Shown here: positions 1 through 64,000 of the stretch, in pieces
How positions within the stretch are numbered: position 1 is the first letter of the stretch
Layout of the letters: each line of letters starts with the position of its first letter
From: a virus
DNA length: 64,000 nucleotides
Virus record (IMG/VR): IMGVR_UViG_3300003629_000001
Reading direction: 5' to 3' (one strand)
Notes under the pieces: generated by a model
What the model was told of the DNA's origin: nothing
The model's input: only the letters and a program-made list of their open reading frames with translations
Database searches by the model: none
Position numbers and translations under genes: made by a program

Positions 1-657
1 GGTCATTTCTCGAATTTCCCACTGGGATTCGCCACTGGCTCTCATGTCCCCGACGTGCATGAGCATTCGAGCGTTCATCGACACGACCATGTTGACCTTC
101 GTGCCGATAGGGAGAACCATTCGGGCGTTTTCGGGCGCGACACCCATATCCACCAGATTGCCGTAAGACTTGAACGACTGTTTCAACGCGGCTTCGTACT
201 GTTCGCGTCGAGCGTCCAGTAGTTGCTCGTCACTATACGCGTCAGCGTACACGTCGTCCATGTCTGTGTTTCGTCCAGCCGGGTCGGTGGTTTCGAGTTC
301 GGGAATGAGAACGACACCTTCTCCGGGTTCGGGACTCATGTCGGAGAAGTTTACGTACCTCATGCTTTGAATATCGAACGACGCGTGTCGGTGACGGGTG
401 ATTTGAGCCATGCACGACCGGCTGATTCCCTTCACCGCGAACGTCGCTTGAACGTGTTCAAACGGCCCGAAGTGGCCGTGTTCCATGAGGTGTCCGATTA
501 GCGTTTCCATTTTCACGTCAGTATCTTCACCGTCGATAGAACTCATGGCTTCCTCGAAGGTCATGTCACCAATCCACTCTTCGAGGTAGTCGTTGCGAGC
601 GGCGAGACACAGCGTCTTTTCTGGTTCAGGGGTCGCCTTCAGCAGTTCAACTTCCAT
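1..657 (-). CDS. thyX: Flavin-dependent thymidylate synthase ThyX (partial, runs off window start)
   Basis: Not in the ORF track. Manual translation from ATG at 657 gives MEVELLKATPEPEKTLCLAARNDY...GHFGPFEH...SRSCMAQITRHRHASFDIQSMRY...ENARMVLP, containing the ThyX RHR-x7-S-x-R signature. Confidence 0.93.
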   Translation of the reverse strand, partial: MEVELLKATPEPEKTLCLAARNDYLEEWIGDMTFEEAMSSIDGEDTDVKMETLIGHLMEHGHFGPFEHVQATFAVKGISRSCMAQITRHRHASFDIQSMRYVNFSDMSPEPGEGVVLIPELETTDPAGRNTDMDDVYADAYSDEQLLDARREQYEAALKQSFKSYGNLVDMGVAPENARMVLPIGTKVNMVVSMNARMLMHVGDMRASGESQWEIREMT

Positions 658-871
658 GCGACTCACCCTTTCTTTTATAGGATTATAATTGTTTGGACTC
701 ATGATAGCCATATCAGAGCGATAATTTTATAAGCCCATGTTTATAAGTAGAAGACAGGCGGTCACAAATACCCGGCTTTGCCGGTCGTACTACGCCGCCC
801 GCGACAACTGGTTCAGTCCACCAGTCCCGTCCCCTCTCCCCTCTCCGTTGTCCACTCTGGTAGTACCAACA

Positions 872-1114
872 ATGCAAGGTAATCCCGGCGACGGCGCGAT
901 ATTCACGGACAGAAATGGCGACCAGTGGAAAGCCATAATCACCGACGAGTCAATGAGTGGTAATGCGTCACTCTGTTACTCGAAAAGCGACGACGGTGAG
1001 TTCGCCCAAGGTTCTATACACATGGCTCTCAATATCCCTAATGAGAGCAACGCCGTGAGCGAACCTTACTACGAACACCGCCCCGACGCCGACTGGCCCA
1101 ACGAGGTACTGTAA
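872..1114 (+). CDS. Small hypothetical protein (~80 aa)
   Basis: Acidic portion of the 737..1114 ORF from MQGNPGDGAIF. The upstream part looks non-coding. Stop is 1 nt before the next ATG. Confidence 0.55.
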   Translation: MQGNPGDGAIFTDRNGDQWKAIITDESMSGNASLCYSKSDDGEFAQGSIHMALNIPNESNAVSEPYYEHRPDADWPNEVL

Positions 1115-1115
1115 C

Positions 1116-1799
1116 ATGAGTGGAAAGAAATGTCCAACTTGCGACATGGAGTTTCAACGGTTGGGGCAACACTGGCGTTATTCCGACCAGTGTGAGTATC
1201 CTGAACCCGACCAGCGGCAAGACAAAATAATCAAGGGATTGGTAATGAGTGACGCTTCGGTGGAAAGAGGTGGTGAAAATCCATCAATGGAAATTCAAAC
1301 AGTAACAAAAGAATTTGCTCGGTGGATTGATTCAGAACTGGGTTCATTGAGTAGTGGTGTGAAAGAACGACCAGCGGCGTCTAACAGACCAGAGTCGAAA
1401 AATGAGATTGTGGCTGTTCGATTGTGGTCAAATCCAAATCTACGAAAGTACAGTGAATGGTATTCGTCGGGTGAAAAGAGATTTCCCGAAGATATTGACT
1501 TGTCACCTTTGACTGTGAAAGTTTGGTATTGTGGTGACGGACATTTGGGGTGGAGCGGTCATTATACTACGAAGGCTTCACCGGGCTTTGGTGTCACTAA
1601 TGAATCCGACCGATTGGAATTTCTTTCTCAAAAATTCCGCGAAGTTGGTTTCAATACCCGTACTGAAGAACGCGGAATTGTGGTAATTGACCGTGACGAG
1701 ATAGCCGATTTCTTTGATTGGTTGGGTAAGCCACTTCCCGGTTTTGAATGCAAGTGGCAATTTAATAATCCAGATAAGTACAAGGAACTACAGCAATGA
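1116..1799 (+). CDS. LAGLIDADG homing endonuclease with N-terminal Zn finger
   Basis: CPTC..H..C N-terminus and two LAGLIDADG-like helices (IIKGLVMSDAS, VWYCGDGHL). More AT-rich than flanking genes. Confidence 0.8.
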   Translation: MSGKKCPTCDMEFQRLGQHWRYSDQCEYPEPDQRQDKIIKGLVMSDASVERGGENPSMEIQTVTKEFARWIDSELGSLSSGVKERPAASNRPESKNEIVAVRLWSNPNLRKYSEWYSSGEKRFPEDIDLSPLTVKVWYCGDGHLGWSGHYTTKASPGFGVTNESDRLEFLSQKFREVGFNTRTEERGIVVIDRDEIADFFDWLGKPLPGFECKWQFNNPDKYKELQQ

Positions 1800-2518
1800 A
1801 CGACAAGAATTTACCAGAAGAAGCAAAGTCGGACAGTCCACGATTCAAAAAGAAATCGACCCGAGTTCAAGTAGCGCTTGCTCGGTATCATGGTATGGGG
1901 GATGAACCCCCTTCGACGCTTCAAGAGATTGCTGACTATCTCCGTATCGACAAAGCCACCGTATCTGATTACGTCAACAACACGGAAATGGCCGAAGAGG
2001 TAGAAGATAGGCTGGCCGAAGCACAGGCCCGGACGCGTATGCGTCTCGCCATGAAACTCATGGACTACCTTGACAACCTCGAAGAAATGGAAGCGGAAAT
2101 GCAAGAAGAGAAGCGCCCTGCTGTCGTCTCTCACGAACAGGAAGACGTGAAAGGCGAGGTGACGATGAACCGCGACGGAATGACCGTCATAGACGATAAA
2201 ACGGTCGATTTCTCCGTTCCCGTACCGGACAAGTTCAAGGAAGTTCCGAAGGTCAGCAACCTCAAAGACATTTGGCGGGAGAAGCGTCAGGTCATTCAGC
2301 AAATCGAAGACCTACTCGGCCTCGAAGCCCCCGACCAAGTGGAATCCAAGCACGAAGAGGTCAACACGGAAATCAAGATTTGGGGTGGTATGGAAGACAA
2401 CAGTTTCCCCGAGCAACGAGTTGTGGACGGGGGCGACTCTGAAGACCTTGACCGACTGGACGAACTCAAGGAAGCCGAGGAAAACGAGGAAATACCGTCT
2501 GAATTGAACGACGAATAG
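1796..2518 (+). CDS. Putative terminase small subunit (N-terminal HTH)
   Basis: HTH (TLQEIADYLRIDKATVSDYV) followed by a coiled coil, ending IEDLLGLEAPDQVE. Lies upstream of terL. Confidence 0.6.
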   Translation: MNDKNLPEEAKSDSPRFKKKSTRVQVALARYHGMGDEPPSTLQEIADYLRIDKATVSDYVNNTEMAEEVEDRLAEAQARTRMRLAMKLMDYLDNLEEMEAEMQEEKRPAVVSHEQEDVKGEVTMNRDGMTVIDDKTVDFSVPVPDKFKEVPKVSNLKDIWREKRQVIQQIEDLLGLEAPDQVESKHEEVNTEIKIWGGMEDNSFPEQRVVDGGDSEDLDRLDELKEAEENEEIPSELNDE

Positions 2519-2527
2519 GGGTACTCG

Positions 2528-3238
2528 TCAGGGGTTTTCTTCGTAAGTACGAACGTTGTCCATATAGGCTTCACCACTCCCAATACCCCCGGACTTGAAT
2601 CCGAACGCGTCTCCCGAATACTGTGTGTCATTGACGGTGATTCTATCGCCAGTATTCACTGCTTCAAGTATTAGTGTTCCATTGACGCGTCCGAACTCAA
2701 TCGTGTACCAAGTGTTGTCATTATAATCCTGAAACGTTTGTGCAATGGCATTAGCGCCCCCGCTTGATGGGTCAATTTTGTTAATCTCTAATTCGTCCTG
2801 ATTAGAGGCGATAGAGAAAGAATAACCGTTTCCGTTACTGTCTTGGAAACCGGTGACACCGATGTTCATTCCGCTTGTAGTGTATATATCTGCTCGGTAT
2901 AGAACATCTTCTTCAAAACCGCCCTTTTCCGTTGTCCAAACGAAATCCTGACTGTCTCTATGCTGGAAGGAGCCAGCCCGGTCGCCTTCAGTTACAACGT
3001 TAGTTTGTGAACCAAAGAGTCCAGTATCGCCTTGATAGAGTGATTTGTCGTCGGGGAAATTCTCGAAATTTTCGAGTCCGGGGAAGCCACCAAGACCTAT
3101 ACCGGACTCGAAAACGAACGATGATTCGTCCCCTGTATTGCTTACGGGGACTCCCGACTCGAAAACGTATTCAGTATCGCCGTGACTACCAACGAAGATG
3201 GGTTCTCCTTTCTCGAACACATAGTCTGAATCAGGCAT
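2528..3238 (-). CDS. Putative virion adhesin, lectin-like beta-sandwich protein
   Basis: N-terminal YVFE[KS]G repeats, then a beta-rich domain ending AYMDNVR (ConA/LamG-like). Overlaps the adjacent gene. Confidence 0.5.
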   Translation of the reverse strand: MPDSDYVFEKGEPIFVGSHGDTEYVFESGVPVSNTGDESSFVFESGIGLGGFPGLENFENFPDDKSLYQGDTGLFGSQTNVVTEGDRAGSFQHRDSQDFVWTTEKGGFEEDVLYRADIYTTSGMNIGVTGFQDSNGNGYSFSIASNQDELEINKIDPSSGGANAIAQTFQDYNDNTWYTIEFGRVNGTLILEAVNTGDRITVNDTQYSGDAFGFKSGGIGSGEAYMDNVRTYEENP

Positions 3239-3893
3239 CTATATCGTCCACCCATACTTCGATATTGTTATTGCTTGTCGGGTCGCCGGTGTACGGTTTT
3301 TTACCCCCCGACGAGTGCGGTCGAAGTGCTACTTGTTCGTATGGTACAGGATTGGCAAAATTGAGTGAACCTGATTGAGTAACGCCAGCGTCGTCGCGGA
3401 ACTCGTAATCAAATTCTCCGGTGTCAAAATTCAGATTGATAGTCATTGCTGTCCACCGACCTGACGAAGAAGAACTATCGACTGTTGACCAACCCCCACC
3501 GTGGTACACGACCCACTGTGGATTGTCTGAACCGAAAGCACAGATAGGAGTTCCTGATGAATCTTCCAGTCCAATGACGTGACCGTTCCCGTTATCTGTT
3601 TCAAACCAGTCCCATGTGACAGTCCGCGTACCCTCGGAAACAGAGCCGCCTAATGGCCTCGTTGCTTGCGGATTGTCAACACCATTGAGATTGGTACTGG
3701 AATTGTACGTTGCTAAACCAGACCACGAACCGTTATTTGAGCGACTGTTATCAGCCACGAAATTGTTTACATTCCATTCTGAAACATCGCCATCCTCGAA
3801 GCCGTCGAAGAAACCCGTTGTAACAAGTCGCCCAGCGTTAACTCCGCGTCCCTCAATCAGAAACCCTCGTCCGTCAGTATCTATTCCCGTCAT
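3231..3893 (-). CDS. Putative lectin-like (ConA/LamG-fold) virion protein
   Basis: FFDGFEDGDVSEW start and VWVDDI end, typical of haloviral adhesin domains. Start overlaps the stop of the upstream fibre gene. Confidence 0.5.
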   Translation of the reverse strand: MTGIDTDGRGFLIEGRGVNAGRLVTTGFFDGFEDGDVSEWNVNNFVADNSRSNNGSWSGLATYNSSTNLNGVDNPQATRPLGGSVSEGTRTVTWDWFETDNGNGHVIGLEDSSGTPICAFGSDNPQWVVYHGGGWSTVDSSSSSGRWTAMTINLNFDTGEFDYEFRDDAGVTQSGSLNFANPVPYEQVALRPHSSGGKKPYTGDPTSNNNIEVWVDDIDA

Positions 3894-5860
3894 TATTCCA
3901 CCACATACGCGAATAGGCCACCAATCCCGTCAGTTGTGTAACCGTTTCCAGTGTTGTTATTGATACGGAGTTTGAAAATAGATAGACTCCCGCTGGCATT
4001 CCCGTGCTGAACTACTGGCCCGGTTGTGCTTTCTGTGTTCACTGTATTTTCACTTGCCTGTATGTTGTCTGAATCACCGAGTAATTGTACTTCGAGTCCA
4101 GCCGGAGCAGTACCGTCGCTTATTTTGTAGGCCCCCCAGCGGTACACTTTCAGTGTTTCCGTGTTTGGTACGGGGACAGAAATTTCTATACTTTCGGTGT
4201 CTTCCAACAGAGCAGTGGGGATATTCCCGTTGGGACTGTCAACAAGGCTTTGGACACGGGATTTCGAGATTGACACGTCCAGAGTATATACCCGATAATC
4301 GAGTTCTACGTCGTTCCCACTTCCGGGGTCTGTATCCCATGAAGCGTCAATTGTTACGTCTTTTTCCCCGCTGGCATTGTCCCACGCTTCGCCCCAGTCG
4401 TAATCCCATGCGTAATTAGCGTCAAAACTCGGGTCAGCGTTGACACCTACTTCTACGTAGAGATTTTCTGTTTGGTCAGTTGTCACCCCAGCAATGGTTT
4501 CTGAAGTAGAAGAGCCGCCAGTGTGATTGAATACACCGGTGTCAAGTACAGTAACACCGGATGAATCGGAATCGACCCTGACTGTCCCGTCACCGTTGTC
4601 AGTAACAGCAAGTTCGTTCCCAAAGTCAATGCCGCCGGATGAACTCAATATCGTTGTACCGCTGTCTTCGATAGAGATTCCCGAGGAGTCTACGGCACTT
4701 CCGCCAGCAGTGAACCAATTAGTTCCGTTGGAAACGTAAATTACAGCCCCGTAGTCGCTGGAAAGTGATTTTGAGGAAACGCCGTCGATAGTTTCGCTTC
4801 CTTCAGTTTCAATCGTCACATTGTTCGTTTCAGCCGCTCCGGCTACGTCAACGACAGTCACATAATTTCCATTTTCCACGTCAGCCGAAGCGAGAGTGAG
4901 TGTGAATGCCCCACTGCTGGTATCCACCAAGGCTACTTCTTCTCCGCTTGTTGTATGATTGGAAGTGAGAGGGCCGACTGTCACGCGGTTGTCGTCAATC
5001 TGTGGACGAGGGATGTGTCCTTCGGACGTGTCCCAAATGGTCGCTCCGACAGCAGAGTCGGTCAAGTCGTTACCCGCCGCGTCCATGTCTGAAATCGTAG
5101 GAAGAGCGTAGGGGTTATTGAGTTCTGTCGTGGTAATTCCACCGGACGGGATAGCAATATCCGCGCTTCCACCGAGTCCAATGGAAGCATTGGTCGTTGT
5201 CAGACCGCTTCCCGTATTGACAGTAATTGCAGAATTTGCTAAATCAGAATTTGCGAACGGGTATGCGTTGACGCTCGCAATATTCGTCGGAGCGTAGGGC
5301 GCGTTCAGGTCGCCAATTTCCAGTGGATATGCTGAAATTTGAGCGGCGTATTGTAGTGCGTCAAGGGCGGCGTCTACGGTGTTGATTCCGTAGATTCCTG
5401 AACTGTCGTCGTAGTTTATCTCTTCTGCTTCGTTCGAGAATTGCGCTCGCCAATTCAGTATATCAGCGTCGGGAACGTCGGTAGCACCAGCAGGGACATA
5501 GATAACAGCAAGGAGTAGTTCGTCACCCTGAACGTCCGGGGGTTCGGGCGAGGTTCCAGCAGTGCCTTCACGGACGCCAGCGGACGATGTGGCGGTATCG
5601 AAGTACACCGTATCCCACCGGTCGTCTGAATCGCCTGAAGAGAGTGTGAACGTACTCGCGGAACCGAGTGTGTATTCCTGTCCGATGTAAAACGCGGTTC
5701 CTGTATCGACTTGGATTTCGAGCGCGTTGGCTGTGGCCGTGACAGCCAAGTGACTCGGTTCTTGTATCCCGTTTCCGGCCAGCGATTCAGCGACAGCCCG
5801 CCACTGAACCTGAAAGAGCGGATTGCCTTGGGGCCATTCGATTTGTGCGGCGTTGGGCAT
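3893..5860 (-). CDS. Tail fibre / receptor-binding protein
   Basis: N-terminal fibre-base domain (IQVDTGTA..RWDTV..LLLAVIYVPAGAT), an internal T4 gp9/gp10-like segment (VDTSSGAFTLTL..IDG..VSNGTNW), and S/T/G/D-rich composition. Confidence 0.65.
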   Translation of the reverse strand: MPNAAQIEWPQGNPLFQVQWRAVAESLAGNGIQEPSHLAVTATANALEIQVDTGTAFYIGQEYTLGSASTFTLSSGDSDDRWDTVYFDTATSSAGVREGTAGTSPEPPDVQGDELLLAVIYVPAGATDVPDADILNWRAQFSNEAEEINYDDSSGIYGINTVDAALDALQYAAQISAYPLEIGDLNAPYAPTNIASVNAYPFANSDLANSAITVNTGSGLTTTNASIGLGGSADIAIPSGGITTTELNNPYALPTISDMDAAGNDLTDSAVGATIWDTSEGHIPRPQIDDNRVTVGPLTSNHTTSGEEVALVDTSSGAFTLTLASADVENGNYVTVVDVAGAAETNNVTIETEGSETIDGVSSKSLSSDYGAVIYVSNGTNWFTAGGSAVDSSGISIEDSGTTILSSSGGIDFGNELAVTDNGDGTVRVDSDSSGVTVLDTGVFNHTGGSSTSETIAGVTTDQTENLYVEVGVNADPSFDANYAWDYDWGEAWDNASGEKDVTIDASWDTDPGSGNDVELDYRVYTLDVSISKSRVQSLVDSPNGNIPTALLEDTESIEISVPVPNTETLKVYRWGAYKISDGTAPAGLEVQLLGDSDNIQASENTVNTESTTGPVVQHGNASGSLSIFKLRINNNTGNGYTTDGIGGLFAYVVE

Positions 5861-5999
5861 TCTTGTATCACAGTATGCCTATCAGCGGCATAAATCCGAG
5901 GGAAACATAAAGGCTCAAGAACGCCGTAACTTCTAATACCCCTACTGAACACAAGGACTAAACCACTGTCTGTCAAACCTTTATACGACTTACCGGCCC

Positions 6000-7457
6000 A
6001 TGAGCGCTCAAAACGATTTGCCGCAACGCGAGTTTGAACCCTTGCCGAAGCAGAAACAGTTCCTTCATTCGACGGCTGGTCAGGTTCTTCTGTCGGGTTC
6101 GTTCGGGGCCGGAAAGAGCCGTATCGGATGTGAGAAGGGCTATATGATGAACATGATGTATCCCGGCAACCGGGGGTTGATTGTTCGGAAGCACTTCTCC
6201 GACGTGCGTGCGTCTACGATACAACAGACGCTACTCGAAGAGGTAATCCCTGAATCGCACATTCCCGAAGACGGCCATAATAAGGGGAATCACGAAATTA
6301 AACACCGCACTGGCGTCACGGACGACGACGGTGAACCCATTCTCTCGCAAATTCACTATCACGGCCTTGACTCCGGTAAGAGTACGTCTGACGACGACCT
6401 TCCCCGGAAGATTGGGTCGCACGCATACGGGTGGATTTTCGTGGACGAGGGAACGGAACTCTCACGCGGGGAGTGGTCACAACTTCAGGGCCGACTCCGT
6501 TACAAGGGGAAGCGACAACTCGGAAAGTTCTACGAGGTTCCCTTCCGTCAGATTTTCACCGCGACGAACCCGGCCAGTCCCCAGCACTGGATGTATCAAA
6601 TGTTCTTCGAGGAAGGAAAGGGCGAGGTTGTCAAGATGAACGTCGAAGACAACCCCCACGTTCCCGAGGAATACATCGAACGAATGCGGCGGAATCTCTC
6701 GGGGATGTACTACGAGCGGTATTTCAAGGGTAAATGGATTGGGGCGGAAGGTGCAATTTACAGCGAATACGACCCCAATACCCATATTCTACAGCCCGAC
6801 CAGATTCCGCGTGGCTGGGTCATTGAGCAACGGCGTACCTTTGACGAGGAAGAGTCGATTTGGTACTCTCCGCCACCGGACTGGCAAGTGTACCGGACTA
6901 TCGACCTTGGGTATCGGAACCCGTTCGTCTGTCAGTGGTGGGCGCGGTCGCCGGACGACCAACTGTATATGTTCCGTGAACTGTACGAGACGGAACTGTT
7001 GGTCGAAGACGCCGCTGACCGCATTATCGAACAGACAGACGACGAATGGCATTTAGAGAATACGTACACTGACCACGACGCCGAGGGCGTTGAAACGCTC
7101 AAGAAGGCTGGCGTGTACGCCGCGAACGCGAAGAAGGACGTATCCCCCGGTATTCAGGCGGTCAAGGGCCGCCTTCGGACAGACGACCGTGGTGAGCCGG
7201 GAATGTACTTCATGGCGAATGCTCGGACGCACGCTCCCGACGCTCGCCTGAAACTGGACGACAAGCCGACTCGCACGACTGACGAACTCCCCGGTTACGT
7301 GTGGAAGGACGACGACCAGAAAGACGAACCGAAGAAAAAGAACGACCACGGCGCTGACGCCATGCGCTACCTTGTCTTTAGTGTGGACGAAGGCAACACT
7401 ATGAGCAAGGAAGAAATGGAGCAGTGGGGGGAGATAATGAATGACGGAACTTTCTGA
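6000..7457 (+). CDS. terL: Terminase large subunit
   Basis: Walker A GSFGAGKS, Walker B IFVDEG, coupling motif ATNP, RNase H-like nuclease motifs IDLG and NDHGADAMRY. Confidence 0.95.
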   Translation: MSAQNDLPQREFEPLPKQKQFLHSTAGQVLLSGSFGAGKSRIGCEKGYMMNMMYPGNRGLIVRKHFSDVRASTIQQTLLEEVIPESHIPEDGHNKGNHEIKHRTGVTDDDGEPILSQIHYHGLDSGKSTSDDDLPRKIGSHAYGWIFVDEGTELSRGEWSQLQGRLRYKGKRQLGKFYEVPFRQIFTATNPASPQHWMYQMFFEEGKGEVVKMNVEDNPHVPEEYIERMRRNLSGMYYERYFKGKWIGAEGAIYSEYDPNTHILQPDQIPRGWVIEQRRTFDEEESIWYSPPPDWQVYRTIDLGYRNPFVCQWWARSPDDQLYMFRELYETELLVEDAADRIIEQTDDEWHLENTYTDHDAEGVETLKKAGVYAANAKKDVSPGIQAVKGRLRTDDRGEPGMYFMANARTHAPDARLKLDDKPTRTTDELPGYVWKDDDQKDEPKKKNDHGADAMRYLVFSVDEGNTMSKEEMEQWGEIMNDGTF

Positions 7458-7459
7458 CC

Positions 7460-8023
7460 ATGAATAGCAAAGAATGTCCAGTTTGCGGTGAAGAGTTCGA
7501 GTTTTATCCGTCAAGAGAGACAAAAACCTGTTCTCCCGAGTGTGGCTATCAGACGTTCCCTGAAGGAGAAGACCACGGGTCATATGACCCTGACGCTCAC
7601 GTAGAATGTGAACAGTGTGGTGATACATTCGAGAAGAAATACTACGACAAAGAGACTCAAGGACGGTTTTGTTCAACCGAGTGTTGGTCAGAATGGTGTG
7701 ACGACCACCCCGAACGTCGTGATTTTGAGGGATATGGGGCTGGCTTTAAGAATCTTCGGCGTAAGATTCGTAATAGGGATACTGTGTGTCAGATTTGCGG
7801 TCACGACGGGACGGAACACCGACTCGAATGCCACCACATTCGGAAAGTGGCTACGTTCGAGAACCCGAGTGACGCGCACACGATGGACAACGCGGTTTTG
7901 CTCTGTGCTTCGTGTCATAGACACGCTGACGCCGGACGTGTTGAAGAACTCTTGAGTCGGGCTGATTCTAAAGCCGTGACTCAATTCGTACCGAATCAGC
8001 CGTCAATAGAGGAAAGTAACTAA
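7460..8023 (+). CDS. HNH homing endonuclease with Zn-ribbon repeats
   Basis: CPVC..CSPEC and CEQC..CSTEC repeats, then RD..CQIC..HHI..N..LCASCH. Confidence 0.9.
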   Translation: MNSKECPVCGEEFEFYPSRETKTCSPECGYQTFPEGEDHGSYDPDAHVECEQCGDTFEKKYYDKETQGRFCSTECWSEWCDDHPERRDFEGYGAGFKNLRRKIRNRDTVCQICGHDGTEHRLECHHIRKVATFENPSDAHTMDNAVLLCASCHRHADAGRVEELLSRADSKAVTQFVPNQPSIEESN

Positions 8024-8024
8024 A

Positions 8025-10184
8025 ATGTCACGGATTACCAACAACCGAATCACCAAGGCGCTCAAGCAAGGGTTCGAGAATCGTGTCGCAAGCGTAATGC
8101 AAAAGTTCGGCTACCCCAGTGGGGGTGCTGGTATGGGTGGCCGAGGGCAAGAGGCTGAACCGCCTTACGCCCGTCAGGTTCCGCCACAGGCAATCTACCA
8201 AATGCGGCGGAAGCAATCGCTTGTGAATAACGCTATTGAAGAGAAGGTGAATCAGACCTTCCGGCGTGGATTCACGGAGTGGGAGAAGGAGTACATAGCC
8301 GAGTGTCAGGACTGTGGCGAGACGTTCGAGACGATAGAGCCGTTCACCGGTATGCTCGGTGACGACGGTGACGAAATCGAAGAAGAAGACTTGGATTTCT
8401 CGAAGATTCGTCCCTGTCCCGACTGTGGGGAAATGGCCGCGTTCAGCACCCCCGACGAGGAAGAGAAAGAAGAGGCACAGAAATACTTCGACGCCGCGAA
8501 TATGCGGGGTCGAACTGACTCGTTCCTCGAAGGCGACGAACAGAACTCGGTCGGTCAGACCTTCCTCGAAGTGTGTAAGGAAGTGGCGTGGGACATTGAG
8601 TCGTTTGACGACGGCTGGATGTTATTCCAGCGCGAATACTGGACTGACCACAACGGTAATATCGTAGATTGGGAACTCAAGGGCGTCCACCGGGGCGAAC
8701 CCGAACTCATGCGATACATCGTTGACGAAGACGGGAATATCGGTGGACACACCGAGGGCCGAGGTGGCGACCGTGGTGTCGCTCGCTGGGTCTGTGTCGA
8801 ATGTCGGGCTACGAAGGAACACTACACACCGGACAAGGCTGGTGACGAGTGCCAGCACTGTGGCGCGAAGACCTACCGAGCGTTCGCTGAACGTCTCGAA
8901 GAGGTGAACGGTGACGCCGTAGAGTGGTATATCCGGGGCGAGTTCGCTCACGCCAGCGAGTACGAACCCTCGAAGTTCTACGGAATGTCCCCCATCATTA
9001 CGCTGTGGGAAGAGGCCCGCACTATCGAAATGATGGACAAGTGGTACAAAGAGGCGTACCAGCAACGCCGCGCCCCGCGTGGGGCTATGGTGGTTCGGTC
9101 GTCCAACGCCGAGTCCGTTCGGAGTTGGAACCAACAGCAAATGCAAGAACTGAAGAATGACCCCCAGCACATTCCGACGTTCATTGACGACACCGAGGGG
9201 AAGGGCCAACCGCTGACGTGGCAACCGCTTCTCGAAGAACCCGCGCAAATGCAACATATGCAAATGCGTGAGTGGTTCCTTGACCGTATCTCCGCGAAGT
9301 TCGGAGTGACGGCTATCTTCCAGAAGGCCAGCCCCGAGAACTCCGGGCTGTCGCAATCTATGGAAATCATCGTCAGCAACCGCTCGGCCATGCGGCTGAA
9401 GCAACTGTACGACGACACCTTCCTTCCCGCGTTCCTGTCTCAAATACAGGTAGAGGGCTGGGAGAAGGAAGTTAACGAAATCGAAGAGGAAGACGAAGTG
9501 GCCGAAGCAGAGCGTATCGGGAAGGAACTCAAGAACGCCCAACTCGCACAGAAAATCGGTGCGGACGTGGAATGGACTCGCCGCGACACGTTGGACGTGA
9601 AACCCGGTCAACTGGAACCGCCTGAAGGGGCCGAGGGCGAGGAAGGTATGGGTGGCATGGAAGATATGATGGGCGGTGGTGACGACGGCGGTGGGCCTAC
9701 GAACCTACTCGCCGGTGGTGGGAGTGGCCCTGAAGGCGGCGCTCCGCCCAAAGCCGACCCGCAAGGTGGCGCTCCCGATACACCGAACGGGCCGAGTCAA
9801 GACAATCCAATTCAAATGCAAGACGGTGGTGGTGACGGTGGCGGTGGTAACAGCGTGACCACTAGCGATAGTGGTTTCTCGAACGGGTCGTACAGTGGCC
9901 GTTCGGGTGGCACTATCAATATCTTCGAGCATATCGAAGAGCAAATGGACGCCCAGTCGGGGGCGACCAGCCGTGACGACCTTGCTGAACAGGCCAAGAA
10001 GGCGTACAATTACAACTTCTCGAACCTCGGTGTGGACGCCAGTACGGTTCAGAAATTCGCACAGGACAGCGAGAAGACCTTCAGCGACCTTCAGGAAGAA
10101 CACTACGGCTACTGGATGAAAGAGAAGCGGGCGAAGGATACAACCGAGTATCTTTATGAGTTGATGGTTAAAGCAAAACAATGA
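8025..10184 (+). CDS. Portal protein with Zn-ribbon insertions and Gly/Pro-rich tail
   Basis: Follows terL. Portal motifs YGMSPI, PRGAM, ISAKFGV. Confidence 0.85.
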   Translation: MSRITNNRITKALKQGFENRVASVMQKFGYPSGGAGMGGRGQEAEPPYARQVPPQAIYQMRRKQSLVNNAIEEKVNQTFRRGFTEWEKEYIAECQDCGETFETIEPFTGMLGDDGDEIEEEDLDFSKIRPCPDCGEMAAFSTPDEEEKEEAQKYFDAANMRGRTDSFLEGDEQNSVGQTFLEVCKEVAWDIESFDDGWMLFQREYWTDHNGNIVDWELKGVHRGEPELMRYIVDEDGNIGGHTEGRGGDRGVARWVCVECRATKEHYTPDKAGDECQHCGAKTYRAFAERLEEVNGDAVEWYIRGEFAHASEYEPSKFYGMSPIITLWEEARTIEMMDKWYKEAYQQRRAPRGAMVVRSSNAESVRSWNQQQMQELKNDPQHIPTFIDDTEGKGQPLTWQPLLEEPAQMQHMQMREWFLDRISAKFGVTAIFQKASPENSGLSQSMEIIVSNRSAMRLKQLYDDTFLPAFLSQIQVEGWEKEVNEIEEEDEVAEAERIGKELKNAQLAQKIGADVEWTRRDTLDVKPGQLEPPEGAEGEEGMGGMEDMMGGGDDGGGPTNLLAGGGSGPEGGAPPKADPQGGAPDTPNGPSQDNPIQMQDGGGDGGGGNSVTTSDSGFSNGSYSGRSGGTINIFEHIEEQMDAQSGATSRDDLAEQAKKAYNYNFSNLGVDASTVQKFAQDSEKTFSDLQEEHYGYWMKEKRAKDTTEYLYELMVKAKQ

Positions 10185-10765
10185 CATTCAATTGCCCTAC
10201 TTGTGGTGACGGGTTGCCTACAGAGTCAGGAATGAAGAAACACCACACTCGGGTACATGACGAATCTATCGCAACAACCGAGGTAGAGTGTCATTGGTGT
10301 GGAGATTTGACTACATATTCCGATTATGAACTCAATTACCGAGAAGAGTATTTTTGCTCTTCAGAGTGTCGGTATAACTGGCAATCGGAACAAATGGAAG
10401 GGCGTGAATGTGAATGGGCTGAAAAGATAGGCGAATCTAATAGGGGCAATGACGGAATGGTCGGTGACGAAAATCCACGCTGGAATGGTGGAAGGTGTAA
10501 TCGGACTGGGCCGAATTGGGCTACTCAAAGGCGTAAAGCGCTGAAAAGGGATTACCGGCAATGTCGGGTCTGTCAAATGGATAATGAGACTCACAAAGAG
10601 GAATACGGGAGAGAATTGAGTGTCCATCATAAGACCCCAAGGTCGTGGTTTTTGGACGAATACGAAGACGAAACCGAAGCACTCCGTAAAGCGAATCGGC
10701 TTTACAATTTGGTAACAGTGTGTCGAAAGCACCACCGAAATCTGGAATCACAGGTGGCACAATGA
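10181..10765 (+). CDS. HNH homing endonuclease with C2H2 finger
   Basis: CPTC..H..H, FCSSEC, NPRWNGG, RD..CRVC..VHH..NLVTVCRKHH. Confidence 0.9.
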   Translation: MTFNCPTCGDGLPTESGMKKHHTRVHDESIATTEVECHWCGDLTTYSDYELNYREEYFCSSECRYNWQSEQMEGRECEWAEKIGESNRGNDGMVGDENPRWNGGRCNRTGPNWATQRRKALKRDYRQCRVCQMDNETHKEEYGRELSVHHKTPRSWFLDEYEDETEALRKANRLYNLVTVCRKHHRNLESQVAQ

Positions 10766-11475
10766 CCCGCACAATCGCTCTCGCTGGCAATCCGATTGAG
10801 GTAGAAGTAGCGGAGAACGACGCTCACCGGTACAAGGGCTTGAGTGACCGCGACGAACTCGGGAAGGACGAGGGCATGATGTTCGTGTGGCCGATGGAAA
10901 AAGAACACGGGCTGGTCATGCGCGACATGAACTTCGGTATCGACATGGTGTTCGCTGACGCCGAAGGCGAGGTGACGAAGGTGCATTCGGCTAACCCGGA
11001 CGAGGAAGGTACGACGGCCTTCTCGAAGTACGCGGTTGAACTCCCGAAAGGCTACTGTGAAGCGGCTGGTGTCGAAAAGGGCGACCGACTCGAACTGGAC
11101 GCGGGCGGACTCGGAAAATCTGATAGGGGTACTATGAACAAGACTGACCTGTTCAAAGAAATCGAAGGCGTATCGTTTTACAGTGAAATCAACGACACCG
11201 AAGTAAAAGTCGTAGACGTGGAAGACGACAAGGTTCGTGTCACTGACGACGAGAATGAGTGGTGGGAGCGGATGGAAGACGTTCGTGATAAAATCACGGA
11301 CGGTGCGTGGGAAGAGAAAGACGACCCATGCTGGGAAGGCTACGAAATGGCTGGCACGAAGGAACAAGACGGCGAAACGGTTCCGAACTGTGTCCCCAAG
11401 AGCGTCGATACTGGTGACGTGACGGGCGATATTGCGGAAAAACTCTCGGAAGTAGTGTTCGACGGGGACGACTGA
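10762..11475 (+). CDS. DUF192-family protein with C-terminal PCWxGY..VPNCV motif
   Basis: VEVA..GLSDR..GMMFVW..MRDMNFGIDMVF..YAVELP.G pattern. ATG at 10762 overlaps the HNH stop (ATGA), so it is preferred over 10720. Confidence 0.75.
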   Translation: MTRTIALAGNPIEVEVAENDAHRYKGLSDRDELGKDEGMMFVWPMEKEHGLVMRDMNFGIDMVFADAEGEVTKVHSANPDEEGTTAFSKYAVELPKGYCEAAGVEKGDRLELDAGGLGKSDRGTMNKTDLFKEIEGVSFYSEINDTEVKVVDVEDDKVRVTDDENEWWERMEDVRDKITDGAWEEKDDPCWEGYEMAGTKEQDGETVPNCVPKSVDTGDVTGDIAEKLSEVVFDGDD

Positions 11476-11478
11476 CTA

Positions 11479-13518
11479 ATGAGCCAGCGTATAGAGAATC
11501 AGATACTCGCGGAGCGAGGATACGTGTGGCTCTCGAAGCAGGAGAACGAGTGGATTCCATACGTCGGGCCTGACGGTGGTGAAGGATGGCAACGTGTCGG
11601 TGACGACGAGGTGCGATACCAGCAACGACCGCCGGGAGAGACAGCCCAAGGTGTCGAAGAGAACTACTGGACTGACGATTTCGGCGCTGACGCACTTACC
11701 GAGTTCCTTTCAGAACGTCTTTCTGACGAGGATATGGGTCGTATCGGAGCGCGGGTTCAGGACGCCGCTGAAGCCATGAACTCCGATATAGACACCGAAG
11801 CAGGGTACGTATGGGGTCGTCTTCAGCACCGAGAAGAACGGTTCAATCAGCATTTGGGGGACGCGCCGGAAGGTGCGATAGTCGATTTAGTAGACAGTAT
11901 GCTTGGACGGCGAGAAGCGAAGTTCGCCCAGCGTCAGGAAATGGACGAACTCGCCATGCTGGTCGAAGATAACTCCGACATGGGAACCCGCGACAAACTG
12001 AATATCAGTGAAGCGGTGCGTGAAGTTCAGGACGATACCGACCTGACCGAAGAGGAACTTCGTCAAGACCTTTACGAAATGGTCGAAGACGCGGATATGC
12101 CAGCAGAGTACGTGCTGGATAACGCTGGCCTGAACGCGTGGAAAGACAGCAAACGGGCCGAGTGGCGAGACGAGAATCTGACTGGTGAAGACGCGATAGA
12201 AGTACCCGAAGGCCACGAAGGCGATATTACAGAGAGTGACGTTTTCGACGCGCTCAATCACACGTCGCTTTCCGGGTTCCAACTTCCGCTAAATGACCAC
12301 GACCCGATTCCCGCTGTCGCACAGGCTATGGAAGACCAGTTCGGGGACGACCCGAATAAGATGTACGACGAGATAGAAGCGTTCAACGGTGCTCTCGAAG
12401 GCATTCTCAAGCCGTTTAGTCAAACCAGTACGAACGCGCCGGAACACATGAACCCACAGAATGCCGACGAGGTGGGGAAACTGGATAAGTACACCGATAA
12501 GACCGGGCGGTCGTCTAGTTCCATGTTCGTTGCGAAAGGTGTCCCCGACGAAGACGGGAACAAGCGCGACCTGTATATCACGAACACCAACCGGAATCGG
12601 GAAGGGGCCTACGCACAAGACGACGCCGACGCCAACCGACAGATTCTCGGGTCGAACGGATTCCAAGCGGCGGGTTTTGATTCCCCTGACTCGTACCATG
12701 AACCGGGAGAGTTTTGGGCTGTCGAAGAGGCCCCCGGTGATACTGCTGACGAATTTCACGTCGAAAATGACCTTGACAATCCCGTAGAGCAATTCGCTGA
12801 ACTCGGAGCGGCGGCGGCTGTTCTCGGTGCATGGGACATTCACGAAGGGAACGTATTCATCCACGACGGCGAGTTCGTTCCAGTTGACATGGACTTGGCT
12901 GGTGCTGAACTTCACCACAGCGCCGACCACACGTTCAATCGGTATAACGCTGATTTGAATGGGTTCATGGGTCTATTTCCCCGTATGCAACGACTCTTTG
13001 ACCGCATGGACGGTGGTGATACTATCGACTTTGACGAGATAAAGCAAGCCACGAAACGTCGGGTGGCTGAAATGGGTGAGACGGGAGAGGCCAAGGAAAT
13101 CGCTGAAGCCGGAAAGAGCGACATTACACACTCAATCGGTCGGAACGTTGAAGCCAACGTTAGGGCTATTGAGAACCAGAACTACTTCGAGCGTTACCCA
13201 ACTGACGTGTTGGGAGTAAACGGATACGACGAAATGAGTGATTTCCGCGAGGGTCAGGTCGTAGAGGTGACAGAAGACGACCGAGAGCAAAGGAGTCAAG
13301 AGTTCGAGATTACCGAGACATACGACGACCACGTTGAAGTGACCGCCCTCGAAGACGGTGCGATTCTCGGTGAAGGTGAGCGGTGGAACGTTCACAACCC
13401 CGGTGAGATAACAGAAATCATCGACAGTGGGGGCGACGAAGAGGGCGACCCACCTGACCCGATTGACGCGCTCATGGACGAACTGGACGAGCGGCTGGAA
13501 GACGGTGATAGCGAATGA
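11479..13518 (+). CDS. Array protein 1: WIPY tag + helical domain + HipA/PI3K-like kinase + small beta-barrel
   Basis: Tag at 11551. Kinase motifs WDIHEGN and PVDMD at ~12830-12895. Confidence 0.75.
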   Translation: MSQRIENQILAERGYVWLSKQENEWIPYVGPDGGEGWQRVGDDEVRYQQRPPGETAQGVEENYWTDDFGADALTEFLSERLSDEDMGRIGARVQDAAEAMNSDIDTEAGYVWGRLQHREERFNQHLGDAPEGAIVDLVDSMLGRREAKFAQRQEMDELAMLVEDNSDMGTRDKLNISEAVREVQDDTDLTEEELRQDLYEMVEDADMPAEYVLDNAGLNAWKDSKRAEWRDENLTGEDAIEVPEGHEGDITESDVFDALNHTSLSGFQLPLNDHDPIPAVAQAMEDQFGDDPNKMYDEIEAFNGALEGILKPFSQTSTNAPEHMNPQNADEVGKLDKYTDKTGRSSSSMFVAKGVPDEDGNKRDLYITNTNRNREGAYAQDDADANRQILGSNGFQAAGFDSPDSYHEPGEFWAVEEAPGDTADEFHVENDLDNPVEQFAELGAAAAVLGAWDIHEGNVFIHDGEFVPVDMDLAGAELHHSADHTFNRYNADLNGFMGLFPRMQRLFDRMDGGDTIDFDEIKQATKRRVAEMGETGEAKEIAEAGKSDITHSIGRNVEANVRAIENQNYFERYPTDVLGVNGYDEMSDFREGQVVEVTEDDREQRSQEFEITETYDDHVEVTALEDGAILGEGERWNVHNPGEITEIIDSGGDEEGDPPDPIDALMDELDERLEDGDSE

Positions 13519-16202
13519 CAGAAATTGTTCGAGTCTACGACCGTGACGGTGGCGAGTTGGAAGCAAAGGCTGACGTAGGCCCTGACGGACGCCTGATTCG
13601 GGGTGACGAAGACTTTGCTGAAATCGCTACTCGGTTCCTCGAAGAGCGGAGCGTGGACGAGATACTGACGTATCTGGACGGCCCGCATATGCTGGCTATG
13701 GCGATTGACGTGGACGGCTTAGACTACGACCCCGGCCTTCAAGAGAAAATGGAAGGTCGCCGCGCCGCAAAAGAGACACACCACGTTCCTCACAGTACCC
13801 CTATTGAGAATACCGAGAGAACTCATTGGCTCACCGAACCCCGACTCGGGAAAGTCGGTTGGTACGACAGTGATACCGGTGCGTTCCTCTACAGGGGGGC
13901 CAGCGCCCGCGTGAGTGAGTTGCTGAAGAGTGAAGGCCCCACCAGCGGACTCGAAGAGACACAAACGTCGCTGGTGGACTGTCAGGGGCCGTCCAGCAAC
14001 CTTCTCAAGCAAGACGACGGTCAGTGGATTCCGTACAAGGGGCCACAGGAAGGCGAGGGGTGGCAACAGGTCGGTTCCGGCGAGGTGCGATACCAACAAG
14101 AGCCACCCGGTGACGTAGCGGACGGACATGAGGCCGACCACTGGAAACAACGCTGGCCGGAGATTGAGGGCGCGGAGTGGAACGAAGACGTTCCACACCC
14201 GATTGACATGAAAGAGGAAGACGCTCTTCTCTTCGTCAATCGGAACGGCGAGTCGGAAGTGGGCCGTTTCGAGAGTGCGACATTCATTCGTGACGAGAGT
14301 TGGGATAGTGCGAAGACAGGCGTCACTCTCGCTGACGGTCGTCAAGTTCTGACTGACGACATAGCCGCTCATGCGGATATGACTATGGCGGTCGAACCAC
14401 CGAGTCTTCACGGTGACGAAGAGTGGGGTGACGCCCCCGGAGTCTATTCAGATTACATTCCGTGGAATCTCGTTCACTTTGTGGATTCTGACGGTGAAGA
14501 GCGAGTGGCTATGGTCGAAGGACACGCCGACGACCGGGGTGCGGTGAAGGTGCAAACCAACGAGGGATACACGGTCGTTGACCCGAGTAACATTACTCAC
14601 TACGCCGAGGTTGACCAGTTCTATAACGGCGCTTACGAAGTGCTGGATAGTCCCTTCCGTGGGATTCCAGAGATAGAAGACAACGAACAACCCCCGGACG
14701 AGAACTTTGCACAGCGTGTCGGAGTCACGGCTGACGACGTGAACGCCGCGTTCCGAATGGTTTTTGCACCCCACCTTGTGAGCGTGCTTGAAAACGAAAT
14801 CGAAGAGGGTGGGTACGACGCTGACGACCCGGACGACATAATTCAGGCTATCATCGACGTTCGTGGGTCTGAAGACGACACGACGTGGCAATCATTCAAG
14901 CGAGAACTTCGAGGGCGTTCTGTTGGAATCGGGAAGAGCCGGGCGGAACGTATTGTTAACGAAGCCTTTGCTGGCGAAACCCCCGACCCGAGTTTCGCTG
15001 TTCGTCAGGATATGGACAGGATGGACGACCCGGAAGAGTGGCTGAAACAAGCCGCCAAATTCGCTCACGAAGACGAGTTCGTGTCTATCGCTTCGTTACA
15101 GGACGCGGTGGACGAGTGGAAGGGTGACGGTGTTCCATTCAATCTCAAAGGAATCCACGACTTCGACGGTGAACCCGACGAGGTGGTAGCCCTATCAGAA
15201 ACCGGGACGAACACCGGAATCTCCGCCGGGGCCATGTTCATTGCGGACTGGCCGGACGGTAGTAGGGCGTTCGTCACTCGAATCAAGGATAAGGAAACGG
15301 GCCGACTTGTGTCTAACGACCACATGGAAACGTCCGAAGAGGCCGAACGGGCTATGACTGGCTTCGGGATTCAGAACGAACTGGCTCAAGACAACGAGTC
15401 GATTCAGGTTCCCGACCACACGTACTCAATGGACGAGTATTTCAGCGTGAAGGGCGCTCCCAACGACGCGATACTCGCTGACCAGTTCCTTGAGACGTTC
15501 CCGAGTCAGGACATGGAATTGCCGGACGGCCCGCCTGATACGGATATTGTAGAGTCGGTTGGTGCGACGGTCGAAGACGTACAACAAGCGTTCAGTGAAA
15601 CGGTATATCCGGGCTGGGAAGACCACAACGAGACGAAACAAATCTTCCACAGTGACGACAATTTGGACGAAGAGAACTCACAGGACTGGGTGGCTGTCGC
15701 CAAAATCCGTTATGATAAACCCGACCCACGAATTTGGAACGAGTTCGCCCGTGAACTCGCTGGGTCAGCCTACGAAACGCCGGTTGAACGTGAGACGTTC
15801 ATGGACATGGCGTTCGGAGCGGTCATGGCTGGCAACAAAGATATGCACTCGAATAACGTTATGGCGGATAATGAGGGAACCGTCTACCCAATCGACTTGG
15901 ACTTTGCTGGGTACGACATGACCAACAGCCGCAATTTGAGCGCCGCTATCGGGAAACTCGTCAGTACCGGTCAGGCACTCGGAATCGAACCCAGTGAAGA
16001 GTTCGAGGATAAGGGGAACCCCGACGCTTTTGACGACTCGCAACACCCATTAGCACACGAAATCCTCGCGTATATCCACGACAACGCGACCGAGGAAACT
16101 ACGGAGAAGGTTCGGAGTGGGAATCCGATGTGGCGAGACGGTGGGGCTGACAACGTTGCTCGGAACGCGGAAGCGGCAAAGAACGGAGAACTCGAACTAT
16201 GA
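13515..16202 (+). CDS. Array protein 2: DGP domain + WIPY tag + SH3/KOW-like repeats + kinase
   Basis: N-terminal LDGPHMLA, tag at 14025, kinase motifs GNKDMHSNN and PIDLD. Confidence 0.75.
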   Translation: MTEIVRVYDRDGGELEAKADVGPDGRLIRGDEDFAEIATRFLEERSVDEILTYLDGPHMLAMAIDVDGLDYDPGLQEKMEGRRAAKETHHVPHSTPIENTERTHWLTEPRLGKVGWYDSDTGAFLYRGASARVSELLKSEGPTSGLEETQTSLVDCQGPSSNLLKQDDGQWIPYKGPQEGEGWQQVGSGEVRYQQEPPGDVADGHEADHWKQRWPEIEGAEWNEDVPHPIDMKEEDALLFVNRNGESEVGRFESATFIRDESWDSAKTGVTLADGRQVLTDDIAAHADMTMAVEPPSLHGDEEWGDAPGVYSDYIPWNLVHFVDSDGEERVAMVEGHADDRGAVKVQTNEGYTVVDPSNITHYAEVDQFYNGAYEVLDSPFRGIPEIEDNEQPPDENFAQRVGVTADDVNAAFRMVFAPHLVSVLENEIEEGGYDADDPDDIIQAIIDVRGSEDDTTWQSFKRELRGRSVGIGKSRAERIVNEAFAGETPDPSFAVRQDMDRMDDPEEWLKQAAKFAHEDEFVSIASLQDAVDEWKGDGVPFNLKGIHDFDGEPDEVVALSETGTNTGISAGAMFIADWPDGSRAFVTRIKDKETGRLVSNDHMETSEEAERAMTGFGIQNELAQDNESIQVPDHTYSMDEYFSVKGAPNDAILADQFLETFPSQDMELPDGPPDTDIVESVGATVEDVQQAFSETVYPGWEDHNETKQIFHSDDNLDEENSQDWVAVAKIRYDKPDPRIWNEFARELAGSAYETPVERETFMDMAFGAVMAGNKDMHSNNVMADNEGTVYPIDLDFAGYDMTNSRNLSAAIGKLVSTGQALGIEPSEEFEDKGNPDAFDDSQHPLAHEILAYIHDNATEETTEKVRSGNPMWRDGGADNVARNAEAAKNGELEL

Positions 16203-18751
16203 TAGTGTTTTACCGTCTCGAAGGTCGGGACTACAACGAAATCGGGCGTGTCGAAGACGGCGAAATCGTAGACGGCGAAGAGGAACTGGCTGGTATCGTT
16301 CACCCGCCGAACCTCTCCGACGAAGACGAACTACTCGCCGCTCATGACGGCCCACATATTCTCGCCCAAATGGAAGACGAGTCGCCCGGCGAGGGTGGTA
16401 CTGACGCTAATTCTGATAGGGGTACTGAAAAGTGGGTTCCATACACCAACGGCGACGAACGTGGGTGGATTAGTGCCAGCACTGGCGAGAAGAAATTCAC
16501 CGAGGAGGCCCCCGGCCCGATAGTGAAAGGCTTCGAGGAACAGGCGGAAAACTGGACGGAAGTAAAGACGTTGAATAAGGAGTGGATTCCGTATCAGGGG
16601 CCGCACGGGGGCGAAGGGTGGCAAGAGGTGGAGACTGGTGAGGTTCGCTACGTCGAAGAGCCGCCGGGGCGAGTTGGGACAGGTGATGGCGCTCCGCCCA
16701 GTGACGGCATGACGCCTGAAGAACGGGCGTGGCTGGAAGAGCATGGCGACCCGGAAGCACTGTCGGAGTTGGAAGAAGAGGCCCCTGACGGCACGACAGA
16801 AACGAGTGAAGAGATTACGTGGGACAACGTAGCCGCCGGTGACGAAATCGCCTACTACGATGACTACGGCGAACTACAGCAGGGAGAGGTAACTGCTGTT
16901 GAACAGGACGCGTTCGGTGTGATATGGGTTCAGGACGGTCACGGCAAATCGCCAGTCGAAGAAGAGGATTTCATTGGCACGCCGGACGACAAGATTGGCG
17001 ACGGACTCGAAGCACCTGACCACGCTGGCGCTGACTGGTTCGACAATAACCTGTTCTACGGTCAGACTATCAAACTCTACAACAAAAACACCGACATGGT
17101 GGAATACGCGGACGTAGAGAGTATCTTCGTTGCGGGTGGTGAAATCAACGCTGTCGAACTTGAAGTTCAGAATCAACGTGGATTTGGCGACCTTATTACT
17201 ATCACGAACGACGACATAGACTGGCATGACCAAGACGATAACGGGAAGTACGAAATACGAGAGACGAGTCGCTGGTCGGATTTAGAAAAGGACGAGCAAA
17301 TTGACGCTGTGAGACGTTCTTACCGTGAAAATACTCGTCTTGAGACGATGGGTCGGGCTACGCGGCAAAATCTGAATGACGATATTTCTGAAGATATTAT
17401 CCCCTCGTTTAAGGACATGAACGTCGCCCGTGAGACATTCAAGTCACTCTTCAAAATCGGGAACAAGGTATCCCGAGCGAGTTGTAGCGGAACGGGGAGT
17501 GTTTCAATCAAGGTGTCAGAACGAGCGCCTATCGACACGACGAGACACGAATTTGGACACGCTATCGTCAGTTCGTTCGGATATAATTACAAGAATCGTT
17601 ACAAAAATAGCAATTTCTCTGACGAGAAGTACAGGCGGCGTCCGACGAATTTGTCTCACGAGTATCATGACCTGAAGACCCGGTACGATACCATAGCGTT
17701 CGATTTCAGCGAAGATTCAGATTTCTTTGCCCCCGAAGACTATATGCTTCAGGATACCGACAACGACGGCGAGTTTGTAGACTTTGATTTTGACGAAATA
17801 GAGGCTGGAAGGAACATATACATCGAGCCGTCCGATACCTTCATGTCGAATGAGTCATACGAAATTGAGTCAGTTGGTGAAATGGAAGACGGTAAGTTAG
17901 AAATCCACACCAGTATGGCTCAAGACGCCTATGTTGATAGAGAGGGGACTGTCTATCAGTACGATTCGTTCGGTGGTGGATGGGAAGAGGTTGGGGAAGC
18001 AACCGCATTCACTCAAGAGAAACTACCGCACGGATTCGACGCGTGGAAAGACGCTGTAGAGGAAGAGGTTCACGGAGAAACCGATTTGGAACAGAGGGAG
18101 TACGAGAATACCGAGGGTATGTCGCCCAAAGACGTGTTCGAGTCGGTTGATAAGGGCGACGTAGTTCGGTTCCAGCACGAAGACAAGACGATTCACCTTA
18201 TTGCTCAAGAGAAAGAAAACCTCTCTCAAGAAGACCGGCGTGATTATGAGTTCGTTCACCCCGGCGACGGTTCACAGTGGAATTTCACCGTACAGAGTGA
18301 CAACGGTGAACTTCAGTTCTCTGACCACATTGTTACTGGGTACGACGATACATACGGCGAAGAAGACGGGGACAGCCCGAACGTGGATAATCCTCTTGAG
18401 AACTGGGAAGGGTTTGAGCCAAACCCTGAAACCACTGAACAGAGAATAGATAATTTAGTGTCAGCCGTGAACCGTGCGTGGTACAAGCAAGCCAAAATGT
18501 TCGAGAACGACCCTGCTGATTTCGGTAACAGCGCTTACAGTATTGGGTCGGGATACTCGGCCACAAATGCTCAAGAGACAATGGCGAAAACTCATGAGGT
18601 TTTACAGAACGGCGACCAGTTGGCAACCTCGCATTTGATTGAAGAACATCCGTATCTGGTTGCGGCTTATGTAGAACTGTTTGAGCCGCACTTGTACGCT
18701 AAAAAGGCGATTCATCGTCATGGCGGGGAAGAGTACGGGATAAAAGTATGA
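16199..18751 (+). CDS. Array protein 3: DGP domain + WIPY tags + zincin metallopeptidase
   Basis: N-terminal HDGPHILA, tags at 16433 and 16583, HEFGH at 17546, and downstream YSATNAQETMA (third-ligand motif of lethal-factor-like zincins). Confidence 0.7.
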   Translation: MIVFYRLEGRDYNEIGRVEDGEIVDGEEELAGIVHPPNLSDEDELLAAHDGPHILAQMEDESPGEGGTDANSDRGTEKWVPYTNGDERGWISASTGEKKFTEEAPGPIVKGFEEQAENWTEVKTLNKEWIPYQGPHGGEGWQEVETGEVRYVEEPPGRVGTGDGAPPSDGMTPEERAWLEEHGDPEALSELEEEAPDGTTETSEEITWDNVAAGDEIAYYDDYGELQQGEVTAVEQDAFGVIWVQDGHGKSPVEEEDFIGTPDDKIGDGLEAPDHAGADWFDNNLFYGQTIKLYNKNTDMVEYADVESIFVAGGEINAVELEVQNQRGFGDLITITNDDIDWHDQDDNGKYEIRETSRWSDLEKDEQIDAVRRSYRENTRLETMGRATRQNLNDDISEDIIPSFKDMNVARETFKSLFKIGNKVSRASCSGTGSVSIKVSERAPIDTTRHEFGHAIVSSFGYNYKNRYKNSNFSDEKYRRRPTNLSHEYHDLKTRYDTIAFDFSEDSDFFAPEDYMLQDTDNDGEFVDFDFDEIEAGRNIYIEPSDTFMSNESYEIESVGEMEDGKLEIHTSMAQDAYVDREGTVYQYDSFGGGWEEVGEATAFTQEKLPHGFDAWKDAVEEEVHGETDLEQREYENTEGMSPKDVFESVDKGDVVRFQHEDKTIHLIAQEKENLSQEDRRDYEFVHPGDGSQWNFTVQSDNGELQFSDHIVTGYDDTYGEEDGDSPNVDNPLENWEGFEPNPETTEQRIDNLVSAVNRAWYKQAKMFENDPADFGNSAYSIGSGYSATNAQETMAKTHEVLQNGDQLATSHLIEEHPYLVAAYVELFEPHLYAKKAIHRHGGEEYGIKV

Positions 18752-19734
18752 GACTCATAATCACCAACAACAACGACGAGGAACTGGGCGAGATACGGTC
18801 GAATTTCGAGTTCGAGGCTGATATTCCGTTCGAGGATAAGGAACGGATTCGAGCGCTCATGCGTTCAGCGAAGAAATTCGCTATGGACGTAGGGCCAGTT
18901 GAACGCTCCGGGGGCGCGGATGAACGCGAACTAATTACCCCCGGCGAAGAGGTCGTGGAGTTCGAGACGGACGAAGCACTTCCACGCGTCAAGGTCGCTA
19001 TTGACCGAATGACTCGGTATCATGCTGTCCTCGAAGAGACGGAAGAGCGTGAAGCAATCAAGGCTGTTGACGCTCCGTTCAACGCCCCGGATGGAAAGGA
19101 AGTACACGAAGGGCCGCCCGGATTCTTCTACTACAACGTCAGTAAGGATACTGAAGAATCAGGGGATGGTGAGGTGTTGGAAGTTCGGGATTACTACCGA
19201 GTGTGGGTCAACGACCAAGATAGCGTTCCTGACGACAGCATGGCGCTCTACGACGAAGAGGGCGACCCGGCTGGAAATCACTGGTACTACGAAGTACCGT
19301 TCGAGACGAAGACGCGAATCAATCTTTCCGAGCATGAAGTTGACCCGTCGAATGTGATAGAAAAGGACGCTGACGTTGAACTCTCACCTGACGAACTGAA
19401 CGAGTACGGTATTTGTAAGTCGGATAACGAACGGATACAGGAAGCCAGTGAAGCCGTTGAAAAAGGTGAGCCGGTGTGGGGCGATACTCATTCGGTGAGT
19501 GGGGCTGTTCTCAAGTCAGTAGAGTGTCCGTCGGTGTTGCTCTGTCTCTATAAGTTGTTTCACAATGCTGGCGACGAGTACACCCAATATCTCCCACCGA
19601 TTCAAACTGAACTCAATCACCGTGGCGTCAAGGCGATAGATAAAATTACACGGAAGAAGCGAGATTTCGGTCAAGCGACCGACGACGTGACGCTCGAAAA
19701 GAGCGGCGATTGGCTTGAGTTCGAGCGAGAGTAG
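18748..19734 (+). CDS. Array protein 4: hypothetical; N-terminus is a candidate peptidase inhibitor
   Basis: Coupled by ATGA to the zincin gene. Contains APDGKEVHEGPPGFFYY, a possible tag variant. Confidence 0.6.
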   Translation: MRLIITNNNDEELGEIRSNFEFEADIPFEDKERIRALMRSAKKFAMDVGPVERSGGADERELITPGEEVVEFETDEALPRVKVAIDRMTRYHAVLEETEEREAIKAVDAPFNAPDGKEVHEGPPGFFYYNVSKDTEESGDGEVLEVRDYYRVWVNDQDSVPDDSMALYDEEGDPAGNHWYYEVPFETKTRINLSEHEVDPSNVIEKDADVELSPDELNEYGICKSDNERIQEASEAVEKGEPVWGDTHSVSGAVLKSVECPSVLLCLYKLFHNAGDEYTQYLPPIQTELNHRGVKAIDKITRKKRDFGQATDDVTLEKSGDWLEFERE

Positions 19735-19804
19735 TTTAACCGGTTCTTCCCGAAAGGTCTTACAGTAGGGGTATCAACAGTATTAACAAGAGGCCACTAT
19801 CCCC

Positions 19805-20602
19805 ATGAGCGATTCTGAAGATACGCCAAATGTCGTTGACCTGAACAAGCAGGACAGCGACGACGAGTCGAACGGAGAAGAAAATAGTCCGACTGTGGCC
19901 GAGCAAGCGAAGGAAGGGTACAACGACCTTGACAGTCGTGAAGGTGACGTAGCCCCCGGCGGCAACCCGAACGCACAACAGCGCGACAACTATCCCGAAG
20001 CCGTCAACGAGGAAGACGACGAAGACCCTCAAATCGGTTCTGTCTACGGTCAAGCGCGTCAGGAATACGGCTTCGACCCCGAGGAAGCACAGAAGGCATT
20101 CACCTACAACGAGTACGGGCTGTCGTCTCGCTTTGACGAAGAGAAAGGTTTCTCACACCTCGAACGCGGTGACATGGTGGTTATCGACACGCCGATGGGC
20201 GGCGGGAAGACTGGCGAAGTAACGGACGTAGACGAAACGTGGTCGGGGACGTTGAAGGCCACGGTAGACACCGGCGCGAATAAGTACGAACTGACGCCGT
20301 TTGAAGACGAATACTCCGAGAAATTCGTTGCGTGCGTCAGTGACGCCGGTGAAATGAGTGACGAAATGCTGGGTACGCTCGGCAAGGTGTCGGTCAAGGA
20401 CGTAGACGTTGGAACTCAAGTCATGCTGGACGTGCCGAATGTCGGCCCGACGCGTGGTATGGTTCAGGAAAAGAAGACTACCCGAGAGAACGGTGAGCAA
20501 ATCATCGTCAACACTGGCCCGGTCGCGTTCGACGTGTACGAAGACCCCAGCCCGACGCAAAAGAAAGAACAGCCGTTCCTCGTCGGTCGAATCTCGAACT
20601 AA
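19805..20602 (+). CDS. Array protein 5: acidic N-terminus + two SH3/KOW-like domains
   Basis: LERGDMVVIDTP..TGEVTDV and VDVGTQVMLDVP..RGMVQE repeats, each shortly after a Lys. Confidence 0.6.
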   Translation: MSDSEDTPNVVDLNKQDSDDESNGEENSPTVAEQAKEGYNDLDSREGDVAPGGNPNAQQRDNYPEAVNEEDDEDPQIGSVYGQARQEYGFDPEEAQKAFTYNEYGLSSRFDEEKGFSHLERGDMVVIDTPMGGGKTGEVTDVDETWSGTLKATVDTGANKYELTPFEDEYSEKFVACVSDAGEMSDEMLGTLGKVSVKDVDVGTQVMLDVPNVGPTRGMVQEKKTTRENGEQIIVNTGPVAFDVYEDPSPTQKKEQPFLVGRISN

Positions 20603-20607
20603 CTGTA

Positions 20608-23600
20608 ATGAGCCTGACCAAAGACCTTGCGGACGCACTCGCTGGTACGGTAGCCAAACAACACCCGGCTTTTCGGAGTAGTACCAACTGGCTTCCGTAT
20701 CGTGGCCCGCGAGGTGGGGAAGGGTACATCAACACCTACACCGGCGACGTAGTGTACGGAAGTGACCGGCCCGGTGGCGGGTGGGACAGTGACGGCGAGA
20801 TTGAGGTAGACGAGTCGTTCCGTGCCGCCCCTGACGGCTACGAGTGGGAGCGCCCACCGATGAACTACGACGTGAAAGACGAGATTGACGAAGCCAACCC
20901 GGACAACGTAGACGGCTTCCTCGAAGCGAAGTTCAGTGGCGACCAAGTTATCTACGAAGACGGTCAAGGTGAAGAGGCCCCGCACAGTTGGGGTCGCGTC
21001 ACTGGTGCGCGTGTGGATACGTACACCAATCTCGGTGGTCATGAAGTGACGGGTGTCGTTCTCGAACTTGAATCGGGTGACGACGTGCCATTAAATCGTG
21101 TCTTGAAGCACGTCAATACGTCACAAGACCCGAAATACGAAGCGTGGCAACTGGCCGACGACAATCCCCACGAAGACGATTTGGAAGACGTAAGCGAGAA
21201 AGTCTATCATTCGTTCTCTCACGACGAGTTCGAGTGGAAAGAGTACGCTGACTGGCGAAATGACGCCAAAACGCTCCCTGTTCTTTCTGAACATGGTGCT
21301 GACGATTTGTGGAAAGCCATGAGCGCGTACTTCGACCGTGAGTCCATGAACGACCTACGGGCGGATTTAGCCAGTTGGAAGAGCGACAGTGACCGTGGCA
21401 CTGGCCGTTACTCCGACATTGCGAAAGAGGTGTTCGAGATTGACGCGGTGTCTCGGGATAATCGCTACGGGGAAGAATGGGATACAAGCAACGAGGAAGA
21501 CTTTAAACGGGCGGTAGAAATTCTCTCTGACGCATCTCGTCGGTTTTACGAAGACCAGTACGAGAGCGACGACCTGTTCCGTGGAATCTCCCGACACGGC
21601 TTTCGGAGTCTCGTCAAGGGGTGGCTGGAAAACCCCGGCGCTGACGAGTTCGAGGTGGAACACAGGGCGCTCGCCAACTACTCCGCCGACCACCGGGTCG
21701 CCCGTGATTGGGCTGGGAATACGGTTGTCATTCAGCCGGATATTGACCCGGAAGACATAGTGCTGGCTATCGACGGCTTGAATTTCTCCGGTGTCCACAA
21801 CACGGAATCCGAGGTGCATATGCGGGGCGACCGGATTACCCTCAAGCCTGACGACGTGAAACTCAAGACACGCCGAGATACACAGGGTCGAACATCATGG
21901 CCGGAACGAAAGGCTGGGTTAAGCGAACCAGCCGAGAACTGGTCAGCGAACGACGCGGAGAACTTCAGTAGGGCTATCAGTCTAATCTACGACGACGAAA
22001 CGCCTGACGAGGAAACCGCGCTTCGCTTCCTACGTATCGCCAAGGCTCACGAAGACCACATTGAAGACAAACTAAACAGCGACCGCTTCAATTTCGAGCG
22101 CGACAGGTTCTTTACGACGGGAACCGCTGGCCCCGGTGAAGCCCACGGCGAAGTGATTGAGTGGGAAAACGAGTATCTGGACTTACTCGGTCGTATCGAA
22201 GCGGAACACGGCCTCAATCTATCCAGCGTAGAGAAGGCCGAGAATCCGCCCGGTTCGCCTGACGAGACGCCGGTTGTAGACTTGACCGAGGATTGGTTCT
22301 TGTCCCCGGAACACCGTGACGACCCGGAGAGAGCCGAGAAACAGGTACAGAACGTCATGGGCGAGTGGGTTCCGTACCAAGGCCCCCGAGGTGGCGAAGG
22401 CTGGCAACGGATTAGCGACCAAGAGGTAGTGTATCAAGACGACCCGCCCGGTGACGTAGTGGAAGGCGTCGAAGAGAACTTTTGGGAGCGCTACGGTGAA
22501 GGCGACGAGTCCCAAGACACCAGCGGATACTATGACGCTGACGAGTGGGACGACGCTTTTGAGGGCATGAATATTGCCGCTCCGTCTGACGTTCCCGAGG
22601 GGGCTGAAATCTACTATATCTCGTCGGTCGGTAATCACCACGAAGGACGCGTTGTGGGCTATGAATACGGTGAGAACATCGAAGGCGCTGACCCAACGCC
22701 CGCGTATCTCAAAGTCGTTGGTGACGACGGTTACGAAGCCTCTGTCACGGCTGACCAGATTCAAGAGATTACGGATATGCCGCATGAGGCCGAAGTACCC
22801 GAGTTCGAGTGGGATACAGATATTCCACCGATTAACGAACTACAGGAAGGCGCTGACGTGCTGTACGAAGGCGAGAACGGCATTCGTCGTGTTGGCGAAT
22901 ACGAACGTCCGACGTTCGTTCAGACGGAAGAAGGGACGTTTGGTGGTGTTGTTCTCGAAGACGGAACCGAGATTCGGCTACAAGATATGGTGGCCGTGGA
23001 CGAAGGGCCGGTTCCGCTTGAACCCCGAGAAGACCCCTTCGAGTTCGAGTCGGTGGTCAACGAGGGCGATTTCCGTGGATTCCGCGCTCCTGACGAGACG
23101 TGGGACAACCTACTCGAATTTACCCCGTTTGACGGCCTTGGCGAAGTTCCGCTGGGTGCGACGGTGGAGTTCGATACTCCGAAACTGAACGGAACGATTG
23201 AGGGTGAAGTGACTGGGTACATCGACTACGACGCGTCGATAGGCGAAACGAACTCGCTACGCGTCCAGACCGAAGACGATTACGTGGGAGAAACGACAGT
23301 AGGGCCGAGTAATTTCGTTCGATTCATTGGCCCTGAAGGCGACCAAGATTTATCGCTGGAAGAGTATCTGTCCAATCCGTTTGCACACGCTCACAAGGTC
23401 GAAGGCTCTCGGGAAGCCGGTATCACTGGCGGGAACACGACTGGGGAGAAAATGAAAATCGCTACCATGCCGGACGACTCGCTAATCTTTGCGACTCCGG
23501 TGGAAGCCTACAATCATATCACAACGGGCGTGGTTGATAGTGCGGCTGAAGCACGCGAGAACAATCTGAATAGCCCTATTATGATTGACCACCTCGGCGG

Positions 23601-24741
23601 GGGAGCGTGTAAAACACGAATCGTGGAAGGGCCGGACGGAGGTGAGTATATCGCTAAAGAGGGTATCGAAGGCGACGACTTGAGAAGCCGCCAGTGGTCG
23701 ATAGACGAAAACGACGACGCTGAACTTATGGACTCCCTCGCTCGCACTTCGGCGGCGGCGTTCTTTGTTGGCAATCAAGACCTTCACTCTCACAATATCC
23801 GGGTCAACTTCGATACACAGGAAGCGACTGTAATCGACCACGACGCCGCTGGTGGGAGTCATTTTGGTAGTTTCATGGACGTTAACAGAGTTGTCAACGA
23901 CCCGCTTAGTACCTCTCAAGTCGAAAACGAGATATACGATATTGCGCGGGATTATATGAGAGGCGACCTTGACGTTCCCGAGGAACTGAAAGGAACGAAC
24001 CACGAATCCTACTTCAAGGACGCCATAGACAAACTGGCGAACGACGAAAGCCATTCAGACCTATTTGAACCGTGGGGCGGCGACCCGCACAGTCTTCCGC
24101 GTCATGCGGATAGCATGGACGACTTTCAGGAAGGGCAAGAAGTGACAGTTCTGACGAGTGACGGACACGTTCGCACAGGAGAACTCACCCAGTTCTATCA
24201 AGGGACTTGGTATGGTGAGACGGACGACAACTACGAAATTTCGTTCGATATGCCGCACCACGTTCTCTCGTCCGAAGAGCCAAAAATTCCGATTGAACCG
24301 ACCGAAGAATCGGCGGCGCTCATGGACGCACTGGCTGACCGAGAGGATTCATACGACTCCTTAACCGACCTTGAACCCGGTATGGGTATCACGATTAATC
24401 AGGGGTTTAGCGACGAAGAGGTGCTGGTTGAAGAGGTGAAAACGGACGGCCCGGTGACTCAAGTAGAAGTTCGTCCGACTGACGGTGGCGACCCATTCCA
24501 CGTCAATCAGTGGGACGACGTAGTTCAGGTTGGACGGGAACGGAACTGGAATGGTGAGTTGGACGACCTAAACACTGGTGAAGAGATTCGGGTCGAAGAC
24601 GAAGACGGTGAAGAGATTAGCGGGACGTTCATGGGCTACGACGCTGACAGCGGAGAGGTAGAAATCCAAGACGCACCGGGACGGATTGTCACGGTGGACG
24701 CGCCACGTAACGTCCAGCGGTTGACGGGTGATTCAGAATGA
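20608..24741 (+). CDS. Array protein 6: polyprotein with 2 WIPY tags, ART-like domain, kinase and beta-barrel repeats
   Basis: Tags at 20689 and 22366. ART LFRG..ANYS..ESE at ~21575-21815. Kinase GNQDLHSHN..VIDHD at ~23770-23845. Confidence 0.75.
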   Translation: MSLTKDLADALAGTVAKQHPAFRSSTNWLPYRGPRGGEGYINTYTGDVVYGSDRPGGGWDSDGEIEVDESFRAAPDGYEWERPPMNYDVKDEIDEANPDNVDGFLEAKFSGDQVIYEDGQGEEAPHSWGRVTGARVDTYTNLGGHEVTGVVLELESGDDVPLNRVLKHVNTSQDPKYEAWQLADDNPHEDDLEDVSEKVYHSFSHDEFEWKEYADWRNDAKTLPVLSEHGADDLWKAMSAYFDRESMNDLRADLASWKSDSDRGTGRYSDIAKEVFEIDAVSRDNRYGEEWDTSNEEDFKRAVEILSDASRRFYEDQYESDDLFRGISRHGFRSLVKGWLENPGADEFEVEHRALANYSADHRVARDWAGNTVVIQPDIDPEDIVLAIDGLNFSGVHNTESEVHMRGDRITLKPDDVKLKTRRDTQGRTSWPERKAGLSEPAENWSANDAENFSRAISLIYDDETPDEETALRFLRIAKAHEDHIEDKLNSDRFNFERDRFFTTGTAGPGEAHGEVIEWENEYLDLLGRIEAEHGLNLSSVEKAENPPGSPDETPVVDLTEDWFLSPEHRDDPERAEKQVQNVMGEWVPYQGPRGGEGWQRISDQEVVYQDDPPGDVVEGVEENFWERYGEGDESQDTSGYYDADEWDDAFEGMNIAAPSDVPEGAEIYYISSVGNHHEGRVVGYEYGENIEGADPTPAYLKVVGDDGYEASVTADQIQEITDMPHEAEVPEFEWDTDIPPINELQEGADVLYEGENGIRRVGEYERPTFVQTEEGTFGGVVLEDGTEIRLQDMVAVDEGPVPLEPREDPFEFESVVNEGDFRGFRAPDETWDNLLEFTPFDGLGEVPLGATVEFDTPKLNGTIEGEVTGYIDYDASIGETNSLRVQTEDDYVGETTVGPSNFVRFIGPEGDQDLSLEEYLSNPFAHAHKVEGSREAGITGGNTTGEKMKIATMPDDSLIFATPVEAYNHITTGVVDSAAEARENNLNSPIMIDHLGGGACKTRIVEGPDGGEYIAKEGIEGDDLRSRQWSIDENDDAELMDSLARTSAAAFFVGNQDLHSHNIRVNFDTQEATVIDHDAAGGSHFGSFMDVNRVVNDPLSTSQVENEIYDIARDYMRGDLDVPEELKGTNHESYFKDAIDKLANDESHSDLFEPWGGDPHSLPRHADSMDDFQEGQEVTVLTSDGHVRTGELTQFYQGTWYGETDDNYEISFDMPHHVLSSEEPKIPIEPTEESAALMDALADREDSYDSLTDLEPGMGITINQGFSDEEVLVEEVKTDGPVTQVEVRPTDGGDPFHVNQWDDVVQVGRERNWNGELDDLNTGEEIRVEDEDGEEISGTFMGYDADSGEVEIQDAPGRIVTVDAPRNVQRLTGDSE

Positions 24742-27700
24742 CAGTAGTTGTATATGAACTGAACGACGACGCGGAGTACGAGGAACTGGGTAGCCATACC
24801 GACCAAGAGGCCGTGGAGAACGACGACCTACTGGATATTTTTCCTGAACAGGTGTGGCAAGACCACTCCGACGAATGGCTCTCCGAGCGGATTGACGGCC
24901 CTTACGTCATGGCCGCAATTCAGGACGAAGACTCCGAGACGACAGAGAAAATCAGTATGTGGACACCCTACGTCGGCCCGAACGGTGGCGAGGGCTACCA
25001 ACATATGCTGACTGACGAAGTTCGTTACGTGGACGAGGAACCCACTGACGACGAAGCACCCGGCAATGACGTTGACGTAGACGAACCCGAGAGCGGTGAA
25101 CTGAACGAAATGACCGGGATTTCGGACGCGTCGTATATTGAAGACAATCTTCCGGTCACGGCGACGTGGGAGAATGACGACGGTGAATCATTCGTTGGTC
25201 AAATCGAAGAGGTGGATTACGGCGGCTTTGACGAGAAGTTTGTAATTGCCGCTACCAACGGACGGCGCTACGAGGTGAATGGTGACGATTTGACCGGGTA
25301 TATCGAACCCACGCCGGAATACAACCCGGAAAGTGACGAGGAAGACGGACGGATTCGGGACGGATTCGAGCGGATAAAGGAAAAACTTGGCGAGGGTGTG
25401 ATTCCACCGCGTCCAACTCCCAATATGGGTAATGGTGGCTCTCGTCCCGAACAGAGCGATTTCCGACAAATCGCGTCGGAAGACGACGCCGAGAAACTAC
25501 AGCAGATTATCGACACTGGCGACACTGGGAATATTCAGGTCGGAATCGAAGCCGTCGGTGACGGAGTAGACTACGGCCCGTGGGACGCTGATACGGATAA
25601 TCTCAATTACTTCGACGGCGGTCAGTTCACGAACATCGACGTGGAAATGCCGGTCGAAGATTTCCTTGCCACACAAACGGATATGTTGTCGTCTGACCGG
25701 AACCATCCACAAGAAGCCTACGAGTCGTTCCACCGAGTTCGGACTGACGACGTAGAAGAGTACGCCGAGGTGTTACAGAACGAACCGGGTGAAATGCCCA
25801 TGCCGTACATTGAGTTCGGTCGCAACGGCAATATGCGGAACTCACAGGAAGGCCGACACCGCGCTCTCGCGGCGCGTATGGCTGGGTTAGATACCATGCC
25901 GGTTCGGTTCGTTCTAAACCCCGACCGCGACGGAAAAGGCGCTGAAGACCGTGTTGACTGGGGTCAGGATTTGAGTAAGCCGGTGGAGAAACGCACAAAG
26001 TGGCGTCCATATCTCGGCCCGCGTGGTGGTGAAGGCTGGATTAAGCCGTTCAGTTTCACCGACGACAAAATTGTCTACGACGAAGAACCACCGGGTGAAG
26101 TATCGCCGGAGTACAGCGAGGATTACTGGCACGACCGCCCGTCTCCGGTCAACGAAGATATTGTTAATTTGGTGGATTCGCACCTCGAAGGCGTTCGAGC
26201 GCGTCCGTACAAGTTGGACGAACCGACAGCGGATTTCTTCGAGGAAGGACTGGAAGCCGGGTATCACCCGAACGCCGTTTCCGAAGCCGCTGAATGGAAA
26301 CTGAAAAGCATGGAAAAGGAGATTGGGGACGGTGGGCGACTCGAAGAGAACGACGTTCAGAAGGTACTCCGAGACGCCGCTACCCAGTTCCTTGACCGCC
26401 AAACCGAGCAAGAGATAGAGATAGAAGGTGGCAAACGAGGTGGTGGGGTTATCTCTCTCGGTGAAATTGACAACAACTTCAAACGAGACTGGTGGGATAA
26501 CTTCGAGTCTGAAATAGGCTACACCGACGACCAAATGACGAACGAGAAGCCTGCTTACAGTGCTATTCGCAACTGGTCTATCACCAGTAGTATGTTCAGT
26601 CAGTCTACAGCGCCACTAATCAAAGCGGCCATGCGAGAGAGCGACAACGATTTCATTCCGGTCAACGGCGAAGAGGTGCGTGAGACAGACGTAACCGACC
26701 GAGAAATCGAACACGTTCTCGAATACAAAGAGGCCATGACTGAACTGTACCGGAGCGTCTACGGTGACACGGTTCCGTGTTTCCGTGGCATTGACGGTCA
26801 GAGTAGTCAAATCGACGGAATGCGCGAAGATATACAGGAAGGCAAGGGTATCGAACTTCCTGAAGCCACCCTCTCTTCGTGGGCGACGGAACCCGGAACC
26901 GCCATGCGATTCGCCGGGAGCATCCACACTGACGGCTACAGCGAAGGTGGTGTCGTGATTCGTCAAGAGGTTCCGGTTGAACAACTATTCGTGACTGGCG
27001 ACACTCACCCCGGCCTTCTTAATAACGAGAACGAACTTGTTGTTAACGCGCCGGAACCCGAGACGCGCTACGAACCCGACAACCTGATTCTCCCGAGTGA
27101 GACGACAGCACTCGAACAGGCGGTGTGGGCGGCGGAACGTGCTAATAGGGATACTGACGTGAGCGAGGAAGCCGCGAAGGCTGTCCAGCGAGCGCTCCTT
27201 TCCAAACAGGAAATGAACCAGTACGCTTCAATCGCAATCGAAAACTACGATTGGTTCCGTCAGACTGTCGGTGAGCAAACCCAACCCGACATTAAGTCGA
27301 AAGAGTGGATTCCGTATGAAGGGCCACGGGGCGGTGAAGGGTGGCAAAATACGGAAGACCGAGACGATATTCGATATGGGCTGGAAGACCCGCCCGGTGA
27401 AGTGGCCGAGGGGTACGAAGACATGGCCGAAGACTGGGGGGCGGGAGAAGACGCTGTAGAAATCCCCGAGAAGTTCGAGGGAGAGTACGCCCCGGAAGAC
27501 ATTACGCCGATTCCCGGCGACCCTGCTGAATGGGGTGACGAGTTCCCAATTAGTGAAGGACAGACACTACTCGGTCAAAATTGGGAATGGGATATAGAAA
27601 ATCTCTGGTTCCAAGGTAGCGATACACACGTTCCTGAACCTCGAATGGAATTAGCAATTCCGACTGGTGTTAGTCACAAATTTGGTTACGTATCCGATTC

Positions 27701-30700
27701 CGTGAAGTTACAGGGTATGGAACCCGGTTGGTTCAAGAATCCGGCTATCCCCAGCAAGCAAAACAAGCAAGAGTTCGTCGGAGTCGTCGGAGAACCTGAA
27801 CCACGAGATATGAGTTTCAACCCGACTGGTGAAGCGGCGAATGCTTCGTTTGATTTAGACGAAGCGGCTGAAAGAATGAGTCAGGAGATTCGTGACCGCA
27901 ATTCGTGGGAAAACAAAAAGGCTGGAATTTACGCGGCTGAACTAATAGAAGAGCATGACCCGAGTTACGAAACGCTACTCGCTATCACTCGTTACGGGCT
28001 GGAATCAAATGGTCAGAGTATAAACGAAGACCGCGATATAGACGACGCTCAAGAAATTGTCTTGGACGGTATCGACCAACACCTTGACAATGAAGCACCT
28101 GACCACCCCACGCTCAAGGGCAAACTGTCGTTAAGTCACGCTGACCCCGAATTGACCGAAGATTTCATGAGTCGTATGACACCCGATACCCGAGAGACTG
28201 TCAATACGGCTATGGGTGAATGGATTCGTGGTCAGGGGAGTATGGTGGACGAGTACACACTTCCAATTTACCGACTGGCCGCTCACACCTACGAGAACGA
28301 TTTCTACCCGACGCGTGGTGACGTAGGGAAACTCATTGCGGAAGCCGACGACGTGGAAGCCGCTGACAGTCTCGAAGTTCGTCAAGAGAGGCTGGAACGC
28401 TATCGTCAAAAGACCGTAGAGACGTTCCGTGAAGTGTTCGGTGATACCGTTCCGGTGTTTCGTGGCTACGACCCCGGTGAACAATCCAAAGGTAAAGAAG
28501 CACGGGAAGCGCTACAGGCTGAAGACGCCCCGTCAGAGATAGAGATTCGTAATGGTGTGGCGAACTCATGGTCTACAAACCCGACCGTCGCATTTCAGTT
28601 TTCGACGTGGAATACCGAAGATTACCCCGGTATTGTTGTCCGCCAAGAACTCCCCGTTGAACAAATATTCGGGTCGTCTGATACCACTACCAGTGGTCGG
28701 TCTGACGAAGCGGAAATCGTTGCTGGCAATCCTGAAGAGTACACTAACCACAGCCGCGACGACGTATTCCTTCCCGAAGAGTTCGACCCGATTGAGCAAA
28801 TGCGGTGGGCGCTTTCGGGTATCGAAAATGACGCCAGTGAAGAGGAAGAGAAGGCTGACGGGGAAACGCTATCACTTGACTGGGAACTCGAATCGGTTGA
28901 CTGGCTACGTCGTTACCGGAAGATGGAAGACGCACTCACGAAAGAAAACTGGACTCCTATAGACGTAGGCGACCAGAGAGGCTACCAGCACGTCGTCAGC
29001 GGAGAGACGATAGTATCCAAGGCTGGTATCCCGTTCAGCAACACGGCGCGTCAGGCGGGCCACACGCCGCTGTCAGCGGTGGTTATGGACTCCGACGCAC
29101 TGGGGAAAGAGTGGGTTCCATATCACGGCCCACGGGGCGGTGAAGGGTGGCGGAATACAACGACCGAGAATATCCGCTACGGACTGGACGAAGCACCGCG
29201 CCCAGCCGAGAACGACCCCGACGAACTCACCGAAGAGAACATCGAAGAGGCTGATATTCAACAGTCGTTCGGCCTCATGCAAACTACAGCCAACGACTTG
29301 GTAGAAGGTGAGAAACTACACTTCGAGGTTCAAGGCCACCCCTACGAAACCCGCGTTCAGGAAGTGACCGACGACGCGATTCACGCGATAGACACCGAGA
29401 CGCACCGCGAGTTCGAGATTCCGACCGACGAGCGAGGAATGGCCGAAAGCGGGCTAACACTGGCTTCGCCACAAGCGGTATTCTTCGGCCACGGTATCGC
29501 TGGGTCGGAGTCGTCGTGGCTACCCGAGGAAGACGAACCGAGTCAGATAGAACTCGAAGCCGAAGCGCTTCGTTCCGCCGCGTCCACCGACGGATTCGGT
29601 GATACCAGTTACATTGAAGGCTTCGCCGCACGGGCGAGTGAACTCGGTGCTGGACGTGACGAGATTACCAACGCGATTCACGGCGCTCTCGAAGAACACC
29701 CCGCACTGAACACGGATTTGGCCGACGAGATTTACGAGAACGGTCAGCGGCTATTGGAAATCGAAGAGTCGCTGACGGACAAGTCACTCGCTCGCTCCTA
29801 TCCCATTACCCCTATCAGGACTATGCGGAAGGAGTGGATTCCGTACCGTGGCCCACAGGACGGAGAGGGCTGGCAAAACGTCAACAATCCCGACGACATT
29901 CGATACGGACTCGAAGACCCGCCCGGTGAAGTGGCTGAAGGCTACGAAGAACAGGCGGAAGACTGGGGGCCGAGTAGCGACGAGGAACCCGACCGAGTTC
30001 AGGGCGCGACCCTCGTAGACTACAACATTCCGGGGAGCGACAAGGACATTCAAGTCCCGAAAAACTTCACGGCTGACGACTTGAAGAACACCATTCGGCG
30101 GTTCCGAGACGACAACGAAGGCGACCTACTCACGGAACTGGCGAACGTCGTTCAAATGCAAAACGACGGCAACCTAAACGACAAGATGGACGTGCTTCAT
30201 GGCACGGCTGAAGTGCTGGGGAACCACCCGGAGATTATCGACCAGTACAACGACCTGCTACACGAAGAGATAGCCGATACTCCAAACGCCAACTTCGACG
30301 TACCATTCGGCTTCGACGGTGTGGACGTTCACAATATGCTGGAAGACACCTTTGGCCCCCACAGTGAGATTGTGGGTGAACTCGAAGATATGGTTCTGTT
30401 CGGGGACGTGGACGAAGAAAAAGCCGACAACTGGATTACCGCCGCCGAAGGCTGGATTCGTAACTACGGCGACCGGAAAATGGCGGACAAGTTCAAGGAT
30501 ACCATAGCCGACGCGGAGTTGGCGAATCCGTTCTCAAACACCGACGAGTACGCCGCACAGGAAGAGATTAGCGACGACCTAAACCCAGCAAAAGCGTCCC
30601 GAGTTGTGCCTATTTCGGATACTGAAGCGTCTACGGGTATCAGCGCTGACAGTATGTTCATAGCCGAGTACGACGACGGACACCGAGCATTCGTCACCAA

Positions 30701-31319
30701 CACCAGTCACCACCGCTCGGAGCGGATTGACGAGGTACGGAATCAAGGCGAGGAAGACGCCGAGCGGGCTATGGCTGGCTACGAAGCCTTCAAGGCCGCT
30801 GGTATGGACGTTCCTCGCCACGAACGGCTCAAGACGGAATACTGGACAGTTGAAGAGGCTGACGGTCAACCAGCGAGGGAGTGGGGCGGTGAACCGGACG
30901 AAGCCATGCGTGACCAGTTCGCTAAACTCGGCGCTGTCGCCATGCTCTCGGGGAACTGGGATATGCACGGTGGGAACGTCTTCGTGACCGAGAACGGTGG
31001 TCTGATTCCAGTTGACCTTGACTTGTCGGGTCACGATATGCAATCCCGCGACTGGAAGCACACGTCGTGGGGGCGACTCAAGAGTTTGGGTCGAACGCTG
31101 AATATGTACGAGGTGAGAGGTGACGATAACGAAGTTCTCGAACTCAAGCGAGACGTGGCCCGTGCGACACAGGAACTAATCGAAGACGGAACAGCCGACG
31201 ATATAAAGAGTATGGCGTCCAACGTGGATAATAAGGATATTCAAATGGCTATCGAAGAGAACGTCTTCGCCGCCAAAGGTGGGCGGCTCTACGACGACAG
31301 AGTGCGGGGTGACGAATGA
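24738..31319 (+). CDS. Array protein 7: 2193-aa polyprotein with DGP domain, 5-6 WIPY tags, ParB/Srx-like domain, 2 ARTs and a kinase
   Basis: Tags at 24960, 26001, 27306, (28950), 29112, 29835. Motifs QEGRHRALAA; FRG..LSSW..ENE; FRG..NSWS..EAE; GNWDMHGGN..PVDLD. Confidence 0.8.
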   Translation: MTVVVYELNDDAEYEELGSHTDQEAVENDDLLDIFPEQVWQDHSDEWLSERIDGPYVMAAIQDEDSETTEKISMWTPYVGPNGGEGYQHMLTDEVRYVDEEPTDDEAPGNDVDVDEPESGELNEMTGISDASYIEDNLPVTATWENDDGESFVGQIEEVDYGGFDEKFVIAATNGRRYEVNGDDLTGYIEPTPEYNPESDEEDGRIRDGFERIKEKLGEGVIPPRPTPNMGNGGSRPEQSDFRQIASEDDAEKLQQIIDTGDTGNIQVGIEAVGDGVDYGPWDADTDNLNYFDGGQFTNIDVEMPVEDFLATQTDMLSSDRNHPQEAYESFHRVRTDDVEEYAEVLQNEPGEMPMPYIEFGRNGNMRNSQEGRHRALAARMAGLDTMPVRFVLNPDRDGKGAEDRVDWGQDLSKPVEKRTKWRPYLGPRGGEGWIKPFSFTDDKIVYDEEPPGEVSPEYSEDYWHDRPSPVNEDIVNLVDSHLEGVRARPYKLDEPTADFFEEGLEAGYHPNAVSEAAEWKLKSMEKEIGDGGRLEENDVQKVLRDAATQFLDRQTEQEIEIEGGKRGGGVISLGEIDNNFKRDWWDNFESEIGYTDDQMTNEKPAYSAIRNWSITSSMFSQSTAPLIKAAMRESDNDFIPVNGEEVRETDVTDREIEHVLEYKEAMTELYRSVYGDTVPCFRGIDGQSSQIDGMREDIQEGKGIELPEATLSSWATEPGTAMRFAGSIHTDGYSEGGVVIRQEVPVEQLFVTGDTHPGLLNNENELVVNAPEPETRYEPDNLILPSETTALEQAVWAAERANRDTDVSEEAAKAVQRALLSKQEMNQYASIAIENYDWFRQTVGEQTQPDIKSKEWIPYEGPRGGEGWQNTEDRDDIRYGLEDPPGEVAEGYEDMAEDWGAGEDAVEIPEKFEGEYAPEDITPIPGDPAEWGDEFPISEGQTLLGQNWEWDIENLWFQGSDTHVPEPRMELAIPTGVSHKFGYVSDSVKLQGMEPGWFKNPAIPSKQNKQEFVGVVGEPEPRDMSFNPTGEAANASFDLDEAAERMSQEIRDRNSWENKKAGIYAAELIEEHDPSYETLLAITRYGLESNGQSINEDRDIDDAQEIVLDGIDQHLDNEAPDHPTLKGKLSLSHADPELTEDFMSRMTPDTRETVNTAMGEWIRGQGSMVDEYTLPIYRLAAHTYENDFYPTRGDVGKLIAEADDVEAADSLEVRQERLERYRQKTVETFREVFGDTVPVFRGYDPGEQSKGKEAREALQAEDAPSEIEIRNGVANSWSTNPTVAFQFSTWNTEDYPGIVVRQELPVEQIFGSSDTTTSGRSDEAEIVAGNPEEYTNHSRDDVFLPEEFDPIEQMRWALSGIENDASEEEEKADGETLSLDWELESVDWLRRYRKMEDALTKENWTPIDVGDQRGYQHVVSGETIVSKAGIPFSNTARQAGHTPLSAVVMDSDALGKEWVPYHGPRGGEGWRNTTTENIRYGLDEAPRPAENDPDELTEENIEEADIQQSFGLMQTTANDLVEGEKLHFEVQGHPYETRVQEVTDDAIHAIDTETHREFEIPTDERGMAESGLTLASPQAVFFGHGIAGSESSWLPEEDEPSQIELEAEALRSAASTDGFGDTSYIEGFAARASELGAGRDEITNAIHGALEEHPALNTDLADEIYENGQRLLEIEESLTDKSLARSYPITPIRTMRKEWIPYRGPQDGEGWQNVNNPDDIRYGLEDPPGEVAEGYEEQAEDWGPSSDEEPDRVQGATLVDYNIPGSDKDIQVPKNFTADDLKNTIRRFRDDNEGDLLTELANVVQMQNDGNLNDKMDVLHGTAEVLGNHPEIIDQYNDLLHEEIADTPNANFDVPFGFDGVDVHNMLEDTFGPHSEIVGELEDMVLFGDVDEEKADNWITAAEGWIRNYGDRKMADKFKDTIADAELANPFSNTDEYAAQEEISDDLNPAKASRVVPISDTEASTGISADSMFIAEYDDGHRAFVTNTSHHRSERIDEVRNQGEEDAERAMAGYEAFKAAGMDVPRHERLKTEYWTVEEADGQPAREWGGEPDEAMRDQFAKLGAVAMLSGNWDMHGGNVFVTENGGLIPVDLDLSGHDMQSRDWKHTSWGRLKSLGRTLNMYEVRGDDNEVLELKRDVARATQELIEDGTADDIKSMASNVDNKDIQMAIEENVFAAKGGRLYDDRVRGDE

Positions 31320-33652
31320 CCGTCACCTTCTACGAACTCGGTGAAAACGACTACACCGAAATTGGTCGTATCCACGACGGAGAAATCGTAGACGGCGAAG
31401 ACCAACTGGTCGCAATCGGCGCTGACCAGTTCGCGGACAACGAAAAGAAACTACTGAACGTCTACGATGGGCCGTACATCGTTGCTGGAATTGGGACGCC
31501 TAATACCCTTACTCAAAAGTCGGACAAGGCACTTCGGAAGAGCGTCGAAACAGTCTTCAAAGACTGGATTCCCTACGAGGGGCCACAGGGCGGGGAAGGC
31601 TGGCAAAACACCCTGACAGGCGAAATCCGCTATCAGGAAGGGAAGCCGAGTGGCGCGGGAAGTGACGCCGACGTTACTGTCCCCGGCAACTCTACGATAC
31701 AGACTGTCTCGGCGGCTATCACGTCAGTCCTCGGCGCGACAGTCATGCAATCGCTCAAGCAACAGGCGACCGGTGGCGGTGGGTCATTCAACCCACAGAC
31801 GTTCGTGACCGCCGCCGCCATGTATATCGCACAGACTGGTAAGGGGTCGCTCGGAGAACTACAGGAAGCGTTGGATACCGAAGCCGAGAGCGAACCCGAA
31901 GACGCTCAAGACGTGACGATTCAGACCGAGAGTGGCGAAATCGAATCTACGACTCAAACGGGTGTCACCGACGTAACGAGCGCGATTACACAAGTCTCGT
32001 CGGAAGAGACGGTCGCTCGTCTCGGCATGACCATGAGCGAGGAAGAGAAGGAAGACCCCGAAGCGTGGATTCGGGCGTTTGGTGATAGCGTTACTGAAGA
32101 AGCCAACCAGAACTTCCAAGACGCTCTGGACGAGCGGATTCGTGAACGGACGGTTTCGACTGACAAGTACCGGGGTGGTGTCGTTGTTCCGAACGAGGTG
32201 ACGACGGAACAGGTGAGAGAGGCTATGGGAGCGACGATGGACGCCGAGACGGTAGAATGGCTGTCCGGGGCTATGGAAAACAGCCCCGCCGTAGACGGGA
32301 ACGACCCCGACTCATGGGTACGGGCGGCTCTCACACAGATTGGTGACGATAGCGAACAACGTACCGAGTTCCAGAACCAGTTCGACGTTTCCGCCGCTGT
32401 ATCCGAAGAGGGTGACGGCGACGTTGGGACTGTCACCATGTCGGGTGGCGGTGAGAGTATCGAAATGCCGACGAACACCAGCGCTGAAGAGGCACGGGCC
32501 GCTGTCGAAGAGACGCTGGGTCAGGACTTTCTCACCCACACAGCGGGCTTCATGGAAGACCAAGGCGCGGACGTAGAAGACCCGAAGCAGTGGGTCATGA
32601 ACGGGCTGACGCTCTCTCAAATCGCCAACCCGGAAGGCTTCGAGACGACTGTCAGCGAAATGCAAGACAGTCTGATTGAAACCAACGAGGAACCCGAAGA
32701 GAGCCGGGCGACTCAAGTCGTGACGGAACACGACGCCGAGGGTGACTGGCAATCATTCGTAGACCCAGTGACCGACCTGCTGGAAGAGGGCGAGAGCGCT
32801 GGCGACATTGTTCAGAGTCTCAAAGAAGACGCCGAAATCGACGGCCACCCGCTTCAAGACGAGCAAATTCGGACACTCGCGTTCGAGGCTCACAAGGAAG
32901 CCAGCGAGCGGAATCCGCCCGGTGTAGACGAGACACCGGACACGCCGTCGCTCGCTATGGACTGGGGTAACGAGTTCCCTGAAGCCATGCGCGACCGTAT
33001 GCAAGAGAACCACCCCGAAGCCTACGAGCAACTGAACGAGTCCTTTGAACCGTGGTCAGACGACCCCCACAGCGAGGAAATGAACTCGTTCTGGAACTAC
33101 GCGGTTCAGCACAGTGGGAACGGGAACATTCCCGAAATGGAAGGCCGCCCGGAGAACGTCACGCAAGAAGAGGTAGAGGCCGTACAACGGCTACACGAAG
33201 TGACACAGGATACGCTCACCGAACTCTACGGGGACACCGTACCGCTCTTCCGTCCGGTGGGTGGAAGCGCCGCGAGTGAACTCAAAAACGCAAAGGAGAG
33301 CGACGAAGACGACGATATTCAGTTCACCCACCGCCCGGCTGAATCGTGGTCGGGCGACATTGAGCAAATCGCGCAACGGACAGACTTTGAAGACGGTGAA
33401 TCGGTTGTCATTCGACGCGAAGTACCTACGGAAGACGTACTGGCGTCGTCTGTTACCGGGTCGCCGGGACTGGACGCACAAGACAACGAGTTCGTCGTCT
33501 CGTCGCCAACAGAGACGGAGTACAAACGAGGTGACGTGTTGACTGGCGACGACCTGAAAGACCCACAGGCAACGATGGAACAGGCGGCGTGGGCGAATAA
33601 GACCACTGGCGGGACGGAGCAAACGGAAGCAAACGAGGAAGGTGGAGAGTAA
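31316..33652 (+). CDS. Array protein 8: DGP domain + WIPY tag + helical repeats + divergent ART-like domain
   Basis: YDGPYIVA, tag at 31565, VPLFRP..ESWS..VVIRREVP..DNEFVV. Confidence 0.7.
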   Translation: MTVTFYELGENDYTEIGRIHDGEIVDGEDQLVAIGADQFADNEKKLLNVYDGPYIVAGIGTPNTLTQKSDKALRKSVETVFKDWIPYEGPQGGEGWQNTLTGEIRYQEGKPSGAGSDADVTVPGNSTIQTVSAAITSVLGATVMQSLKQQATGGGGSFNPQTFVTAAAMYIAQTGKGSLGELQEALDTEAESEPEDAQDVTIQTESGEIESTTQTGVTDVTSAITQVSSEETVARLGMTMSEEEKEDPEAWIRAFGDSVTEEANQNFQDALDERIRERTVSTDKYRGGVVVPNEVTTEQVREAMGATMDAETVEWLSGAMENSPAVDGNDPDSWVRAALTQIGDDSEQRTEFQNQFDVSAAVSEEGDGDVGTVTMSGGGESIEMPTNTSAEEARAAVEETLGQDFLTHTAGFMEDQGADVEDPKQWVMNGLTLSQIANPEGFETTVSEMQDSLIETNEEPEESRATQVVTEHDAEGDWQSFVDPVTDLLEEGESAGDIVQSLKEDAEIDGHPLQDEQIRTLAFEAHKEASERNPPGVDETPDTPSLAMDWGNEFPEAMRDRMQENHPEAYEQLNESFEPWSDDPHSEEMNSFWNYAVQHSGNGNIPEMEGRPENVTQEEVEAVQRLHEVTQDTLTELYGDTVPLFRPVGGSAASELKNAKESDEDDDIQFTHRPAESWSGDIEQIAQRTDFEDGESVVIRREVPTEDVLASSVTGSPGLDAQDNEFVVSSPTETEYKRGDVLTGDDLKDPQATMEQAAWANKTTGGTEQTEANEEGGE

Positions 33653-35394
33653 TGGTGAAAATCGACGCGTCGGAGTACGAGACGAACTGGCTCACTGACA
33701 GTCCCGAAAAGGAAGGTCAGCCGAACGACGACGAGGAAGTGGCGGAGTCTGACAGTACCCCTACTGAAGAAAATCAGGCCCAGCAAGCCACGAAGGCGCT
33801 CAAGTCCGCTTTGGATTCTACCTTCGAGAAAGACGAGTGGATTCCCTATGAAGGGCCGGAAGGTGGTGAGGGGTGGCAAAATACTCAAGACCCGGACGAT
33901 ATTCGATATGGACTTGACGAACCGCCGGGTGAAGTAGCCGATGGGTACGAAGAGCAAGCGGAAGACTGGGGTGAGAGCAACGAGGAAGACAACGAAGACG
34001 GCGGTTCAGAACTCGGGAACTTCCTTGACGAACTCAGTCATACAGAGGCCAAAGAACCAATTGAACAGGATATACACTCGGTAGCGTCGGATACCGATAC
34101 CAGCCCCGAAGAGGTTGCTGGTCGCCTTCACGACCGACTTGAGCAACGCCAAGACCGAATCGGGAATTTAGACCAAGCCAACACCGAGCAATTTTCCGGG
34201 TTGGCGAACTCTATGCTCGAAAACATCGGGGAAGAGATAATCGAAGAGCGTAACCGAGATGAGTTGACGGAAGCGGTCGAAGGATACGACGAACTCACCT
34301 CTACGAAGGTCACGAATCATTACATCGACAGTGCGGTCGAACAGGTTCAGGAATCGACTGACTGGGGACGTGACGAACTTCGCCAAGACCTACTATCGCA
34401 CCTCGGAGAAGAGGGCGTTGACCCCGAAATCGCGCTGGACGAAGAGGAAGGGTTGGAAGAGTGGGCTGAAGCCAAAATTCAAGAAGCCGAGGAAGGCGCT
34501 GACGCTCCGTCTGACGTTCCTGACGGCTGGGGGAAACCCGAGGAAGTGACGTTCGGAGAATGGACGGAGTTCGAGCAAGGTGACGCCCAGTTCCTCGAAC
34601 ACGGTGATAGGGTTACTGGTACTCGCAACGGCGACGAGTTCGAGGGAACGGTTCGACACACTCCCGAAGACGGACTGGTCGGTATCGAAATGGACGAAGG
34701 TCACGTTCAGACAGTCGAAACGTGGGATATAGACCAGTACCAGAGTCAAGACCGTGACTTGGACGAGACACGCGACGAACTCCGTGACCACTTCAGCAAT
34801 ATCAGCCAGCACAACCAGTCGCTACAAGAGTACACGGGCCAAGCCCACCGAGAAATCAACGGCCATATGCGAGATACCGCGAAAGAGGTAGAAGCGGACT
34901 CGAAGGGGAAACTCGAACACGCTATTATGGCTACTGCTGACGCTGATACCGCTCGGGTAATCAGCGACGTGCAAGCGGCGACAAAACAGACACTCCCCCG
35001 AGAAATGAACGTCGCTCGGGGTATCGACGTGGACGCTGGGTCGTTCATGGACAAGGCTGAAGAGGCTATGGAATCGGGCGGAGCGCTCATGGACGAAGGC
35101 TTCCAAAGCGCGACGATTGACCGAGACGTGGCGGAAGGCTTCGGCAACATCACACTGGACATTCAGACCGACCACGGCGTCTACGCACGGGCCGCCAGCG
35201 AGTTCGCTGGGGAAGACGAAGTGCTACTCCCCGCCGGGACGCAATACGAGGTGAAAGACGTTGACAGGGAGAACAACACCGTCAGCGTCGAAGCCTACGG
35301 CGGATTCAGTTTCAACGTGGACGTGGGCCACGTTCGGGAACTGATTCACGAAGAGGGAATGTCCTACGAAGAGGCAATGGAATATGTCAGATAG
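33652..35394 (+). CDS. Array protein 9: WIPY tag + helical domain + VIP2/C3-like ADP-ribosyltransferase
   Basis: Tag at 33838. YT..INGHMR..VARG..DEGFQSAT..EDEVLLPAG gives the R-S-E triad. Confidence 0.85.
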   Translation: MVKIDASEYETNWLTDSPEKEGQPNDDEEVAESDSTPTEENQAQQATKALKSALDSTFEKDEWIPYEGPEGGEGWQNTQDPDDIRYGLDEPPGEVADGYEEQAEDWGESNEEDNEDGGSELGNFLDELSHTEAKEPIEQDIHSVASDTDTSPEEVAGRLHDRLEQRQDRIGNLDQANTEQFSGLANSMLENIGEEIIEERNRDELTEAVEGYDELTSTKVTNHYIDSAVEQVQESTDWGRDELRQDLLSHLGEEGVDPEIALDEEEGLEEWAEAKIQEAEEGADAPSDVPDGWGKPEEVTFGEWTEFEQGDAQFLEHGDRVTGTRNGDEFEGTVRHTPEDGLVGIEMDEGHVQTVETWDIDQYQSQDRDLDETRDELRDHFSNISQHNQSLQEYTGQAHREINGHMRDTAKEVEADSKGKLEHAIMATADADTARVISDVQAATKQTLPREMNVARGIDVDAGSFMDKAEEAMESGGALMDEGFQSATIDRDVAEGFGNITLDIQTDHGVYARAASEFAGEDEVLLPAGTQYEVKDVDRENNTVSVEAYGGFSFNVDVGHVRELIHEEGMSYEEAMEYVR

Positions 35395-36400
35395 TGAAAA
35401 ATACACAGCGGAAGGCGAAGACATTCGAGTCGTTGGCCCCGAGTGGGGCGAAGAAGACGAGGAAGTGACCACCGAGAAGAACTGGATTCCATATCGCGGC
35501 CCACAAGGCGGCGAAGGCTGGCAAGACACACAGAATCCTAACGACGTTCGGTACGACCTTGACGAACCACCGGGGACAGTGGCCGCTGGGTATAGCGAAG
35601 ACCACTGGGAAATGGACGACCGAAGCACCAGCGTCGAAGACAGTGAAATGGGCTACGTCTCTGAAGGTGCTGGTGGGCCGTCTCTGGACGTTGCCACTGC
35701 TGACCACGCACAGTCCTTACACGAAGCCGGAGCGTCAGAGGGCGCGTCCTCGCGCCATATGCACGTTGCTACGTGGGAGTCCGAAGACGGAGAGCCACGC
35801 CGAGCGTTCGTAACGAACTACGGGCCGGACATGAGACGGAACGAGACAGGCGAGAAACCGCTATTAGGTGAGCGTGCAATCGCCGCTGACGCGTTCTTCC
35901 GCAACATGGGATTCGACCCGCCAAAGCACTTCCTGAACCGCCAGCAACGCTATCTCGCGGTCGAAGGCAAGGACGGGAAGGAAGTACGACACGCTCCCGA
36001 CGAGTGGAAAGAGAACATCGACCGCGACGGAGTGCTGAATTTCGCCGCAACAGCGATTATTGCTGGCAACTCCGACCTTCACCCGAAGAACGTGCTGGTC
36101 AACGAGAACGGTGAGTTCTTCGCGGTGGACTTGGACAAGTCGGGTGGAGATTTCGCTAACGGCCCCGACCGGTTCCAACGCCGTGGATTCCAGTCGATTA
36201 CGTGGACAGCCCGAAACCTCGGTCATAGTCTCTCAAAGGAAGAAATCGACCAACGCGCACAGGAGTTGTGCCGAGATATGGATATTGACCGAATGACCGA
36301 GAACGTTCAAAACAGTACGTGGTCACGGAAAGGCCGACACCAGTTCCGTGATAACATTATTACCAACATTAAAGCACTACGCGAAGGAAGCCTACTGTAA
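35384..36400 (+). CDS. Array protein 10: WIPY tag + HipA/PI3K-like kinase
   Basis: Tag at 35483, kinase motifs GNSDLHPKNV..AVDLD. Confidence 0.8.
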   Translation: MSDSEKYTAEGEDIRVVGPEWGEEDEEVTTEKNWIPYRGPQGGEGWQDTQNPNDVRYDLDEPPGTVAAGYSEDHWEMDDRSTSVEDSEMGYVSEGAGGPSLDVATADHAQSLHEAGASEGASSRHMHVATWESEDGEPRRAFVTNYGPDMRRNETGEKPLLGERAIAADAFFRNMGFDPPKHFLNRQQRYLAVEGKDGKEVRHAPDEWKENIDRDGVLNFAATAIIAGNSDLHPKNVLVNENGEFFAVDLDKSGGDFANGPDRFQRRGFQSITWTARNLGHSLSKEEIDQRAQELCRDMDIDRMTENVQNSTWSRKGRHQFRDNIITNIKALREGSLL

Positions 36401-39400
36401 TGGCTGTCGTTATCGAAGAGTTCGACATAGGAGATATGTCGTGGTCTACCCTCGGTCGCATTGAAGATGGGGAAATTGTGGCCGACGGCGACGGGTTCCT
36501 TTCCGAACTCCTTTCTGACGACGAACTCGGTGACGAAGACGAACTACTGAATCGGTTCAACGGCCCGCGTCTTGTCGCCTATCGTGATAGGGGTACTCTC
36601 GGGAAAAACTGGATTCCGTATCAAGGGCCGATGGGTGGCGAGGGGTGGCAAAACGCGAACGACCCTGACGATATTCGCTACGTAGACGACCCACCCGGAG
36701 AAATCGAAGAGGGGTACGAGGAACAGGCGGAAGGGTGGGGTGAGAGTGACCAAGAGCGTTTTGTCAACGCTGTGGAAGAAGAATACGGAGTTTTCGCCAG
36801 TTCCCTCGCCAACGCGTTCACCGAAGAGACGGTTCTGAAAGACCCCTACGATTCGGGCTACGTAAAACTCGCCGCGAAGGTGGTCTTTGGTGAAAATTAC
36901 CCGGACGAGTCGGTTGCGGAATACTACGAAGAGTTTCGAGAACTCACGAATCTGGATACCATTCAGACGCCGCGAGAAGCGACGATGGACGTTATAGCGG
37001 CAATTGACGAACTCGAACCCACCAAGTCGCAAAAGAATCAGGCACTTGACGCGTTGCGTGACCGGTACAATATCATGCAATCCGCTGACGGGTTGCCTCA
37101 AGTACCGCTGGAAGACAAGGGGCCAAGGGACTGGAAAGAACACGTCCCCGGTCGTGGCGAAGATTACGACTGGGGGACAGTGAACACGCAAGACGCTGTT
37201 CTCTATCAAACCGAAGACGGCCTCATGAATGGCCGAATCTGGAAGTATGAGGGCGAAGACGACCAAGACGTACTCTACACACTGGAAAACGGCGAGACTC
37301 TGTATCACGAAGAGATTGAGGCGTTCTACCCCAACGAGAAAGAAGCGCTCCGGGTCGGTTCAAACGCTCGCGTTTCCGAGGGCAACTTCCTCACTTTCGA
37401 GATTGACGGAACCCCGTATCAAGGAGAAGTATCGACAATTGCGGCGCGTGACGGTCAAAGAGTCGAAGCACTGATTTCGACGCCGGGGGCTATGGTTCGA
37501 CTTTCATCTACTACTGAAGAAGGCCGTGACCCACAACTTGAGTCCGTTCAGGGTGACGACATAGAAATCATCGAACGACAACGAACCCTTCCTGACGATT
37601 TTGAGGGAATGGCGGAAGGCGTCAATCGGGAAGCGGACGCGGTTGCACGCGACATTACGGATAATCTCGGTGACGAGTGGCATAGAAGTATGTCGCTTGA
37701 GCGAGACGTGCAAAATGAGTTAGAGAAATACTTCTCTTCGACCGCTGTCAGTCAGTTTTACGAAGCCGTCAACGACTGGAAACAGGACGCTTCAAGTGGC
37801 CTCTCCGGCCTTCACGCGTCGTCTTTCCAAGAAGCGCTGGATATACACAGCCCCGCTCGCGGGTGGGACGAACCCAGCAAAGAGAACGTTCAGGTAGCGA
37901 AGGTCATGTACGAAGTGAGTCAGGAATACCTGAAAAAGACTCACGGAAGTAGCGTTCGCTTACACCGAGGAATGTCTAACACCGGATTCCGTCGGTTGAT
38001 GGACACATGGTTAGAGAACCCGAACGCTGACGAATACGACTTGAGTCAAATGGCGTTGAACAACTATACGCCACAGGTGGGTATTGCTGAAGGATTCGCA
38101 CACGATACGGCTGTCGTCACCAGTCGTGTCAGTACAGACAATATCGCGTTCGCTATGGACGCCCTCGCCGCTCGCTCAATGGACAACGAAGGCGAGGTTC
38201 ACGTCATGGGCGACGGTATGACGGTTGACCACAGCGATATTGCGTTCGGTGAACACCGAATCGAACTTGACGAGTTCCCCGACGGCTGGTCGCTTGAAGA
38301 GCATGAAGACATGGTGGAACAACTCAAGCACCACTACGCTGGTCGAATGCCGCTTCCGAAAGAAAGCCACGAAGAAATCTTCCAGAAGTGGGCGGAATCA
38401 GTCAAAGAGAACCACCCCGAACTGGTCGAAGGCCCGAATCCCAACCCCGAGATACAAGAACTCGTCAAGACAATCGAAACTGACGCATTCCTACAGTACG
38501 AGGTTCGACAAGGGCCACAGACCCAACTGGACGAGTTCGAGGATAAGCAGGACTCGAACCCAGTTATCGACCTAACTGACGACGCGTCCGCTCGGTGGTC
38601 GGCCTATGACCCCGCCGAGATTCCCGACACAGTGAAAGAGACGAAATGGAACCAGTACCGGAACTGGCAACAGAGTCTACAGGAGAAATCCAGTAGCCCC
38701 ATTGGAAAAGCGTGGATTCCCTACGAAGGCCCGCGAGGTGGGGAAGGTTGGCAAAGTGCGAACGACCCGAACAAAGTCGTCTACCAGCAAGAGCCGCCGG
38801 GGGAAGTGGCCGACGAGTACGACGCCGACCACTGGGAAGAGTATCCGAGTGACGGTAACTGGCCCGAATCGCCACACGGAACGCCGTGGGAACAGCCACA
38901 GGGCTTCGGACGAGACGCGGGTATGCAACTCACCGACGCGGTGGCGTTTATCAACTACGACGACGAGGTAGTGGCTGGCGAAATTGCGGAGTTCAACGAC
39001 GACGAGAAGACGTACAAACTCGAAAATGGCTACGTAATCAGCCACAGTCAGGTCGTCGGCTGGTCGCAACCGCCCGAAGGTGAGCGCGTCGAAACGTCTG
39101 TTGGTATGGTTACTGAAGGCGACTGGATTACCTACGACACGTCCTACAGCGAAGACCACGTTGCACAGATTTCCGACATAGAAATCAACGACGACAAAGA
39201 CATTATCTCGGTCGTTGGGGAACACGGTTATTACGAGATTGAGGTGTCCGGGCGTCCGAACAACCGCAACGAGTTCAACGCTAAAGTTCAGCGTATCCAC
39301 ACCGAGGAACCCGACCTGTTCGAGAACGTCGAACAGAATGGCATGGCTATGGAAACCGACGATATTGTCGGTGAAATGAGCGAGCGAATCGACCTGAAAG

Positions 39401-41226
39401 ACACCATGCACCAGAGCGACCAACTCAAGCAAGAGCAACGCGAGAATATCCGAAACACGCTTGAGACATACTTCCCTGAACAGTACGTCAACGCGTACTA
39501 CGGGTCTATAGAGTCGTGGAAGGTCAACAACGCGGCTGGAAGTGCTGAAGAACACGAAACGGCGTTCAAGGAAGCACTGGGTATCGAATCGCCGTCGCAC
39601 GCTGAAGCACTACACGACAAAGAGCCGTCTACAGCGGCGAAGGCACACCAGAAGATAGCGAAGGTCATGGCTGACCTCTCTGACGAATACTGGGAAGCAA
39701 ACTTCGGTGGCCGCGCCGAGGTACATCGTGGTATCTCGAACACGGCATTCGAGAATCTATTCCCCCAGTGGCTTGAGACACCCAACGCGACGAAGTACAA
39801 CGTCAAGCAACTCGCTCTGAACAACTTCAGCCGGAGTCGGCATACGGCCAACGGATTCGGGGAACGTACTGCTGTCGTAACGCTGGACGCCGACAAGGAC
39901 GACGTGGTGCTATGCACAGACGCGATTAGTAATATCGGTACTGTGCAAGACGAAGCCGAAATTCAGATTCATGGTGACGACCAATCGGTTGACGCACGCG
40001 GTATCGACCTGTTTGGGAAAGATGGGCCGACGCTGGGCGAACACCCTTCGGAGTGGGAGAAGGGCGAACACGTAGAGTTCGGTCAATTTCTGACCGGCTA
40101 CTATATGCGGAAAACAGACGACGTGGAAGAAGGCGAAGCGCCGATTCCCGAAAAGCACTACAAGACGCTTCTTGAGTGGACGCGAGCGCTGACCGAAACG
40201 TATCCTGACTTGGCACGTCGTCAGCCCACTCTCAATAGCCTTACCAGAGAGATTGAGCAAGACGCCGATACCTACTTCGGACTCGGCCCGCTCGGAAAGC
40301 AGTACACCGGTACGTTCACCGAAGAGACGACTGACAGCACGGAATATCCTACTATCGACTTGACTGACGAAGCGTCCGCGACATGGCTCTCTGACGCCAG
40401 TCAGAAACCCGAGCGAGAAGACATTTCACCCCAGCTATTCGAGCAACTGGTCGAAGCCAATCGCAAACGCCGAGAATCTATCAATACGGATACTGACGAA
40501 AGTGACACTGGCCCCATGCGGTTGAAGGGCCGTGTGGAAGTAGGGGCATTGAACAAACCGGACTGGAATCCGGTCAAGGACAGCACCCTTCAGAAAGCGA
40601 GTGACAACTTCCTGAAAGTTGACGACCTGCTACTGGACGCGTGGGAAAAACAAGTGTGCGCGGATTCGATTGAGAAAGCACCCGAAATGTGGCAACGGGG
40701 AGATAACGTCCCTCAATTCGTCCGCACGTTCGTCGCACAGGCCGCGACCAAACGAGACGCCCTGTGGGACGAATACAACGACGTGCCGCACATGGCGGCG
40801 CTGAAAGTCCATGAGATAATCAAGGACAACGTGACGAGCGACGGGTGGTCTATCAAAACCATAGCGGACGACCTGACTGACGAGTTCGAGGGTATCAGTA
40901 AGCGCCAAGCCGAAACAATTGCTCGCACCGAGGTAGCCGCTGTGCTAAACGACGCACGGGCTATGGCGTACAAGTCGTCGGATTACGACCTTCAATTTTA
41001 CTGGTCAGGGCCACAGGACGAACACACGACTGATATTTGCACCGAGGTAAAGCAAGAAATAGAGAATCGTGGTGGCTACGTCAGTATGGATACTCTGAAG
41101 AAAATTCTTCGAGAGAAAGCCCGGAAGCACCGCGACGACGGTGGGACGCCGGAGAGAGTGTCAAGTTATTTACCACATTTCAACTGTAGACACACGTTAG
41201 TTAGAAGCGAGTTCCGCTGGACGTAG
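36400..41226 (+). CDS. Array protein 11: DGP domain, 2 WIPY tags, 2 ART-like domains and C-terminal MuF (SPP1 gp7-like) domain
   Basis: Tags at 36610 and 38713. ARTs HRG..LNNY..EGE and HRG..LNNF..EAE. MuF motifs AETIARTE..W..D..T..IC..PHFNCRH. Confidence 0.85.
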   Translation: MAVVIEEFDIGDMSWSTLGRIEDGEIVADGDGFLSELLSDDELGDEDELLNRFNGPRLVAYRDRGTLGKNWIPYQGPMGGEGWQNANDPDDIRYVDDPPGEIEEGYEEQAEGWGESDQERFVNAVEEEYGVFASSLANAFTEETVLKDPYDSGYVKLAAKVVFGENYPDESVAEYYEEFRELTNLDTIQTPREATMDVIAAIDELEPTKSQKNQALDALRDRYNIMQSADGLPQVPLEDKGPRDWKEHVPGRGEDYDWGTVNTQDAVLYQTEDGLMNGRIWKYEGEDDQDVLYTLENGETLYHEEIEAFYPNEKEALRVGSNARVSEGNFLTFEIDGTPYQGEVSTIAARDGQRVEALISTPGAMVRLSSTTEEGRDPQLESVQGDDIEIIERQRTLPDDFEGMAEGVNREADAVARDITDNLGDEWHRSMSLERDVQNELEKYFSSTAVSQFYEAVNDWKQDASSGLSGLHASSFQEALDIHSPARGWDEPSKENVQVAKVMYEVSQEYLKKTHGSSVRLHRGMSNTGFRRLMDTWLENPNADEYDLSQMALNNYTPQVGIAEGFAHDTAVVTSRVSTDNIAFAMDALAARSMDNEGEVHVMGDGMTVDHSDIAFGEHRIELDEFPDGWSLEEHEDMVEQLKHHYAGRMPLPKESHEEIFQKWAESVKENHPELVEGPNPNPEIQELVKTIETDAFLQYEVRQGPQTQLDEFEDKQDSNPVIDLTDDASARWSAYDPAEIPDTVKETKWNQYRNWQQSLQEKSSSPIGKAWIPYEGPRGGEGWQSANDPNKVVYQQEPPGEVADEYDADHWEEYPSDGNWPESPHGTPWEQPQGFGRDAGMQLTDAVAFINYDDEVVAGEIAEFNDDEKTYKLENGYVISHSQVVGWSQPPEGERVETSVGMVTEGDWITYDTSYSEDHVAQISDIEINDDKDIISVVGEHGYYEIEVSGRPNNRNEFNAKVQRIHTEEPDLFENVEQNGMAMETDDIVGEMSERIDLKDTMHQSDQLKQEQRENIRNTLETYFPEQYVNAYYGSIESWKVNNAAGSAEEHETAFKEALGIESPSHAEALHDKEPSTAAKAHQKIAKVMADLSDEYWEANFGGRAEVHRGISNTAFENLFPQWLETPNATKYNVKQLALNNFSRSRHTANGFGERTAVVTLDADKDDVVLCTDAISNIGTVQDEAEIQIHGDDQSVDARGIDLFGKDGPTLGEHPSEWEKGEHVEFGQFLTGYYMRKTDDVEEGEAPIPEKHYKTLLEWTRALTETYPDLARRQPTLNSLTREIEQDADTYFGLGPLGKQYTGTFTEETTDSTEYPTIDLTDEASATWLSDASQKPEREDISPQLFEQLVEANRKRRESINTDTDESDTGPMRLKGRVEVGALNKPDWNPVKDSTLQKASDNFLKVDDLLLDAWEKQVCADSIEKAPEMWQRGDNVPQFVRTFVAQAATKRDALWDEYNDVPHMAALKVHEIIKDNVTSDGWSIKTIADDLTDEFEGISKRQAETIARTEVAAVLNDARAMAYKSSDYDLQFYWSGPQDEHTTDICTEVKQEIENRGGYVSMDTLKKILREKARKHRDDGGTPERVSSYLPHFNCRHTLVRSEFRWT

Positions 41227-41267
41227 CCAACCAAATCTTCTTGACTGTCGCCATACTGTTGTACGGT

Positions 41268-41987
41268 ATGAAGTATCAAGATGAGGATTGGCTACGAAAG
41301 AAATACCATGAAGAGGGAAACAGTACGTCTGAAATAGCCGATTTGACGGAAGTAACACGCTCTACTATTCTTCGATGGATGGACAAATTCGATATAGAAA
41401 GAAGGGGTCATGGAACACCTCAAAAAGAAGGCCGTTACAAAATCGAAGCATGGCTACGAGAACAGTATATAGAACGAAGGCGTTCGATTAGGGATATTGC
41501 TGAAGAGTGTGGTGTCTCAAAAGCAACACCGAGACACTGGTTGCACAAGTTCGATATAAAAATTCGTCAAGGGTCTGAAGCAATTGAGACTCAATGGGAA
41601 GACAACGAAGAAAGACGTGAGAAACAAGCCGAGTTCATGCGGAATCTGGAAAAACCACACGTCAAACGCGGACACCATACACAGGAAACGAAAGAGAAAA
41701 TGTCGGAAGGCAATAGTGGTGAATCTAACGGAATGTTCGGAGTAACCGGTGAAGAAAACCCGGCATGGAAAGAAAACACCCCTTCACACAGATTTTATCA
41801 GAGAAAACGTTGGAAGCAGGCACGTCAGAAAGCACTCGAACGTGACGGATACGAGTGTACGAAATGCGGTTCAAAAGACGACTTACTCGTTCACCATATT
41901 GAACCACTTCCTGACGGAGCGGAGTTTGATTTAGAGAACCTATCAACATTATGCATTTCTTGCCACGGGTCAATCCACCCTCTTTAA
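41268..41987 (+). CDS. HNH homing endonuclease with tandem HTH and NUMOD3-like motif
   Basis: Two WLR..Y..IA repeats, HTQETKEKMS, NPAWK, RD..CTKC..HHI..N..LCISCH. ATG 41268 preferred over TTG 41241. Confidence 0.9.
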   Translation: MKYQDEDWLRKKYHEEGNSTSEIADLTEVTRSTILRWMDKFDIERRGHGTPQKEGRYKIEAWLREQYIERRRSIRDIAEECGVSKATPRHWLHKFDIKIRQGSEAIETQWEDNEERREKQAEFMRNLEKPHVKRGHHTQETKEKMSEGNSGESNGMFGVTGEENPAWKENTPSHRFYQRKRWKQARQKALERDGYECTKCGSKDDLLVHHIEPLPDGAEFDLENLSTLCISCHGSIHPL

Positions 41988-42005
41988 TCCGATTCAAGAA
42001 CACGC

Positions 42006-42018
42006 CGAAACTTTAATA
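42006..42018 (+). promoter_or_regulatory. Haloarchaeal BRE/TATA promoter (leaderless)
   Basis: CGAAACTTTAAT about 24 nt upstream of ATG 42041. Confidence 0.5.
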
Positions 42019-42040
42019 GGATTATAGATTCCATGTCTAC

Positions 42041-42694
42041 ATGGAAATGAGCGAAATCACGATTACTGTAGACGAAGACGATGGGTCGGATTTGTTCGTA
42101 GAGACGCAAAAACGGCTCAATAGAATGGGACTTGAAGTTGCTGACGCTACCTCTCTCACGATTCAGGTGGACGGCGATTTAGACAACTTCGAGAGTGGAA
42201 CGTTCCGTGAAGTTCAGGAAGAAACCAAAGCCGCTGAAGTTACCGGCAACCCGGTCGAACTCGCTACTGAAGCGGCACGGGAAAACAACGAAGACGAAAA
42301 CAAAAACGTTCACAACGCTGGAACAAAGAACTCGAAGCGACCTGACGTTGACGAGATAGAGGAAGTGCTGGGGTCTACCGAATACGTCACGAAAGAACGA
42401 ATCATGCGAGACAATGGTGACAACCCGTACTTTCCGGTACTCGAAGTATTGTTCTCGTCGCGTGACCCGCTTCGTTCCGACCAGATATTCAAGTTGACCG
42501 AAGGTCGTGGTGAAGGCAACCTCAAACGGATGTGGAAAAACCACCTCGTAGACCGCCAAGAGAACGACGACGATACCCAGCACTGGCACAAATACACGCT
42601 CGCTCCGCGTGGCAAGGAACTCATTCTCGAAATCCGAAAGAAATGGTCACGAAGTGGACAACTCGAAGATAATATGGCCTCAATAATGGGGTAA
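42041..42694 (+). CDS. Hypothetical protein with C-terminal winged-helix-like domain
   Basis: LKRMWKNHLVDR..YTLAPRG is a wHTH-like wing. Confidence 0.6.
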   Translation: MEMSEITITVDEDDGSDLFVETQKRLNRMGLEVADATSLTIQVDGDLDNFESGTFREVQEETKAAEVTGNPVELATEAARENNEDENKNVHNAGTKNSKRPDVDEIEEVLGSTEYVTKERIMRDNGDNPYFPVLEVLFSSRDPLRSDQIFKLTEGRGEGNLKRMWKNHLVDRQENDDDTQHWHKYTLAPRGKELILEIRKKWSRSGQLEDNMASIMG

Positions 42695-42826
42695 GTGGCT
42701 TGTTAATAGCCGCCTAAAATGTTGAATCGGCTTCTCGAAATCTGAACTATGGGCACTTTTATAAGATACTAATTCTATAATGTAGGCTGTGGCAATGAGC
42801 GTATTGCCAAGAAGGTTCAAACAAGA

Positions 42827-43453
42827 ATGGCCGAAATAATCAACGAACTCCGCGAACGAGTCAAAGGAGAAAGTGACGAGGAGAAAAACGAGATTTACTA
42901 CACGCCGAAGCAGAAGAAGGTTCTCAAAACCATAGCCCAAAACCCGCACGCAAACGCGAGCGAAATTGCTGACATGGCTGGCGTTCATCCATCGTACATT
43001 CCGTACATCATTGAACGCGTTGACGAGGGTGTTGTGAATAACCTACATAGACTGGACGAATACCTCTCCGAGCGAGAGGAAATGCAAGATACCGAAGGGA
43101 GTCCAGTTCAACGAACCGAACCTGACGAAACGACTGCTGAACTTATGCAAACCTTCGGTGCTGGCGGTTCCAGTTCTGGACTGACCGCTTCCCAACGACC
43201 GACTATGGACGACCACAAGGTCGGCCCGGACGCAACCGAGTTCACGGTTACGAGAGAACTCCCTGTCCAAATCACAATCAAATTCCCCGAAGACGAAGAG
43301 ATTCAGAAACTCATTAAAGCAACCCCCGAACTTGCTGAAATCGACGCTTCCGAACTACAAGAAGCAGTCTCGAAACAAATCACCGAAGGCAAAATCGAAG
43401 AAGACGACAAATCCGAAGAAAGTGAGGAAAACGAAGAAGTTGCTTCTGCTTAG
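42827..43453 (+). CDS. HTH DNA-binding protein
   Basis: TPKQKKVL..NPHANASEIADMAGVHPSYI. Confidence 0.7.
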   Translation: MAEIINELRERVKGESDEEKNEIYYTPKQKKVLKTIAQNPHANASEIADMAGVHPSYIPYIIERVDEGVVNNLHRLDEYLSEREEMQDTEGSPVQRTEPDETTAELMQTFGAGGSSSGLTASQRPTMDDHKVGPDATEFTVTRELPVQITIKFPEDEEIQKLIKATPELAEIDASELQEAVSKQITEGKIEEDDKSEESEENEEVASA

Positions 43454-43583
43454 TTTTTCTTACCGCAACCATTTGCACCAATACGCCTAATAGCGGAAGC
43501 GCTATTCTGGTTGACTACCCATTCCCGTATAGGGGAAGACTTATGTTGATAGGGGTACTACTAATACATACGAGGTGCTTGAA

Positions 43584-44435
43584 ATGAGCCGAATTGAGAC
43601 AGACGCCGTAGAGGTACAAATTGTGAACAGCGCCGAAGATGTGGCCGAGGTAATGGGCCTCGACCTTGACGATGAATACGACGCCCAACGCGCCGCGCAC
43701 GTCTACACGGTCGTAGATGAGACAGACACCGTTGCCCTCGAACTCGAATCGTCGTGGTGGGGCAACGAAGCGTTCGGCGTATGGCAAGACTGGTTCGTCG
43801 TTCGCCCGGACAGTGTTTCCCCGAGCGGGAAAGCGCTATTCGTGGACGAGGGAACCAGCCTGAAAGACCCGGTAGACCACCTACGACGCGCTGACAGCCG
43901 GGCCGAGTCCGGTAACGGGTGGAACAGCAAAGCCGTCCGTCGCGCCCGTCACAAGGCGCTCAAGAACTGGGAAGACGCCTACGGCGTCGGCCCCGGACTC
44001 GGAGAAGGTCACGATGAACGCGACCGCTTCGCTGGCAAATCCGTCCCGCTCTCGGTCATTGAGACGGCGTTCGCCACTCCGGCGGACGAAGACAACCTCG
44101 TAATCGACAGCGAGAGTCAGCACGAAGGTACGATGGACGAAGGCGACGTGCGAGTCGTCGGCACGAAGGATACCCGCTACGGCCCGAAGTTCCGACTCGC
44201 GGGCGACACCTACGGCGCGTTCAAGGAAGACGAAATCGCGGACGAAATCGACTGGGATACCGCTCACCACACCTACGACGGAGACGAATGGGTGTGTGAC
44301 GTTGACGGCGTAGGTGCGGTAATCGAAGCCCTCGTCGCGGGCGGGTACACTGTCTCTGTCGATTCCGACCACGCGGCCCGTGTCGAAGAGACGCTGAACA
44401 AATCCAACACTATCGCGGATTCGTTCGGCGTGTAA
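43584..44435 (+). CDS. Hypothetical protein
   Basis: Acidic ORF with GAGGTG RBS before ATG 43584. Confidence 0.7.
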   Translation: MSRIETDAVEVQIVNSAEDVAEVMGLDLDDEYDAQRAAHVYTVVDETDTVALELESSWWGNEAFGVWQDWFVVRPDSVSPSGKALFVDEGTSLKDPVDHLRRADSRAESGNGWNSKAVRRARHKALKNWEDAYGVGPGLGEGHDERDRFAGKSVPLSVIETAFATPADEDNLVIDSESQHEGTMDEGDVRVVGTKDTRYGPKFRLAGDTYGAFKEDEIADEIDWDTAHHTYDGDEWVCDVDGVGAVIEALVAGGYTVSVDSDHAARVEETLNKSNTIADSFGV

Positions 44436-44665
44436 TGCGGGTCGTTCTTTTCTATCGCACGCGTGGCTGTCTGTACCCCTATTGGTACGTACAGGATTTT
44501 GTAGACGGCTATGGTGTTGAAATGATTCGGTGCAAGAAATATGGGATTAAGAGCGAGGAAATTGAAGAGACGGCGACTCTCAAGAAGGATACGGAAGAAA
44601 TGTTCCTCGTTGCCACCGACGACGTGGAAAAGTCACTGTGTACGAAATATCTCTGGAAAGACTAA
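44435..44665 (+). CDS. Small hypothetical protein
   Basis: TAATG coupling to the upstream gene. Confidence 0.45.
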   Translation: MRVVLFYRTRGCLYPYWYVQDFVDGYGVEMIRCKKYGIKSEEIEETATLKKDTEEMFLVATDDVEKSLCTKYLWKD

Positions 44666-44750
44666 TCATATTCTATTTTCCGATGATTTTATAACCCTAT
44701 AGAATCTGATTCAATTCAGGCGGAGCGCCCGCCACACCTACCACCCAACA

Positions 44751-45044
44751 ATGAACGACTTGACTGGATTCCAGCGTGACCTTCTCCGTGTTGCCGCTGG
44801 ACTTGACAAACCGAAAGGACTCGAAATCAAAGAGAAACTGGAATCGTACTACAATAGCGAAATCAACCACGGGCGTCTGTACCCGAATCTGGATACTCTG
44901 GTCGAAAAAGGGCTTCTTGAAAAAGGTCAGCACGACGAGCGGTCGAATGCGTACAAGGTGACGCGTCGGGGGAACCGCGAACTCAAAGACCGCGACGAGT
45001 GGAACGAGTCAGTGCGCGAAGTGACCGAAACCACCGCCGCGTAA
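44751..45044 (+). CDS. PadR-family transcriptional regulator (haloarchaeal type)
   Basis: DLTGFQRDLL..GLEIK..INHGRLYPNLDTLVEKGL..N.Y..T.RG. Confidence 0.9.
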   Translation: MNDLTGFQRDLLRVAAGLDKPKGLEIKEKLESYYNSEINHGRLYPNLDTLVEKGLLEKGQHDERSNAYKVTRRGNRELKDRDEWNESVREVTETTAA

Positions 45045-45058
45045 GACAACGATAGTCG

Positions 45059-45067
45059 ATTTTTTGC
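45059..45067 (+). terminator. Oligo-T terminator after PadR gene
   Basis: T-run about 15 nt after the stop codon. Confidence 0.4.
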
Positions 45068-45208
45068 CGCTTATTCTGAAATGGACGAGCGTCAGCCACA
45101 CCATTTTCCGTTAACCACCTCTCTCATTACCCATATTGGGCTTTGTAGTAGGGGTATTAGCAGAACCTTTTTAGTGAACACTATGAAACTATTGGACAGA
45201 GCCGACAT

Positions 45209-45373
45209 ATGGCCTGTCCCGAATGCGGAGAACCGGTTACACTAAGCAAGTCTCTCGTTCGAGGGAGCGAGGATACTGTTCAGAAGAACGAATCTCCTGA
45301 AGAGTGTTCCAATTGCGGCGCTGACCTTGACGACGAGGGAACCAGCGGCCACCGGCTTCGGAAGGGAATCTGA
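45209..45373 (+). CDS. Small CPxCG-type zinc-finger protein (54 aa)
   Basis: Not in the ORF track. Manual translation MACPECGEPVTLSK...CSNCGADL..RKGI*, ending 2 nt before the protease ATG. Confidence 0.7.
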   Translation: MACPECGEPVTLSKSLVRGSEDTVQKNESPEECSNCGADLDDEGTSGHRLRKGI

Positions 45374-45375
45374 CC

Positions 45376-47319
45376 ATGACCGGCCACAGTGAAGATTCGG
45401 TTGGCGATTTTGCTTCGTCGGTTCTTGAAGCAAACTCAAATATCGACAAGAGTACGGCAAAGGCGATTGCTCAAGCACAAGTAACAGGTGACAATACAGC
45501 ACTCGCACAGATACTCAAAGACGCCGGAGCGGAAGACTGGATTGGAACGGTTCAGAAAATCAGTTCTCAAGGCACTGACCCCGAAGTTCTCGTTAATATC
45601 GTCAGCAAGATTACGAGCGGTGGCTACGAAGACGAAGTGTCTACTCGTCAGTCATTCGCCAAGTCCGACACGATTGAGAAAGTCGGGTTCGACGCACAGG
45701 TTACGTCTCAAGCGACGGTCTTCAAAGCGGACGGAGATTTCGTTGTATGGGGGCCAGCCAGCGTTGAAGTGGTTGACAAGGAAGGCGACCGTATCAAGGC
45801 GAAAGCGCTTGAAAAAGCCCTTCCACAACTGCTGAAGCGTGCGCGTCTGTCTTTGGAACACTCCGACCAATTGGTTGGAAAGATTCTGGAACGGTTCGAT
45901 ACAGACGAACCCGTGACGGTAGAGGTAGGAGATAAGACCTTTGAACGGTCTGATTTCCCTACCGACGTACTCGAACTGGACGGCATGGAACCAGCACTTT
46001 TCGTTGCTGGTGAAATCTACGACGACACTCGTCAGGCTCAAGAAACGCGTAAGCGGATTGAGAATGGCGAATTGGATTCTTATTCCATTTCTGGTGAAGC
46101 ACTCGTAACCCGCAAGAAAATCTCCGACGGGGAAGCCCATGACGACATTGTTGACATGGACTTGTCCGCCGTGACGATTTGCGAACAGGGAATGAATCAG
46201 AAGGCGAAGTTCGGAGTAGTTTCTGATTCTGATACGGGTATTACCACCAGAAGCGCGGAAGCCGGAGTCAATGACGCGAACGGAAGTAGCAGAGGCCCTT
46301 CGGCGGACGCCGTTGGAACTGTAGCGGCCAAGGCAATCTCAAAAACAATGAGCAACAACAACGACGGCGACTCCTCCGGGGGCTTCAGCATGGAAGACCT
46401 TCAGGGTGAGTTCAAGTCCGTTCTGGACGACAAACTCCCCGACGGAGAACTCGCCACGAAAGAGAGTATGCGGGAAGTGGCCCGCGACGTGTATCAAGAG
46501 GAAAAGCAAGACGAGGAAGTTCCCCCGGAAATGCGGGAAGAGGAACCCGAAGAGGAAGAAGAGGAAGAGGTTCCCCCGGAAGAGGAAATGGAAGAGAAGC
46601 AGGTTCCTGAAGCGCTCGGTATGCTTCAGGACGAGTACCCGAACCTGACCGAAGAAAAACTCCGCTCTATGCTTGAGAGTCAAGCAGGCGGGAACGGTGG
46701 CGGCGGCGGGAACGGCGGTGGGGGCAACTCCGGCGGCGGTTCCGGCGGCGGCAACGGTGGCGGTGGCGGCGGTGGCGGCGGAAGCCAGCCCCCCGCTGGT
46801 CAGAAGGGCGAGTGTCCCGAGTGCGGCGCTCCCGAGGGCAAGTGCGACTGTCAGTCCAAGGAAGACCGCGCTGGCGACCAAGACATGACTGACGAGGGTC
46901 AGTCCGAAGAGTACGAAGACCGCGAAGACCCCATCGAAACCGACGACGAGGGTGTCCCCGAGACGCGAACCCATGAAGAAAAGCAGGGTTACGGGGCCGA
47001 CGAACTCGAAGAAGTGCTTCCCGGCGACGTGTGGGAAGTAGTTCGAGAGTACCTTGACGAAGGTGGCGACATGGGTGAAGAGGAAGAAATGGGTGGCCCG
47101 GCAATGGAAGAAGAGGGCGAACCCGCCGTTGACATTGAGGCCGCTGACGACGCGACTATCGAAGCCGCTGTCGAAAAGGTTCTCAATGGCAAAGGTCTGA
47201 ACAAGGCGGGCGGCGCGGAAGCCCCGTCCGGTGACGCCGAAAAGTCCTACGACGAGAGCCACGGCGACCAAGGGGCGCACGGTGGCAACCCCGCTCTCGC
47301 AAACTTCTACGAGGAATAA
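45376..47319 (+). CDS. Prohead protease (HK97/S78-like) fused to acidic scaffold
   Basis: VWGPASVEVVDKEGD..LEH..YSISG..SAVTIC..MN. C-terminal acidic low-complexity region with repeated EEKQ. Directly upstream of the capsid gene. Confidence 0.88.
   Translation: MTGHSEDSVGDFASSVLEANSNIDKSTAKAIAQAQVTGDNTALAQILKDAGAEDWIGTVQKISSQGTDPEVLVNIVSKITSGGYEDEVSTRQSFAKSDTIEKVGFDAQVTSQATVFKADGDFVVWGPASVEVVDKEGDRIKAKALEKALPQLLKRARLSLEHSDQLVGKILERFDTDEPVTVEVGDKTFERSDFPTDVLELDGMEPALFVAGEIYDDTRQAQETRKRIENGELDSYSISGEALVTRKKISDGEAHDDIVDMDLSAVTICEQGMNQKAKFGVVSDSDTGITTRSAEAGVNDANGSSRGPSADAVGTVAAKAISKTMSNNNDGDSSGGFSMEDLQGEFKSVLDDKLPDGELATKESMREVARDVYQEEKQDEEVPPEMREEEPEEEEEEEVPPEEEMEEKQVPEALGMLQDEYPNLTEEKLRSMLESQAGGNGGGGGNGGGGNSGGGSGGGNGGGGGGGGGSQPPAGQKGECPECGAPEGKCDCQSKEDRAGDQDMTDEGQSEEYEDREDPIETDDEGVPETRTHEEKQGYGADELEEVLPGDVWEVVREYLDEGGDMGEEEEMGGPAMEEEGEPAVDIEAADDATIEAAVEKVLNGKGLNKAGGAEAPSGDAEKSYDESHGDQGAHGGNPALANFYEE
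46688..46782 (+). repeat. GGN-rich low-complexity repeat encoding a poly-Gly linker
   Basis: GGNGGGGGNGGGGNSGGGSGGGNGGGGGGGGG within the scaffold. Confidence 0.85.
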
Positions 47320-47326
47320 CAACACA

Positions 47327-48667
47327 ATGAGCCAAGCATACGAACTCACGAAGGCACAGTTGACGAAGCAACAGAAACTCATGAAGTCGAAGCCCGCCCG
47401 GAAGTTCCTCAAGAAGCGGCAACTTGAGCGCTCGTCCGTGGGCAACGGCTACTACAAGACTCAAGCCCGTTCCCCGAACGGGTCGGAGCCGGGTGAAATC
47501 CAGAAGGCGGACGGATACATCCGAACGGTCAACGACATGATTGACTACTGGTACGGGTTCGTCCCCGAGTACCAGTCCGCGCAAAAGAGCGACCGACTGG
47601 GGAAGCAGGACGACCCCATGCTCACGACCGACAGCGGTGTGCGGAACGCCGTCTACGGGTCGGAAGTGTTCTCGCTCGTTAACTCCGAGCCGAACATCTT
47701 CGCGCTTCTCGAAAACCGTGCGTGGACGAAGAGTGGCGAGCGTATCGTCACCGACCACGGCCACGCCGACGGTTCCGGTGGCACGGCGGAGAACGCGACT
47801 CTCCCCGAAACCGACCACCCGGAACTCGACCAGTTCGAGACGGACGCCAAGACCGTCGCTCACAACTTCGACGTGAGTCAAGCCAAGCAACTGCTGGCTG
47901 ACACGGACGACGACGACCTTGACGACCCCTTCGACTGGCTTCGCCGCTGGTACGGTACTGGTACGGAACACCAGACCGGTATGGGTGAACACCCGAAGCA
48001 CATCAACGAGCAACTCGGTTCGCCCGTTGACTCCCCGGCTGGCGACGACATGGAGTCTATCGACCGCGCAATCTCGAACTCGGCGGAGTCCAGTATCCTC
48101 TCGGACGCTGGCGACAACGACATTTACGGGTTCGACCGCTCGTCCGGTGAGTTCGAGTCGAACGTCCTCGAAAACGGTGGGACGACCCGCACGTTCGTTC
48201 TGGACGACCTTGACGACATGATTCGTGAGGTCAAGGAGAACAGTGGTAAGCGGCCTGTCAGCGACGACAACTACTTCTTCCTGACCAACCACGACACCTA
48301 CCAGCGTATCGAAGACGAGGTGGGTGGCAAGGAACGTCTCGAACCCCAGCGCGTCAGCGTCGGTCTGAACGGCGTCGAAACCGTTCCCGGTGACGACGTT
48401 GGTATCACCGTCCAGTCCTACAAGCAGATTCCGATTTTCGAGTCGGAAGACGTGGCGAAGGACGGTATCGGTCGGGTCTACCTCATTGACTCGTCCACCA
48501 TGTATATCAAGACCCTGCTTCCGACCCAGTTCTACAGCACTGGTACGGAAGTTGACGGGAACCCGTTCGGAATTGACCGTCTCGGAAACGAGGGTATGTT
48601 CGTCACCATTGGCGAACTCGCTATGGTCAACCCGTCCGCGCACTGCAAACTCCGCGACTTGGAATAA
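47327..48667 (+). CDS. Major capsid protein (HK97 fold) with basic N-terminal pro-region
   Basis: Position after the protease and strongly biased codon usage. ATG 47327 follows the protease stop. Lys-rich N-terminal ~80 aa. Confidence 0.88.
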   Translation: MSQAYELTKAQLTKQQKLMKSKPARKFLKKRQLERSSVGNGYYKTQARSPNGSEPGEIQKADGYIRTVNDMIDYWYGFVPEYQSAQKSDRLGKQDDPMLTTDSGVRNAVYGSEVFSLVNSEPNIFALLENRAWTKSGERIVTDHGHADGSGGTAENATLPETDHPELDQFETDAKTVAHNFDVSQAKQLLADTDDDDLDDPFDWLRRWYGTGTEHQTGMGEHPKHINEQLGSPVDSPAGDDMESIDRAISNSAESSILSDAGDNDIYGFDRSSGEFESNVLENGGTTRTFVLDDLDDMIREVKENSGKRPVSDDNYFFLTNHDTYQRIEDEVGGKERLEPQRVSVGLNGVETVPGDDVGITVQSYKQIPIFESEDVAKDGIGRVYLIDSSTMYIKTLLPTQFYSTGTEVDGNPFGIDRLGNEGMFVTIGELAMVNPSAHCKLRDLE

Positions 48668-48679
48668 TAGCCTTATTCC

Positions 48680-48705
48680 GAGTTAGGGGTCTGATACCCC
48701 AACTC
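48680..48705 (+). terminator. Inverted repeat after capsid gene
   Basis: GAGTT(A)GGGGT-CTGAT-ACCCCAACTC hairpin. Confidence 0.45.
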
Positions 48706-48710
48706 TCAAA

Positions 48711-49091
48711 ATGAAAGTAGCAACCGCCCAATACACAGGCCGAAGCCGCTCCCATAACCGAACGGGGCCGAGTGGTAACGAATACCGCTTCACCCGCACG
48801 GTTGATGGGGAACCGAGAGCCACCGCTATTTACGCTGTTGAAGACGCCGAGCGATTCGCTTCGCTGGGTGTGTTCGAGGTGGAATGGACGGCTCAAGGCA
48901 AACTCGCTCGCATGGCGGGCGACTCCGTTCAGGAAGCGGGTTCGCTTCTGAAAGACCTGTCGTACCGCGAGAAACAGCGGCTCACCAGCGCTCTCAATCT
49001 GGAAGTGAAAGGGAACGCCCCCGAGGAAGAACTGACCGAAGCGCTGGCCCCTGCTGTGGAAGAAATGACGGATTCAATTGAGCAACCCTGA
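48711..49091 (+). CDS. Hypothetical head-associated protein
   Basis: Follows the MCP. C-terminal helix-extension-helix-like segment (LSYREKQRLTSALNL..GN..EEL). Confidence 0.6.
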   Translation: MKVATAQYTGRSRSHNRTGPSGNEYRFTRTVDGEPRATAIYAVEDAERFASLGVFEVEWTAQGKLARMAGDSVQEAGSLLKDLSYREKQRLTSALNLEVKGNAPEEELTEALAPAVEEMTDSIEQP

Positions 49092-49100
49092 CACACAACA

Positions 49101-49454
49101 ATGACCCGAGACATTAGCGTCACCTCTACCGAGTTCCTTGGTGCGGTCAAGACTCGCTTTGTGGACGTGGACATTACCAACTACGACGACGACGCGGGCG
49201 GCGACGGCGAGTCGTTCACCCCGTCTGACGTTGGTATGAACCGCTTCCAGAAAGTGAACGCCGAGGTAATCTACGGAAGCGGTGACGCAACGACTGTCGT
49301 GAATTGCGTAGCACAGTATGACGAAAGCACCGGAGCGATTCGGCTTCTGGTTCAGTCCGACAACAGTGGTTCGGACGCTAACACCGAACTGGTCGAACTC
49401 GCTGGAAACAACAACGAAGGCGCTCTCGTTCGCCTTGCGTGCATGGGTAGGTAA
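49101..49454 (+). CDS. Putative minor capsid / decoration protein
   Basis: Small beta-rich protein in the head module. Confidence 0.5.
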   Translation: MTRDISVTSTEFLGAVKTRFVDVDITNYDDDAGGDGESFTPSDVGMNRFQKVNAEVIYGSGDATTVVNCVAQYDESTGAIRLLVQSDNSGSDANTELVELAGNNNEGALVRLACMGR

Positions 49455-49460
49455 CTATCC

Positions 49461-49889
49461 ATGAGTCGTCCCGGTAGCAAAAAGAGCAACGACGGGGCGA
49501 CCGCCACGGGGGCTGGTGAAGCACACTTCACCCGCGCCCACACAGCCGTAGGTGTATTCGTCGTAGCACAGAACCTTGACCCCAGTAACGACACGCTCGA
49601 AGTGTCGCTTGAGGGTGGGTTCAATTACGGCAATGACACGTACTTCACACCACTCTTCCGAAAAGACAATTCCGTTGTTCAGGTGACTGACAGCGAAATG
49701 TCCGACAAGGACGGTGACGGTACGTACACTGGATTCGTATGGGAATCGAACGTTCCCGTCGAACAGGTTCGAGCGCGAATCGACACGTTCACCGACAGCG
49801 CCAGTAGTGACTTGTCAGTCGATACCTACGTGCTAATGAGCAACAACGCGAGTGGTGGCGGACACTCCTTCGAGGAAGACTCGAATTAG
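49461..49889 (+). CDS. Hypothetical virion protein
   Basis: Beta-rich ORF in the structural operon. Confidence 0.55.
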   Translation: MSRPGSKKSNDGATATGAGEAHFTRAHTAVGVFVVAQNLDPSNDTLEVSLEGGFNYGNDTYFTPLFRKDNSVVQVTDSEMSDKDGDGTYTGFVWESNVPVEQVRARIDTFTDSASSDLSVDTYVLMSNNASGGGHSFEEDSN

Positions 49890-49893
49890 CCCT

Positions 49894-50274
49894 ATGGTGG
49901 GCATTTCGGACGTTATCTCATTCGTTTTCTCAAATCCCGAGTTCGGATGGATAATCGTCCTCGCCTACGTGGCTTACGAACTCCGTGGCGAACGGGGCCG
50001 TATCTACAAACTGGACAAGAAGATTACCAGTTCAATCGTTGTGATACGGGCGTTGTCACGTCAAGGCGCGGAAGGCGTAGACGAAGAAATCGTAGACGAG
50101 TATCTTGTCGAAAACGGAATGGAACCCGAGGATTTCATGAAAGGAGAGGAAGACGGAGATTCGCGGGCGGATTCGTCCAACGGTTCCTACCCAGCACGGA
50201 GTGACGGCGAAGGCCCATTCGACCTTGACGACGTGATAGGCGAAGAGGGCGACCGAGGAAAGGAAGGAACGTAG
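49894..50274 (+). CDS. Small membrane protein
   Basis: Hydrophobic N-terminus (VISFVFSNPEFGWIIVLAYVAY) with acidic tail. ATG 49894 avoids overlap with the upstream gene. Confidence 0.55.
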   Translation: MVGISDVISFVFSNPEFGWIIVLAYVAYELRGERGRIYKLDKKITSSIVVIRALSRQGAEGVDEEIVDEYLVENGMEPEDFMKGEEDGDSRADSSNGSYPARSDGEGPFDLDDVIGEEGDRGKEGT

Positions 50275-50321
50275 CCAACCGAGATTTTAGGCGGCGTGGC
50301 TGACAATAGGGATAATAACGC

Positions 50322-50999
50322 ATGGCAATCATACCAAACAACGAAGACGGCTATTGTGAGCCGAAGGACGTAGCACGCTATTTCAGGACTCTTGAGGATA
50401 GCGACGGCTTCGCTTTCGACTCGAACCCCAGCGAAGAGGAAGTGAAGGACTTTATTATTGAAAATTCCGCTCGAATCGACAAAGAGACGGGTCACGCATG
50501 GCGTGAGCGGAAGGTCGAAGAGGAATACCACGACCTTGAGGGCCTGTACTACTACTGGGCCGGGACGCCGATTCACCTACAGAAGCGAGAGGTTCGCACG
50601 CCGATGGACGCTTCCAAAGGCGACAAGGTAGAAGTGTTCGACGGCAACGAATGGGAAGAATGGGTCGGTAGCAGTACCTATACTGAAGGCCGTGGTGACA
50701 ACGGCGACTACTGGGTTCAGGAAACCGAGGGAACGCTTCACATCTATCGGCGGGCGCTCTGGTTCGAGAAGTACCGAGGGCTTCGGATTTCGTACCGGTA
50801 CGGGGCCGAGAAAATTCCGAAGGACGTGCAAATGGCCTGTGCGAAACTCACCGCCGCTGACCTGATTCGTACAGACCTGTTTGGCGACCTTCTCCCGGCT
50901 GGTAGTCAGAACTCCGTCAATCCCACTGAAGCCGCCCAGCAACTCGAAGAGGCCGCATGGAAAGGTCTTGACCGGCGGGCCGAGGTGCGTACCTTCTAA
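50322..50999 (+). CDS. Head-tail adaptor (gp6/gp15-like)
   Basis: YCEPKDV..IDKETG..ISYRYG..IPKDVQMACAKLTA pattern. Confidence 0.75.
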   Translation: MAIIPNNEDGYCEPKDVARYFRTLEDSDGFAFDSNPSEEEVKDFIIENSARIDKETGHAWRERKVEEEYHDLEGLYYYWAGTPIHLQKREVRTPMDASKGDKVEVFDGNEWEEWVGSSTYTEGRGDNGDYWVQETEGTLHIYRRALWFEKYRGLRISYRYGAEKIPKDVQMACAKLTAADLIRTDLFGDLLPAGSQNSVNPTEAAQQLEEAAWKGLDRRAEVRTF

Positions 51000-51529
51000 T
51001 GCCAGTCAATTTCGAGAAGGAAGCCGAACTGGAAGATATTTTCGGCGGCCTGATAGGCTGGGAAGGTACGATTCAGTACGAAGCACCCTACGCGCTGTAC
51101 GTCGAATACGATACGGCCTACGGTGGGACAAAGCCACCGTTTGAACCGATTCACAAATGGGTACAACGAAACTGGTCAGATATTCACCCGGCGATTATCG
51201 ACATGACCAGCAACGAAAACAAGCCGCTCTCGCGGTCTGACCACGAAGAGCGGGTTGCGTGGTTCATCGTAGAGCAAATCGCTGAAAGTGGCATTGACGG
51301 CGTTCACTTCGCCCAGCGCTCACTTGACCACGGGAAAGACCAAGCCAACAAGATAGTCGGAAAATACGCTGACAGCGACGACACGGACGCTCACCGGAAG
51401 ATAGCCGAAGAGTTGACAGAAATGATGTTCGACTACTCACAGGACATTATTGACGAGGAAGCGAAAGACACCGAGACGCTGAAAGATAGTGGGTCGTGGG
51501 AGATTCGGAAAGGCGAGGGTGAATCATGA
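50999..51529 (+). CDS. Neck / tail-completion protein (HK97 gp10-like)
   Basis: APYALYVEY..PPFEPIHKWV motif and position. Confidence 0.65.
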   Translation: MPVNFEKEAELEDIFGGLIGWEGTIQYEAPYALYVEYDTAYGGTKPPFEPIHKWVQRNWSDIHPAIIDMTSNENKPLSRSDHEERVAWFIVEQIAESGIDGVHFAQRSLDHGKDQANKIVGKYADSDDTDAHRKIAEELTEMMFDYSQDIIDEEAKDTETLKDSGSWEIRKGEGES

Positions 51530-51984
51530 GTACCCCTACCCGCGACGTTGCGAAACTGACGCGTGACCTGATTGATGAACAGTGGGGAGAAGGCGATACT
51601 GACCCGCGCAAGCCGGAGTATATCGAACTGGTCACGGAAGACGAGCAAGGGAACGCTCGCAAGCGAGTTCGTCGGACGAACGAGTACATCCACGTCGCTG
51701 AAGAGCAAGAGCGTGGCAACGAGTACACGGACTTTCAACGCAATACCCGTAATCTCACCGGGTACTGCTACGTAGAGTTCTCTACGAACGAGTCCCGTTC
51801 CCGCCGAGAAGAAATCTACGACGAGATTGACCGAATCGCTGTGGCACACCGGAAGCGTCCTGACACCCCCGGCGGGTGGGACGACCTGAAGTTCAGTGCC
51901 AAAATCGTAGACGACGAGAACTTCGGTTGGTGGGTCGGAGAACTGAATTTCGAGTACACCAAGCGCAAGGACTTAATTGACTGA
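51526..51984 (+). CDS. Putative tail terminator
   Basis: Size and position immediately before the tail tube gene. Confidence 0.55.
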   Translation: MSTPTRDVAKLTRDLIDEQWGEGDTDPRKPEYIELVTEDEQGNARKRVRRTNEYIHVAEEQERGNEYTDFQRNTRNLTGYCYVEFSTNESRSRREEIYDEIDRIAVAHRKRPDTPGGWDDLKFSAKIVDDENFGWWVGELNFEYTKRKDLID

Positions 51985-52030
51985 ATAATCTACTTAACAG
52001 TAGAACGGCTAATACCCCTAATATCAAACT

Positions 52031-53044
52031 ATGCCCGGAAACGCACCATACAAACCGGAGCAAGCCACTCTTTCCGTCGCCACGGAGTCTTCACAGGCTT
52101 CGACGGTGACGACAGGGAGTGAGTTTGACTCCTTCGGACTCGTACAGGAAGCAACGTCGCTCCCTGACCCCTCTATCCAGTGGATTGAAGAGCGGGTCAT
52201 TGGTGGCGACCGAAAGATTTTCCAGAAGATTGACGGCCAGCGGGCCTACGAAGGTGGGTCGATTCCCGTTGTCCCTTACGACGGCGCTCCGCTCGCCTAC
52301 CTCTTCGGAACCGAATCGGTGAACACTGATACGGATATTGATGGGAGTTCGGAAACGGGTACTGATACCCACGTCCTGACTATCAATACCGCCGACCTTC
52401 CACCGACTCAAACTATCGAAGCCGCCTACAAGGGCTTCGACACCGGTCAAGACAATTTCGTTCGGACGTTCAGCGGGTGTGCTGTCAACTCCGGCGAAAT
52501 CAGCATGAACAACGAGAGCGAACTTCAGGTTTCGCTTGACTATATCGCTATGGACGTGGACACCGGTACGTCAATTACGTCCACCACGACGACGCCCTCT
52601 GACCGCGACCCGTGGATTTTCGCGGACACGAAAGCTGACCTGACGATGTTCGGTACGCCGTTCGCACGCGTCGAACAGTTCTCGTTCTCGCTCACCAACA
52701 ATCTCGAACAGGGTCGGTACATCCAGTCTGACGACCCGGAGAACCCGTTCGAGTTGACCTACGCGAGCGCTGAAATCGAAATGTCGGCCACGATTACGAT
52801 AGACGACGATACGCTCTATCAAGAACTTATTGGCCCGACTGAAGGTGGCTTCACAGGCGAGATTGAGTTCGAGAAGCCGAGCGGTGAATCACTCCGCATT
52901 ACGGCTTCCGACTGTAACTTCGCTGAAGCGCCCCACGAAATTCCGAGTGACGACAGCACGATTCAGGTTGACGTGACAATCATTCCTGAAGACCTTGAGA
53001 TTCGCGTTGAAGACGACCAGTCGGCTGGCGAAACGTATCTCTAA
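52031..53044 (+). CDS. Major tail tube protein
   Basis: RTFSGCAVNS..FSFSLTNNL pattern, upstream of chaperone and tape measure. No sheath gene nearby. Confidence 0.8.
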   Translation: MPGNAPYKPEQATLSVATESSQASTVTTGSEFDSFGLVQEATSLPDPSIQWIEERVIGGDRKIFQKIDGQRAYEGGSIPVVPYDGAPLAYLFGTESVNTDTDIDGSSETGTDTHVLTINTADLPPTQTIEAAYKGFDTGQDNFVRTFSGCAVNSGEISMNNESELQVSLDYIAMDVDTGTSITSTTTTPSDRDPWIFADTKADLTMFGTPFARVEQFSFSLTNNLEQGRYIQSDDPENPFELTYASAEIEMSATITIDDDTLYQELIGPTEGGFTGEIEFEKPSGESLRITASDCNFAEAPHEIPSDDSTIQVDVTIIPEDLEIRVEDDQSAGETYL

Positions 53045-53086
53045 AACACCAATAGCCCTATCAGGCTTCACAATAACCATAATAAC

Positions 53087-53509
53087 ATGACGGAAACTGA
53101 CCCCGACGACATTCCAGAGCGGTTCCTTGACGGAGATAACGACGTTCAAATGGGTAGCCGTGAATCGGCGCTCATTGACGAATCCAATACAACCCGTGAG
53201 TGGTTCAAGGTTCCCGGTGCGGACGGCGAACCTGACGAAGTGTATTGGGTCGAAATCAAGGAGATTTCGTGGGAGAAGAAGACCGACGTGCTGGACGACT
53301 CTCTGAAGACCGACAGTCGCACCGGCGACATTGAACTTGACCTGAAGGGGTACTACCGGAACATGATGGAAACCGTCATTGACGAAATTTCCGTCGAAGG
53401 GTCGCTTCCGGTCTTCCTCAAGGGAATGTCCCCGGAAGTGGGCGACCAACTTCAGGAAATCGTTCCTGACCCCGGTACGGTCATGGACGAGGTTGACGAG
53501 GGAAATTAA
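53087..53509 (+). CDS. Tail assembly chaperone (gpG-like)
   Basis: Between tail tube and tape measure, ending in slippery G GGA AAT TAA. Confidence 0.8.
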   Translation: MTETDPDDIPERFLDGDNDVQMGSRESALIDESNTTREWFKVPGADGEPDEVYWVEIKEISWEKKTDVLDDSLKTDSRTGDIELDLKGYYRNMMETVIDEISVEGSLPVFLKGMSPEVGDQLQEIVPDPGTVMDEVDEGN

Positions 53510-53898
53510 GGAAAGCAGTCAGGGGCGGACGGGAAACTGACGACCCGTCGTTGCTCCTATACCGCCGAGAGGTAATCGAAACCATGCTCGTAAAGGAAGC
53601 CGGATTCACGCTACGTGACATTAGGGGTACTACGAGTCGCAACACCGAGCGGCGACCGCGTACCGATTTCCTCGCTTCCGTCCGACGCTGGTGTCCGTAC
53701 CTCGAAGACCCGGAACCCATCGTTGTGGAAACCGTCGAAAAGGAACCCGGAATGAGCGAACAAGAGGTGCTTCGGTTCCTGACGTACCACGACGAAATGG
53801 AAGAAATCAAACAAGAAGAACAGGAAGACGCACAGCGAGAAGCCCGCCGGAAAAGTGGTAATCTCGGGGAGAACTCCCCGTCCCGAGGTAACTTCTAA
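53500..53898 (+). CDS. -1 frameshift extension of tail chaperone (gpGT-like)
   Basis: The -1 frame from GGGAAAT (53500-53506) is open and continuous with ORF 53551..53898. Confidence 0.75.
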   Translation, partial: GKLRKAVRGGRETDDPSLLLYRREVIETMLVKEAGFTLRDIRGTTSRNTERRPRTDFLASVRRWCPYLEDPEPIVVETVEKEPGMSEQEVLRFLTYHDEMEEIKQEEQEDAQREARRKSGNLGENSPSRGNF

Positions 53899-55733
53899 TG
53901 GTCAGTATCGGCACTCTCGAATGGAAGGTCAAAGTAGACAACGCTGGGAAGGCTAAAGAGCAAGCCCAGCAGGTCGAAGAGAAGGTCAACGACGCCAAAG
54001 ACGCCGCCGAGGGTGCTGACGAGAAGACACGCCAGTACAGCGAAGGCATGAGTCGCATGGCCGACGCGAAGCAACGCGCTGGCCGTGTCACTGACAAACT
54101 GAACGCGAAGATGGGATTCTTCGGGTCGGCCTTGTCGGGAGTCATTTCGACGCTCGCTGGCCTCATTGGCGGACTGACGGCGCTGAAGGCTCTGATTCTT
54201 GGGGCGGGTATAGCCGCCGCTGTCGTGGCTATGGCTATCGCCTTCAAGGAGAACTTCGGCGGTATGCGCGAACACGTCATGGGGTTTGTCAATTGGATTC
54301 AGGGAGCGCTGGAAACCCTGAAATCGACAGCCCTCGCCATATGGAATAATTTCGTAAGCGGATTTAAGGAAGGGGGCGGGTCTATCGCGGATTTAGAGAC
54401 TATCTTCGCCGGAGTCCTTGACGGTATCACACAGGGGCTTCAGGCGTTTTGGTCTATGTTCGGCCCCATTATCTCTTCCGTAGGCGGAGTTCTGGTCGAA
54501 CTCGCCGGAGTTGTGGGGAAGGTAGTAGGGGGTATCGTCAACTGGCTTGCTGAAATGGAACGCGAGTCGCAAATGATTACGAAGATTGTCGGTTGGGTGA
54601 CAGCCCTAATCGCTACCTTCGCCGCCGCATGGGCTATAGTTCAGGTACTCGCGGCTATTGCGTCCGGGGCTATTGCACTTGTGAGTGCCGCCGGTACGCT
54701 CTTGAGCGGACTCGCTACCCTAATCTCCGTATTTGGAACTGTCATTTCTGTAATCGGGACAGTTGTGAGTGCGGTCGGGACGATTATTGCCGCTCTGAAC
54801 CCAGTTTCACTCGCAATCCTCGCTATCGTTGCGGTGATAGTGGCGTTCTACGTCGCGTTCAAGACGAATTTCCTCGGAATCCGTGACATTACGATGAACG
54901 TCATTGACGCGATTAAGGGCGCGTTCAATGGGTTCATGAGTTGGTTGGGGAGTGTCGGAAACACTCTCTACAACTTGTTCGTTCAGCCCTTCGTTGACAT
55001 TTACAACAAAATCGTCGGTAACTCATTGATTCCCGACCTTGTGAACGGAATCAAGAGCGTCATTACCGGTGCTGTCGGTATGATTAAGGGAGCGATTCAA
55101 GCGGTTATCGACGTAATTCTCGCTCCGTTCAAAGCCCTGTTGAACGGTGGTCAGGCGATTGCTGGTATCGTCGGGGGAGCGATGGACGCCGCGAAAAACG
55201 CTATCAGTGGGGCCGTGGGGGCTGTCTCAAGTGCGGTTGGAAGTGTGACCGGGGCAATCACCAGTGGATTCCAAGGCGCTCTGGATACTGTGAGCGGAGT
55301 TGCGTCCAGTATTGGGGACGCGGCCTCTGACGCTGTAGGAGCGGCACAGGACGCCGCTGGGGCCGCCGCTGACGCCGCTGGGGGCGCTGTGGACACCGCC
55401 AGCAACGCCGCTTCGGGAGCGGTTGACACTGTTAGTAGCGGTTTGTCTTCGGCTGGTGATATGGTCGGACTTGACTCCGGTGGTATCGTTAAGAAAGAAG
55501 GAGTGGCGAAAATCCACAAAGGAGAGGCTGTTGTTCCGGCTGACGTGACGAAAGAGGTTATGCGAGAAGGCACAGGTCAAGGCGGCGGTCAGGAAATTGT
55601 CGTCAACGTGGGCGGTATCGAAGTTGGCGACCAGTCCCTTGACCTGTCAAAACTGACCCGGCGGGAAATGAAGGAACTGGCCGATATGCTGGCCGAGCGG
55701 CTGGGTGACGAGGTGAGGAACACAACAATATGA
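53898..55733 (+). CDS. Tape measure protein
   Basis: Ala/Gly-rich amphipathic repeats, hydrophobic segments, C-terminal GGIV..IHKGEAVVP. Confidence 0.9.
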   Translation: MVSIGTLEWKVKVDNAGKAKEQAQQVEEKVNDAKDAAEGADEKTRQYSEGMSRMADAKQRAGRVTDKLNAKMGFFGSALSGVISTLAGLIGGLTALKALILGAGIAAAVVAMAIAFKENFGGMREHVMGFVNWIQGALETLKSTALAIWNNFVSGFKEGGGSIADLETIFAGVLDGITQGLQAFWSMFGPIISSVGGVLVELAGVVGKVVGGIVNWLAEMERESQMITKIVGWVTALIATFAAAWAIVQVLAAIASGAIALVSAAGTLLSGLATLISVFGTVISVIGTVVSAVGTIIAALNPVSLAILAIVAVIVAFYVAFKTNFLGIRDITMNVIDAIKGAFNGFMSWLGSVGNTLYNLFVQPFVDIYNKIVGNSLIPDLVNGIKSVITGAVGMIKGAIQAVIDVILAPFKALLNGGQAIAGIVGGAMDAAKNAISGAVGAVSSAVGSVTGAITSGFQGALDTVSGVASSIGDAASDAVGAAQDAAGAAADAAGGAVDTASNAASGAVDTVSSGLSSAGDMVGLDSGGIVKKEGVAKIHKGEAVVPADVTKEVMREGTGQGGGQEIVVNVGGIEVGDQSLDLSKLTRREMKELADMLAERLGDEVRNTTI

Positions 55734-56245
55734 GTGACATTTCAGACGCGACAGAGGTAATTATCGCAAAGGCGGGCGAATCGGAACCATTTGACACCAG
55801 TCAAACGGCGTTCTTCTTGAAGTGTGAGAACGTCGAAGTGAGCGTCGGAAACAATCTCATAGCCCGTGCAATCCTCTCCGCCGCTGGGGATATTGCCGGT
55901 GCTGACCCGGTACTGAACAGCGTTACCTATCAGTTGACCGGTGTCTACCTTCAGGCAATCGAAGACGAAGACTACCCTGACCAACCCATCAACGACGCTC
56001 CGAGCGGATACTACGCTGACGTAGCCGCTGACGACCACAATCAGCGAATGATGATTGCCCTCAAAGAAGCCACAAAGCAGTGGGGGCCGGACGCGAACGG
56101 CGATATTGACACCCTCGAATGGGACGGTCAGTACATCCCGGTCGTAATAACCTCATTCAGTGCGTCGGAGAGCGCGTCCAGTCCGAAGCCGGGTATCTAC
56201 CAAGCGGACATTGAAATGACGCATATCAGCGCCTACGTGGGGTGA
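55730..56245 (+). CDS. Putative distal tail protein
   Basis: Directly after the TMP; size and VVITSFS..Y.ADIEM ending. Confidence 0.6.
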   Translation: MSDISDATEVIIAKAGESEPFDTSQTAFFLKCENVEVSVGNNLIARAILSAAGDIAGADPVLNSVTYQLTGVYLQAIEDEDYPDQPINDAPSGYYADVAADDHNQRMMIALKEATKQWGPDANGDIDTLEWDGQYIPVVITSFSASESASSPKPGIYQADIEMTHISAYVG

Positions 56246-56251
56246 TTAGAC

Positions 56252-57721
56252 ATGGTTCAATGGGATGTAACGGTCGGAAGCGTCACGCTGGATAGTATCT
56301 TCGACGTTTCCTACAACAACGGACGAACGGAAGGACTCGGTGAAGCAACCGTCGTCTGTGGAAACAACACGAATAATAGGGCTATCGAATCCGGCGACGA
56401 AATACAAATCTCGAAGAACGGTACGCTTGATTACCGAGGGTACATTATCGGGAAGCCGACCAAAGCCGGAGCGAGTCGAACAGAGTTAGAAGTTAAGGCT
56501 GTGGATAAGCGGATGGAACTCAAGCACCAGCAGGTCAACCGCGTCTTCTATGAAACCGACACCGGTGAAATCATCCGAAAAATCCTAAATGAGAAACTGG
56601 TTCCGTTCAGTTTCAGCAACGACCTTGGTGAGTTTATCCACAAAGGGGAATCGGCGTCAGAATGGGATACAAACATCCCAAAATCAAGCGAAGGGGGGAT
56701 TGTATCTCTCTCACTCGAAAACCAAGGGAGCGATTTCATGTTTTTCGGGTGGCCGAGTGGTTCCGGGTCGCAAGACTCCTATCACGCGACATACGACTCC
56801 GTTCCAACTGACGCAACTGTTGGGGACGGTCAAGTAGACACGTTCTATACCCGATTAGCAATCAACAACAACGGTGGGCCATTTTCCGCCGAGGTTGACC
56901 TACGAGACAACTTCGGAAACAACTATATTTGGTCGTTGGAACTCCCCGAGTCAGGGTTCACAGAATTTGAACTCAAGGCCGAAGACGCGGTTTCAGACGC
57001 CAATATCGGCTCTCCCGTGTCCACAGACCAAACGTTAGAATACCGATTCAGTATTGACGGAACACTCGCCGGAGCGCGAGGGGTGGCTATCGACTATGCG
57101 TCAGCCATTCCCTTTGAAGTAGATAGTCGTGATACTGATATTACCCCCGGTGGTGTGACAGACAGTGGAAATGTCATTACCCGACGAATTGAGCGAAGTG
57201 CATTTCAGACTCTCAAAGAGTTCGCTGTCGAAGACCAATTTATCTCTTACGTGGACATAGACGACGTTCTACACTACGAGAACGCTGGTCAGAACACCGC
57301 TCGGGAGATTGACTTTTCGAGTACGAATGTCGTTGACGCCGAGTTTAACCGGGATTACCAAGACGTGACGAACAAGGTTACAGTGCAAGGCGACGGTGAT
57401 ATTCGAGTTACGATTCCACAACCAGATTCGATTGAGTTCTACGGTGTTTCGTCCCGCGACGAACCCATTGTAGACACCGAAATCCAAACCGAGGAAGAGG
57501 CAATCCGTCGTGGTCGTGGATTCTTGTCGAACAAGGCATGGGACGACGAAGCGTTCAAATTCGTGATTGCTAACACCGAATATGAATCTGTTTCGCTCGG
57601 TGACGACATACTGGTAAATTGGCCGCCGGAAAATATCGCTGGTACGTTCCAAGTCAGTAACTCCGAGACTGACAAAGACGGACTGGTGACTATCAGTATC
57701 ACCAAACGGGGGACGCTCTAA
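56252..57721 (+). CDS. Baseplate hub / Tal-like protein with internal insertion
   Basis: YRGYI..VKAVD, YVDIDDVLHY, NKVTVQG, SIEFYG motifs. Confidence 0.7.
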   Translation: MVQWDVTVGSVTLDSIFDVSYNNGRTEGLGEATVVCGNNTNNRAIESGDEIQISKNGTLDYRGYIIGKPTKAGASRTELEVKAVDKRMELKHQQVNRVFYETDTGEIIRKILNEKLVPFSFSNDLGEFIHKGESASEWDTNIPKSSEGGIVSLSLENQGSDFMFFGWPSGSGSQDSYHATYDSVPTDATVGDGQVDTFYTRLAINNNGGPFSAEVDLRDNFGNNYIWSLELPESGFTEFELKAEDAVSDANIGSPVSTDQTLEYRFSIDGTLAGARGVAIDYASAIPFEVDSRDTDITPGGVTDSGNVITRRIERSAFQTLKEFAVEDQFISYVDIDDVLHYENAGQNTAREIDFSSTNVVDAEFNRDYQDVTNKVTVQGDGDIRVTIPQPDSIEFYGVSSRDEPIVDTEIQTEEEAIRRGRGFLSNKAWDDEAFKFVIANTEYESVSLGDDILVNWPPENIAGTFQVSNSETDKDGLVTISITKRGTL

Positions 57722-58578
57722 TGCCGGGAGAAGAACTACAAGCCCAGCAGAAACTACAATGGCTGGGATTGAGTAGCGCCGCTGAAAGCCTGTCGGACGT
57801 ACAAGAAGAGGTAGAACTACTACAGCAAAATCTTCCTGATTTCAGTACGTTCCTTGACCACCTTCAGAACGGGTACGACTACAACGGTGACGGAACGAAA
57901 GAATCGTTGGATAGTTACCCCTCTTTTGACGATTATCTCGCTGAAGGGTCTGACTCAATCGGTTTCACCACCGACGAAGCCGACTCGTTCATAGAGAAAA
58001 TCAAGCAAAACTTTAGCGACGAGGATAGCAGTGGTACTTCCTTTGACGAGTTCAAAGAGTTTGTTATCAACGAAACTGTATCGTTCGAGTCGATAAAAAC
58101 CGGCTTCGGAACCAGCACAGAACTCACCAGTGACACAACCACATCCAGTGGTCAGGCGGCGGCGGGTGTTCGATTTCACGAAACTGCTGGTGTCACCCGA
58201 AATGGTGTGAGTGTTCCTGCTGGTACAACCGAAGTGTACGGCAAAGAGGTTCACTTCAGCCAAAGTTCCGCGCCAACTGAAGAGGAAGAAACTGGTTCTA
58301 TCGACTTTAAAAATATCTCTACCAGTGACGATTTCCCCTTTATTGACGAAACTGTCACTATCAGCGTGGATATTGAGAATACGCAAAACGAAAGTGCTGA
58401 CGTAGTAGCAACTTTCCTCGAAGACGGAACTCGAATTGACGCAAGAACGCTCCGTGTCGGAGCGAACTCTACTCGATTCATAAGTTTCGAGATTTCGTAT
58501 GGAACCATGCAATTCCACGAATACTCAATCAAAAATTCGGACACTGTAAGTGTCCAATGGCAATCGCAAATACTCTAA
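57721..58578 (+). CDS. Tail-tip protein with C-terminal Ig/CARDB-like domain
   Basis: ETVTISVDIEN..VGANSTRFISF. Confidence 0.55.
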   Translation: MPGEELQAQQKLQWLGLSSAAESLSDVQEEVELLQQNLPDFSTFLDHLQNGYDYNGDGTKESLDSYPSFDDYLAEGSDSIGFTTDEADSFIEKIKQNFSDEDSSGTSFDEFKEFVINETVSFESIKTGFGTSTELTSDTTTSSGQAAAGVRFHETAGVTRNGVSVPAGTTEVYGKEVHFSQSSAPTEEEETGSIDFKNISTSDDFPFIDETVTISVDIENTQNESADVVATFLEDGTRIDARTLRVGANSTRFISFEISYGTMQFHEYSIKNSDTVSVQWQSQIL

Positions 58579-58585
58579 TTCAACA

Positions 58586-59575
58586 ATGACTAAACGCATT
58601 GACCAATTCGTATCTGAAAACCGTGAAAGTGTCAAGCGGCTGGACTCCACATTCATTCCAATATCCGGTCAGCGGAGTTCCAACTACACGTTTAGCGGAA
58701 ATCAGTTCGAGATTGTCACCTCGGTCAGAGTCTACACCCGCGACCTAAACGAGTCGCTAATCAGCGGCCACCCCAATGGAAGCCGTCATGGGTCAGGTCA
58801 GGGAGATTCCGGCGACTTTCGGGGTTCTTGGACACTGGTGGAAGACGTAGAAAACAGCGAAAAATTCGTCACTGACGGACGAAATATCGTAGCAGAAGGG
58901 CTTGCGGGTCAATCCGAAGCAGTTATCGGAAAAATCTCTGTTGGAAGTGGTACAACAGACGCCACTATCAATGACTCGTCTTTAGAAACACCAAGTGCGA
59001 CTACGTTCGCATATCCGAATCCCGGTGATTCCAGCAACGAGTCAACTGCTGAAGGAATTTTCCTCTTCCAAGAATACGGAGATACTTTTTCGGAGTTCGG
59101 TGCTAAAAGTCGGGCTGGCGACCTATACAACCGTATTACGACGGATACGCTCAATCCGTCGAACGAAAAAGAACTCCGTGTCGAAATTGATTTCGAGGTG
59201 ACAAACGACACGACAGGCACTTCGGTCATAACAGACGTTGGTCAAAATCGGGTAGCCGACTCCCTACGCGCTCTTGATACGGCTATTGGGCTGAACTCTA
59301 TCGCATTTGGCACAGGAACAACCGAACCCACCGCGTCTGATACCGCACTGGAAAATGAAGTGTTTGAGAAAAACGCCCAACGACTACTCTCGTCTGAAAC
59401 AGTCACGGCCAACATGGTTGTTTTCCAACAACAGCCCTCTTCCCAGCCACACGATATTTCCGAGATAGGGGTATTCGACTCAAGTGGCAATATGCTTTGG
59501 CGAGCAACTGTAGACCCGTTCGAGAAAACCAGCAACGTAGAGTTTACGACGAACGTCTCGTTCCGAATTAGATAA
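58586..59575 (+). CDS. Baseplate / tail-collar-like protein with duplicated domain
   Basis: Two copies of [VI]TD.G.N..I..G.GTT....D..LE..SE.G. ATG at 58586. Confidence 0.65.
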   Translation: MTKRIDQFVSENRESVKRLDSTFIPISGQRSSNYTFSGNQFEIVTSVRVYTRDLNESLISGHPNGSRHGSGQGDSGDFRGSWTLVEDVENSEKFVTDGRNIVAEGLAGQSEAVIGKISVGSGTTDATINDSSLETPSATTFAYPNPGDSSNESTAEGIFLFQEYGDTFSEFGAKSRAGDLYNRITTDTLNPSNEKELRVEIDFEVTNDTTGTSVITDVGQNRVADSLRALDTAIGLNSIAFGTGTTEPTASDTALENEVFEKNAQRLLSSETVTANMVVFQQQPSSQPHDISEIGVFDSSGNMLWRATVDPFEKTSNVEFTTNVSFRIR

Positions 59576-59583
59576 GAAAGCGG

Positions 59584-60489
59584 CTACCCTTCGAGGTCAA
59601 CGTCGCCTTCGAGGTTCACGTCTTCACTGTCGCCTTCCGTCTTCGGAGAGTCCGTGTCACCGCCGTCAGACCCTTCCTCGGCGTCGGTCGCGTCTTCGCC
59701 ACCTTCCTCGGGGTTGTAACCGTCAGCGTCCGTCGTCACACCGTCTTCGTTCGCCTTCCGAGCGACCATAGCACGTCGGGCCGCGTCAGTCGCAATCTTC
59801 TCCCGAACCGTGTTCAGCACGTCTCGGTCGATTGCCGACTCGCTGTAGATAGTGCGAACGAACTTCGTAATGTCACCGTAGACCTTCTCGAAGACCTGTT
59901 CTCGCACCGCGCTCGGACTCTTCGGGAGTTCACTTGCCTCTTCGACCAGCGAATCAACGCCAACGTCGTCAGAGGCTTCCTTGGCGAGCGTAGACGCTTG
60001 CTTACCGGGAGCGAGTTCCGACATGGGAACGTCGCGCTCGAAGCGCTCGCGGACGCCTTCAGTCCCCTTCTGAATGGCGTCGTGGGTACGGTCGCCGCTG
60101 GACTCTTCGCGGAGTCCAACTTCAACGTCGCCATGACGAGCGTCCTTGATTAGTTCGCGCATGGCTTCGTCGTCTTCGTCTTCAAGGTCGATACCGAGAC
60201 GTGCGATACCAGTTCGCTTGATTACCTCGCCGTCAGTCGTGGGGTCGTCCACCGTCACGCCTTCCACAGAGCCGTCAGATTCGTCCGTGTCGGATTTCTC
60301 CACCTCGTCGGACTCACCGCCCTCGCCAGTAACTCCGACTGACTCACGGTACTGCTGGACAGCCTCATTGGTACTTTCCTTGCGTTGCTTGACCAGTTCA
60401 TCGAAGGACGCTTCGTCTACTTCCACGTCTTCGAGTTCAACGTCTTCAATCCCGTCAGTGGTATTGAAGTGTGTTTTGTCGCTACTCAT
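59584..60489 (-). CDS. Acidic hypothetical protein
   Basis: Long D/E-rich ORF converging on the tail operon. Confidence 0.75.
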   Translation of the reverse strand: MSSDKTHFNTTDGIEDVELEDVEVDEASFDELVKQRKESTNEAVQQYRESVGVTGEGGESDEVEKSDTDESDGSVEGVTVDDPTTDGEVIKRTGIARLGIDLEDEDDEAMRELIKDARHGDVEVGLREESSGDRTHDAIQKGTEGVRERFERDVPMSELAPGKQASTLAKEASDDVGVDSLVEEASELPKSPSAVREQVFEKVYGDITKFVRTIYSESAIDRDVLNTVREKIATDAARRAMVARKANEDGVTTDADGYNPEEGGEDATDAEEGSDGGDTDSPKTEGDSEDVNLEGDVDLEG

Positions 60490-60543
60490 ACTCTATGATA
60501 AGGTTATTGTGAGCGCCATATAATTCTTCGCTCGTAAAACGGC

Positions 60544-60876
60544 TTAAGTCGCCTCTTCAGCCCACGAAAGGTAGTCCTGAAACCACGGTCTGACAACGAG
60601 TACAGGACATTTCTTTGGCGGATTGCTGATACGTAATTCTTCGATTTCCGACCGTGGCAACCCCAGCACGCCAATAGGGGTATTACTTGACGCGGCTACC
60701 TCGAAGTGATACTCGTCCACCTTGACCATTATATCGTCTTCCTGCTCCCCGGTCGGATACAGTTCCCACTGTAGTTCGAGGAACGTTTGTTCGTTGACAA
60801 CTGGTTCGTTCTCTCTCACTGTTTCAACCTGAAACTCGGATAACAGGTAGCCGTTATTCCACGGTTCGAGGTGCAT
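60544..60876 (-). CDS. Hypothetical protein
   Basis: 110-aa acidic ORF, co-oriented with neighbours. Confidence 0.6.
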   Translation of the reverse strand: MHLEPWNNGYLLSEFQVETVRENEPVVNEQTFLELQWELYPTGEQEDDIMVKVDEYHFEVAASSNTPIGVLGLPRSEIEELRISNPPKKCPVLVVRPWFQDYLSWAEEAT

Positions 60877-60934
60877 TCGTTATTACCCATACTGTGAGAG
60901 GCACTATGCCACTATGTACCTTGGGTCGCCTGTC

Positions 60935-61150
60935 CCTTATCATAATAACTTTATAGTAGTATAGTATAATTGCTGTTGCTGTAGCGGGGCGGTTCTAATA
61001 TACAGTAGGCCCTATAGTATATACTATATTATATATTATATACGATAATACAACCAATAACAGTTGATACTACGATATACAACCACTATAGGTTGAACAG
61101 CACAGCAACCGCTACCGCAAGAGTACAAACGATAATTATGGCTAAAAACA
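60935..61150. other. Very AT-rich intergenic region, candidate replication origin
   Basis: Runs such as TATAGTATATACTATATTATATATTATATAC in a GC-rich genome. Confidence 0.5.
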
Positions 61151-61154
61151 GAGC

Positions 61155-62060
61155 CTATACGTCTTTCATGGACTCAAGGCCAGTTCCAGTGATATTGACG
61201 TGGAACTCAATATCACCCACTTCCGGGTGGTTGGTGATATTAGCCTTACTGAACGAACCTTGGGCGTTCTTCATTTTCAGGAAGTAGTTGACCGAGTGGT
61301 GGAACAGCGACCCGCCGTAGGTATTGTTCGCGCCACCGTAGGCCGAAGGGTTCCCGTAGACCTGTGCGGTCATGAGAACCGGCACTTCCAGATACTCGGC
61401 CATTTGCTCAATCTTCTGTAGGTGACGACCCATAATCTTCGAGCGGGTCTGTAGGTCGCCACGGTTCTCGAACTCGTCCGATAGGCGGAAGCGTGCGGTG
61501 AACGAGTCGATAACGACGAGGGCGCAATCCTCGAAGTGTTCGCTCACCTTGCCGTAGGCCATTTCTTGCTGTTCAAGGTCGTATGCCTTGACACGATGAA
61601 TCAGGTTTAACGTATTTTCGTCATTCGCCATACTCTGTAACCGAGACGGGCTGTATCGGTTTCGCTCCGTTTCAATGTAGACAACGGGCTGTCCAGTGGC
61701 TTCGGCGGCGGCGACGAGAGCCTGAAACGTGACCTGTGTCTTCCCCGCACCGGACTCACCAGAGATAGCGACGACGTTGCCCTGTTGCCAGCCACCGTCA
61801 ATCGTTTCGTCCAGCACGTCCATGCCCGTGGTGATATTGTCTTTTGATTCGTACTCTTCGACTACTTCGTCCCCAGTCTGGACGATTACGGCGTTCTGTT
61901 TCGCACGCCGGATGATTTTGTCAGCCTTGTTGTCCGACATACCCTCGTCCGACAGGTGTTCGACTGTCGTCTGTGCGAGTTCGTCTACGCTGGATATGCC
62001 AGCCGATTCGAGTCGTTCTTCGGTGACGCCGCCGACACCTTTCAAATCTCCGAGTTCCAT
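61155..62060 (-). CDS. radA: RadA-like recombinase
   Basis: N-terminal HhH (LKGVG), Walker A GESGAGKT, YIETE, Walker B VVIDS, GG..FHH. ATG at 62060. Confidence 0.9.
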   Translation of the reverse strand: MELGDLKGVGGVTEERLESAGISSVDELAQTTVEHLSDEGMSDNKADKIIRRAKQNAVIVQTGDEVVEEYESKDNITTGMDVLDETIDGGWQQGNVVAISGESGAGKTQVTFQALVAAAEATGQPVVYIETERNRYSPSRLQSMANDENTLNLIHRVKAYDLEQQEMAYGKVSEHFEDCALVVIDSFTARFRLSDEFENRGDLQTRSKIMGRHLQKIEQMAEYLEVPVLMTAQVYGNPSAYGGANNTYGGSLFHHSVNYFLKMKNAQGSFSKANITNHPEVGDIEFHVNITGTGLESMKDV

Positions 62061-62233
62061 ACATCCGTGATTCGGCTTCGAGCGGGTTAGTTCTTTGGAT
62101 GAAATCACGACAGTAGGGATAATGATAGCGAGAGACGGGTAAACTCGGGTTTACGAACTGGCGTCGATTGAATCTATGAATAATCCCATCCGAAAACACT
62201 ATATGCCTACGTGGAATACATGGAAACGCGACA

Positions 62234-63211
62234 ATGGACGAAGACCAAATTGAAGAACGGCTCGCGGCTTTCGTAGAGGGAACGAACAACGACTTGGACT
62301 GGGCGTGGGAAGTGTACCACAACAAACTCGAACTCGCCAAAGAGCGAGCGGGAGAAGGCGTGGGCGAAGAGACGCTGGCCCCGGCGGCTATCCAAATGGT
62401 TCGCGGCGAACTCGTCAAGGGTTCCCGCACGGGTGGCCCCGTGGAAGAGGTGAACATCCTCTCTATCGGTCAGAGTGGTGTTCAGTCGTGGAACGACGGC
62501 GACGGTGGCAAGAAGGACGTGCTGATTGCCTACGGCGTCGTGAACCCGGAAGACGACCCAGCAGGACTCGGCGTCTTCATTTGCGATTCGGCTGACGGCG
62601 TGGACGTTTACAACTGGAAGGACAAGTTCGGCACGCTTGACACCCTGACGGGGTACTTCCAAGTGGACGAGAGTGACGAACTCTCGAACGTCTACGTTCT
62701 CCGCACGTCGGACGACGCACGCGTGGAAGTTGACGAAGACGACGACATGAGTATGGCGGACAAGCGAGACTACCTTCACAACTTCGTGGACGACAAAGCG
62801 GAAATCGCCACGATTGCGAACTCGCTGTCTGTCACCAACTCTGACGGCTACGCCGCCGAGTTCGGTGCGGACGTGAAGCGTATGGTCGTGACTGTCGTGG
62901 ACTGGTACGCGGGTGACGGGTTCAACACCTACACGGTGCTGGACGACTCCGTTGTGGACGCCGCTGAACTCGGTGACGACGTGGTATCCGACCGTGGCCG
63001 CACGCCGGGTATGACTATCTGGTGTCCTGACGAGTTCTTCAAGTACGGGAACGACTCGCAACTCGAAATCTACGGGACGATTACCCGTGGCGACGACGGT
63101 CAGATTTCGATGAACGCGTGCGGCGTCTTCCCGCTCATTCCGTTCGACCAAGACGAACAGACCAGCGGTGACAGTACCACCGAGAGCAACGTCAGCGAAC
63201 AGAGTATCTAA
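62234..63211 (+). CDS. Putative ssDNA-binding / replication protein
   Basis: Beta-rich repeats with acidic tail, between radA and a Sak4-like ATPase. Fold is inferred only. Confidence 0.45.
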   Translation: MDEDQIEERLAAFVEGTNNDLDWAWEVYHNKLELAKERAGEGVGEETLAPAAIQMVRGELVKGSRTGGPVEEVNILSIGQSGVQSWNDGDGGKKDVLIAYGVVNPEDDPAGLGVFICDSADGVDVYNWKDKFGTLDTLTGYFQVDESDELSNVYVLRTSDDARVEVDEDDDMSMADKRDYLHNFVDDKAEIATIANSLSVTNSDGYAAEFGADVKRMVVTVVDWYAGDGFNTYTVLDDSVVDAAELGDDVVSDRGRTPGMTIWCPDEFFKYGNDSQLEIYGTITRGDDGQISMNACGVFPLIPFDQDEQTSGDSTTESNVSEQSI

Positions 63212-63213
63212 TC

Positions 63214-64000
63214 ATGGCGGACTGGATGGAACAACAGATTTCCGACGCGGACGACTCGGACGACGCTGACGATACCAGCGTCGAAGCGAAAGGTAACGAA
63301 GAGTTCGCCAGTCAGATTCGGACGATGGTAGCGACCGGGAGTGTCGAAAAACTCTCCGTCTCGCTCCTTCGTGACCGACTGGACGAGGTGGACGACGTGG
63401 AAGCCCTCGAAGCAGGGCTGGAAAACGACACGCGAGAAGAGGCACAGGAAGAGTACGAAGACCGACTGGTCGAAATCGGTGAATACGACTACACCGACCC
63501 GGACGAACCCGAGGAAGAGTCCGAAGCGGCTGACGCCGATACCGAGGAAGACGAGTCCACCGACGCATTCCCCGGTAGCGACGACTCCGAGGAAGACGAA
63601 GAGGAACCGACGCCCGGAGTGGACGAGTGTGTTCACTGTGGCGCGTCCATCGAAGACGGTCACTGTCCCGAGTGCGACGGGGACGAGGATTCGGAAGAAT
63701 CTGCTGATAACCCTATCGACACCGAGGGAGAACCCGAACCGGAACCCGAGACGCCGGAAACGACCGAGACGCCTGACCCCGAACCCGAGACGGGTGACGC
63801 GGTGGGTGACGGTGGCTCTTCGGCTGTCGAAGTGGACGTGAAGAGTATCGCGCCCGACGTGATTACGGCTGACGACGCCGCCGAGCGCGACCCGCGATAC
63901 ACCATGCTGGTGTGGGCCGACCCCGGTCAGGGGAAGACGCACTTCGCGTGTACCAGCCCGGAACCGGTCGTTATCATCGACACCGAGGGGAAGGCTGACC
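63214..64000 (+). CDS. AAA_24/Sak4-like ATPase with long acidic N-terminus and Zn ribbon (partial)
   Basis: Not in the ORF track. Manual translation MADWMEQQ...CVHC..CPEC...MLVWADPGQGKTHFACTSPEPVVIIDTEGK shows a Walker A and the IDTE strand. Confidence 0.8.
   Translation, partial: MADWMEQQISDADDSDDADDTSVEAKGNEEFASQIRTMVATGSVEKLSVSLLRDRLDEVDDVEALEAGLENDTREEAQEEYEDRLVEIGEYDYTDPDEPEEESEAADADTEEDESTDAFPGSDDSEEDEEEPTPGVDECVHCGASIEDGHCPECDGDEDSEESADNPIDTEGEPEPEPETPETTETPDPEPETGDAVGDGGSSAVEVDVKSIAPDVITADDAAERDPRYTMLVWADPGQGKTHFACTSPEPVVIIDTEGKAD

Follow-up and report, generated by a model that had tools for sequence, protein, structure and literature searches.

A 30-kb array of tag-headed enzyme genes in a halovirus head block: a candidate archaeal expansion of packaged phage effectors

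Results

A coupled effector array among head-assembly genes

The 100,408-bp genome of an uncultured virus of salt-loving archaea (IMGVR_UViG_3300003629_000001) devotes 30% of its length to an effector array in which about 14 host-modifying enzyme domains, identified by motif and alignment, are spread over 11 genes. We consider it probable that this array represents an expansion, in an archaeal virus, of the 'polyvalent protein' and MuF-linked effectors of phages, packaged in the head and leaving it with the DNA.

The array spans positions 11479-41226 of the 64,000-nucleotide stretch that was analysed (the window), and consists of 11 co-oriented + strand ORFs of 265-2193 aa. The first-pass annotation had described the genes as mostly coupled, and eight of the ten junctions indeed overlap or abut (ATGA overlaps at five, TAATG at two and an 11-nt overlap at one); the other two are gaps of 5 nt and, between g4 and g5, 70 nt. 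The array was also said to lie between the portal and protease genes. Its position within the TerL-HNH-portal ... protease-MCP block is as claimed, but contact is not flush on either side: one HNH and one DUF192 gene intervene on the portal side, and three small ORFs plus one HNH/HTH gene on the protease side. The genes are as follows.

8025..10184, + strand, portal protein (context)
11479..13518, + strand, g1, 679 aa: tag, helical spacer, kinase, small C-terminal beta module
13515..16202, + strand, g2, 895 aa: LEAD, degenerate tag, tag, spacers, kinase
16199..18751, + strand, g3, 850 aa: LEAD, degenerate tag, tag, beta spacer, HExxH zincin-like domain
18748..19734, + strand, g4, 328 aa: tag-free, without a family assignment; each half is met again in other tag arrays
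19805..20602, + strand, g5, 265 aa: tag-free, no family; kept directly upstream of the MuF gene in loci L006 and L007
20608..24741, + strand, g6, 1377 aa: tag, ART, VDLT..W peptide, tag, spacers, kinase, C-terminal beta modules
24738..31319, + strand, g7, 2193 aa: LEAD, tag, ParB-like, tag, ART, tag, ART, (degenerate tag), tag, small domain, tag, kinase
31316..33652, + strand, g8, 778 aa: LEAD, tag, long spacer, ART
33652..35394, + strand, g9, 580 aa: tag, helical spacer, ART (Pfam ADPrib_exo_Tox)
35384..36400, + strand, g10, 338 aa: minimal unit of tag and kinase; structure predicted
36400..41226, + strand, g11, 1608 aa: LEAD, tag, ART, IDLT..W, tag, ART, IDLT..W, MuF
45376..47319, + strand, head maturation protease with scaffold-like tail (context)
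47327..48667, + strand, major capsid protein (context); start is the ATG after the protease stop

The WIPY tag heads every enzyme module

Nine of the 11 proteins are strings of modules, and in these a single copy of a 30-45-aa mini-domain, the WIPY tag (W-[IV]-P-Y-x-G-P-x-G-G-E-G-W-x-N-x-x-T-G-E-V-R-Y-x3-P-P-G), stands ahead of every enzyme domain. The proposed repeating unit, in which a tag is followed by spacer, enzyme and a class-specific element, holds for these nine genes, but not for the tag-free g4 and g5. Trained on 13 copies, an HMM recovers 16, all in frame (i-E 1e-23 to 7e-5). It matches nothing on the window's remaining frames and strands, nor anywhere else in the 100,408-bp genome. 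Two further degenerate copies were recognised by eye, at about aa 105 of g2 and aa 1405 of g7.

11542..11673, + strand, tag, g1 (i-E 9e-21)
14016..14150, + strand, tag, g2 (2e-20)
16427..16561, + strand, degenerate tag, g3 (7e-5)
16574..16696, + strand, tag, g3 (5e-19)
20680..20805, + strand, first tag, g6 (5e-17)
22357..22500, + strand, second tag, g6 (2e-20)
24960..25055, + strand, first tag, g7, WTPY (7e-12)
25992..26132, + strand, second tag, g7, WRPY (6e-13)
27297..27443, + strand, third tag, g7 (1e-21)
29103..29231, + strand, fourth tag, g7 (1e-18)
29823..29975, + strand, fifth tag, g7 (7e-22)
31556..31678, + strand, tag, g8 (3e-19)
33829..33981, + strand, tag, g9 (1e-21)
35474..35620, + strand, tag, g10 (HMM match)
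36601..36750, + strand, first tag, g11 (5e-21)
38704..38850, + strand, second tag, g11 (HMM match)

In two predicted models the tag forms a small beta meander flanked by flexible linkers; that of g10 has strands at residues 33-38 and 44-48 (pLDDT about 80) with disordered linkers on both sides. A lysine had been placed ahead of the tag as part of the unit. It stands at position -2 of the tag tryptophan in eight of the 16 array copies and is missing from the other eight; elsewhere it occurs in 56% of 176 halophilic copies, against 3.3% lysine overall and 12% at this position outside the halophiles. This lysine is lineage-specific. The tag has no invariant nucleophile and is therefore not self-cleaving.

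Third-codon identity between tag copies is just 0.46 where residues match, which rules out recent duplication and indicates that the copies are old and kept by selection at the peptide level. These data bear on the idea that toxin cassettes are kept in the array for exchange, with the tags as recombination joints, as in polymorphic-toxin loci. Related arrays do differ in module order, and the same modules occur both as separate genes and as fusions. However, synonymous sites in the tags are randomised, the longest common DNA word is 23 nt, and every unit is an in-frame coupled ORF with no silent fragments, so that we give the idea very little credence. It is compatible with the packaged-effector explanation.

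Cargo enzymes and accessory modules

By motif and alignment, the cargo comprises five kinase, seven ART, one HExxH and one ParB-like domain, together with a terminal MuF domain.

12421..13188, + strand, kinase domain, g1 (GAWDIHEGN ... VDMDLAG)
15117..16199, + strand, kinase domain with insert, g2
23380..24057, + strand, kinase domain, g6
30525..31316, + strand, kinase domain, g7
35651..36397, + strand, kinase domain, g10
21280..22017, + strand, ART domain, class a, g6
26505..27167, + strand, ART domain, class b, g7
28185..28847, + strand, ART domain, class b, g7
32993..33595, + strand, ART domain, class b, g8
34729..35391, + strand, ART domain, class c, g9 (Pfam ADPrib_exo_Tox 6e-11, ART 9e-9)
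37687..38379, + strand, first ART domain of g11, class a (weak DRAT match; model resembles Vis, iota-like, C3 and VIP2 ARTs)
39427..40179, + strand, second ART domain of g11, class a
17216..17878, + strand, zincin-like domain, g3 (HEFGH at 17546-17560)
25575..25997, + strand, ParB/Srx-like domain, g7 (QEGRHR..AA invariant in homologs)
40597..41223, + strand, MuF (gpF-like) head-morphogenesis domain, C-terminus of g11 (Pfam 1.2e-6)

The motif count of five kinases was reproduced. D-x-H-x-x-N and D-x-D are invariant in all five, their profile matches the PI3K-alpha catalytic loop (E 0.04), and the predicted g10 structure (pLDDT 81) matches PI3K, VPS34 and Rio2 in Foldseek (E 5e-5), supporting their assignment as PI3K-like kinases. 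The count of seven ARTs was likewise recovered, and Pfam, profile and fold evidence supports these as R-S-E-type ADP-ribosyltransferases: hhalign relates class b to class a at 99.5% and class a to class c at 81% (control 0.2%), homologs match DRAT at 4e-8, and the model of the first g11 ART adopts an ART fold, its best VIA match being the Vis ART (Z 7.5), with 13 further ARTs among the best 33 matches. The g3 zincin and g7 ParB/Srx calls fared less evenly. Their motifs are invariant, but neither domain matches any PDB or Pfam entry by sequence or by fold; with weak language-model leads added, both are putative calls at motif level only. The MuF domain said to end the array is there, sharing 46-49% amino-acid identity with its gpF-like counterparts in HCTV-1 and HVTV-1. 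None of the Pfam 'PolyVal' families matches a window protein.

A LEAD module of about 60 aa (...DGP...) opens a gene right after the kinase of the preceding gene, a kinase-stop-LEAD rule.

13515..13739, + strand, LEAD, start of g2, after g1 kinase
16199..16423, + strand, LEAD, start of g3, after g2 kinase
24738..24959, + strand, LEAD, start of g7, after g6 kinase
31316..31540, + strand, LEAD, start of g8, after g7 kinase
36400..36609, + strand, LEAD, start of g11, after g10 kinase

Catalytic signatures are kept in all five kinases, all seven ARTs and their homologs. This argues against the array encoding an internal core or ejection apparatus (cf. the T7 gp14-16 core and the phiKZ inner body) in which the enzymes are secondary or inactive and the tags polymerise the core. 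The large total mass and the recurrent small beta spacer modules would fit such a structure, and one may speculate that the PPG at the end of one tag might bind a tag next to it; nevertheless, we judge this reading quite improbable.

Tag carriers in other viruses

The tag occurs in 490 protein clusters among 1.84 billion representatives (E<=1e-3), mostly halophilic, with up to six copies per protein. In 150 representatives, it lies between an enzyme and the preceding enzyme or the N-terminus for 110 of 112 recognised enzyme domains, and no tag is found less than 129 aa from a C-terminus. Among the non-halophilic carriers, some are fusions with portal, MuF or ART-PolyVal domains. P0061 combines Portal_Mu with tags and P0064 adds a PI3_PI4_kinase domain (1e-10), while the tag-bearing P0005, with a Pfam ART-PolyVal domain, adjoins a portal-InPase-tag-MuF fusion; in the L004 protein of this last type, the InPase region (aa 435-798) matches the PHROG 'DarB-like antirestriction' family. 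These fusions strengthen the case for a head-internal location. The analogy drawn earlier with MuF-linked and T4-type packaged effectors is supported.

Portal-fused tag carriers would need no loading signal, a point against a loading role for the tag. Along with the flexible linkers on both tag sides in both models and the halophile-specific lysine directly ahead of the tag, it would suit a tag that is purely a processing landmark, presenting a linker to the head protease or a g3-type zincin, with loading left to MuF, the portal or passive enclosure. Yet a 30-45-aa domain kept across halophilic and non-halophilic viruses far exceeds the needs of a protease site, and the single-module proteins g1, g9 and g10 are also tagged, with 24-62 aa ahead of the tag. 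We regard a landmark function alone as unlikely.

The first-pass annotation knew of no described archaeal-virus system of this size. We found no description of the tag or of such an array in the literature searched, and the tag is apparently an undescribed module, but the array is not unique in scale, since a contig of a second uncultured halovirus carries one that spans at least 28 kb and holds at least 22 tags. ART domains are present in HCTV-1 gp107 and gp109 and in HVTV-1 gp115, with degenerate tags in gp107 and gp115; the large neighbours gp106 and gp113 in HCTV-1/HVTV-1 have no detectable tag.

Discussion

A model for head-carried effectors

We infer that the array products are packaged, cleaved and injected. 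As late head-module gene products, they would be built into the procapsid, anchored through MuF-portal contacts and/or through binding of the tag to a conserved head-internal partner. The modules might then be separated at the flexible linkers beside the tags, by the head protease or by the array's own zincin, and would exit together with the DNA; once free, the kinases and ARTs would modify the host early in infection by phosphorylating and ADP-ribosylating its proteins or other targets. Support comes from position (a co-oriented, translationally coupled array in the head block, closed by MuF) and from the tag, whose 16 copies are limited to the array and which hundreds of other viral proteins also carry ahead of their enzyme modules. 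One copy of every array protein amounts to 9,891 aa, about 1.09 MDa, and copy number would therefore be limited in a T=13-class head.

Large cargo mass also speaks for enzymes that are made late and act, unpackaged, in the producing cell (to shut off the host, counter its defences, time lysis or exclude superinfection). The tag would then help a cytoplasmic multi-enzyme complex to fold or assemble. Reviews do class haloviral ARTs and zeta toxins as metabolic or unknown-role genes. On the other hand, the array lies inside the head-assembly block and is MuF-terminated, the tag is found in portal- and MuF-fused proteins too, and early-infection enzymes made only late would be pointless unless carried over. 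This scenario has, in our view, a small chance of being correct, and we prefer packaging.

Comparison with known systems

T4 internal proteins are addressed to the head by a capsid targeting sequence (CTS), an N-terminal peptide of about 10 aa that is removed by gp21. The array shares with them a common N-proximal element on unrelated cargo, including an ART, and a head that matures by proteolysis. Unlike the CTS, the WIPY tag is folded (by prediction), 30-45 aa long, also internal and present in up to six copies per protein, with no sequence similarity. T4 Alt is cited as an ART internal protein in the polyvalent-protein study (PMC5512222).

Phage P1 carries very large processed enzymes in its head, DarB and DdrB, which act on arrival, DdrB having ParB-like and zincin domains (PMC5512222). 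The array resembles this system in its large enzymes and in the DarB-like match of the L004 tag carrier, whereas in P1 the head operon does not include the Dar genes, and their products are loaded through dedicated partner proteins. No repeated tag is known in the Dar system.

The MuF polymorphic toxins of temperate phages usually combine MuF with one C-terminal toxin. Like MuF-fused effectors, g11 joins ART to MuF in one polypeptide near the portal, but here MuF stands at the C-terminus behind two ARTs, and its gene is the last of an array with ten others. MuF-ART fusions are known from temperate phages, and NAD+/ADP-ribose-system genes, ARTs included, are reported to be far commoner in myoviruses than in siphoviruses (PMC9503650). 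The cultured relatives HCTV-1 and HVTV-1 are siphoviruses, which counts against the packaged-effector reading. They have the same TerL/portal/MuF/protease/MCP backbone (65-68% nucleotide identity over parts of TerL-portal), and their ART domains are of class a; in contrast to the array, their locus is about 10 kb, with 3-4 genes, few and weak tags, and a zeta-toxin-type kinase in place of the PI3K-like kinases.

The closest system is that of the polyvalent proteins (Iyer, Burroughs, Anand, de Souza and Aravind 2017, PMC5512222; extended in PMC9503650), giant multi-enzyme proteins encoded beside portal or terminase genes, with a repertoire of MuF, ART, zincin-like peptidase, ParB and kinase, and predicted to be packaged, zincin-processed and injected (PMC5512222). 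The array has, by motif, the same classes of domain near the portal, and a tag-bearing relative has a Pfam ART-PolyVal domain. It differs in belonging to an archaeal (halophilic) virus, in its 11 coupled genes occupying 30% of the genome, in lacking a Pfam PolyVal match, and in its PI3K-like kinases, those of PMC5512222 being of a truncated Ser/Thr-kinase type. The main text of PMC5512222 makes no mention of a module-heading tag, a kinase-stop-LEAD rule or an ART-IDLT strand. Because the underlying idea is the published polyvalent-protein hypothesis (PMC5512222, PMC9503650), we see in the array no new principle but a probable expansion of such effectors in archaeal viruses, organised by the module-heading tag.

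A 29.7-kb array of coupled genes in the head module of a halovirus

The window is taken from a 100,408-bp IMG/VR virus record (completeness rating 98%), in which it covers bases 28361-92360. Its proteins are strongly acidic (D+E 22.5%, Lys 3.3%), indicating that the source is a halovirus, and parts of its TerL, HNH and portal sequences share 65-68% nucleotide identity with HVTV-1, HCTV-1 and HCTV-5, haloarchaeal siphoviruses of the Druskaviridae. The order of genes in the head module is as follows.

Gene order around the array (window positions)
6000-7457, TerL
7460-8023, HNH gene between TerL and portal
8025-10184, portal
10181-10765, HNH gene after the portal
10720-11475, DUF192 protein directly before the array
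11479-41226, + strand, array
41241-41987, HNH/HTH gene, followed by three small ORFs
45376-47319, head maturation protease
47327-48667, major capsid protein, followed by tail genes

The array spans 29.7 kb, or 30% of the genome, and consists of 11 genes (g1 to g11) of 265 to 2193 codons. All are on the + strand, and at eight of the ten junctions the neighbouring genes overlap or abut (ATGA at five, TAATG at two, an 11-nt overlap at one), bearing out the first-pass annotation's description of co-oriented, mostly translationally coupled genes. The only real gap, 70 nt between g4 and g5 (19735-19804), includes the palindrome-like sequence CAGTAGGGGTATCA, which may mark an internal promoter.

The three HNH endonuclease genes scattered in the head module, flanking the array (one with HTH and NUMOD3), are probably homing endonucleases; such enzymes have been noted for HVTV-1 and HCTV-5. 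CxxC motifs, in two pairs, probably mark zinc-ribbon inserts in the portal (8025-10184), which also has a Gly/Pro-rich tail; the protease-scaffold protein (45376-47319) contains poly-Gly and poly-Glu stretches, two E-V-P-P-E repeats and a Cys cluster.

An old peptide element confined to the array

The array had been described as built from units carrying a 'WIPY' tag. Exact W-[ILVM]-P-[YFW] sites number 14 and can be aligned over about 45 residues. An HMM made from 13 of the exact sites found 16 copies (i-E 1e-23 to 7e-5), all in frame and spread over nine of the 11 array genes, with none in g4 or g5, none on other frames or strands and none elsewhere in the 100,408-bp genome. The element is thus real and restricted to the array. 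Third-codon agreement between copies is only 46% where residues are identical, and no DNA word longer than 23 nt is shared. This makes the copies old: what keeps them similar is peptide-level selection, and recent duplication and gene conversion were rejected as explanations.

In both structural models that include it (g10 and residues 430-830 of g11), the tag is predicted to form a small beta meander with a pLDDT of about 80, between linkers below 50. The tag profile gave no meaningful match to PDB sequences. A WW-domain-like fold, with its spacing W...G...aromatic-x-N...T...aromatic...P, is a speculative possibility; no WW domain occurred among the PDB sequence matches listed. Self-cleavage is unlikely, since no Ser, Thr, Cys or Asn that could act as nucleophile is invariant in the tag.

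The two untagged genes, g4 (18748-19734) and g5 (19805-20602), match no family and recur in other tag arrays. There, the halves of g4 form parts of tagged fusion proteins, and in the IMG/VR loci L006 and L007 the MuF gene is directly preceded by a g5 homolog.

The tag heads enzyme modules well beyond this virus

Among 1.84 billion representatives, the tag profile matched 490 clusters at E<=1e-3 and 160 at <=1e-10, with up to six copies per protein. The best 150 of the 490 comprise 108 of halophile-like composition and 42 that are not; the two groups have one and the same core, W-[VI]-P-Y-x-G-P-x-G-G-x-G-W-x-N-x-x-T-G-E-[VI]-x-Y-x3-P-P-G. In these 150 proteins, 110 of the 112 recognised kinase, ADP-ribosyltransferase (ART), zincin or ParB domains are separated by a tag from the enzyme before them or from the N-terminus. 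Tags are spaced at a median of 365 residues, and none comes within 129 residues of a C-terminus. The position of the tag before enzymes and away from C-termini indicates that it is the head of a module; the tag-headed repeating unit proposed for the array is supported. The Lys that this unit was said to begin with fared less well: it stands two residues before the tag Trp in eight of the 16 window copies, but is absent there from the rest. In the wider family, a Lys at -2 is found in 56% of halophilic versus 12% of non-halophilic tags.

The non-halophilic carriers are all metagenomic, one cluster having a marine <0.22-um member, and their TerL-like neighbours had no match in cultured phages. 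One of them (P0061) joins Portal_Mu to tags; a second (P0064) combines Portal_Mu, NTPases, a PI3K-like kinase (Pfam PI3_PI4_kinase, 1.2e-10) and tags; and a third (P0005) adjoins a portal-InPase-tag-MuF fusion. These carriers are textbook polyvalent proteins. Tagged proteins also bear other cargo, such as a poly(A)-polymerase-type nucleotidyltransferase, AAA/STAND NTPases and an InPase. A tag scan of IMG/VR with a derived, very strict search pattern returned 5 loci only.

Two roles for the tag may be weighed here. Its conservation across very different viruses and its predicted fold argue for binding to a conserved partner inside the head, while two other features, a lineage-specific Lys directly before the tag and the presence of tags in proteins fused to a portal, point to the presentation of cleavage sites; both may be true.

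The first ~60 residues of the capsid protein (47327-47510) are Lys/Arg-rich, which is unusual for the window's proteome. This N-terminus is common to HCTV-1 and HVTV-1 and terminates at a conserved K-A-D-G. It could be a removed propeptide, with a putative cut site resembling the Lys before tags.

Seven ART-like domains and the IDLT peptide

Seven segments of the array share an Arg, a Ser/Thr motif and [QED]-x-Glu. Across the seven, the Arg and the last Glu never vary, the middle motif takes the form N-Y-[ST], S-W-[AS] or S-A-T, and the g8 copy has D-N-E at the [QE]-x-Glu position. The domains fall into class a (one in g6, two in g11), class b (two in g7, one in g8) and class c (g9). The g9 domain matched PF03496 (ADPrib_exo_Tox, 6e-11) and PF01129 (ART, 9e-9), and DRAT matched the g11/g6 class at 3e-5 in g11, below the cut-off, and at 4e-8 in class-a homologs. 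Hhalign linked classes a and b with 99.5%, and class a and g9 with 81%, compared to 0.2% for a kinase control. A mixed ART alignment searched against PDB sequences gave nothing meaningful. The model of g11 residues 430-830 (pLDDT 78) had as its top VIA match the ART of the Vis toxin (Z 7.5, rmsd 4.9, 162 residues aligned), with at least 13 further ARTs among the first 33 matches listed, many at Z 5-6; Foldseek matches were weak (E 0.15-1.5) and enriched in ARTs. The catalytic motifs, the Pfam match of g9 and the hhalign links between classes support the seven ART-like domains suggested on first reading.

Class-a ARTs are followed by a short [IV]-D-L-T-x-D...W peptide (IDLT), which is conserved in homologs.

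IDLT peptides (window positions)
22276-22296
38566-38598
40354-40386
27237-27254 (also)

In the g11 model, IDLT is a three-residue strand (pLDDT 83) flanked by disordered linkers. The best ART alignment reaches as far as this strand, which probably docks on the ART.

Five PI3K-like kinases and the LEAD module

Five segments share G-N-x-D-x-H-x-x-N ... [IV]-D-x-D-x-x-G, in which D-x-H-x-x-N and the downstream metal-binding Asp are invariant in the five window copies and in 11-17 homologs. The kinase profile aligns to the catalytic loop of PI3K-alpha (G-D-R-H-x-x-N ... D-F) with an E of 0.04. The AlphaFold model of g10, a tag followed by a kinase (pLDDT 81), had 220 PDB matches at E<=1e-3, headed by PI3K-alpha/delta, VPS34 and Rio2 (E 5e-5, probability 1.00). 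No window protein matched Pfam PI3_PI4_kinase at E<=0.01. HipA likewise had no Pfam match in the window's proteins and was absent among the 49 fold matches listed for g10. The motifs, profile and g10 fold uphold the five kinases first labelled 'HipA/PI3K-like' as PI3K-like; the HipA half of that label is putative.

Each window kinase closes its protein. In the wider family, 41 of 44 kinases form the last module, as against ARTs in 18 of 42 proteins. LEAD, a module of ~60 aa (M-x-[IV]-x-x-[YF] ... D-G-E-I-V ... D-G-P-x-x-x-A) with an invariant G-P, opens the translationally coupled gene that comes after a kinase gene. This was the case for all five kinase genes here, and also in the related loci L006 (twice), L010, L011 and L012.

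LEAD modules
Window, 13515-13739
Window, 16199-16423
Window, 24738-24959
Window, 31316-31540
Window, 36400-36609
L006, 11176-11364
L006, 15470-15643
L010, 1281-1472
L012, 24761-24949

LEAD could be a cognate regulator or inhibitor of the kinase, or a non-covalent link that chains the polyproteins together. A complex prediction for the g7 kinase and g8 LEAD (score 0.00, mark 0.32) says nothing either way.

Zincin-like, ParB-like and MuF domains

The zincin-like domain of g3 contains HEFGH, within a T-x2-H-E-x-G-H motif invariant in eight homologs; its best Atlas feature matches were ATLF, Peptidase_M90 and Mx1 clusters, at only 0.81-0.83. In the ParB-like domain of g7, Q-E-G-R-H-R-x2-A-A is invariant in nine homologs and the best Atlas match (0.93) was a viral cluster in which 26% of members have ParB_N. 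Profile searches with either family gave no Pfam match and no PDB sequence match, and Pfam found nothing in 19 zincin/ParB homologs. The array was also correctly said to end in a MuF domain: Phage_Mu_F (PF04233) matches g11 residues 1474-1550 with 29.7 bits, against a gathering cut-off of 29.6 (E 1.2e-6), and this domain is 46-49% identical to annotated gpF-like proteins.

Related arrays in other haloviruses

A 113-kb contig of a second uncultured halovirus (Logan SRR23092357 contig 15278, loci L011/L012) encodes TerL, a 721-aa portal and then an array as large as that of the window. Its coupled genes extend over at least 28 kb, contain at least 22 tags and encode kinases, both ART classes, two zincins, two ParB-like modules and a poly(A)-polymerase-type nucleotidyltransferase that is tagged. 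A shorter version, 11 kb long and with MuF at its end, is present in L006 and L007. In the cultured viruses HCTV-1 and HVTV-1, the portal-to-protease interval measures about 10 kb; besides gpF and a 'zeta toxin' protein, it encodes hypothetical proteins of large size. By HMM search, three of their proteins contain class-a ART domains (HCTV-1 gp107 and gp109, HVTV-1 gp115), and gp107 and gp115 also have weak, degenerate tags. The ART-bearing proteins are annotated as 'hypothetical' (gp107) or 'zeta toxin'. In reviews, these genes appear as ART or as toxins of unknown role.

ART and degenerate-tag sites in the HCTV-1/HVTV-1 loci
L001, 8517-8594
L001, 9207-9872
L001, 13224-13859
L002, 10955-11032
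L002, 11927-12481
L002, 12887-12976

These two loci are experimentally tractable small versions of the system.

Proposed role and comparison with known systems

The best-supported reading, by analogy, is that the array works by the published polyvalent-protein scheme (PMC5512222; PMC9503650). Its proteins would be made alongside the head proteins and built into the procapsid, possibly processed in the head, and expelled with the DNA, upon which the delivered kinases and ARTs would modify host targets. What the analysis shows is that the array lies in the head module and has a MuF domain, which enzyme families it encodes, by what grammar its modules are arranged, and that the tag is linked to portal and MuF fusions elsewhere; packaging, cleavage, injection and the role of the tag we infer.

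Our fuller proposal is a tentative one, and we consider it somewhat unlikely as a whole. The tag would be a portable head-cargo signal of archaeal and bacterial tailed viruses that binds a conserved partner inside the head and marks the release of modules by the protease. About 14 kinases, ARTs and other enzymes would be loaded and injected, more than the virion of any archaeal virus is known to carry, with the kinases checked by, or chained to, the next polyprotein via LEAD. The idea is directly testable because the cultured HVTV-1 and HCTV-1 carry small versions. If true, archaeal tailed viruses would share with phages the strategy of injecting a protein toolkit with their DNA, here using 30% of a 100-kb genome, which would imply an intense, unexplored conflict with haloarchaeal defences. 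The tag would then be a sequence handle for virion-delivered effectors in metagenomes, most of the 490 clusters having unnamed cargo domains. It would also be a candidate for a portable signal with which foreign proteins could be loaded into HK97-type capsids. The three ART classes and the PI3K-like kinases would be new enzyme families with putative archaeal targets.

As in polyvalent proteins (PMC5512222), several array proteins combine multiple enzymes or domains (ART and kinase in g6; ParB-like, two ARTs and kinase in g7; two ARTs and MuF in g11), and TerL, portal, protease and major capsid protein surround the array. The polyvalent family models themselves were not matched: ART-PolyVal, MPTase-PolyVal and LPD Pfam models had no match at E<=0.01 in the 11 array proteins or 58 homologs, although the tagged relative P0005 has an ART-PolyVal domain. 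The capsid targeting sequence of the T4 type is a short N-terminal peptide that is sufficient for loading and is removed by the prohead protease, whereas the array tag has 30-45 aa, is predicted to fold and occurs internally as well as near N-termini, so that the likeness is one of analogy only. A module-heading tag has no Pfam model and does not appear in the main text of PMC5512222. The principle is known; what is new is the size of this archaeal-virus instance, the PI3K-like kinase family, the kinase-LEAD and ART-IDLT rules, and the tag at the head of each module.

What the first reader, a model, noticed from the sequence alone, without database searches (positions are those of the whole stretch)
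13515..36585. Daisy-chained immunity: a ~60-aa DGP domain starts every gene that follows a kinase gene (5 of 5)
Seen: a homologous N-terminal domain (h-h-Y....E-h-G..DGE-h...[DN]GP-x-h-h-A) begins genes 13515, 16199, 24738, 31316 and 36400. In each case the overlapping upstream gene (11479, 13515, 20608, 24738, 35384) has a kinase as its last enzyme. Genes that follow the zincin or an ART (18748, 33652, 35384) lack it. Inference: this is the cognate kinase antitoxin, fused to the next effector rather than encoded alone. Gene n+1 would neutralise gene n, with stoichiometry fixed by ATGA/TAATG coupling, and Lys sites after the domain would allow its removal.
Basis: partly seen in the sequence, partly recalled or inferred. 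Interest (0 to 1): 0.95.

Follow-up and report, generated by a model that had tools for sequence, protein, structure and literature searches.

The report
Viral kinase inhibitor domain, daisy-chained
In a salt-loving archaeal virus, every gene that ends in a kinase is followed at once by a new ~60-residue domain that is predicted to plug that kinase's active site; this looks like a new toxin/immunity-type pair, here fused to the next effector protein.

Summary
The window is the head module of a 100-kb haloarchaeal siphovirus related to HCTV-1. Between the portal gene and MuF lie about 30 kb of giant modular effector genes.

- **In this genome:** a profile finds exactly five DGP domains, all at residue 1 of a gene. 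It also finds exactly five kinase domains. Each is the last enzyme of the gene that overlaps the start of a DGP gene.
- **In other haloviruses:** 27 of 27 DGP domains follow a kinase gene, and 27 of 29 kinases are followed by DGP. Seven of these DGPs are stand-alone ORFs of 58-74 aa.
- **Folds:** the kinase has a protein-kinase-like fold with a DxHxxN...D catalytic core. DGP folds confidently (pLDDT 93), has no Pfam family and resembles no known fold.
- **Complex prediction:** the model supports binding (score 0.80, best control 0.01). The invariant G-P...A of DGP lies against the Gly-rich loop, beta3, the hinge, the catalytic loop and the metal-binding Asp.

Best reading: DGP is a cognate, cleft-occluding kinase inhibitor. 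Inhibition, cleavage at Lys and capsid packaging are inferred, not shown. A few cellular homologues lack a neighbouring kinase. The scan also noted this stretch in an overlapping window of the same genome, but on no other DNA.

The parts
13515..13712 (+). DGP domain 1 (g13515 aa 1-66), follows the kinase of g11479
   Evidence: profile hit E 1.9e-23 and 1.5e-15; ATGA overlap with the g11479 stop
16199..16378 (+). DGP domain 2 (g16199 aa 1-60), follows the kinase of g13515
   Evidence: E 1.0e-30; ATGA overlap
24738..24926 (+). DGP domain 3 (g24738 aa 1-63), follows g20608, whose last enzyme is a kinase
   Evidence: E 9.4e-29; ATGA overlap
31316..31495 (+). DGP domain 4 (g31316 aa 1-60), follows the kinase of g24738
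   Evidence: E 1.3e-30; ATGA overlap
36400..36585 (+). DGP domain 5 (g36400 aa 1-62), follows the kinase gene g35384; this copy was folded and docked
   Evidence: E 5.1e-27; TAATG junction; model pLDDT 93; complex score 0.80 against 0.01 for the best control
12445..13218 (+). kinase domain of g11479 (aa 323-580)
   Evidence: kinase profile E 1.4e-77; GNxDxHxxN...D.D motif
15177..16193 (+). kinase domain of g13515 (aa 555-893, with a large insert)
   Evidence: E 2.7e-68
23380..24084 (+). kinase domain of g20608 (aa 925-1159); about 220 aa of barrel-like sequence follow it
   Evidence: E 6e-70; weak LSM/SM-like hits on the tail
30570..31316 (+). kinase domain of g24738 (aa 1945-2193)
   Evidence: E 1.7e-88
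35681..36394 (+). kinase domain of g35384 (aa 100-337); this copy was folded
   Evidence: E 3.4e-80; kinase part modelled at pLDDT about 90; 259 Foldseek PDB matches at E<=1e-3, the listed ones all protein or lipid kinases (Rio1/2, PI3K, EphA, PRPK)
11479..41226 (+). array of 11 tightly coupled acidic effector genes carrying 16 copies of a ~45-aa W-I-P-Y-x-G-P-x-G-G-E-G-W module
   Evidence: ORFs; all-against-all BLAST and module profile
40819..41049 (+). MuF (minor head protein) domain at the C-terminus of g36400
   Evidence: Pfam Phage_Mu_F E 1.2e-6; 46% identity to HCTV-1 gpF-like gp108; PHROG head morphogenesis families
8025..10184 (+). portal protein, upstream boundary of the head module
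   Evidence: 53% identity to the HCTV-1 portal gp105; weak Pfam Phage_portal hit
45376..47319 (+). head maturation protease (a candidate processing enzyme for the cargo)
   Evidence: phrog_23555 E 1.4e-103; weak Peptidase_S78 hit

Best explanation
The DGP domain is a cognate partner of the atypical protein-kinase-like effector domain encoded just upstream. It most likely acts as an inhibitor that sits in the nucleotide and catalytic cleft.

The kinase is always the last enzyme of its polypeptide. Translation then restarts at an overlapping ATGA or TAATG and makes DGP. DGP is either a free ~60-aa protein, as in several other haloviruses, or the first domain of the next effector polyprotein, as in all five cases here. 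In this genome, protein n+1 would therefore hold the kinase of protein n inactive in the virus-producing cell.

The array lies between the portal gene and MuF, next to a head maturation protease. The proteins are therefore probably capsid cargo delivered with the DNA. Separation of the two chains would then free the kinase in the next host. This could happen by proteolysis at the conserved Lys before the following module, or by unfolding during ejection.

Shown here:
- the domain exists and has a confident fold;
- it is strictly N-terminal;
- it is almost always adjacent to a kinase gene, across deep divergence;
- the kinase has a protein-kinase-like fold.

Supported by a model only: binding, and the location of the interface.

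Inferred: inhibition, packaging, processing and release.
For: Counts in this genome: exactly five DGP and five kinase domains, paired 5 of 5.

Exhaustive profile search of 1.84 billion proteins: 56 hits. 51 are true hits and all start at residues 1-5. About 20 are 58-90 aa long.

Metagenomic halovirus contigs:
- 27 of 27 DGP domains start within -4 to +53 nt of the stop of a kinase-bearing ORF.
- 27 of 29 testable kinases are followed by DGP.
- Seven DGPs are stand-alone ORFs. In L064 the DGP is the last gene before the strand switches, so it belongs with the kinase and not with a downstream protein.

Divergence: the pairs persist although kinases have diverged to 16-33% identity and DGPs to 16-42%. 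Kinase and DGP distances correlate (r 0.60, Mantel p about 2e-4).

Kinase fold: Foldseek gives 259 PDB matches at E<=1e-3. Those listed are all protein or lipid kinases. G120, D231, N236 and D249 are invariant and H233 and D251 nearly so.

DGP fold: pLDDT 93.

Complex prediction: the model supports binding but does not show it. The score was 0.80 (three runs: 0.81, 0.73, 0.80) and the best of three controls scored 0.01. That mark was reached by 58 of 80 solved complexes and by 2 of 110 mismatched pairs; these counts hold only roughly because my own alignments were used. The runs share at least 73% of their contacts and the partner's pLDDT is at least 84.

Interface: kinase residues 110-128, 140-144, 193-203, 231, 233-236, 248-251, 271 and 274. 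By the order of secondary-structure elements these are the Gly-rich loop, beta2/beta3, the hinge, the catalytic loop and the DFG-equivalent. On the DGP side the interface is residues 7-15, 31-37 and 50-62. This includes G55, P56 and A60, which are invariant in 24 distinct DGPs.

Memory is unlikely to explain the pass, because DGP has no solved relative.

Precedent: HipS inhibits the HipT kinase by inserting a residue into the active site (PMC10627512, abstract).
Against: - No experiment has been done. Binding is a model's confidence and inhibition is read from the predicted position.
- Only one pair was modelled.
- Two kinases lack a following DGP: L061_563, whose catalytic motif is intact, and the divergent L056.
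- Homologues exist without a kinase. One follows a PIN gene in a haloarchaeal chromosome, and tandem pairs occur in five other genomes.
- The kinases have Thr at the usual beta3 Lys position and no invariant Lys or Arg (position 140 is R or K in 16 of 24). They may therefore not be conventional kinases.
- The ART and zincin domains of the same array have no comparable partner. Why only the kinases would need one is unexplained.
- Packaging into capsids is inferred from gene position only.
Confidence: 0.6

Rival explanations
1. DGP is an obligate activating or stabilising subunit, or a chaperone, of the kinase. It would complete or hold open the active site, or be needed for folding in high salt, rather than inhibit.
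For: The adjacency and the binding prediction fit this reading equally well. The kinases lack the canonical beta3 Lys and any invariant basic residue, so a partner that supplies something to the site is conceivable. DGP position 57, next to the invariant G-P, is often R, H or Y and touches the catalytic loop.
Against: Position 57 is not conserved (H, Y, R, Q, V, N, G, A, M, F), so it cannot be a supplied catalytic residue. The predicted contacts cover the Gly-rich loop, beta3, the hinge and the DFG-equivalent together, which is where the nucleotide would lie. Downstream, translationally coupled small partners of toxic enzyme domains are typically immunity proteins (MuF polymorphic toxins, PMC5576092, abstract).
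Confidence: 0.17
2. DGP is a docking domain. It tethers protein n+1 to the kinase end of protein n so that the cargo assembles as a chain for co-packaging, and any effect on activity is incidental.
For: In this genome all five DGPs are fused to the next large protein, which would give a physical chain of up to three links (g11479-g13515-g16199; g20608-g24738-g31316; g35384-g36400-MuF). The last link ends in MuF, a head protein.
Against: Seven stand-alone DGP ORFs of 58-74 aa tether nothing. In L064 the DGP ends the operon. The predicted interface is the catalytic cleft, not a peripheral surface. Docking would not explain why only kinase ends are used.
Confidence: 0.12
3. DGP is a general N-terminal leader of the downstream protein, for example a capsid-targeting or export signal. 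It sits after kinases only because an ancestral gene of the form DGP...kinase was duplicated in tandem.
For: g13515 and g24738 carry both a DGP start and a kinase end. 8 of 51 database homologues do too. DGP is always at residue 1.
Against: 43 of 51 DGP proteins have no kinase of their own. Stand-alone DGPs sit between a kinase gene and a next gene that has its own different leader (L007, L009). 27 of 27 adjacency holds across lineages with under 30% kinase identity. Genes of the same array that do not follow a kinase lack DGP but still carry the WIPY module. The binding prediction also argues against it.
Confidence: 0.04

Closest known systems
MuF polymorphic toxins of temperate phages with downstream immunity genes (Jamet et al. 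2017, PMC5576092)
   Same: Phage head-module proteins that carry variable toxic enzyme domains, linked to MuF. A small cognate protective protein is encoded immediately downstream of the toxin domain.
   Different: In that family MuF is N-terminal, with a single C-terminal toxin and a separate immunity gene. Here MuF is at the C-terminus of the last gene and there are eleven genes with many enzyme units. Only the kinases have the partner, and the partner is fused to the next effector. The host is an archaeon. The DGP family has no Pfam or PHROG family and no fold match.
Polyvalent proteins of phages and conjugative elements (Iyer et al. 2017, PMC5512222)
   Same: Very large multidomain proteins encoded near portal/terminase genes that combine ART, zincin peptidase, kinase and MuF domains. 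They are proposed to be packaged and delivered with the DNA.
   Different: That paper says almost all examples over 1,000 aa are bacterial, and its kinases are a Verrucomicrobia/Bacteroidetes clade. The phrase 'immunity protein' does not occur in its text. Here there are 1,377-, 1,608- and 2,193-aa proteins in an archaeal virus, together with a dedicated kinase partner domain.
HipBST toxin-antitoxin system: HipS neutralises the HipT kinase (PMC10627512)
   Same: A small protein inhibits a HipA/PI3K-type kinase (DxHxxN loop) by reaching into the active site.
   Different: [quoted passage not shown] DGP is an unrelated fold, is always downstream, has no HTH partner, and sits in a virus structural module. 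No HipA Pfam match was found for these kinases.
Phage T4 Alt and other capsid-packaged, injected host-modifying enzymes
   Same: Enzymes made late, packaged in the head and injected to act early in the next cell (as summarised in PMC5512222). An ART domain is present here too.
   Different: I know of no inhibitor partner described for such cargo (my own knowledge, not searched exhaustively). Packaging is not shown here.

Membership tests
Protein-kinase-like superfamily (upstream domain) | Bilobal protein-kinase-like fold | tested here: met
   The kinase part of the g35384 model has pLDDT about 90. Foldseek gives 259 PDB matches at E<=1e-3. Those listed are Rio1/Rio2, PI3K, EphA, PRPK and Myt1 kinases.
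Protein-kinase-like superfamily (upstream domain) | Catalytic Asp and Asn in the catalytic loop, plus a metal-binding Asp | tested here: met
   D231, N236 and D249 are invariant in 24 distinct sequences. H233 and D251 are nearly invariant.
Protein-kinase-like superfamily (upstream domain) | ATP-anchoring Lys on strand beta3 | tested here: inconclusive
   The aligned position is T144 in most sequences. R or K occurs at position 140 on the same strand in 16 of 24. No invariant basic residue exists.
HipA family (Pfam HipA_C) | Sequence membership in the HipA_C profile | tested here: not met
   No HipA hit was found even at E<=10; only weak CotH and DUF4135 hits appeared. The profile against PDB gives only the PI3K catalytic loop at E 0.13.
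HipA / PI3K / PI4K type kinases | D-x-H-x-x-N spacing of the catalytic loop | tested here: met
   The G-N-x-D-x-H-x-x-N motif is present in all five window copies and in nearly all others.
Toxin-immunity pair of the polymorphic-toxin type | Small partner encoded immediately downstream of the toxic domain | tested here: met
   5 of 5 in this genome, 27 of 27 DGPs elsewhere, and 27 of 29 kinases.
Toxin-immunity pair of the polymorphic-toxin type | Partner binds the toxic domain | tested here: inconclusive
   The complex prediction supports binding (score 0.80, best control 0.01). A model's confidence is not a measurement.
Toxin-immunity pair of the polymorphic-toxin type | The domain is toxic and the partner rescues | not testable with these tools
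   This needs expression in Haloferax or E. coli.
MuF polymorphic toxins | N-terminal MuF followed by a C-terminal toxin | tested here: not met
   MuF lies at residues 1474-1550 of the 1,608-aa g36400, after two enzyme units.
Polyvalent proteins (Iyer et al. 2017) | Many effector domains (ART, peptidase, kinase, MuF) in giant proteins of the head/packaging neighbourhood | tested here: met
   ART (Pfam, E 6e-11) and MuF; an HEFGH motif; the kinase fold. The array lies between portal and MuF, protease and MCP.
Known domain families (DGP itself) | Match to any Pfam or PHROG family or to a solved fold | tested here: not met
   No Pfam or PHROG family hit on the full DGP-bearing proteins and no Pfam hit for 31 isolated DGP sequences. 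PHROGs was not run on g36400 or on the isolated domain. No Foldseek PDB match at E<=1e-3. Best VIA-align Z is 3.1. The ESM Atlas searches were uninformative.

The most novel reading that the evidence does not exclude
The kinase effectors of these archaeal viruses travel as self-locked cargo. Each kinase is plugged by a new inhibitor domain carried on the next cargo protein, so the head content assembles as non-covalent chains anchored to MuF. The kinases are unlocked only when the chains are pulled apart or clipped during delivery into the next host. This would be a delivery-triggered activation switch with no described counterpart in phage biology.
Probability: 0.25. Interest if true: 0.9.

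Novelty: new variant of a known kind. Interest (0 to 1): 0.78.

Why it matters
It defines a previously undescribed ~60-residue domain family with no Pfam family and no fold match, and it gives that family a specific, testable role as the dedicated partner of an atypical kinase family in haloarchaeal tailed viruses.

It shows that an archaeal virus can devote about 30% of its genome to giant 'polyvalent' effector proteins, a theme so far documented almost only in bacteria.

It suggests a way for viruses to carry dangerous enzymes safely: the inhibitor is made by coupled translation and can be fused to the next effector.

If inhibition is confirmed, it adds a new protein inhibitor scaffold for PI3K/HipA-type kinases and a handle for studying what archaeal viruses inject into their hosts.

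Tried and rejected
- **Searches for related loci in IMG/VR:** Single proteins found no relatives. The exact WIPY DNA pattern found nothing in viral contigs. A relaxed pattern in metagenome contigs worked.
- **tblastn of a DGP+WIPY N-terminus against 50,697 phage records:** no match.
- **HCTV-1 gp106/gp107/gp109:** gp107 looked DGP-like by eye, but neither the DGP nor the kinase profile is significant there. Only half of the WIPY module matches. HCTV-1 is therefore not informative.
- **Family and fold searches for DGP:** Pfam, PHROGs, Foldseek PDB, VIA-align wide and the ESM Atlas gave no family and no fold.
- **Repeat-protein hits:** five hits of the profile search (P0007, P0011, P0035, P0044, P0045) were rejected as false.
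- **Solved structures:** phmmer of g35384 against PDB sequences found nothing.
- **g31316 C-terminus:** its ART identity could not be verified.
- **Pseudokinase test:** I asked whether kinases without a DGP are pseudokinases. This was rejected for L061_563, whose motif is intact. L056 has Ser in place of His233.
- **Literature:** the HVTV-1 virion proteomics paper is not held. No paper combines haloarchaeal virus, protein kinase, ART and capsid.
- **Earlier scan notes:** a word search found no related finding on other DNA.


Full report
**What the window is.** The window is bases 28361-92360 of a 100,408-bp IMG/VR virus record judged 98% complete. [quoted passage not shown] Its portal is 53% identical to HCTV-1 gp105. 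The proteins are strongly acidic, with 20-27% Asp plus Glu, as expected for a haloarchaeal virus.

The gene order on the + strand is:
- terminase at 6000;
- HNH at 7460;
- portal at 8025;
- HNH at 10181;
- a DUF192 protein at 10720;
- eleven tightly coupled genes from 11479 to 41226;
- HNH at 41241;
- after four short ORFs (41241-44435, none with a structural-family hit), a head maturation protease at 45376 (phrog_23555, E 1e-103);
- the major head protein at 47231.

The last gene of the array, g36400, ends in a MuF domain (Pfam E 1.2e-6; 46% identity to HCTV-1 gp108). The array therefore sits inside the head-morphogenesis module.

**Anatomy of the array.** All-against-all BLAST shows that the genes are built from repeated units. 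A ~45-residue module (W-I-P-Y-x-G-P-x-G-G-E-G-W-Q ... I-R-Y ... P-P-G-E) occurs 16 times. It usually stands at the start of a unit that continues with variable sequence and one enzyme domain. In the g35384 model the module forms a small three-stranded sheet.

Verified enzymes are an ADP-ribosyltransferase in g33652 (Pfam E 6e-11) and five paralogous kinase domains (below). g16199 has an HEFGH zincin motif. Most of the rest has no Pfam or PHROG family.

The first ~60 residues of g13515, g16199, g24738, g31316 and g36400 are homologous. A profile finds exactly these five in the genome, all at gene starts. A profile of the upstream domain finds exactly five copies: in g11479, g13515, g20608, g24738 and g35384. 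Each is the last enzyme of the gene that overlaps the start of a DGP gene, through ATGA four times and TAATG once. The genes that follow the zincin gene, g31316 and the ART gene (g18748, g33652, g35384), as well as g19805, g20608 and g11479, have no DGP.

**The upstream domain is a kinase-like enzyme.** The five copies share G-N-x-D-x-H-x-x-N followed by D-x-D. Sequence searches give only weak hits to the PI3K catalytic loop and to CotH. The predicted structure of g35384 (kinase part at pLDDT about 90) matches protein and lipid kinases: 259 PDB chains at E<=1e-3, with Rio1/2, PI3K, EphA and PRPK among those listed.

The D-x-H-x-x-N spacing is that of the PI3K/PI4K/HipA group. Membership of the HipA family itself is not supported. 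The usual beta3 lysine position holds Thr, so the chemistry may be unusual.

**DGP is a new, strictly N-terminal domain.** An exhaustive profile search of 1.84 billion representative proteins gave 56 hits. Five are repeat proteins and false. The other 51 all carry the domain at residues 1-5 to about 60 of proteins 58 to 2,193 aa long. About 20 of the 51 are only 58-90 aa long.

The C-terminal parts of the longer proteins are varied: zincins, ART-like domains, MuF directly (P0042), or kinases (8 of 51). The domain has no Pfam family. It folds with high confidence (pLDDT 93) as three strands, three short helices and a fourth strand. It has no meaningful structural neighbour.

**The association with kinases is general.** A degenerate DNA pattern for the WIPY module retrieved 43 hypersaline metagenome contigs. 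Ten look-ups of database hits added further loci (L007-L009, L060-L066).
- In this material, every DGP domain with upstream sequence (27 of 27) begins within -4 to +53 nt of the stop of an ORF whose last recognisable domain is the kinase.
- 27 of 29 kinases with downstream sequence are followed by DGP.
- The two exceptions are L056, a divergent kinase with 410 aa after it, and L061_563. The catalytic motif of L061_563 is intact, and the next gene carries a similar kinase that is itself followed by DGP.
- Seven of the DGPs are separate ORFs of 58-74 aa. In L007 and L009 the next gene has its own, different leader before its WIPY module. In L064 the DGP is the last gene before the strand switches.

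These cases show that DGP belongs with the kinase, not with whatever follows. The pairs persist at kinase identities of 16-33% and DGP identities of 16-42%. The two distance matrices correlate (r 0.60, Mantel p about 2e-4). Shared ancestry contributes to that correlation, so it is consistent with co-inheritance but is not proof of co-evolution.

**Predicted complex.** The kinase domain of g35384 (residues 100-338, with a 14-row alignment) was modelled with the DGP of g36400 (31-row alignment).
- **Verdict:** the model supports binding; it does not show it.
- **Score:** 0.80 (three runs: 0.81, 0.73, 0.80), with the best of three controls at 0.01.
- **Calibration:** that mark was reached by 58 of 80 solved complexes and by 2 of 110 mismatched pairs. 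These counts hold only roughly here because my own alignments were used.
- **Consistency:** the runs agree in at least 73% of their contacts, and the partner's pLDDT is at least 84.
- **Memory:** DGP has no solved relative, so a pass from memory is unlikely.

The confident kinase contacts are residues 110-128, 140-144, 193-203, 231, 233-236, 248-251, 271 and 274. By the order of secondary-structure elements in the model and the standard kinase layout, these are the Gly-rich loop, strands beta2 and beta3, the hinge, the catalytic loop and the DFG-equivalent. Together they form the walls of the nucleotide and substrate cleft.

On the DGP side the contacts are residues 7-15, 31-37 and 50-62. G55, P56 and A60 are invariant in 24 distinct DGPs, and they touch residues that are invariant in the kinases. 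The residue after G-P is variable, so it is neither a supplied catalytic group nor a conserved phospho-acceptor.

**Interpretation.** The simplest reading is a cognate, cleft-occluding inhibitor that is made by coupled translation right after its kinase. This is the grammar of toxin-immunity pairs in polymorphic toxin systems, including MuF toxins (PMC5576092). The HipS-HipT pair, in which a residue is inserted into the active site, offers a mechanistic precedent (PMC10627512).

What is unusual is that in this genome the inhibitor is always fused to the next effector. That would give non-covalent chains: g11479-g13515-g16199, g20608-g24738-g31316 and g35384-g36400(MuF).

Three observations make proteolytic separation plausible, but none tests it:
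- a head maturation protease is encoded nearby;
- Lys stands two residues before the module's Trp in 8 of 15 window copies and 39 of 75 metagenome copies;
- Lys makes up only 3.1% of these proteins.

Packaging is inferred from gene position and from the polyvalent-protein precedent (PMC5512222).

**Limits and counter-evidence.** Nothing here measures binding, inhibition, toxicity, processing or packaging. Only one pair was modelled.

DGP relatives also occur in cellular haloarchaeal DNA without kinases. One close homologue directly follows a true PIN gene near integrases (L008). Five of 401 Halobacteria genomes carry a tandem pair of distant DGP-like ORFs. The fold may therefore be a more general small binding or antidote module.

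Why the ART and zincin domains have no such partner remains unexplained.

**Verdict.** The feature is real and highly non-random. It is a new domain family whose link to an atypical kinase is conserved across diverse haloarchaeal viruses. It is best explained as a kinase inhibitor of the immunity type, here daisy-chained onto the next effector. The concept of an effector plus a downstream immunity protein is known. The domain, the archaeal-virus setting, the size of the array and the fusion arrangement are new.

Noticed in passing
window 11479-41226 (e.g. 36604-36750): A ~45-aa module (W-I-P-Y-x-G-P-x-G-G-E-G-W-Q...I-R-Y...P-P-G-E) occurs 16 times and heads almost every enzyme unit. It is modelled as a three-stranded sheet. 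Lys stands at -2 of the Trp far more often than chance allows. It may be a cargo tag or a protease recognition unit. It has no known family.
   Followed up: partly
L019 1112-1500; L061 2141-2300 and 453-800: Other haloviruses use a different short module (T-P-E-G-V-P-D-G-Y-E-Y-V...G-G-T-Y) in the same position as the WIPY module, also after DGP. HCTV-1 gp106 and gp109 have similar motifs.
   Followed up: no
window 13219-13515 and 24085-24738: After the kinases of g11479 and g20608 come one to three small barrel-like repeats (D-F-Q-E-G-Q-E-V-T-V type; weak LSM/SM hits). Both genes, and g24738, end in G-D-(S)-E just before the DGP start.
   Followed up: no
L008 5624-6207 (haloarchaeal chromosome CP195595.1): A close DGP homologue (68 aa) overlaps the stop of a true PIN-domain gene, in an island with two integrases. 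It may be a PIN/DGP toxin-antidote pair with no kinase involved.
   Followed up: partly
L011 1249-1677, L012 1256-1707, L014, L015, L016: Five of 401 Halobacteria genomes carry a conserved tandem pair of ~65-aa DGP-like ORFs. Two of them (L011, L012) have an uncharacterised ~460-aa ORF just downstream. No kinase lies within 1.5 kb.
   Followed up: partly
window 7460-8023, 10181-10765, 41241-41987: Three HNH homing-endonuclease-like genes are interspersed in the head module. Such genes were reported as abundant in HVTV-1 and HCTV-5 (PMC3950731).
   Followed up: no
window 10720-11475; P0029 residues ~780-880: A DUF192 protein is encoded just before the array. In a related metagenomic protein (P0029, 1,391 aa), a DUF192-like stretch and an HD-like stretch lie inside a DGP...kinase polyprotein.
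   Followed up: no
window 36400-41226: g36400 carries two weak DRAT-like ADP-ribosyltransferase matches (residues ~500-610 and ~1120-1195) before its C-terminal MuF. This is the reverse of the MuF-toxin order described for bacterial prophages.
   Followed up: partly

Follow-up and report, generated by a model that had tools for sequence, protein, structure and literature searches.

The window, a 64,000-nucleotide stretch of the virus record IMGVR_UViG_3300003629_000001, contains a head-gene block running from TerL (position 6000) through the portal gene and an array of large ORFs that closes with a MuF domain, to a prohead protease gene, located 4 kb downstream of the array, and the gene for the major capsid protein (MCP; Table 1). 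Sequence comparison relates the source virus to HCTV-1 and HVTV-1, haloviruses of the Druskaviridae. Its habitat is a salt lake and its host archaeal. Some homologues of the protease carry Peptidase_S78 (PF04586), and those of HCTV-1 and HVTV-2 are named prohead protease; the enzyme is our candidate for the processing of the array polyproteins. The array occupies the interval between portal and MuF and includes ADP-ribosyltransferase (ART), kinase-like and MuF domains among its modules, and its products therefore belong to the phage-type class of polyvalent proteins. Specifically, ORF 33652 contains an ART (PF03496, E = 6e-11, aa 370-540), ORF 35384 a kinase-like module (weak CotH match, E = 0.06; DLHPKN...DLD motif) and the last ORF, 36400, both a DRAT-like ART (PF07357, E = 3e-5) and MuF (PF04233), the latter in a region (aa 1305-1600) that also matches PHROG head-morphogenesis families. 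Paralogous and non-paralogous modules occur side by side within array ORFs. Most modules have no Pfam match, and Pfam scans of all ORFs and modules, most of them unannotated, gave no peptidase family at E ≤ 1.

Nine of the 11 array ORFs bear copies of a repeated motif, hereafter the tag, with the consensus W[IV]PYxGPxGGEGW-N-x2-TGE-x-RY-x4-PPG; two ORFs inside the array have none, and the counts per ORF, in order, are 1, 1, 2, 0, 0, 2, 5, 1, 1, 1 and 2. A regular expression run over all six frames found 14 copies, and an HMM built from these detected 16 significant ones, with E between 8e-11 and 8e-22; every one of them lies between 11545 and 38850, on the plus strand and in the coding frame. 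The 15-18 copies proposed in the initial annotation are thus confirmed, as is their restriction to the array, since a search of the whole 100,408-bp record returned the same 16 and none elsewhere; its maximum of six per ORF was an overcount, the highest number being five. The WTPY variant (tag 7) escaped the regular expression and reached E = 3e-19 in the whole-record search, and the degenerate tag 3 scored E = 8.5e-6 with a family-wide HMM. An extension of the EVAEGYEE..W type, described as frequent, follows 11 of the 16 copies as G[YHVF]EE..W.

Table 1. Tag copies and principal head-gene features of the window (W, position of the first tag Trp; aa, its residue number in the ORF)
Feature	Coordinates	Strand	W	ORF	aa	Match or remark
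Portal protein, 719 aa	8025..10184	+				Upstream array boundary; phrog_18178 portal E=4e-181; weak PF04860 match
Array	11479..41226	+				11 co-directional, mostly overlapping ORFs; 9,891 aa = 29.6% of genome
Tag 1	11545..11673	+	11551	11479	25	HMM E=1.7e-19
Tag 2	14022..14147	+	14025	13515	171	HMM E=2.7e-19
Tag 3, degenerate (WVPYTNGDERGW)	16427..16564	+	16433	16199	79	HMM E=4.9e-15
Tag 4	16577..16696	+	16583	16199	129	HMM E=4.3e-18; 50 aa past tag 3
Tag 5	20686..20802	+	20689	20608	28	HMM E=3.3e-15
Tag 6	22363..22500	+	22366	20608	587	HMM E=4.7e-19
Tag 7, WTPY variant	24960..25049	+	24960	24738	75	HMM E=8.4e-11
Tag 8, WRPY variant	25998..26132	+	26001	24738	422	HMM E=1.5e-11
Tag 9	27300..27446	+	27306	24738	857	HMM E=3.8e-21
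Tag 10	29106..29243	+	29112	24738	1459	HMM E=5.7e-18
Tag 11	29829..29975	+	29835	24738	1700	HMM E=2.2e-21
Tag 12	31559..31681	+	31565	31316	84	HMM E=3.2e-18
Tag 13	33835..33981	+	33838	33652	63	HMM E=7.5e-22; heads ADP-ribosyltransferase module
Tag 14	35477..35620	+	35483	35384	34	HMM E=1.2e-21; heads kinase-like module
Tag 15	36604..36750	+	36610	36400	71	HMM E=3.9e-21; heads DRAT-like ART module
Tag 16	38707..38850	+	38713	36400	772	HMM E=3e-19; heads second ART-like module, then MuF
MuF (head morphogenesis) domain	40312..41199	+				C-terminus of last array ORF; PF04233 E=1.2e-6
Prohead protease	45376..47319	+				Fused to acidic, Gly-rich scaffold-like C-terminal half; phrog_23555 head maturation protease E=1e-103
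Major capsid protein, HK97 fold family	47231..48667	+				phrog_24667 E=2e-203; 65% identity to HCTV-1 MCP

At conserved residues, identity among the copies at third codon positions is only 46%, and nucleotide identity reaches at most 84% over 45 nt. The low third-position identity implies that the copies are old and maintained at the protein level, and on the same ground we rejected a recent DNA repeat or gene conversion as their origin.

The tag models confidently as a domain that folds on its own and spans some 40-45 residues, a three-stranded beta meander: in two independent AF2 models its core of ~40 residues has a pLDDT of about 90, with strands at 10-15, 21-25 and 32-33 and low-confidence linkers on both sides. 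Models of the halovirus tags carry an additional short helix. The nearest known fold is predicted to be the WW domain, a binder of proline-rich peptides, with scores below significance. Specifically, WW domains dominate the structure matches in the PDB, BFVD and the ESM Atlas (5 of the 10 ESM Atlas matches listed are WW families), with Foldseek TM scores of 0.5-0.64 (target-normalised), rmsd values of 2.0-2.6 Å over 26-31 residues and E of 1-5; the comparison with the WBP4 WW domain gave a VIA Z of 2.0, below significance. The tag, as modelled, would share with WW domains a three-stranded antiparallel sheet of ~35-40 residues; both have an N-terminal Trp and a closing Pro, an aromatic residue 12 positions past the Trp followed by x-Asn, a Thr in the second loop and an aromatic residue at 23, and the W1-W13-N15-T18-Y23 spacing of the tag appears to match the WW spacing. 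The tag differs from WW domains in that the second signature Trp is a Tyr, the first loop is the Gly/Pro-rich GPxGGxG and the closing Pro stands five rather than three residues past the aromatic. The PPG segment belongs to the confidently folded AF2 core, and the terminal Pro of WW domains is likewise part of the folded core. At the sequence level, the Pfam WW model (PF00397) matched neither eight tag peptides at E ≤ 10 nor the ORFs in whole-ORF scans. Nor did the tag match any family in NCBIfam or Pfam at E ≤ 10, the LPD families that go back to the work of Iyer et al. 2017 included, and probing PDB sequences with its profile yielded chance matches only (E ≥ 0.9); the domain is so far undescribed. 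A literature search for WW domains or a described tag in phage polyvalent proteins produced nothing usable. Halophilic tags are net acidic, with Gln or Glu where non-halophilic copies have basic residues, and we consider DNA binding by the tag unlikely for that reason.

Searching wider sequence space with the tag HMM, as the initial annotation had proposed, yielded a family of 475 cluster representatives (E ≤ 1e-3), both halophilic and non-halophilic. As a folded domain the tag is thus widespread among the tailed viruses of bacteria and archaea, and no halovirus speciality. The best 150 of the 475 members contain 317 tag copies, with 106 proteins being multi-copy, and the residues W13, N15, T18 and Y23, aromatic or polar and at the surface, are conserved in bacterial and archaeal viruses alike. 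Domains borne by the non-halophilic members include ART-PolyVal, Portal_Mu, MuF, Zeta toxin, sigma-70 and topoisomerase IB; of the Pfam domains that are hallmarks of phage-type polyvalent proteins, the family thus has ART-PolyVal, Portal_Mu and MuF, and also InPase. The order portal (or portal-tag-effector), tag-headed ORFs, MuF is common to the halovirus contig L028 and to L006 and L007, two non-halophilic contigs presumably of bacterial viruses. Tags also occur on effectors fused to portals. In two phage genomes of 52 and 57 kb, both complete and bounded by terminal repeats, the sole tag stands at the very C-terminus of the portal, without cargo behind it. Scans with smaller tag alignments gave 4 and 19 viral loci, whereas 185,579 reference genomes gave one locus only, in Haloarcula salina; tblastn with one halovirus and one non-halophilic tag had no match among 50,697 GenBank phage records, these short queries being able to detect close copies only.

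The position of the tag is strictly polar. Among the best 150 members, the last tag is always followed by at least 126 residues, so that the tag is never C-terminal to cargo, and in 118 of them no more than 130 aa separate the N-terminus from the first tag. Single-module ORFs also bear tags, some with only 6-30 residues before the tag, which makes it more than a separator. Homology blocks shared by the source virus and L028 begin at tags and are reordered across ORFs, and ORF borders differ between related viruses; tag-plus-cargo cassettes are thus shuffled between related viruses.

A Lys lies at most eight residues upstream in 14 of the 16 array copies (chance 0.23 each, binomial P = 1e-7), in agreement with the initial annotation, and exactly at -2 in eight (background K = 3.3%, P = 1e-8). 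Across 165 halophilic tags, 77% have a K at -4..-1, as against 16% of control windows, and 39% a hydrophobic-x-K upstream, as against 7% of controls. Non-halophilic tags have Met at the upstream position instead of Lys (33% versus 8%), and several of their lineages show R-M-[AS]-type motifs just upstream. The upstream Lys being missing from non-halophilic tags, cleavage just upstream of the tag would not, in that form, be family-wide. The Lys-bearing residues are modelled by AF2 as a disordered, flexible linker. In HK97, the protease cleaves the capsid protein after Lys103; nothing usable came from a literature search on where HK97-type proteases cut. Four virus genomes that bear tags and are complete or nearly so gave no Peptidase_S78 match, a result that is uninformative because the source virus's own protease likewise escapes Pfam.

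Polyvalent proteins are very large, consist of many domains, have their genes in the neighbourhood of those for portal, terminase and MuF, and are predicted to be packaged and injected; they combine unrelated enzymes such as ART, kinase, nucleotidyltransferase and zeta toxin (Iyer, Burroughs, Anand, de Souza and Aravind 2017, PMC5512222). The array agrees with that description in joining disparate activities in one polypeptide (ART and MuF in ORF 36400) and in lying among head genes with MuF/portal linkage. It departs from it in its reiterated header, a kind of domain that PMC5512222 does not appear to describe. That paper also invokes zincin metallopeptidases, a frequent though not obligatory hub domain, for polyvalent-protein processing, whereas most array ORFs match no Pfam family, peptidase or other; and it notes a paucity of polyvalent proteins in archaea, nearly all of those above 1,000 aa being bacterial, in contrast to the 30-kb array of this archaeal virus. 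The Druskaviridae HCTV-1, HVTV-1 and HCTV-5 share the head module (MCP 64-66% and portal about 52% identical, 53% for the HCTV-1 portal), including the protease-scaffold fusion and large ORFs between portal and protease that encode MuF ('gpF-like', 'head assembly') and a 'zeta toxin' protein, but their arrays span only 8-10 kb. Their tags are divergent (KEWVxDPxDxAPNRWxNTxTGExRYQExKPG), keeping the W1-W13-N15-Y23 spacing with a different first loop, and the HMM finds a half-motif only.

Among known loading signals, the T4 internal proteins IPI-III and Alt, which are loaded into the prohead and injected, carry an N-terminal capsid targeting sequence (CTS). It is a peptide of roughly 10 residues, is removed by the prohead protease and can bring heterologous proteins into the prohead by way of the scaffold core. 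Like the CTS, the tag is an N-terminal element common to otherwise unrelated proteins, although loading into the prohead, cleavage and injection are for the tag only presumed. It differs in being a folded domain of 40-45 residues, internal up to five times per ORF, without sequence similarity to the CTS and present also on portals; moreover, the conserved Lys and candidate cut lie upstream rather than downstream, so that the tag, unlike the CTS, would remain on the cargo. Its confidently folded core of ~40 residues is at odds with a short removable peptide of the T4 type, and its fold and its place ahead of the cargo, the last tag being followed by 126 residues or more in the best 150 members, are at odds with the short, C-terminal cargo-loading peptides of the encapsulin type, which bind the inside of the HK97-fold shell.

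The capsid-targeting role proposed in the initial annotation is therefore retained only in part: the tag is a discrete header of each cargo module in a head-gene block of polyvalent type, but it is neither a cargo address alone nor confined to haloviruses. The single tags at the portal C-terminus of two complete phages show that it cannot be an address label only; since a portal needs none, its role must be broader. The header position, the head-gene block and the Lys in a flexible linker fit a tag-headed fragment made by a protease. As the best reading, with a probability of roughly 45%, we propose that the tag serves as an adaptor for loading into the head and that a site for the prohead protease lies just upstream of it. 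The tag heads every cassette in the array between portal and MuF, whose polyvalent effectors (ADP-ribosyltransferases, a kinase-like module and MuF, besides many unassigned modules) would be delivered with the virion. While the procapsid assembles, it would dock the cassette, or in some phages the portal's own C-terminus, to a conserved internal head component, for which scaffold/protease, portal crown, MuF or the capsid inner face are candidates. The flexible linker upstream would provide a lineage-specific site (hydrophobic-x-Lys in haloviruses) at which the virus's own HK97/S78-like prohead protease may cut the polyproteins into tag-headed units, and these would exit with the DNA at infection. 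The two array ORFs without a tag, the WW similarity below significance and the lack of the upstream Lys in non-halophilic members speak against this reading. A bolder form, in which tailed viruses of bacteria and archaea universally share the tag as a transferable domain for head loading that binds one conserved procapsid component, any fused protein being packaged, trimmed and injected, seems to us rather doubtful.

The lineage-specific conserved residues directly upstream, which are Lys for haloviruses and motifs of the R-M-[AS] type for several lineages of non-halophiles, the disordered linker and the need to release effectors from portal-tag-effector fusions would also suit a pure processing signal, with the tag as a prohead-protease exosite that presents the adjacent linker and frees polyprotein units and portal-fused effectors, while MuF, portal fusion or an N-terminal 'DGP' domain brings about head incorporation. 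We consider this unlikely, because single-module ORFs with 6-30 residues before the tag have nothing to separate, tag-ending portals have no cargo to free and tag conservation is far above that usual for phage proteases. Shuffling breakpoints at tags and variable ORF borders could instead point to a passive joint, that is, a robust spacer mini-domain and recombination-friendly cassette boundary without binding function; yet sequences with 46% third-position identity and at most 84% identity over 45 nt are a poor substrate for homologous recombination, and neither the conserved surface residues nor the strict polarity, nor the copies on single-module ORFs and portals, are expected of a spacer. 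That option appears improbable, marginally more so than a role during or after delivery, itself quite unlikely, in which the tag is a leader through the portal and tail channel or binds a conserved target in the infected cell. The latter draws on a small, stable fold that is N-terminal on every cassette and conserved across viruses of very different hosts, but the same domain sits at the C-terminus of portals, which stay uninjected, a target common to haloarchaea and the hosts of viruses of 45-74% GC is hard to name, and the acidic halophilic copies argue against DNA binding. Least probable is an association of tags with each other, with portal tags or with Pro-rich tails (EPPGE), building a portal-nucleated inner body of cargo: the WW-like fold, the PPG segment after each tag, the many copies per virion protein set and the tag-bearing portals are compatible with it, whereas single-tag phages would have homotypic portal contacts only and the PPG segment is part of the folded core.

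Injected phage proteins are a large store of anti-defence and host-takeover enzymes that are hard to recognise from sequence, and a conserved folded header offers a search handle for such effectors in metagenomes, with 475 cluster representatives so far. With the array of the source virus (30 kb, about 30% of the genome), a large array of polyvalent effectors is described in an archaeal virus for the first time; we know of no cargo-loading signal in archaeal viruses. The tag provides a concrete, mutable element for probing cargo recruitment into HK97-type capsids beyond the T4 model, and because HCTV-1 and HVTV-1 are cultured and carry divergent tags, the head-loading hypothesis is testable in the laboratory. 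Were the tag a universal head-loading domain, its profile would list the injected-effector repertoire of uncultured viruses, and cargo loading could be programmed by means of the tag itself, archaeal viruses included.

The array ORFs measure 679, 895, 850, 328, 265, 1377, 2193, 778, 580, 338 and 1608 aa in order, and lie within the head-gene block of a virus record judged 98% complete at 100,408 bp (table). The window covers bases 28361-92360 of this record. In its major capsid protein the virus shares 64-66% identity with the haloarchaeal siphoviruses HCTV-1, HVTV-1 and HCTV-5 (Druskaviridae). The homing-endonuclease genes on both sides of the array agree with the abundance of HNH genes described in HVTV-1 and HCTV-5. 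The DUF192 protein carries in its C-terminal tail a Cys motif (DPCWEGYE...VPNCVP) that matches PHROGs of unknown function. In the protease-scaffold protein, two EVPPE motifs within a poly-Glu stretch precede a run of ~45 residues, mostly Gly, and the protein ends in NPALANFY, a terminus that hardly varies among 36 homologues and likely represents the capsid-binding end of the scaffold.

Features of the head-gene block and of two tagged portals (window positions unless a contig is named)
Feature	Position	Remarks
Large terminase	6000-7457	
Portal	8025-10184	
HNH homing endonuclease	10181-10765	flanks array, portal side
DUF192 protein	10720-11475	PF02643, E=4e-26; between portal/HNH genes and array
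Array	11479-41226	eleven co-directional, mostly overlapping ORFs; 9,891 aa in total, 29.6% of genome
Opening domain, ~60 aa	13515-13700, 16199-16390, 24738-24930, 31316-31500, 36400-36585	
Opening domain, related form	18748-18950	
Second HNH homing endonuclease	41241-41987	also HTH and NUMOD3 motifs; flanks array, far side, with small ORFs
Prohead protease fused to acidic, Gly-rich scaffold-like half	45376-47319	HK97/S78 type
Capsid protein	47231-48667	followed by tail tube and tape measure
Portal of phage L025	8213-10120 (L025)	PF04860; sole tag of genome forms last 50 residues
Portal of phage L027	7346-10120 (L027)	PF04860; sole tag of genome forms last 50 residues

A regular expression applied in six frames recovered 14 copies of the WIPY tag, the repeated domain that heads the cargo modules, and an HMM built from these recovered 16, all in the coding frame and each with an E value between 8e-11 and 8e-22. 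The consensus reads K-x-W-[IV]-P-Y-x-G-P-x-G-G-E-G-W-Q-x-x3-5-[IV]-R-Y-x3-4-P-P-G. Nine of the eleven array ORFs carry the tag, with the first copy within the initial 25-171 residues. The initial annotation had described 15-18 copies confined to the array, almost always 0-8 residues after a Lys and often continuing into an EVAEGYEE..W-type extension. This description holds: the whole-genome search returned the same 16 tags and none further, a Lys lies at most eight residues upstream in 14 copies (P about 1e-7), and 11 copies run on into G-[YHVF]-E-E-x2-4-W. No ORF holds more than five (the number in the 2193-aa ORF), against the six counted in the initial annotation. The Lys falls exactly at -2 in eight copies, against a background of 3.3% (P about 1e-8). 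Among codons of conserved residues, third positions are 46% identical, which marks the copies as old and maintained by protein-level selection. ORF 18748 (ORFs are named by start coordinate), one of the two lacking a tag, seems from its sequence to hold a decayed one at 19069-19140 (~aa 108-130; APFNAPDGKE..VHEGPPGFF, middle strands deleted), which aligns to the intact tag (aa 98) of its counterpart in L028, a second halovirus contig of 113 kb.

AlphaFold2, given a 41-row alignment, models the tag as three short strands plus a helix in the halovirus extension, with pLDDT ~90 over a 40-residue stretch starting at the first Trp and a mean of 57 over the ten residues preceding it; another model, which included the N-terminal domain, gave the same tag fold and a preceding linker below 50. 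Foldseek matches in the PDB were mostly WW domains (target-normalised TM 0.5-0.64, rmsd 2.0-2.6 Å over 26-31 residues, but E 1-5), VIA-align scored Z 2.0 for the WBP4 WW domain, and searches of a viral library and the ESM Atlas returned WW families again, the top Atlas match being a viral cluster at 1.9 Å. The spacing of W1, W13, N15, T18 and Y23 equals that of WW domains. The predicted fold is described here as WW-like, a label that does not extend to membership of the WW family.

An HMM search of the kind proposed in the initial annotation, with a 16-copy profile against 1.84 billion cluster representatives, yielded 475 at E<=1e-3; the best 150 hold 317 tag copies, with two to six copies in 106 proteins. 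About two thirds of the members are highly acidic, as in halophiles, and the remainder, of ordinary composition, share a variant consensus, W-x-x-Y-x-G-P-R-G-G-x-G-W-[KR]-N-x-x-T-G-E-[VI]-R-Y-Q-x-E-x-P-G. Tag-bearing viral contigs span 45-74% GC. Reference cellular genomes gave one locus among 185,579, an ORF of 140 aa with a canonical tag at its end (L009:7710-8132, Haloarcula salina scaffold NZ_WRXL01000002.1) that may be a provirus remnant, and BLAST found no tag match in GenBank phages, so nearly all known members of the family come from uncultured viruses. The tag has no match in Pfam, NCBIfam or PDB sequences. In 28 non-halophilic members it accompanies ART-PolyVal, Portal_Mu, MuF, Zeta toxin, sigma-70, topoisomerase IB, InPase and other domains, which are hallmarks of the phage-type polyvalent proteins of Iyer et al. 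2017 (PMC5512222), whose descriptions, in the portions consulted, do not include the tag.

Within the array, Pfam identifies an ADP-ribosyltransferase (ART) in ORF 33652 and a DRAT-like ART with a C-terminal MuF domain in ORF 36400; the other modules have almost no Pfam match save a weak CotH-kinase hint (E=0.06) in the single-module ORF 35384 (35384-36400, 338 aa). A kinase-type catalytic loop (NSDLHPKNVLV ... FAVDLD) is present in the latter, and modules paralogous to it lie in ORFs 11479, 13515 and 24738. The last ORF (36400-41226) contains two paralogous ART-like modules (LHRGMSNTGF... and VHRGISNTAF...), each followed by a short [VT]IDLTD[DE]AS..W peptide. Ahead of the first tag, a second conserved domain (M-x-V-x-x-Y-E-L...G-R-I-x-D-G-E-I-V-D-G-E...D-G-P-[YHR]-[IL]-x-A) opens five or six of the 11 array ORFs and is modelled by AlphaFold2 with modest confidence (pLDDT 65-74) as a beta hairpin plus helices; its homologues start ORFs in the arrays L002/L011/L013, L003/L014 and L028.

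The tag's genomic setting is conserved. In L028, the portal is followed by ORFs of 656, 609, 2619, 1930, 716 and 336 aa and one truncated ORF, with 14 tags in all. Homology blocks shared with the present array start at tags, extend into the downstream cargo and occupy different ORFs in a different order, so the evolutionary unit is the tag together with its cargo. Arrays of the cultured relatives HCTV-1 and HVTV-1 span 8-10 kb, against ~30 kb here, and their tag is divergent (KEWVxDPxDxAPNRWxNTxTGExRYQExKPG) but shares the W1-W13-N15-Y23 spacing. ORFs between portal and protease in these relatives are genes 106, 107 and 109 of HCTV-1 and genes 113 and 115 of HVTV-1. Two non-halophilic contigs, presumably from bacterial viruses, join a Mu-type portal through a tag to effectors (InPase; 2',5'-RNA ligase plus ART), followed by tag-headed ORFs and a MuF at the end of the block.

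The initial annotation interpreted the tag as a putative capsid-targeting signal that would begin each mature fragment. Among 165 halophilic tags, a Lys occupies -4 to -1 in 77% (16% in the control) and hydrophobic-x-Lys lies upstream in 39% (7%); non-halophilic tags are instead enriched in upstream Met (33% versus 8%). This upstream motif, the linker modelled as disordered directly before the tag and the nearby HK97/S78-type protease gene together make a cut just before the tag plausible. Such cleavage by the prohead protease would release tag-headed fragments, as the initial annotation proposed. Overall, its interpretation is partly supported. We favour the tag as a candidate head-loading adaptor because of its strict polarity (in the best 150 of the 475 proteins, the last tag has 126 or more residues behind it), its presence in single-module ORFs, some with few residues ahead of it, its restriction to head-gene blocks and its lineage-specific upstream motif. 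A pure address label is harder to reconcile with L025 and L027, two phage genomes of 52 and 57 kb that are complete and bear terminal repeats. Their single tag ends the portal, directly upstream of a gene with weak resemblance to MuF (PF04233 at 20.8 and 13.2 bits, where the cut-off is 29.6 bits). Since portals require no such label, the domain would have to contact a component inside the head that is relevant to portals too. In P22 the scaffolding protein recruits the portal as well as pilot proteins, and in SPP1 MuF/gp7 binds the portal; by analogy, a putative partner of either the scaffold or the MuF/gp7 type would fit a portal-terminal tag.

The array proteins are predicted phage polyvalent effectors of the virion-delivered type, equipped with a header domain that is modelled as folded and had not been described before, and the archaeal-virus array that encodes them is unusually large.

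Follow-up and report, generated by a model that had tools for sequence, protein, structure and literature searches.

A conserved short peptide after the ART-A and ART-B domains in head-cargo polyproteins of a haloarchaeal tailed virus, and its possible role as a removable latch

Head-packaged ADP-ribosyltransferases (ARTs) and polyvalent proteins are already known, and how such toxic enzymes are kept harmless during virion assembly is largely an open question. The locus described here raises this question for a haloarchaeal tailed virus of 100 kb that is related to HCTV-1. The window, by which we mean the whole stretch of 64,000 nucleotides analysed (IMG/VR record IMGVR_UViG_3300003629_000001), carries six ART domains and six short peptides (PEPs) inside ~30 kb of acidic head-cargo polyproteins. 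The initial annotation had read the peptides as candidate ART inhibitors that are released or destroyed on capsid maturation. What the PEPs are, and what they might do for the ARTs that they follow, is considered below.

Using local HMMs, exactly six ART-A/ART-B domains were found in the window, three of each subtype, with one PEP directly downstream of each. The domains are as follows:

21361..22266, + strand: ART-A domain 1, gene 20608-24741 aa 252-554 (A4 HMM, 434.7 bits)
26490..27224, + strand: ART-B domain 1, gene 24738-31319 aa 585-829 (A2 HMM, 454.7 bits)
28128..28865, + strand: ART-B domain 2, gene 24738-31319 aa 1131-1376 (A2 HMM, 455.8 bits)
32969..33649, + strand: ART-B domain 3, C-terminus of gene 31316-33652 (A2 HMM, 317.2 bits)
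37750..38559, + strand: ART-A domain 2, gene 36400-41226 aa 451-720 (A4 HMM, 414.1 bits)
39490..40347, + strand: ART-A domain 3, gene 36400-41226 aa 1031-1316 (A4 HMM, 455.4 bits)

Alignments revealed the predicted catalytic R-S-E motifs in the correct order in both subtypes, as HRG / NY[ST] / E-x-E-V in ART-A (FRG / NYS / ESEV in domain 1, which comprises the R-S-E core and a helical subdomain) and as FRG or FRP / ESWS / ENE, EAE or DNE in ART-B. The AF2 model of ART-A (domain 2) matched Vis (Z 8.1, rmsd 4.1, 149 aligned), Tre1 (Z 7.3), Ia (Z 7.1) and VIP2 (Z 6.8), Z values that are middling by the tool's scale. For the AF2 model of ART-B (domain 1), the core of which has a pLDDT of mostly 84-97, the best 50 VIA matches were all R-S-E ARTs or ART-like folds (Z 5.0-6.1, model residues 1-210; Tre1, Z 6.0). 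The best Foldseek matches of the ART models were also all ARTs, at a weak E value of about 0.02. At the sequence level, Pfam returned a sub-threshold DRAT match for ART-A (domain 2; 23.7 bits, cut-off 25) and no match for ART-B, PDB sequence searches with the ARTs gave chance matches only, and neither Pfam nor PHROGs supplied a family name for ART-B, the tag module described below, gene 18748 or gene 19805. As modelled, ART-A and ART-B have the predicted R-S-E ADP-ribosyltransferase fold and match solved toxins.

Each PEP sits at the junction of an ART cassette (core plus helical subdomain) with the next cargo unit, that is, a tag module or MuF. The motif is 10-14 residues long, lies 35-130 residues beyond the ART core and consists of a hydrophobic beta-strand of 3-4 residues, an acidic spacer of 2-8 residues and [D/N]-W-[L/M/F]. 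All six peptides that the initial annotation had reported after the non-VIP2 ARTs were recovered at the same coordinates, one per ART-A/B domain, and are listed here with the features around them:

22234..22236, + strand: Lys 543 (VEK-A), a candidate cleavage site 11 residues upstream of PEP1
22270..22299, + strand: PEP1, PVVDLTEDWF (PEP HMM, 7.8 bits)
22366..22515, + strand: W-tag module (WxPYxGPxGGEGW...), which opens the next cargo unit after PEP1
27225..27257, + strand: PEP2, ASIAIENYDWF, with LSK-Q before it (27204-27206) and the KSKEW of the tag after it (27300-27302)
28866..28907, + strand: PEP3, TLSLDWELESVDWL, with EEK-A before it (28851-28853) and a degenerate tag after it, then a W-tag at 29112
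33655..33693, + strand: PEP4, VKIDASEYETNWL, residues 2-14 of gene 33652-35394
38560..38598, + strand: PEP5, PVIDLTDDASARW, with EDK-Q before it (38545-38547; PEP HMM, 17.5 bits)
40348..40389, + strand: PEP6, PTIDLTDEASATWL, with LGK-Q before it (40297-40299; PEP HMM, 24.3 bits)
40819..41049, + strand: MuF (Mu gpF-like) head-morphogenesis domain, C-terminus of gene 36400 (Pfam PF04233)
45376..47319, + strand: head maturation protease (phrog_23555, E = 1.4e-103), homolog of HCTV-1 gp111

The start of gene 33652, which carries PEP4, overlaps the stop of gene 31316, which ends in ART-B domain 3. The tag downstream of PEP5 begins at 38713, after IGKAW; downstream of PEP6 lies not a tag but the MuF region of gene 36400, which shares 46% identity with the gpF-like protein of HCTV-1. 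The Lys residues reported to bracket the internal copies (VEK-A, LSK-Q, EEK-A, EDK-Q and LGK-Q) are present as first written. An upstream Lys was found for 5/5 internal PEPs of the window, and a Lys precedes the tag in 4/4 of those followed by a W-tag. Among relatives, a Lys occurs within 16 residues upstream of PEP in 25/25 sequences, compared with 43.5% expected, these being related sequences and not independent ones; the residue after it is mostly A, Q or S. The head maturation protease is a candidate enzyme for these Lys sites, and a second peptidase, the zincin-like product of gene 16199, carries an HExxH motif.

When IMG/VR was scanned by pattern, the tag alignment found relatives whereas those of ART-A and ART-B returned none, and a word-based search with ART-B, covering longer proteins only, gave no match. 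A PEP HMM built from the sequences of other genomes scored the three ART-A peptides at 24.3, 17.5 and 7.8 bits, while 315,000 residues of shuffled or reversed sequence gave no match at 6 bits. The model returned 30 matches of at least 6 bits, 16 of which were training rows, and PEP is kept after homologous ARTs in at least 25 non-redundant (metagenomic) relatives. Taken as sequence only, the ART-B peptides of the window scored no higher than shuffles do (2.0-2.5 bits or lower), and a broad ungapped Trp-anchored HMM made from ART-A and ART-B type peptides together failed to tell signal from shuffles; hence, sequence statistics alone cannot validate the three ART-B peptides. Positional homology supports them. 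In the ortholog P0162 (58% identity), the 'YDWFR' core of PEP2 is kept ('IEDYDWFRRV'), and a PEP3-like peptide follows ART-B in P0171 and P0160. PEP4 is the best-conserved part of the N-terminus among orthologs of gene 33652, with M1, K3, I4, D5, A6, S7, E8, Y9, N12, W13 and D16 invariant in proteins that are 25-68% identical overall. A strand-then-W-L motif before the next tag was also seen in more distant ART-B relatives.

To gauge specificity, we used 66 proteins picked by their tag alone, in which 54 internal tags were scored. The PEP pattern stood before 5/7 tags that follow an ART and before 1/47 that follow other domains (Fisher p = 4e-5, with related sequences counted as independent). 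By HMM, P0164 brings the post-ART cases to six, and the single exception in the other group in fact follows a short third ART subtype, leaving 0/46. The subtype of PEP tracks the subtype of ART across W-type, alternative and third-type tags, and not the downstream module. Absence before 46 non-ART tags, together with this tracking, led us to reject the view that PEP simply extends tags in general at their N-terminal side; a Thr-nucleophile self-cleavage site at 'DLT' was rejected because the ART-B peptides lack it. Two further candidates in the window were set aside: the C-terminus of gene 18748 ('GDWLEFERE'), proposed as a seventh PEP, aligns with the start of the tag in the L001 homolog, and the N-terminus of gene 19805 ('PNVVDLNKQD') has the strand half only, with no Trp and no HMM match. 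The latter N-terminus is kept in L001 as 'PQVIDLSKSD'.

These data bear out the initial reading in part: the peptides are real, conserved, specific to ARTs and inherited together with the upstream ART. The claim that each ART has its peptide holds in the window and is not universal: by a loose pattern, PEP follows 28/30 ARTs with another cargo unit after them versus 11/37 without, and many ART-A relatives with no new unit after them lack PEP. Such enzymes therefore do not generally need a latch, and because PEP is tied to ARTs with a following unit, a junction-specific docking role without inhibition has to be kept as a reading.

Further information came from places where the ART and its PEP are encoded by different genes. 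A gene break just upstream of PEP was seen in at least five different lineages, and an ART-ending gene followed by a PEP-starting gene was found in the window, L001, HCTV-1 (gp107/gp108), L007, L008, L009 and L010, with L009 and L010 also sharing the ART-B-then-PEP arrangement of genes 31316 and 33652. The opposite split, with PEP left on the ART protein, was found once (P0012). The recurrence of such pairs in several lineages agrees with the earlier suggestion that the boundary-crossing copy belongs with the upstream ART, and gene order supports the idea that PEP can act from the next polypeptide. Like the binders of toxin-immunity systems, the PEP of these gene pairs is encoded immediately downstream of the toxin.

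Does PEP, then, belong to the ART fold itself? Alignments of the models to Ia, C2-I, VIP2 and C3 stop at model residues 173-174 in ART-A and 208-210 in ART-B, where the reference domains themselves end or nearly end. The canonical ART fold is thus complete without PEP, so that PEP is not an integral strand of it; an integral strand is what the initial annotation had said would refute its proposal. The many ART-A homologs without PEP argue likewise. In the AF2 model of ART-A, PEP5 is docked as an extra beta-strand (model residues 272-274, pLDDT about 79), and structural alignments of this model to Vis, TreX and Scabin run into the PEP strand. For ART-B, by contrast, AF2 modelling in cis left PEP undocked, with a pLDDT under 50 in that region.

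The co-folding check suggested in the initial annotation was run on the naturally split ART-B/PEP4 pair (gene 31316 aa 545-778 with gene 33652 aa 1-45). It gave weak support for binding, at 0.42 against 0.00 for the best of 3 controls. The three runs scattered (0.42, 0.02 and 0.66); the runs share at least 40% of contacts, and the partner has a pLDDT of at least 40. In calibration, the pass mark was reached by 58/80 solved complexes and 2/110 mismatched pairs, and passes at 0.60 or under comprised 7/80 solved complexes and both passing mismatches. According to this calibration, a pass at such a low level is false more often than true, except for a pairing with good prior support. For binding of the toxin by its downstream neighbour, a second hallmark of toxin-immunity pairs, this score of 0.42 versus 0.00 is the weak sign obtained. 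PEP probably docks on its upstream ART.

The explanation that we place first, tentatively and at somewhat short of an even chance, is that PEP is a short linear motif of the upstream ART that docks as a removable latch and is freed at capsid maturation. PEP would fold back onto the ART that it follows, adding one strand at the sheet edge and anchored by its Trp, and would hold the ART latent while the cargo polyproteins are made and packed. The head maturation protease would then cut at the conserved Lys upstream of PEP and at the Lys before the next tag, freeing or removing PEP, and the ART would be active upon ejection into a new host. Where genes are split, PEP would act likewise in trans, being then the N-terminal segment of the following protein, which is translationally coupled. 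Gene order also offers an argument against the latch, as a pure cis-inhibitor would be expected to stay with its ART, whereas in at least five splits PEP went to the downstream protein and in one, P0012, it stayed with the ART.

After such splits, PEP lies at the very start of the downstream protein, as would be expected if PEP were a hook of the next unit, joining that unit to the preceding ART by strand addition and keeping the cargo linked in order for packing or ejection, without inhibition. The preference for ARTs with a following unit points the same way, a cut at the conserved upstream Lys would leave PEP N-terminal, and the weak binding signals (the ART-A strand and the co-fold) also fit. 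However, each unit has its own tag and would not need piggy-back packaging, junctions after non-ART domains have no hook (0/46), a non-covalent link must break for passage through the tail, and a cut at the conserved Lys before the tag would sever the hook from its own cargo. We regard this reading as unlikely.

Quite improbable is a structural role, in which PEP would be an extra edge strand that aids folding or stability of the ART and is needed for its activity. The beta-strand modelled in ART-A at moderate confidence, the alignments to Vis, TreX and Scabin that reach PEP and the joint inheritance of PEP with its ART subtype would suit such a role; against it stand the completion of the canonical fold by model residue 173 (ART-A) or 210 (ART-B), the many ART-A homologs without PEP, the 35-130 residues and recurrent gene boundaries between core and PEP, and the confident AF2 core of ART-B without it.

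The invariant upstream Lys, and the bracketing of PEP by Lys, could instead mean that PEP is an exosite through which the maturation protease or the zincin-like peptidase of gene 16199 is directed to the adjacent Lys. The former enzyme is encoded nearby, the latter has its HExxH, and processing by embedded metallopeptidases has been proposed for polyvalent proteins (PMC5512222). Nevertheless, non-ART junctions also have Lys before their tags, yet no PEP, a single protease would predict uniform peptides rather than subtypes that track those of the ARTs, and the N-terminal PEPs of separate genes need no upstream cleavage, making this a doubtful reading and a less probable one than a structural role. 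A host-directed role, in which PEP would bring the ejected ART or next unit to its target by binding a host protein, is very improbable: in form, PEP resembles a short, acidic linear motif anchored by an aromatic residue, and the linker around it is modelled at low confidence and is probably disordered, but PEP parts from its ART when genes split and varies by ART subtype, not by a shared host factor. Identity with the archaeal PIP box was rejected, as the spacing from hydrophobic residue to aromatic pair in that motif does not appear to fit PEP.

If the latch is extended to the other effectors, a broader cargo grammar can be imagined for these haloarchaeal viruses, in which a class-specific element, placed after each effector where the next unit starts, is a minimal immunity that is stripped at Lys by the capsid maturation protease, arming the toxins; we consider this rather unlikely as a whole. 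PEP may be the element of ART-A, ART-B and the third short ART subtype, an N-terminal DGP(Y/H) domain some 60 residues long may be that of HipA-like kinases, and a peptide of the form 'G-[ED]-D-[IF]-x-[VL]-V-x-P-E' may be that of the VIP2-type ART. The elements may act in cis or trans, with capsid maturation as the switch that arms the whole toxin arsenal.

As PEP is short, defined in sequence and found in cis as well as on another protein, the question of latency lends itself to a direct test with synthetic PEP and a recombinant ART domain. Should PEP inhibit, R-S-E ARTs would have a minimal peptide inhibitor in it, and capsid maturation would be an activation switch, exemplified in an archaeal virus; should it only dock, it would show how polyprotein cargo is organised. 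Either way, PEP is a usable marker of unit boundaries in unannotated giant proteins.

Among known systems, the capsid targeting sequence of phage T4 (internal proteins, Alt) is a short cargo peptide that is removed by the prohead protease after packaging; its place is, as far as known, the N-terminus of every cargo protein, and its target is the scaffold core. PEP differs in occurring after ARTs only and mostly internally, being absent from 46 non-ART tag junctions and from most cargo N-termini, and the separate tag module is a likelier packaging signal than PEP. The Tre1-Tri1 (PDB 6dre) and TreX-TriX pairs are similar in that a candidate binder is encoded immediately downstream of the ART and the ART-A and ART-B models match Tre1 (Z 7.3 and 6.0). 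In Tri1, an N-terminal extension occludes the ART active site. Unlike in these pairs, there is no separate immunity domain here, PEP being in cis or fused to the next cargo protein.

The mosquitocidal toxin MTX has an autoinhibitory linker like that of pierisin-1. The cargo proteins themselves, with ART and MuF in a head-morphogenesis module, are reminiscent of the polyvalent and MuF-associated phage effectors, large multidomain head-module proteins with ART, ParB-like, kinase-like, peptidase and MuF domains for which packaging, processing and injection have been proposed (Iyer et al. 2017, PMC5512222; PMC9503650). Gene 36400 differs in having MuF C-terminal and effectors N-terminal, and term searches of the two papers revealed neither an ART-tied peptide or repeated tag module nor a haloarchaeal example (for haloarchaea and haloviruses, PMC5512222). 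A precedent for the latch is pierisin-1, whose ART is followed by a linker that sits in the catalytic cleft until proteolysis frees it (PMC8883491). Both segments lie directly C-terminal to an R-S-E type ART, and that of pierisin-1 controls the enzyme, which proteolysis activates (PMC8883491). Cleft occupancy is a feature of pierisin-1, whereas PEP is a conserved motif of 10-14 residues, set 35-130 residues after the core, that recurs at viral polyprotein junctions and can sit on the next polypeptide. By analogy with pierisin-1, inhibition by PEP and its excision are plausible.

The window forms part of a single 100,408-bp contig of a haloarchaeal tailed virus, whose major capsid protein is ~65 % identical to its counterparts in HCTV-1, HVTV-1 and HCTV-5; the C-terminal MuF domain of gene 36400 (genes are named by start coordinate) shares 46 % identity with the HCTV-1 gpF-like protein. 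The genes run from terminase (6000) and portal (8025) through acidic giant ORFs to an HNH endonuclease, the head maturation protease and the capsid protein.

11479-41226: very acidic giant ORFs (~30 kb)
41241-41987: HNH endonuclease gene, between MuF and protease
45376: head maturation protease (phrog_23555, E = 1e-103)

In HCTV-1, the same place (L006 14594-24324) holds only ~10 kb; the portal-to-protease cargo region of the window is about three times the HCTV-1 size. The proteins of genes 31316, 33652 and 36400 are also recorded on a 145,854-bp contig, longer than the 100,408-bp genome, for which a different assembly, a concatemer and integration of a copy are possible explanations.

The giant ORFs are chains of units, each with a ~50-residue tag at its front plus an effector: HipA-like kinases (always at the ends of genes), a ParB-like domain, an HExxH peptidase, a VIP2-type ADP-ribosyltransferase (ART) recognized by Pfam and six further ART domains. 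The tag occurs in 15 copies in 9 genes, has no Pfam match and is predicted by AF2 as a small three-stranded sheet (pLDDT ~90); it is probably a packaging or anchoring signal. Relatives carry the variants 'D-P-S-E-A-P-E-G...E-G-P-Q-G-G-x-Y-Y' and 'W-V-x-D-P-S...R-W-x-N-T-E-T-G-E-x-R-Y'.

11551, 14025, 16583, 20689, 22366, 24960, 26001, 27306, 29112, 29835, 31565, 33838, 35483, 36610, 38713: tag copies (W-x-P-Y-x-G-P-x-G-G-E-G-W ... R-Y ... P-P-G-E-V)
13515, 16199, 24738, 31316, 36400 (gene starts) and L010:5703: ~60-residue domain (M-x-V-V-x-Y-E-L ... D-G-P-Y/H)

Tag-bearing gene 16199 contains a zincin-like HEFGH (HExxH) motif (17600-17640, ~aa 470), and HCTV-1 gp106 has 'HEMGHAFH'; the gene 16199 protein is a candidate processing peptidase, by analogy with the role proposed for polyvalent proteins. 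A cargo unit of gene 24738 carries a ParB/DdrB-like 'QEGRHRALAA' motif (25850-25960, ~aa 375-395), which is kept in four relatives' proteins (P0161, P0162, P0165 and P0168).

Using local HMMs, we detected exactly six ART domains in the window besides the VIP2-type one, belonging to two related types, ART-A and ART-B. Directly downstream of each lies one short peptide (PEP), as the initial annotation had noted, and all six peptides were located where it had placed them.

Gene 20608, aa 252-577: ART-A
Gene 36400, aa 451-746 and 1031-1343: ART-A
Gene 24738, aa 585-872 and 1131-1421: ART-B
Gene 31316, aa 552-778: ART-B

By predicted fold and sequence motif, both types are ARTs. The ART-A AF2 model (mean pLDDT 79) matched Vis (Z 8.1), Tre1 (7.3) and iota Ia/VIP2/C2-I (~7); for ART-B (mean pLDDT 78), the 50 best rows were all ARTs or ART-like folds (Z 5.0-6.1), and alignments place the Arg, Ser and Glu motifs in both. 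Curated sequence families cover neither type, the sole exception being a sub-threshold DRAT match for ART-A.

When a profile spanning ART-A and PEP was run with HMMER against 1.84 billion representatives, it returned 203 matches; those inspected were highly acidic, many of them long and multidomain, and in the inspected relatives a peptide of the same form was present wherever ART-A precedes a new unit. In the ART-A type, two or three hydrophobic positions surround a conserved Asp or Glu; next comes T, R or K, separated by an acidic stretch of 2-8 residues from [D/N]-W-[L/M/F]. A PEP HMM gave 30 matches at ≥6 bits in 315,000 residues, including its 16 training rows, and none at that threshold in shuffled or reversed copies; built from relatives' sequences, it scored the window's three ART-A peptides at 24.3, 17.5 and 7.8 bits. 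The window's three ART-B peptides have diverged too far for a sequence statistic, and homology of position supports them instead: P0162, a 58 %-identical ortholog, retains the core, and distant ART-B relatives have comparable peptides ahead of the next tag. Gene 19805 (19805-19860) and its L001 ortholog (L001:13802-13860) begin 'P-x-V-[IV]-D-L-x-K-x-D', resembling the strand half of PEP but without the Trp or an upstream ART.

To which neighbour does the peptide belong? Among 66 proteins retrieved by the tag alone, we scored 54 internal tags: the PEP pattern preceded 5/7 tags that follow an ART (a sixth was found by HMM) versus 1/47 following anything else (Fisher p = 4e-5), and that single exception in fact follows a short third ART subtype. 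PEP subtype tracks that of the ART, whichever of the three tag types or MuF comes next. The tag-only set and the matched subtypes rule out PEP as part of the downstream tag.

We also ruled out the possibility, raised in the initial annotation, that PEP is an integral ART strand: alignments to solved ARTs run no further than model residues 173-174 in ART-A and 208-210 in ART-B, right at or close to the C-termini of those enzymes; PEP lies 35-130 residues beyond, and whole groups of ART-A homologs that do not precede a new unit lack it. PEP accompanies ART-A in 28/30 cases with a downstream tag versus 11/37, by a loose pattern, without.

The copy that crosses a gene boundary, which the initial annotation suggested belongs functionally to the upstream ART, is not isolated. 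An ART-ending gene followed by one with PEP in its first 2-20 residues occurs in the window (31316, 33652), L001, HCTV-1 (gp107, then the MuF protein gp108), L007, L008, L009 and L010, those of L009 and L010 being orthologous pairs; in the window, and wherever genes were called in the other loci, such neighbours share a few bases. Orthologs of gene 33652 are otherwise 25-68 % identical but hardly vary over residues 1-16. The split was seen reversed once, in P0012, whose chain stops just past its own PEP. These observations establish a conserved peptide, belonging to the ART, at ART-to-next-unit junctions.

No PEP follows the ParB/DdrB-like unit of gene 24738. The ~60-residue domain begins genes placed after kinase-ending genes, in L010 after the kinase C-terminus of P0166, and may be a kinase-specific counterpart of PEP. 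The gene after the VIP2-type ART opens with another conserved peptide, 'GEDIRVVGPE' (35384-35480) or 'GDDFELVSPE' (L009:3904-4050); with two such examples, this hints that what follows an effector is specific to its class.

In the ART-A model, PEP is a β-strand (residues 272-274, block pLDDT 79) that probably lies against the ART core, as suggested by structural alignments to Vis, TreX/TreTu and one Scabin entry that run into it; in the ART-B model, the region has pLDDT <50. Of the co-folds proposed earlier, the pair that is split in nature (gene 31316 aa 545-778 plus gene 33652 aa 1-45) scored 0.42 versus 0.00 for the best of 3 controls, weakly supporting binding; the separate runs scored 0.42, 0.02 and 0.66. 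The runs had at least 40 % of contacts in common and partner pLDDT of at least 40. The co-fold mark is passed by 58/80 solved complexes and 2/110 mismatched pairs; passing with a score ≤0.60 is seen in only 7 of the 80 and in both passing mismatches.

The Lys sites quoted in the initial annotation are correct. Each of the non-redundant relatives (25/25) has a Lys at most 16 residues ahead of PEP, versus 43.5 % expected (p = 9e-10, for related sequences; proteome Lys content 3.3-3.5 %), mostly followed by A, Q or S. All five internal window copies have an upstream Lys as well. The four preceding a W-tag (the form listed above) have a second Lys two to nine residues before it, and these pairs would bracket 32-85-residue fragments. 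Putative cleavage at the upstream Lys in fused forms would give an N-terminal PEP, as in the split genes.

The earlier proposal of an inhibitory, released peptide is coherent and partly supported: the tie to the ART stands, refined in that PEP occurs mainly where another unit follows, and inhibition and release are putative. The best-fitting mechanism, which we advance tentatively, is a latch: PEP would dock on the ART and be freed by maturation cleavage. Two facts pull instead toward a non-inhibitory docking hook, namely that PEP occurs only where another unit comes next and that, where genes are split, the downstream protein carries it. Less likely than either are roles as a structural accessory strand, a protease exosite or a host-directed motif.

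ARTs packaged in heads, fusions to MuF and polyvalent proteins have been described (PMC5512222, PMC9503650); term searches of these two papers found neither PEP nor the tag grammar. Read as a latch, PEP would serve ART toxins carried in polyvalent cargo as an autoinhibitory or immunity segment. Precedents for this reading are pierisin-1, in which a linker occupying the cleft is released by protease (PMC8883491), and the ART immunity proteins encoded immediately downstream of their ARTs.
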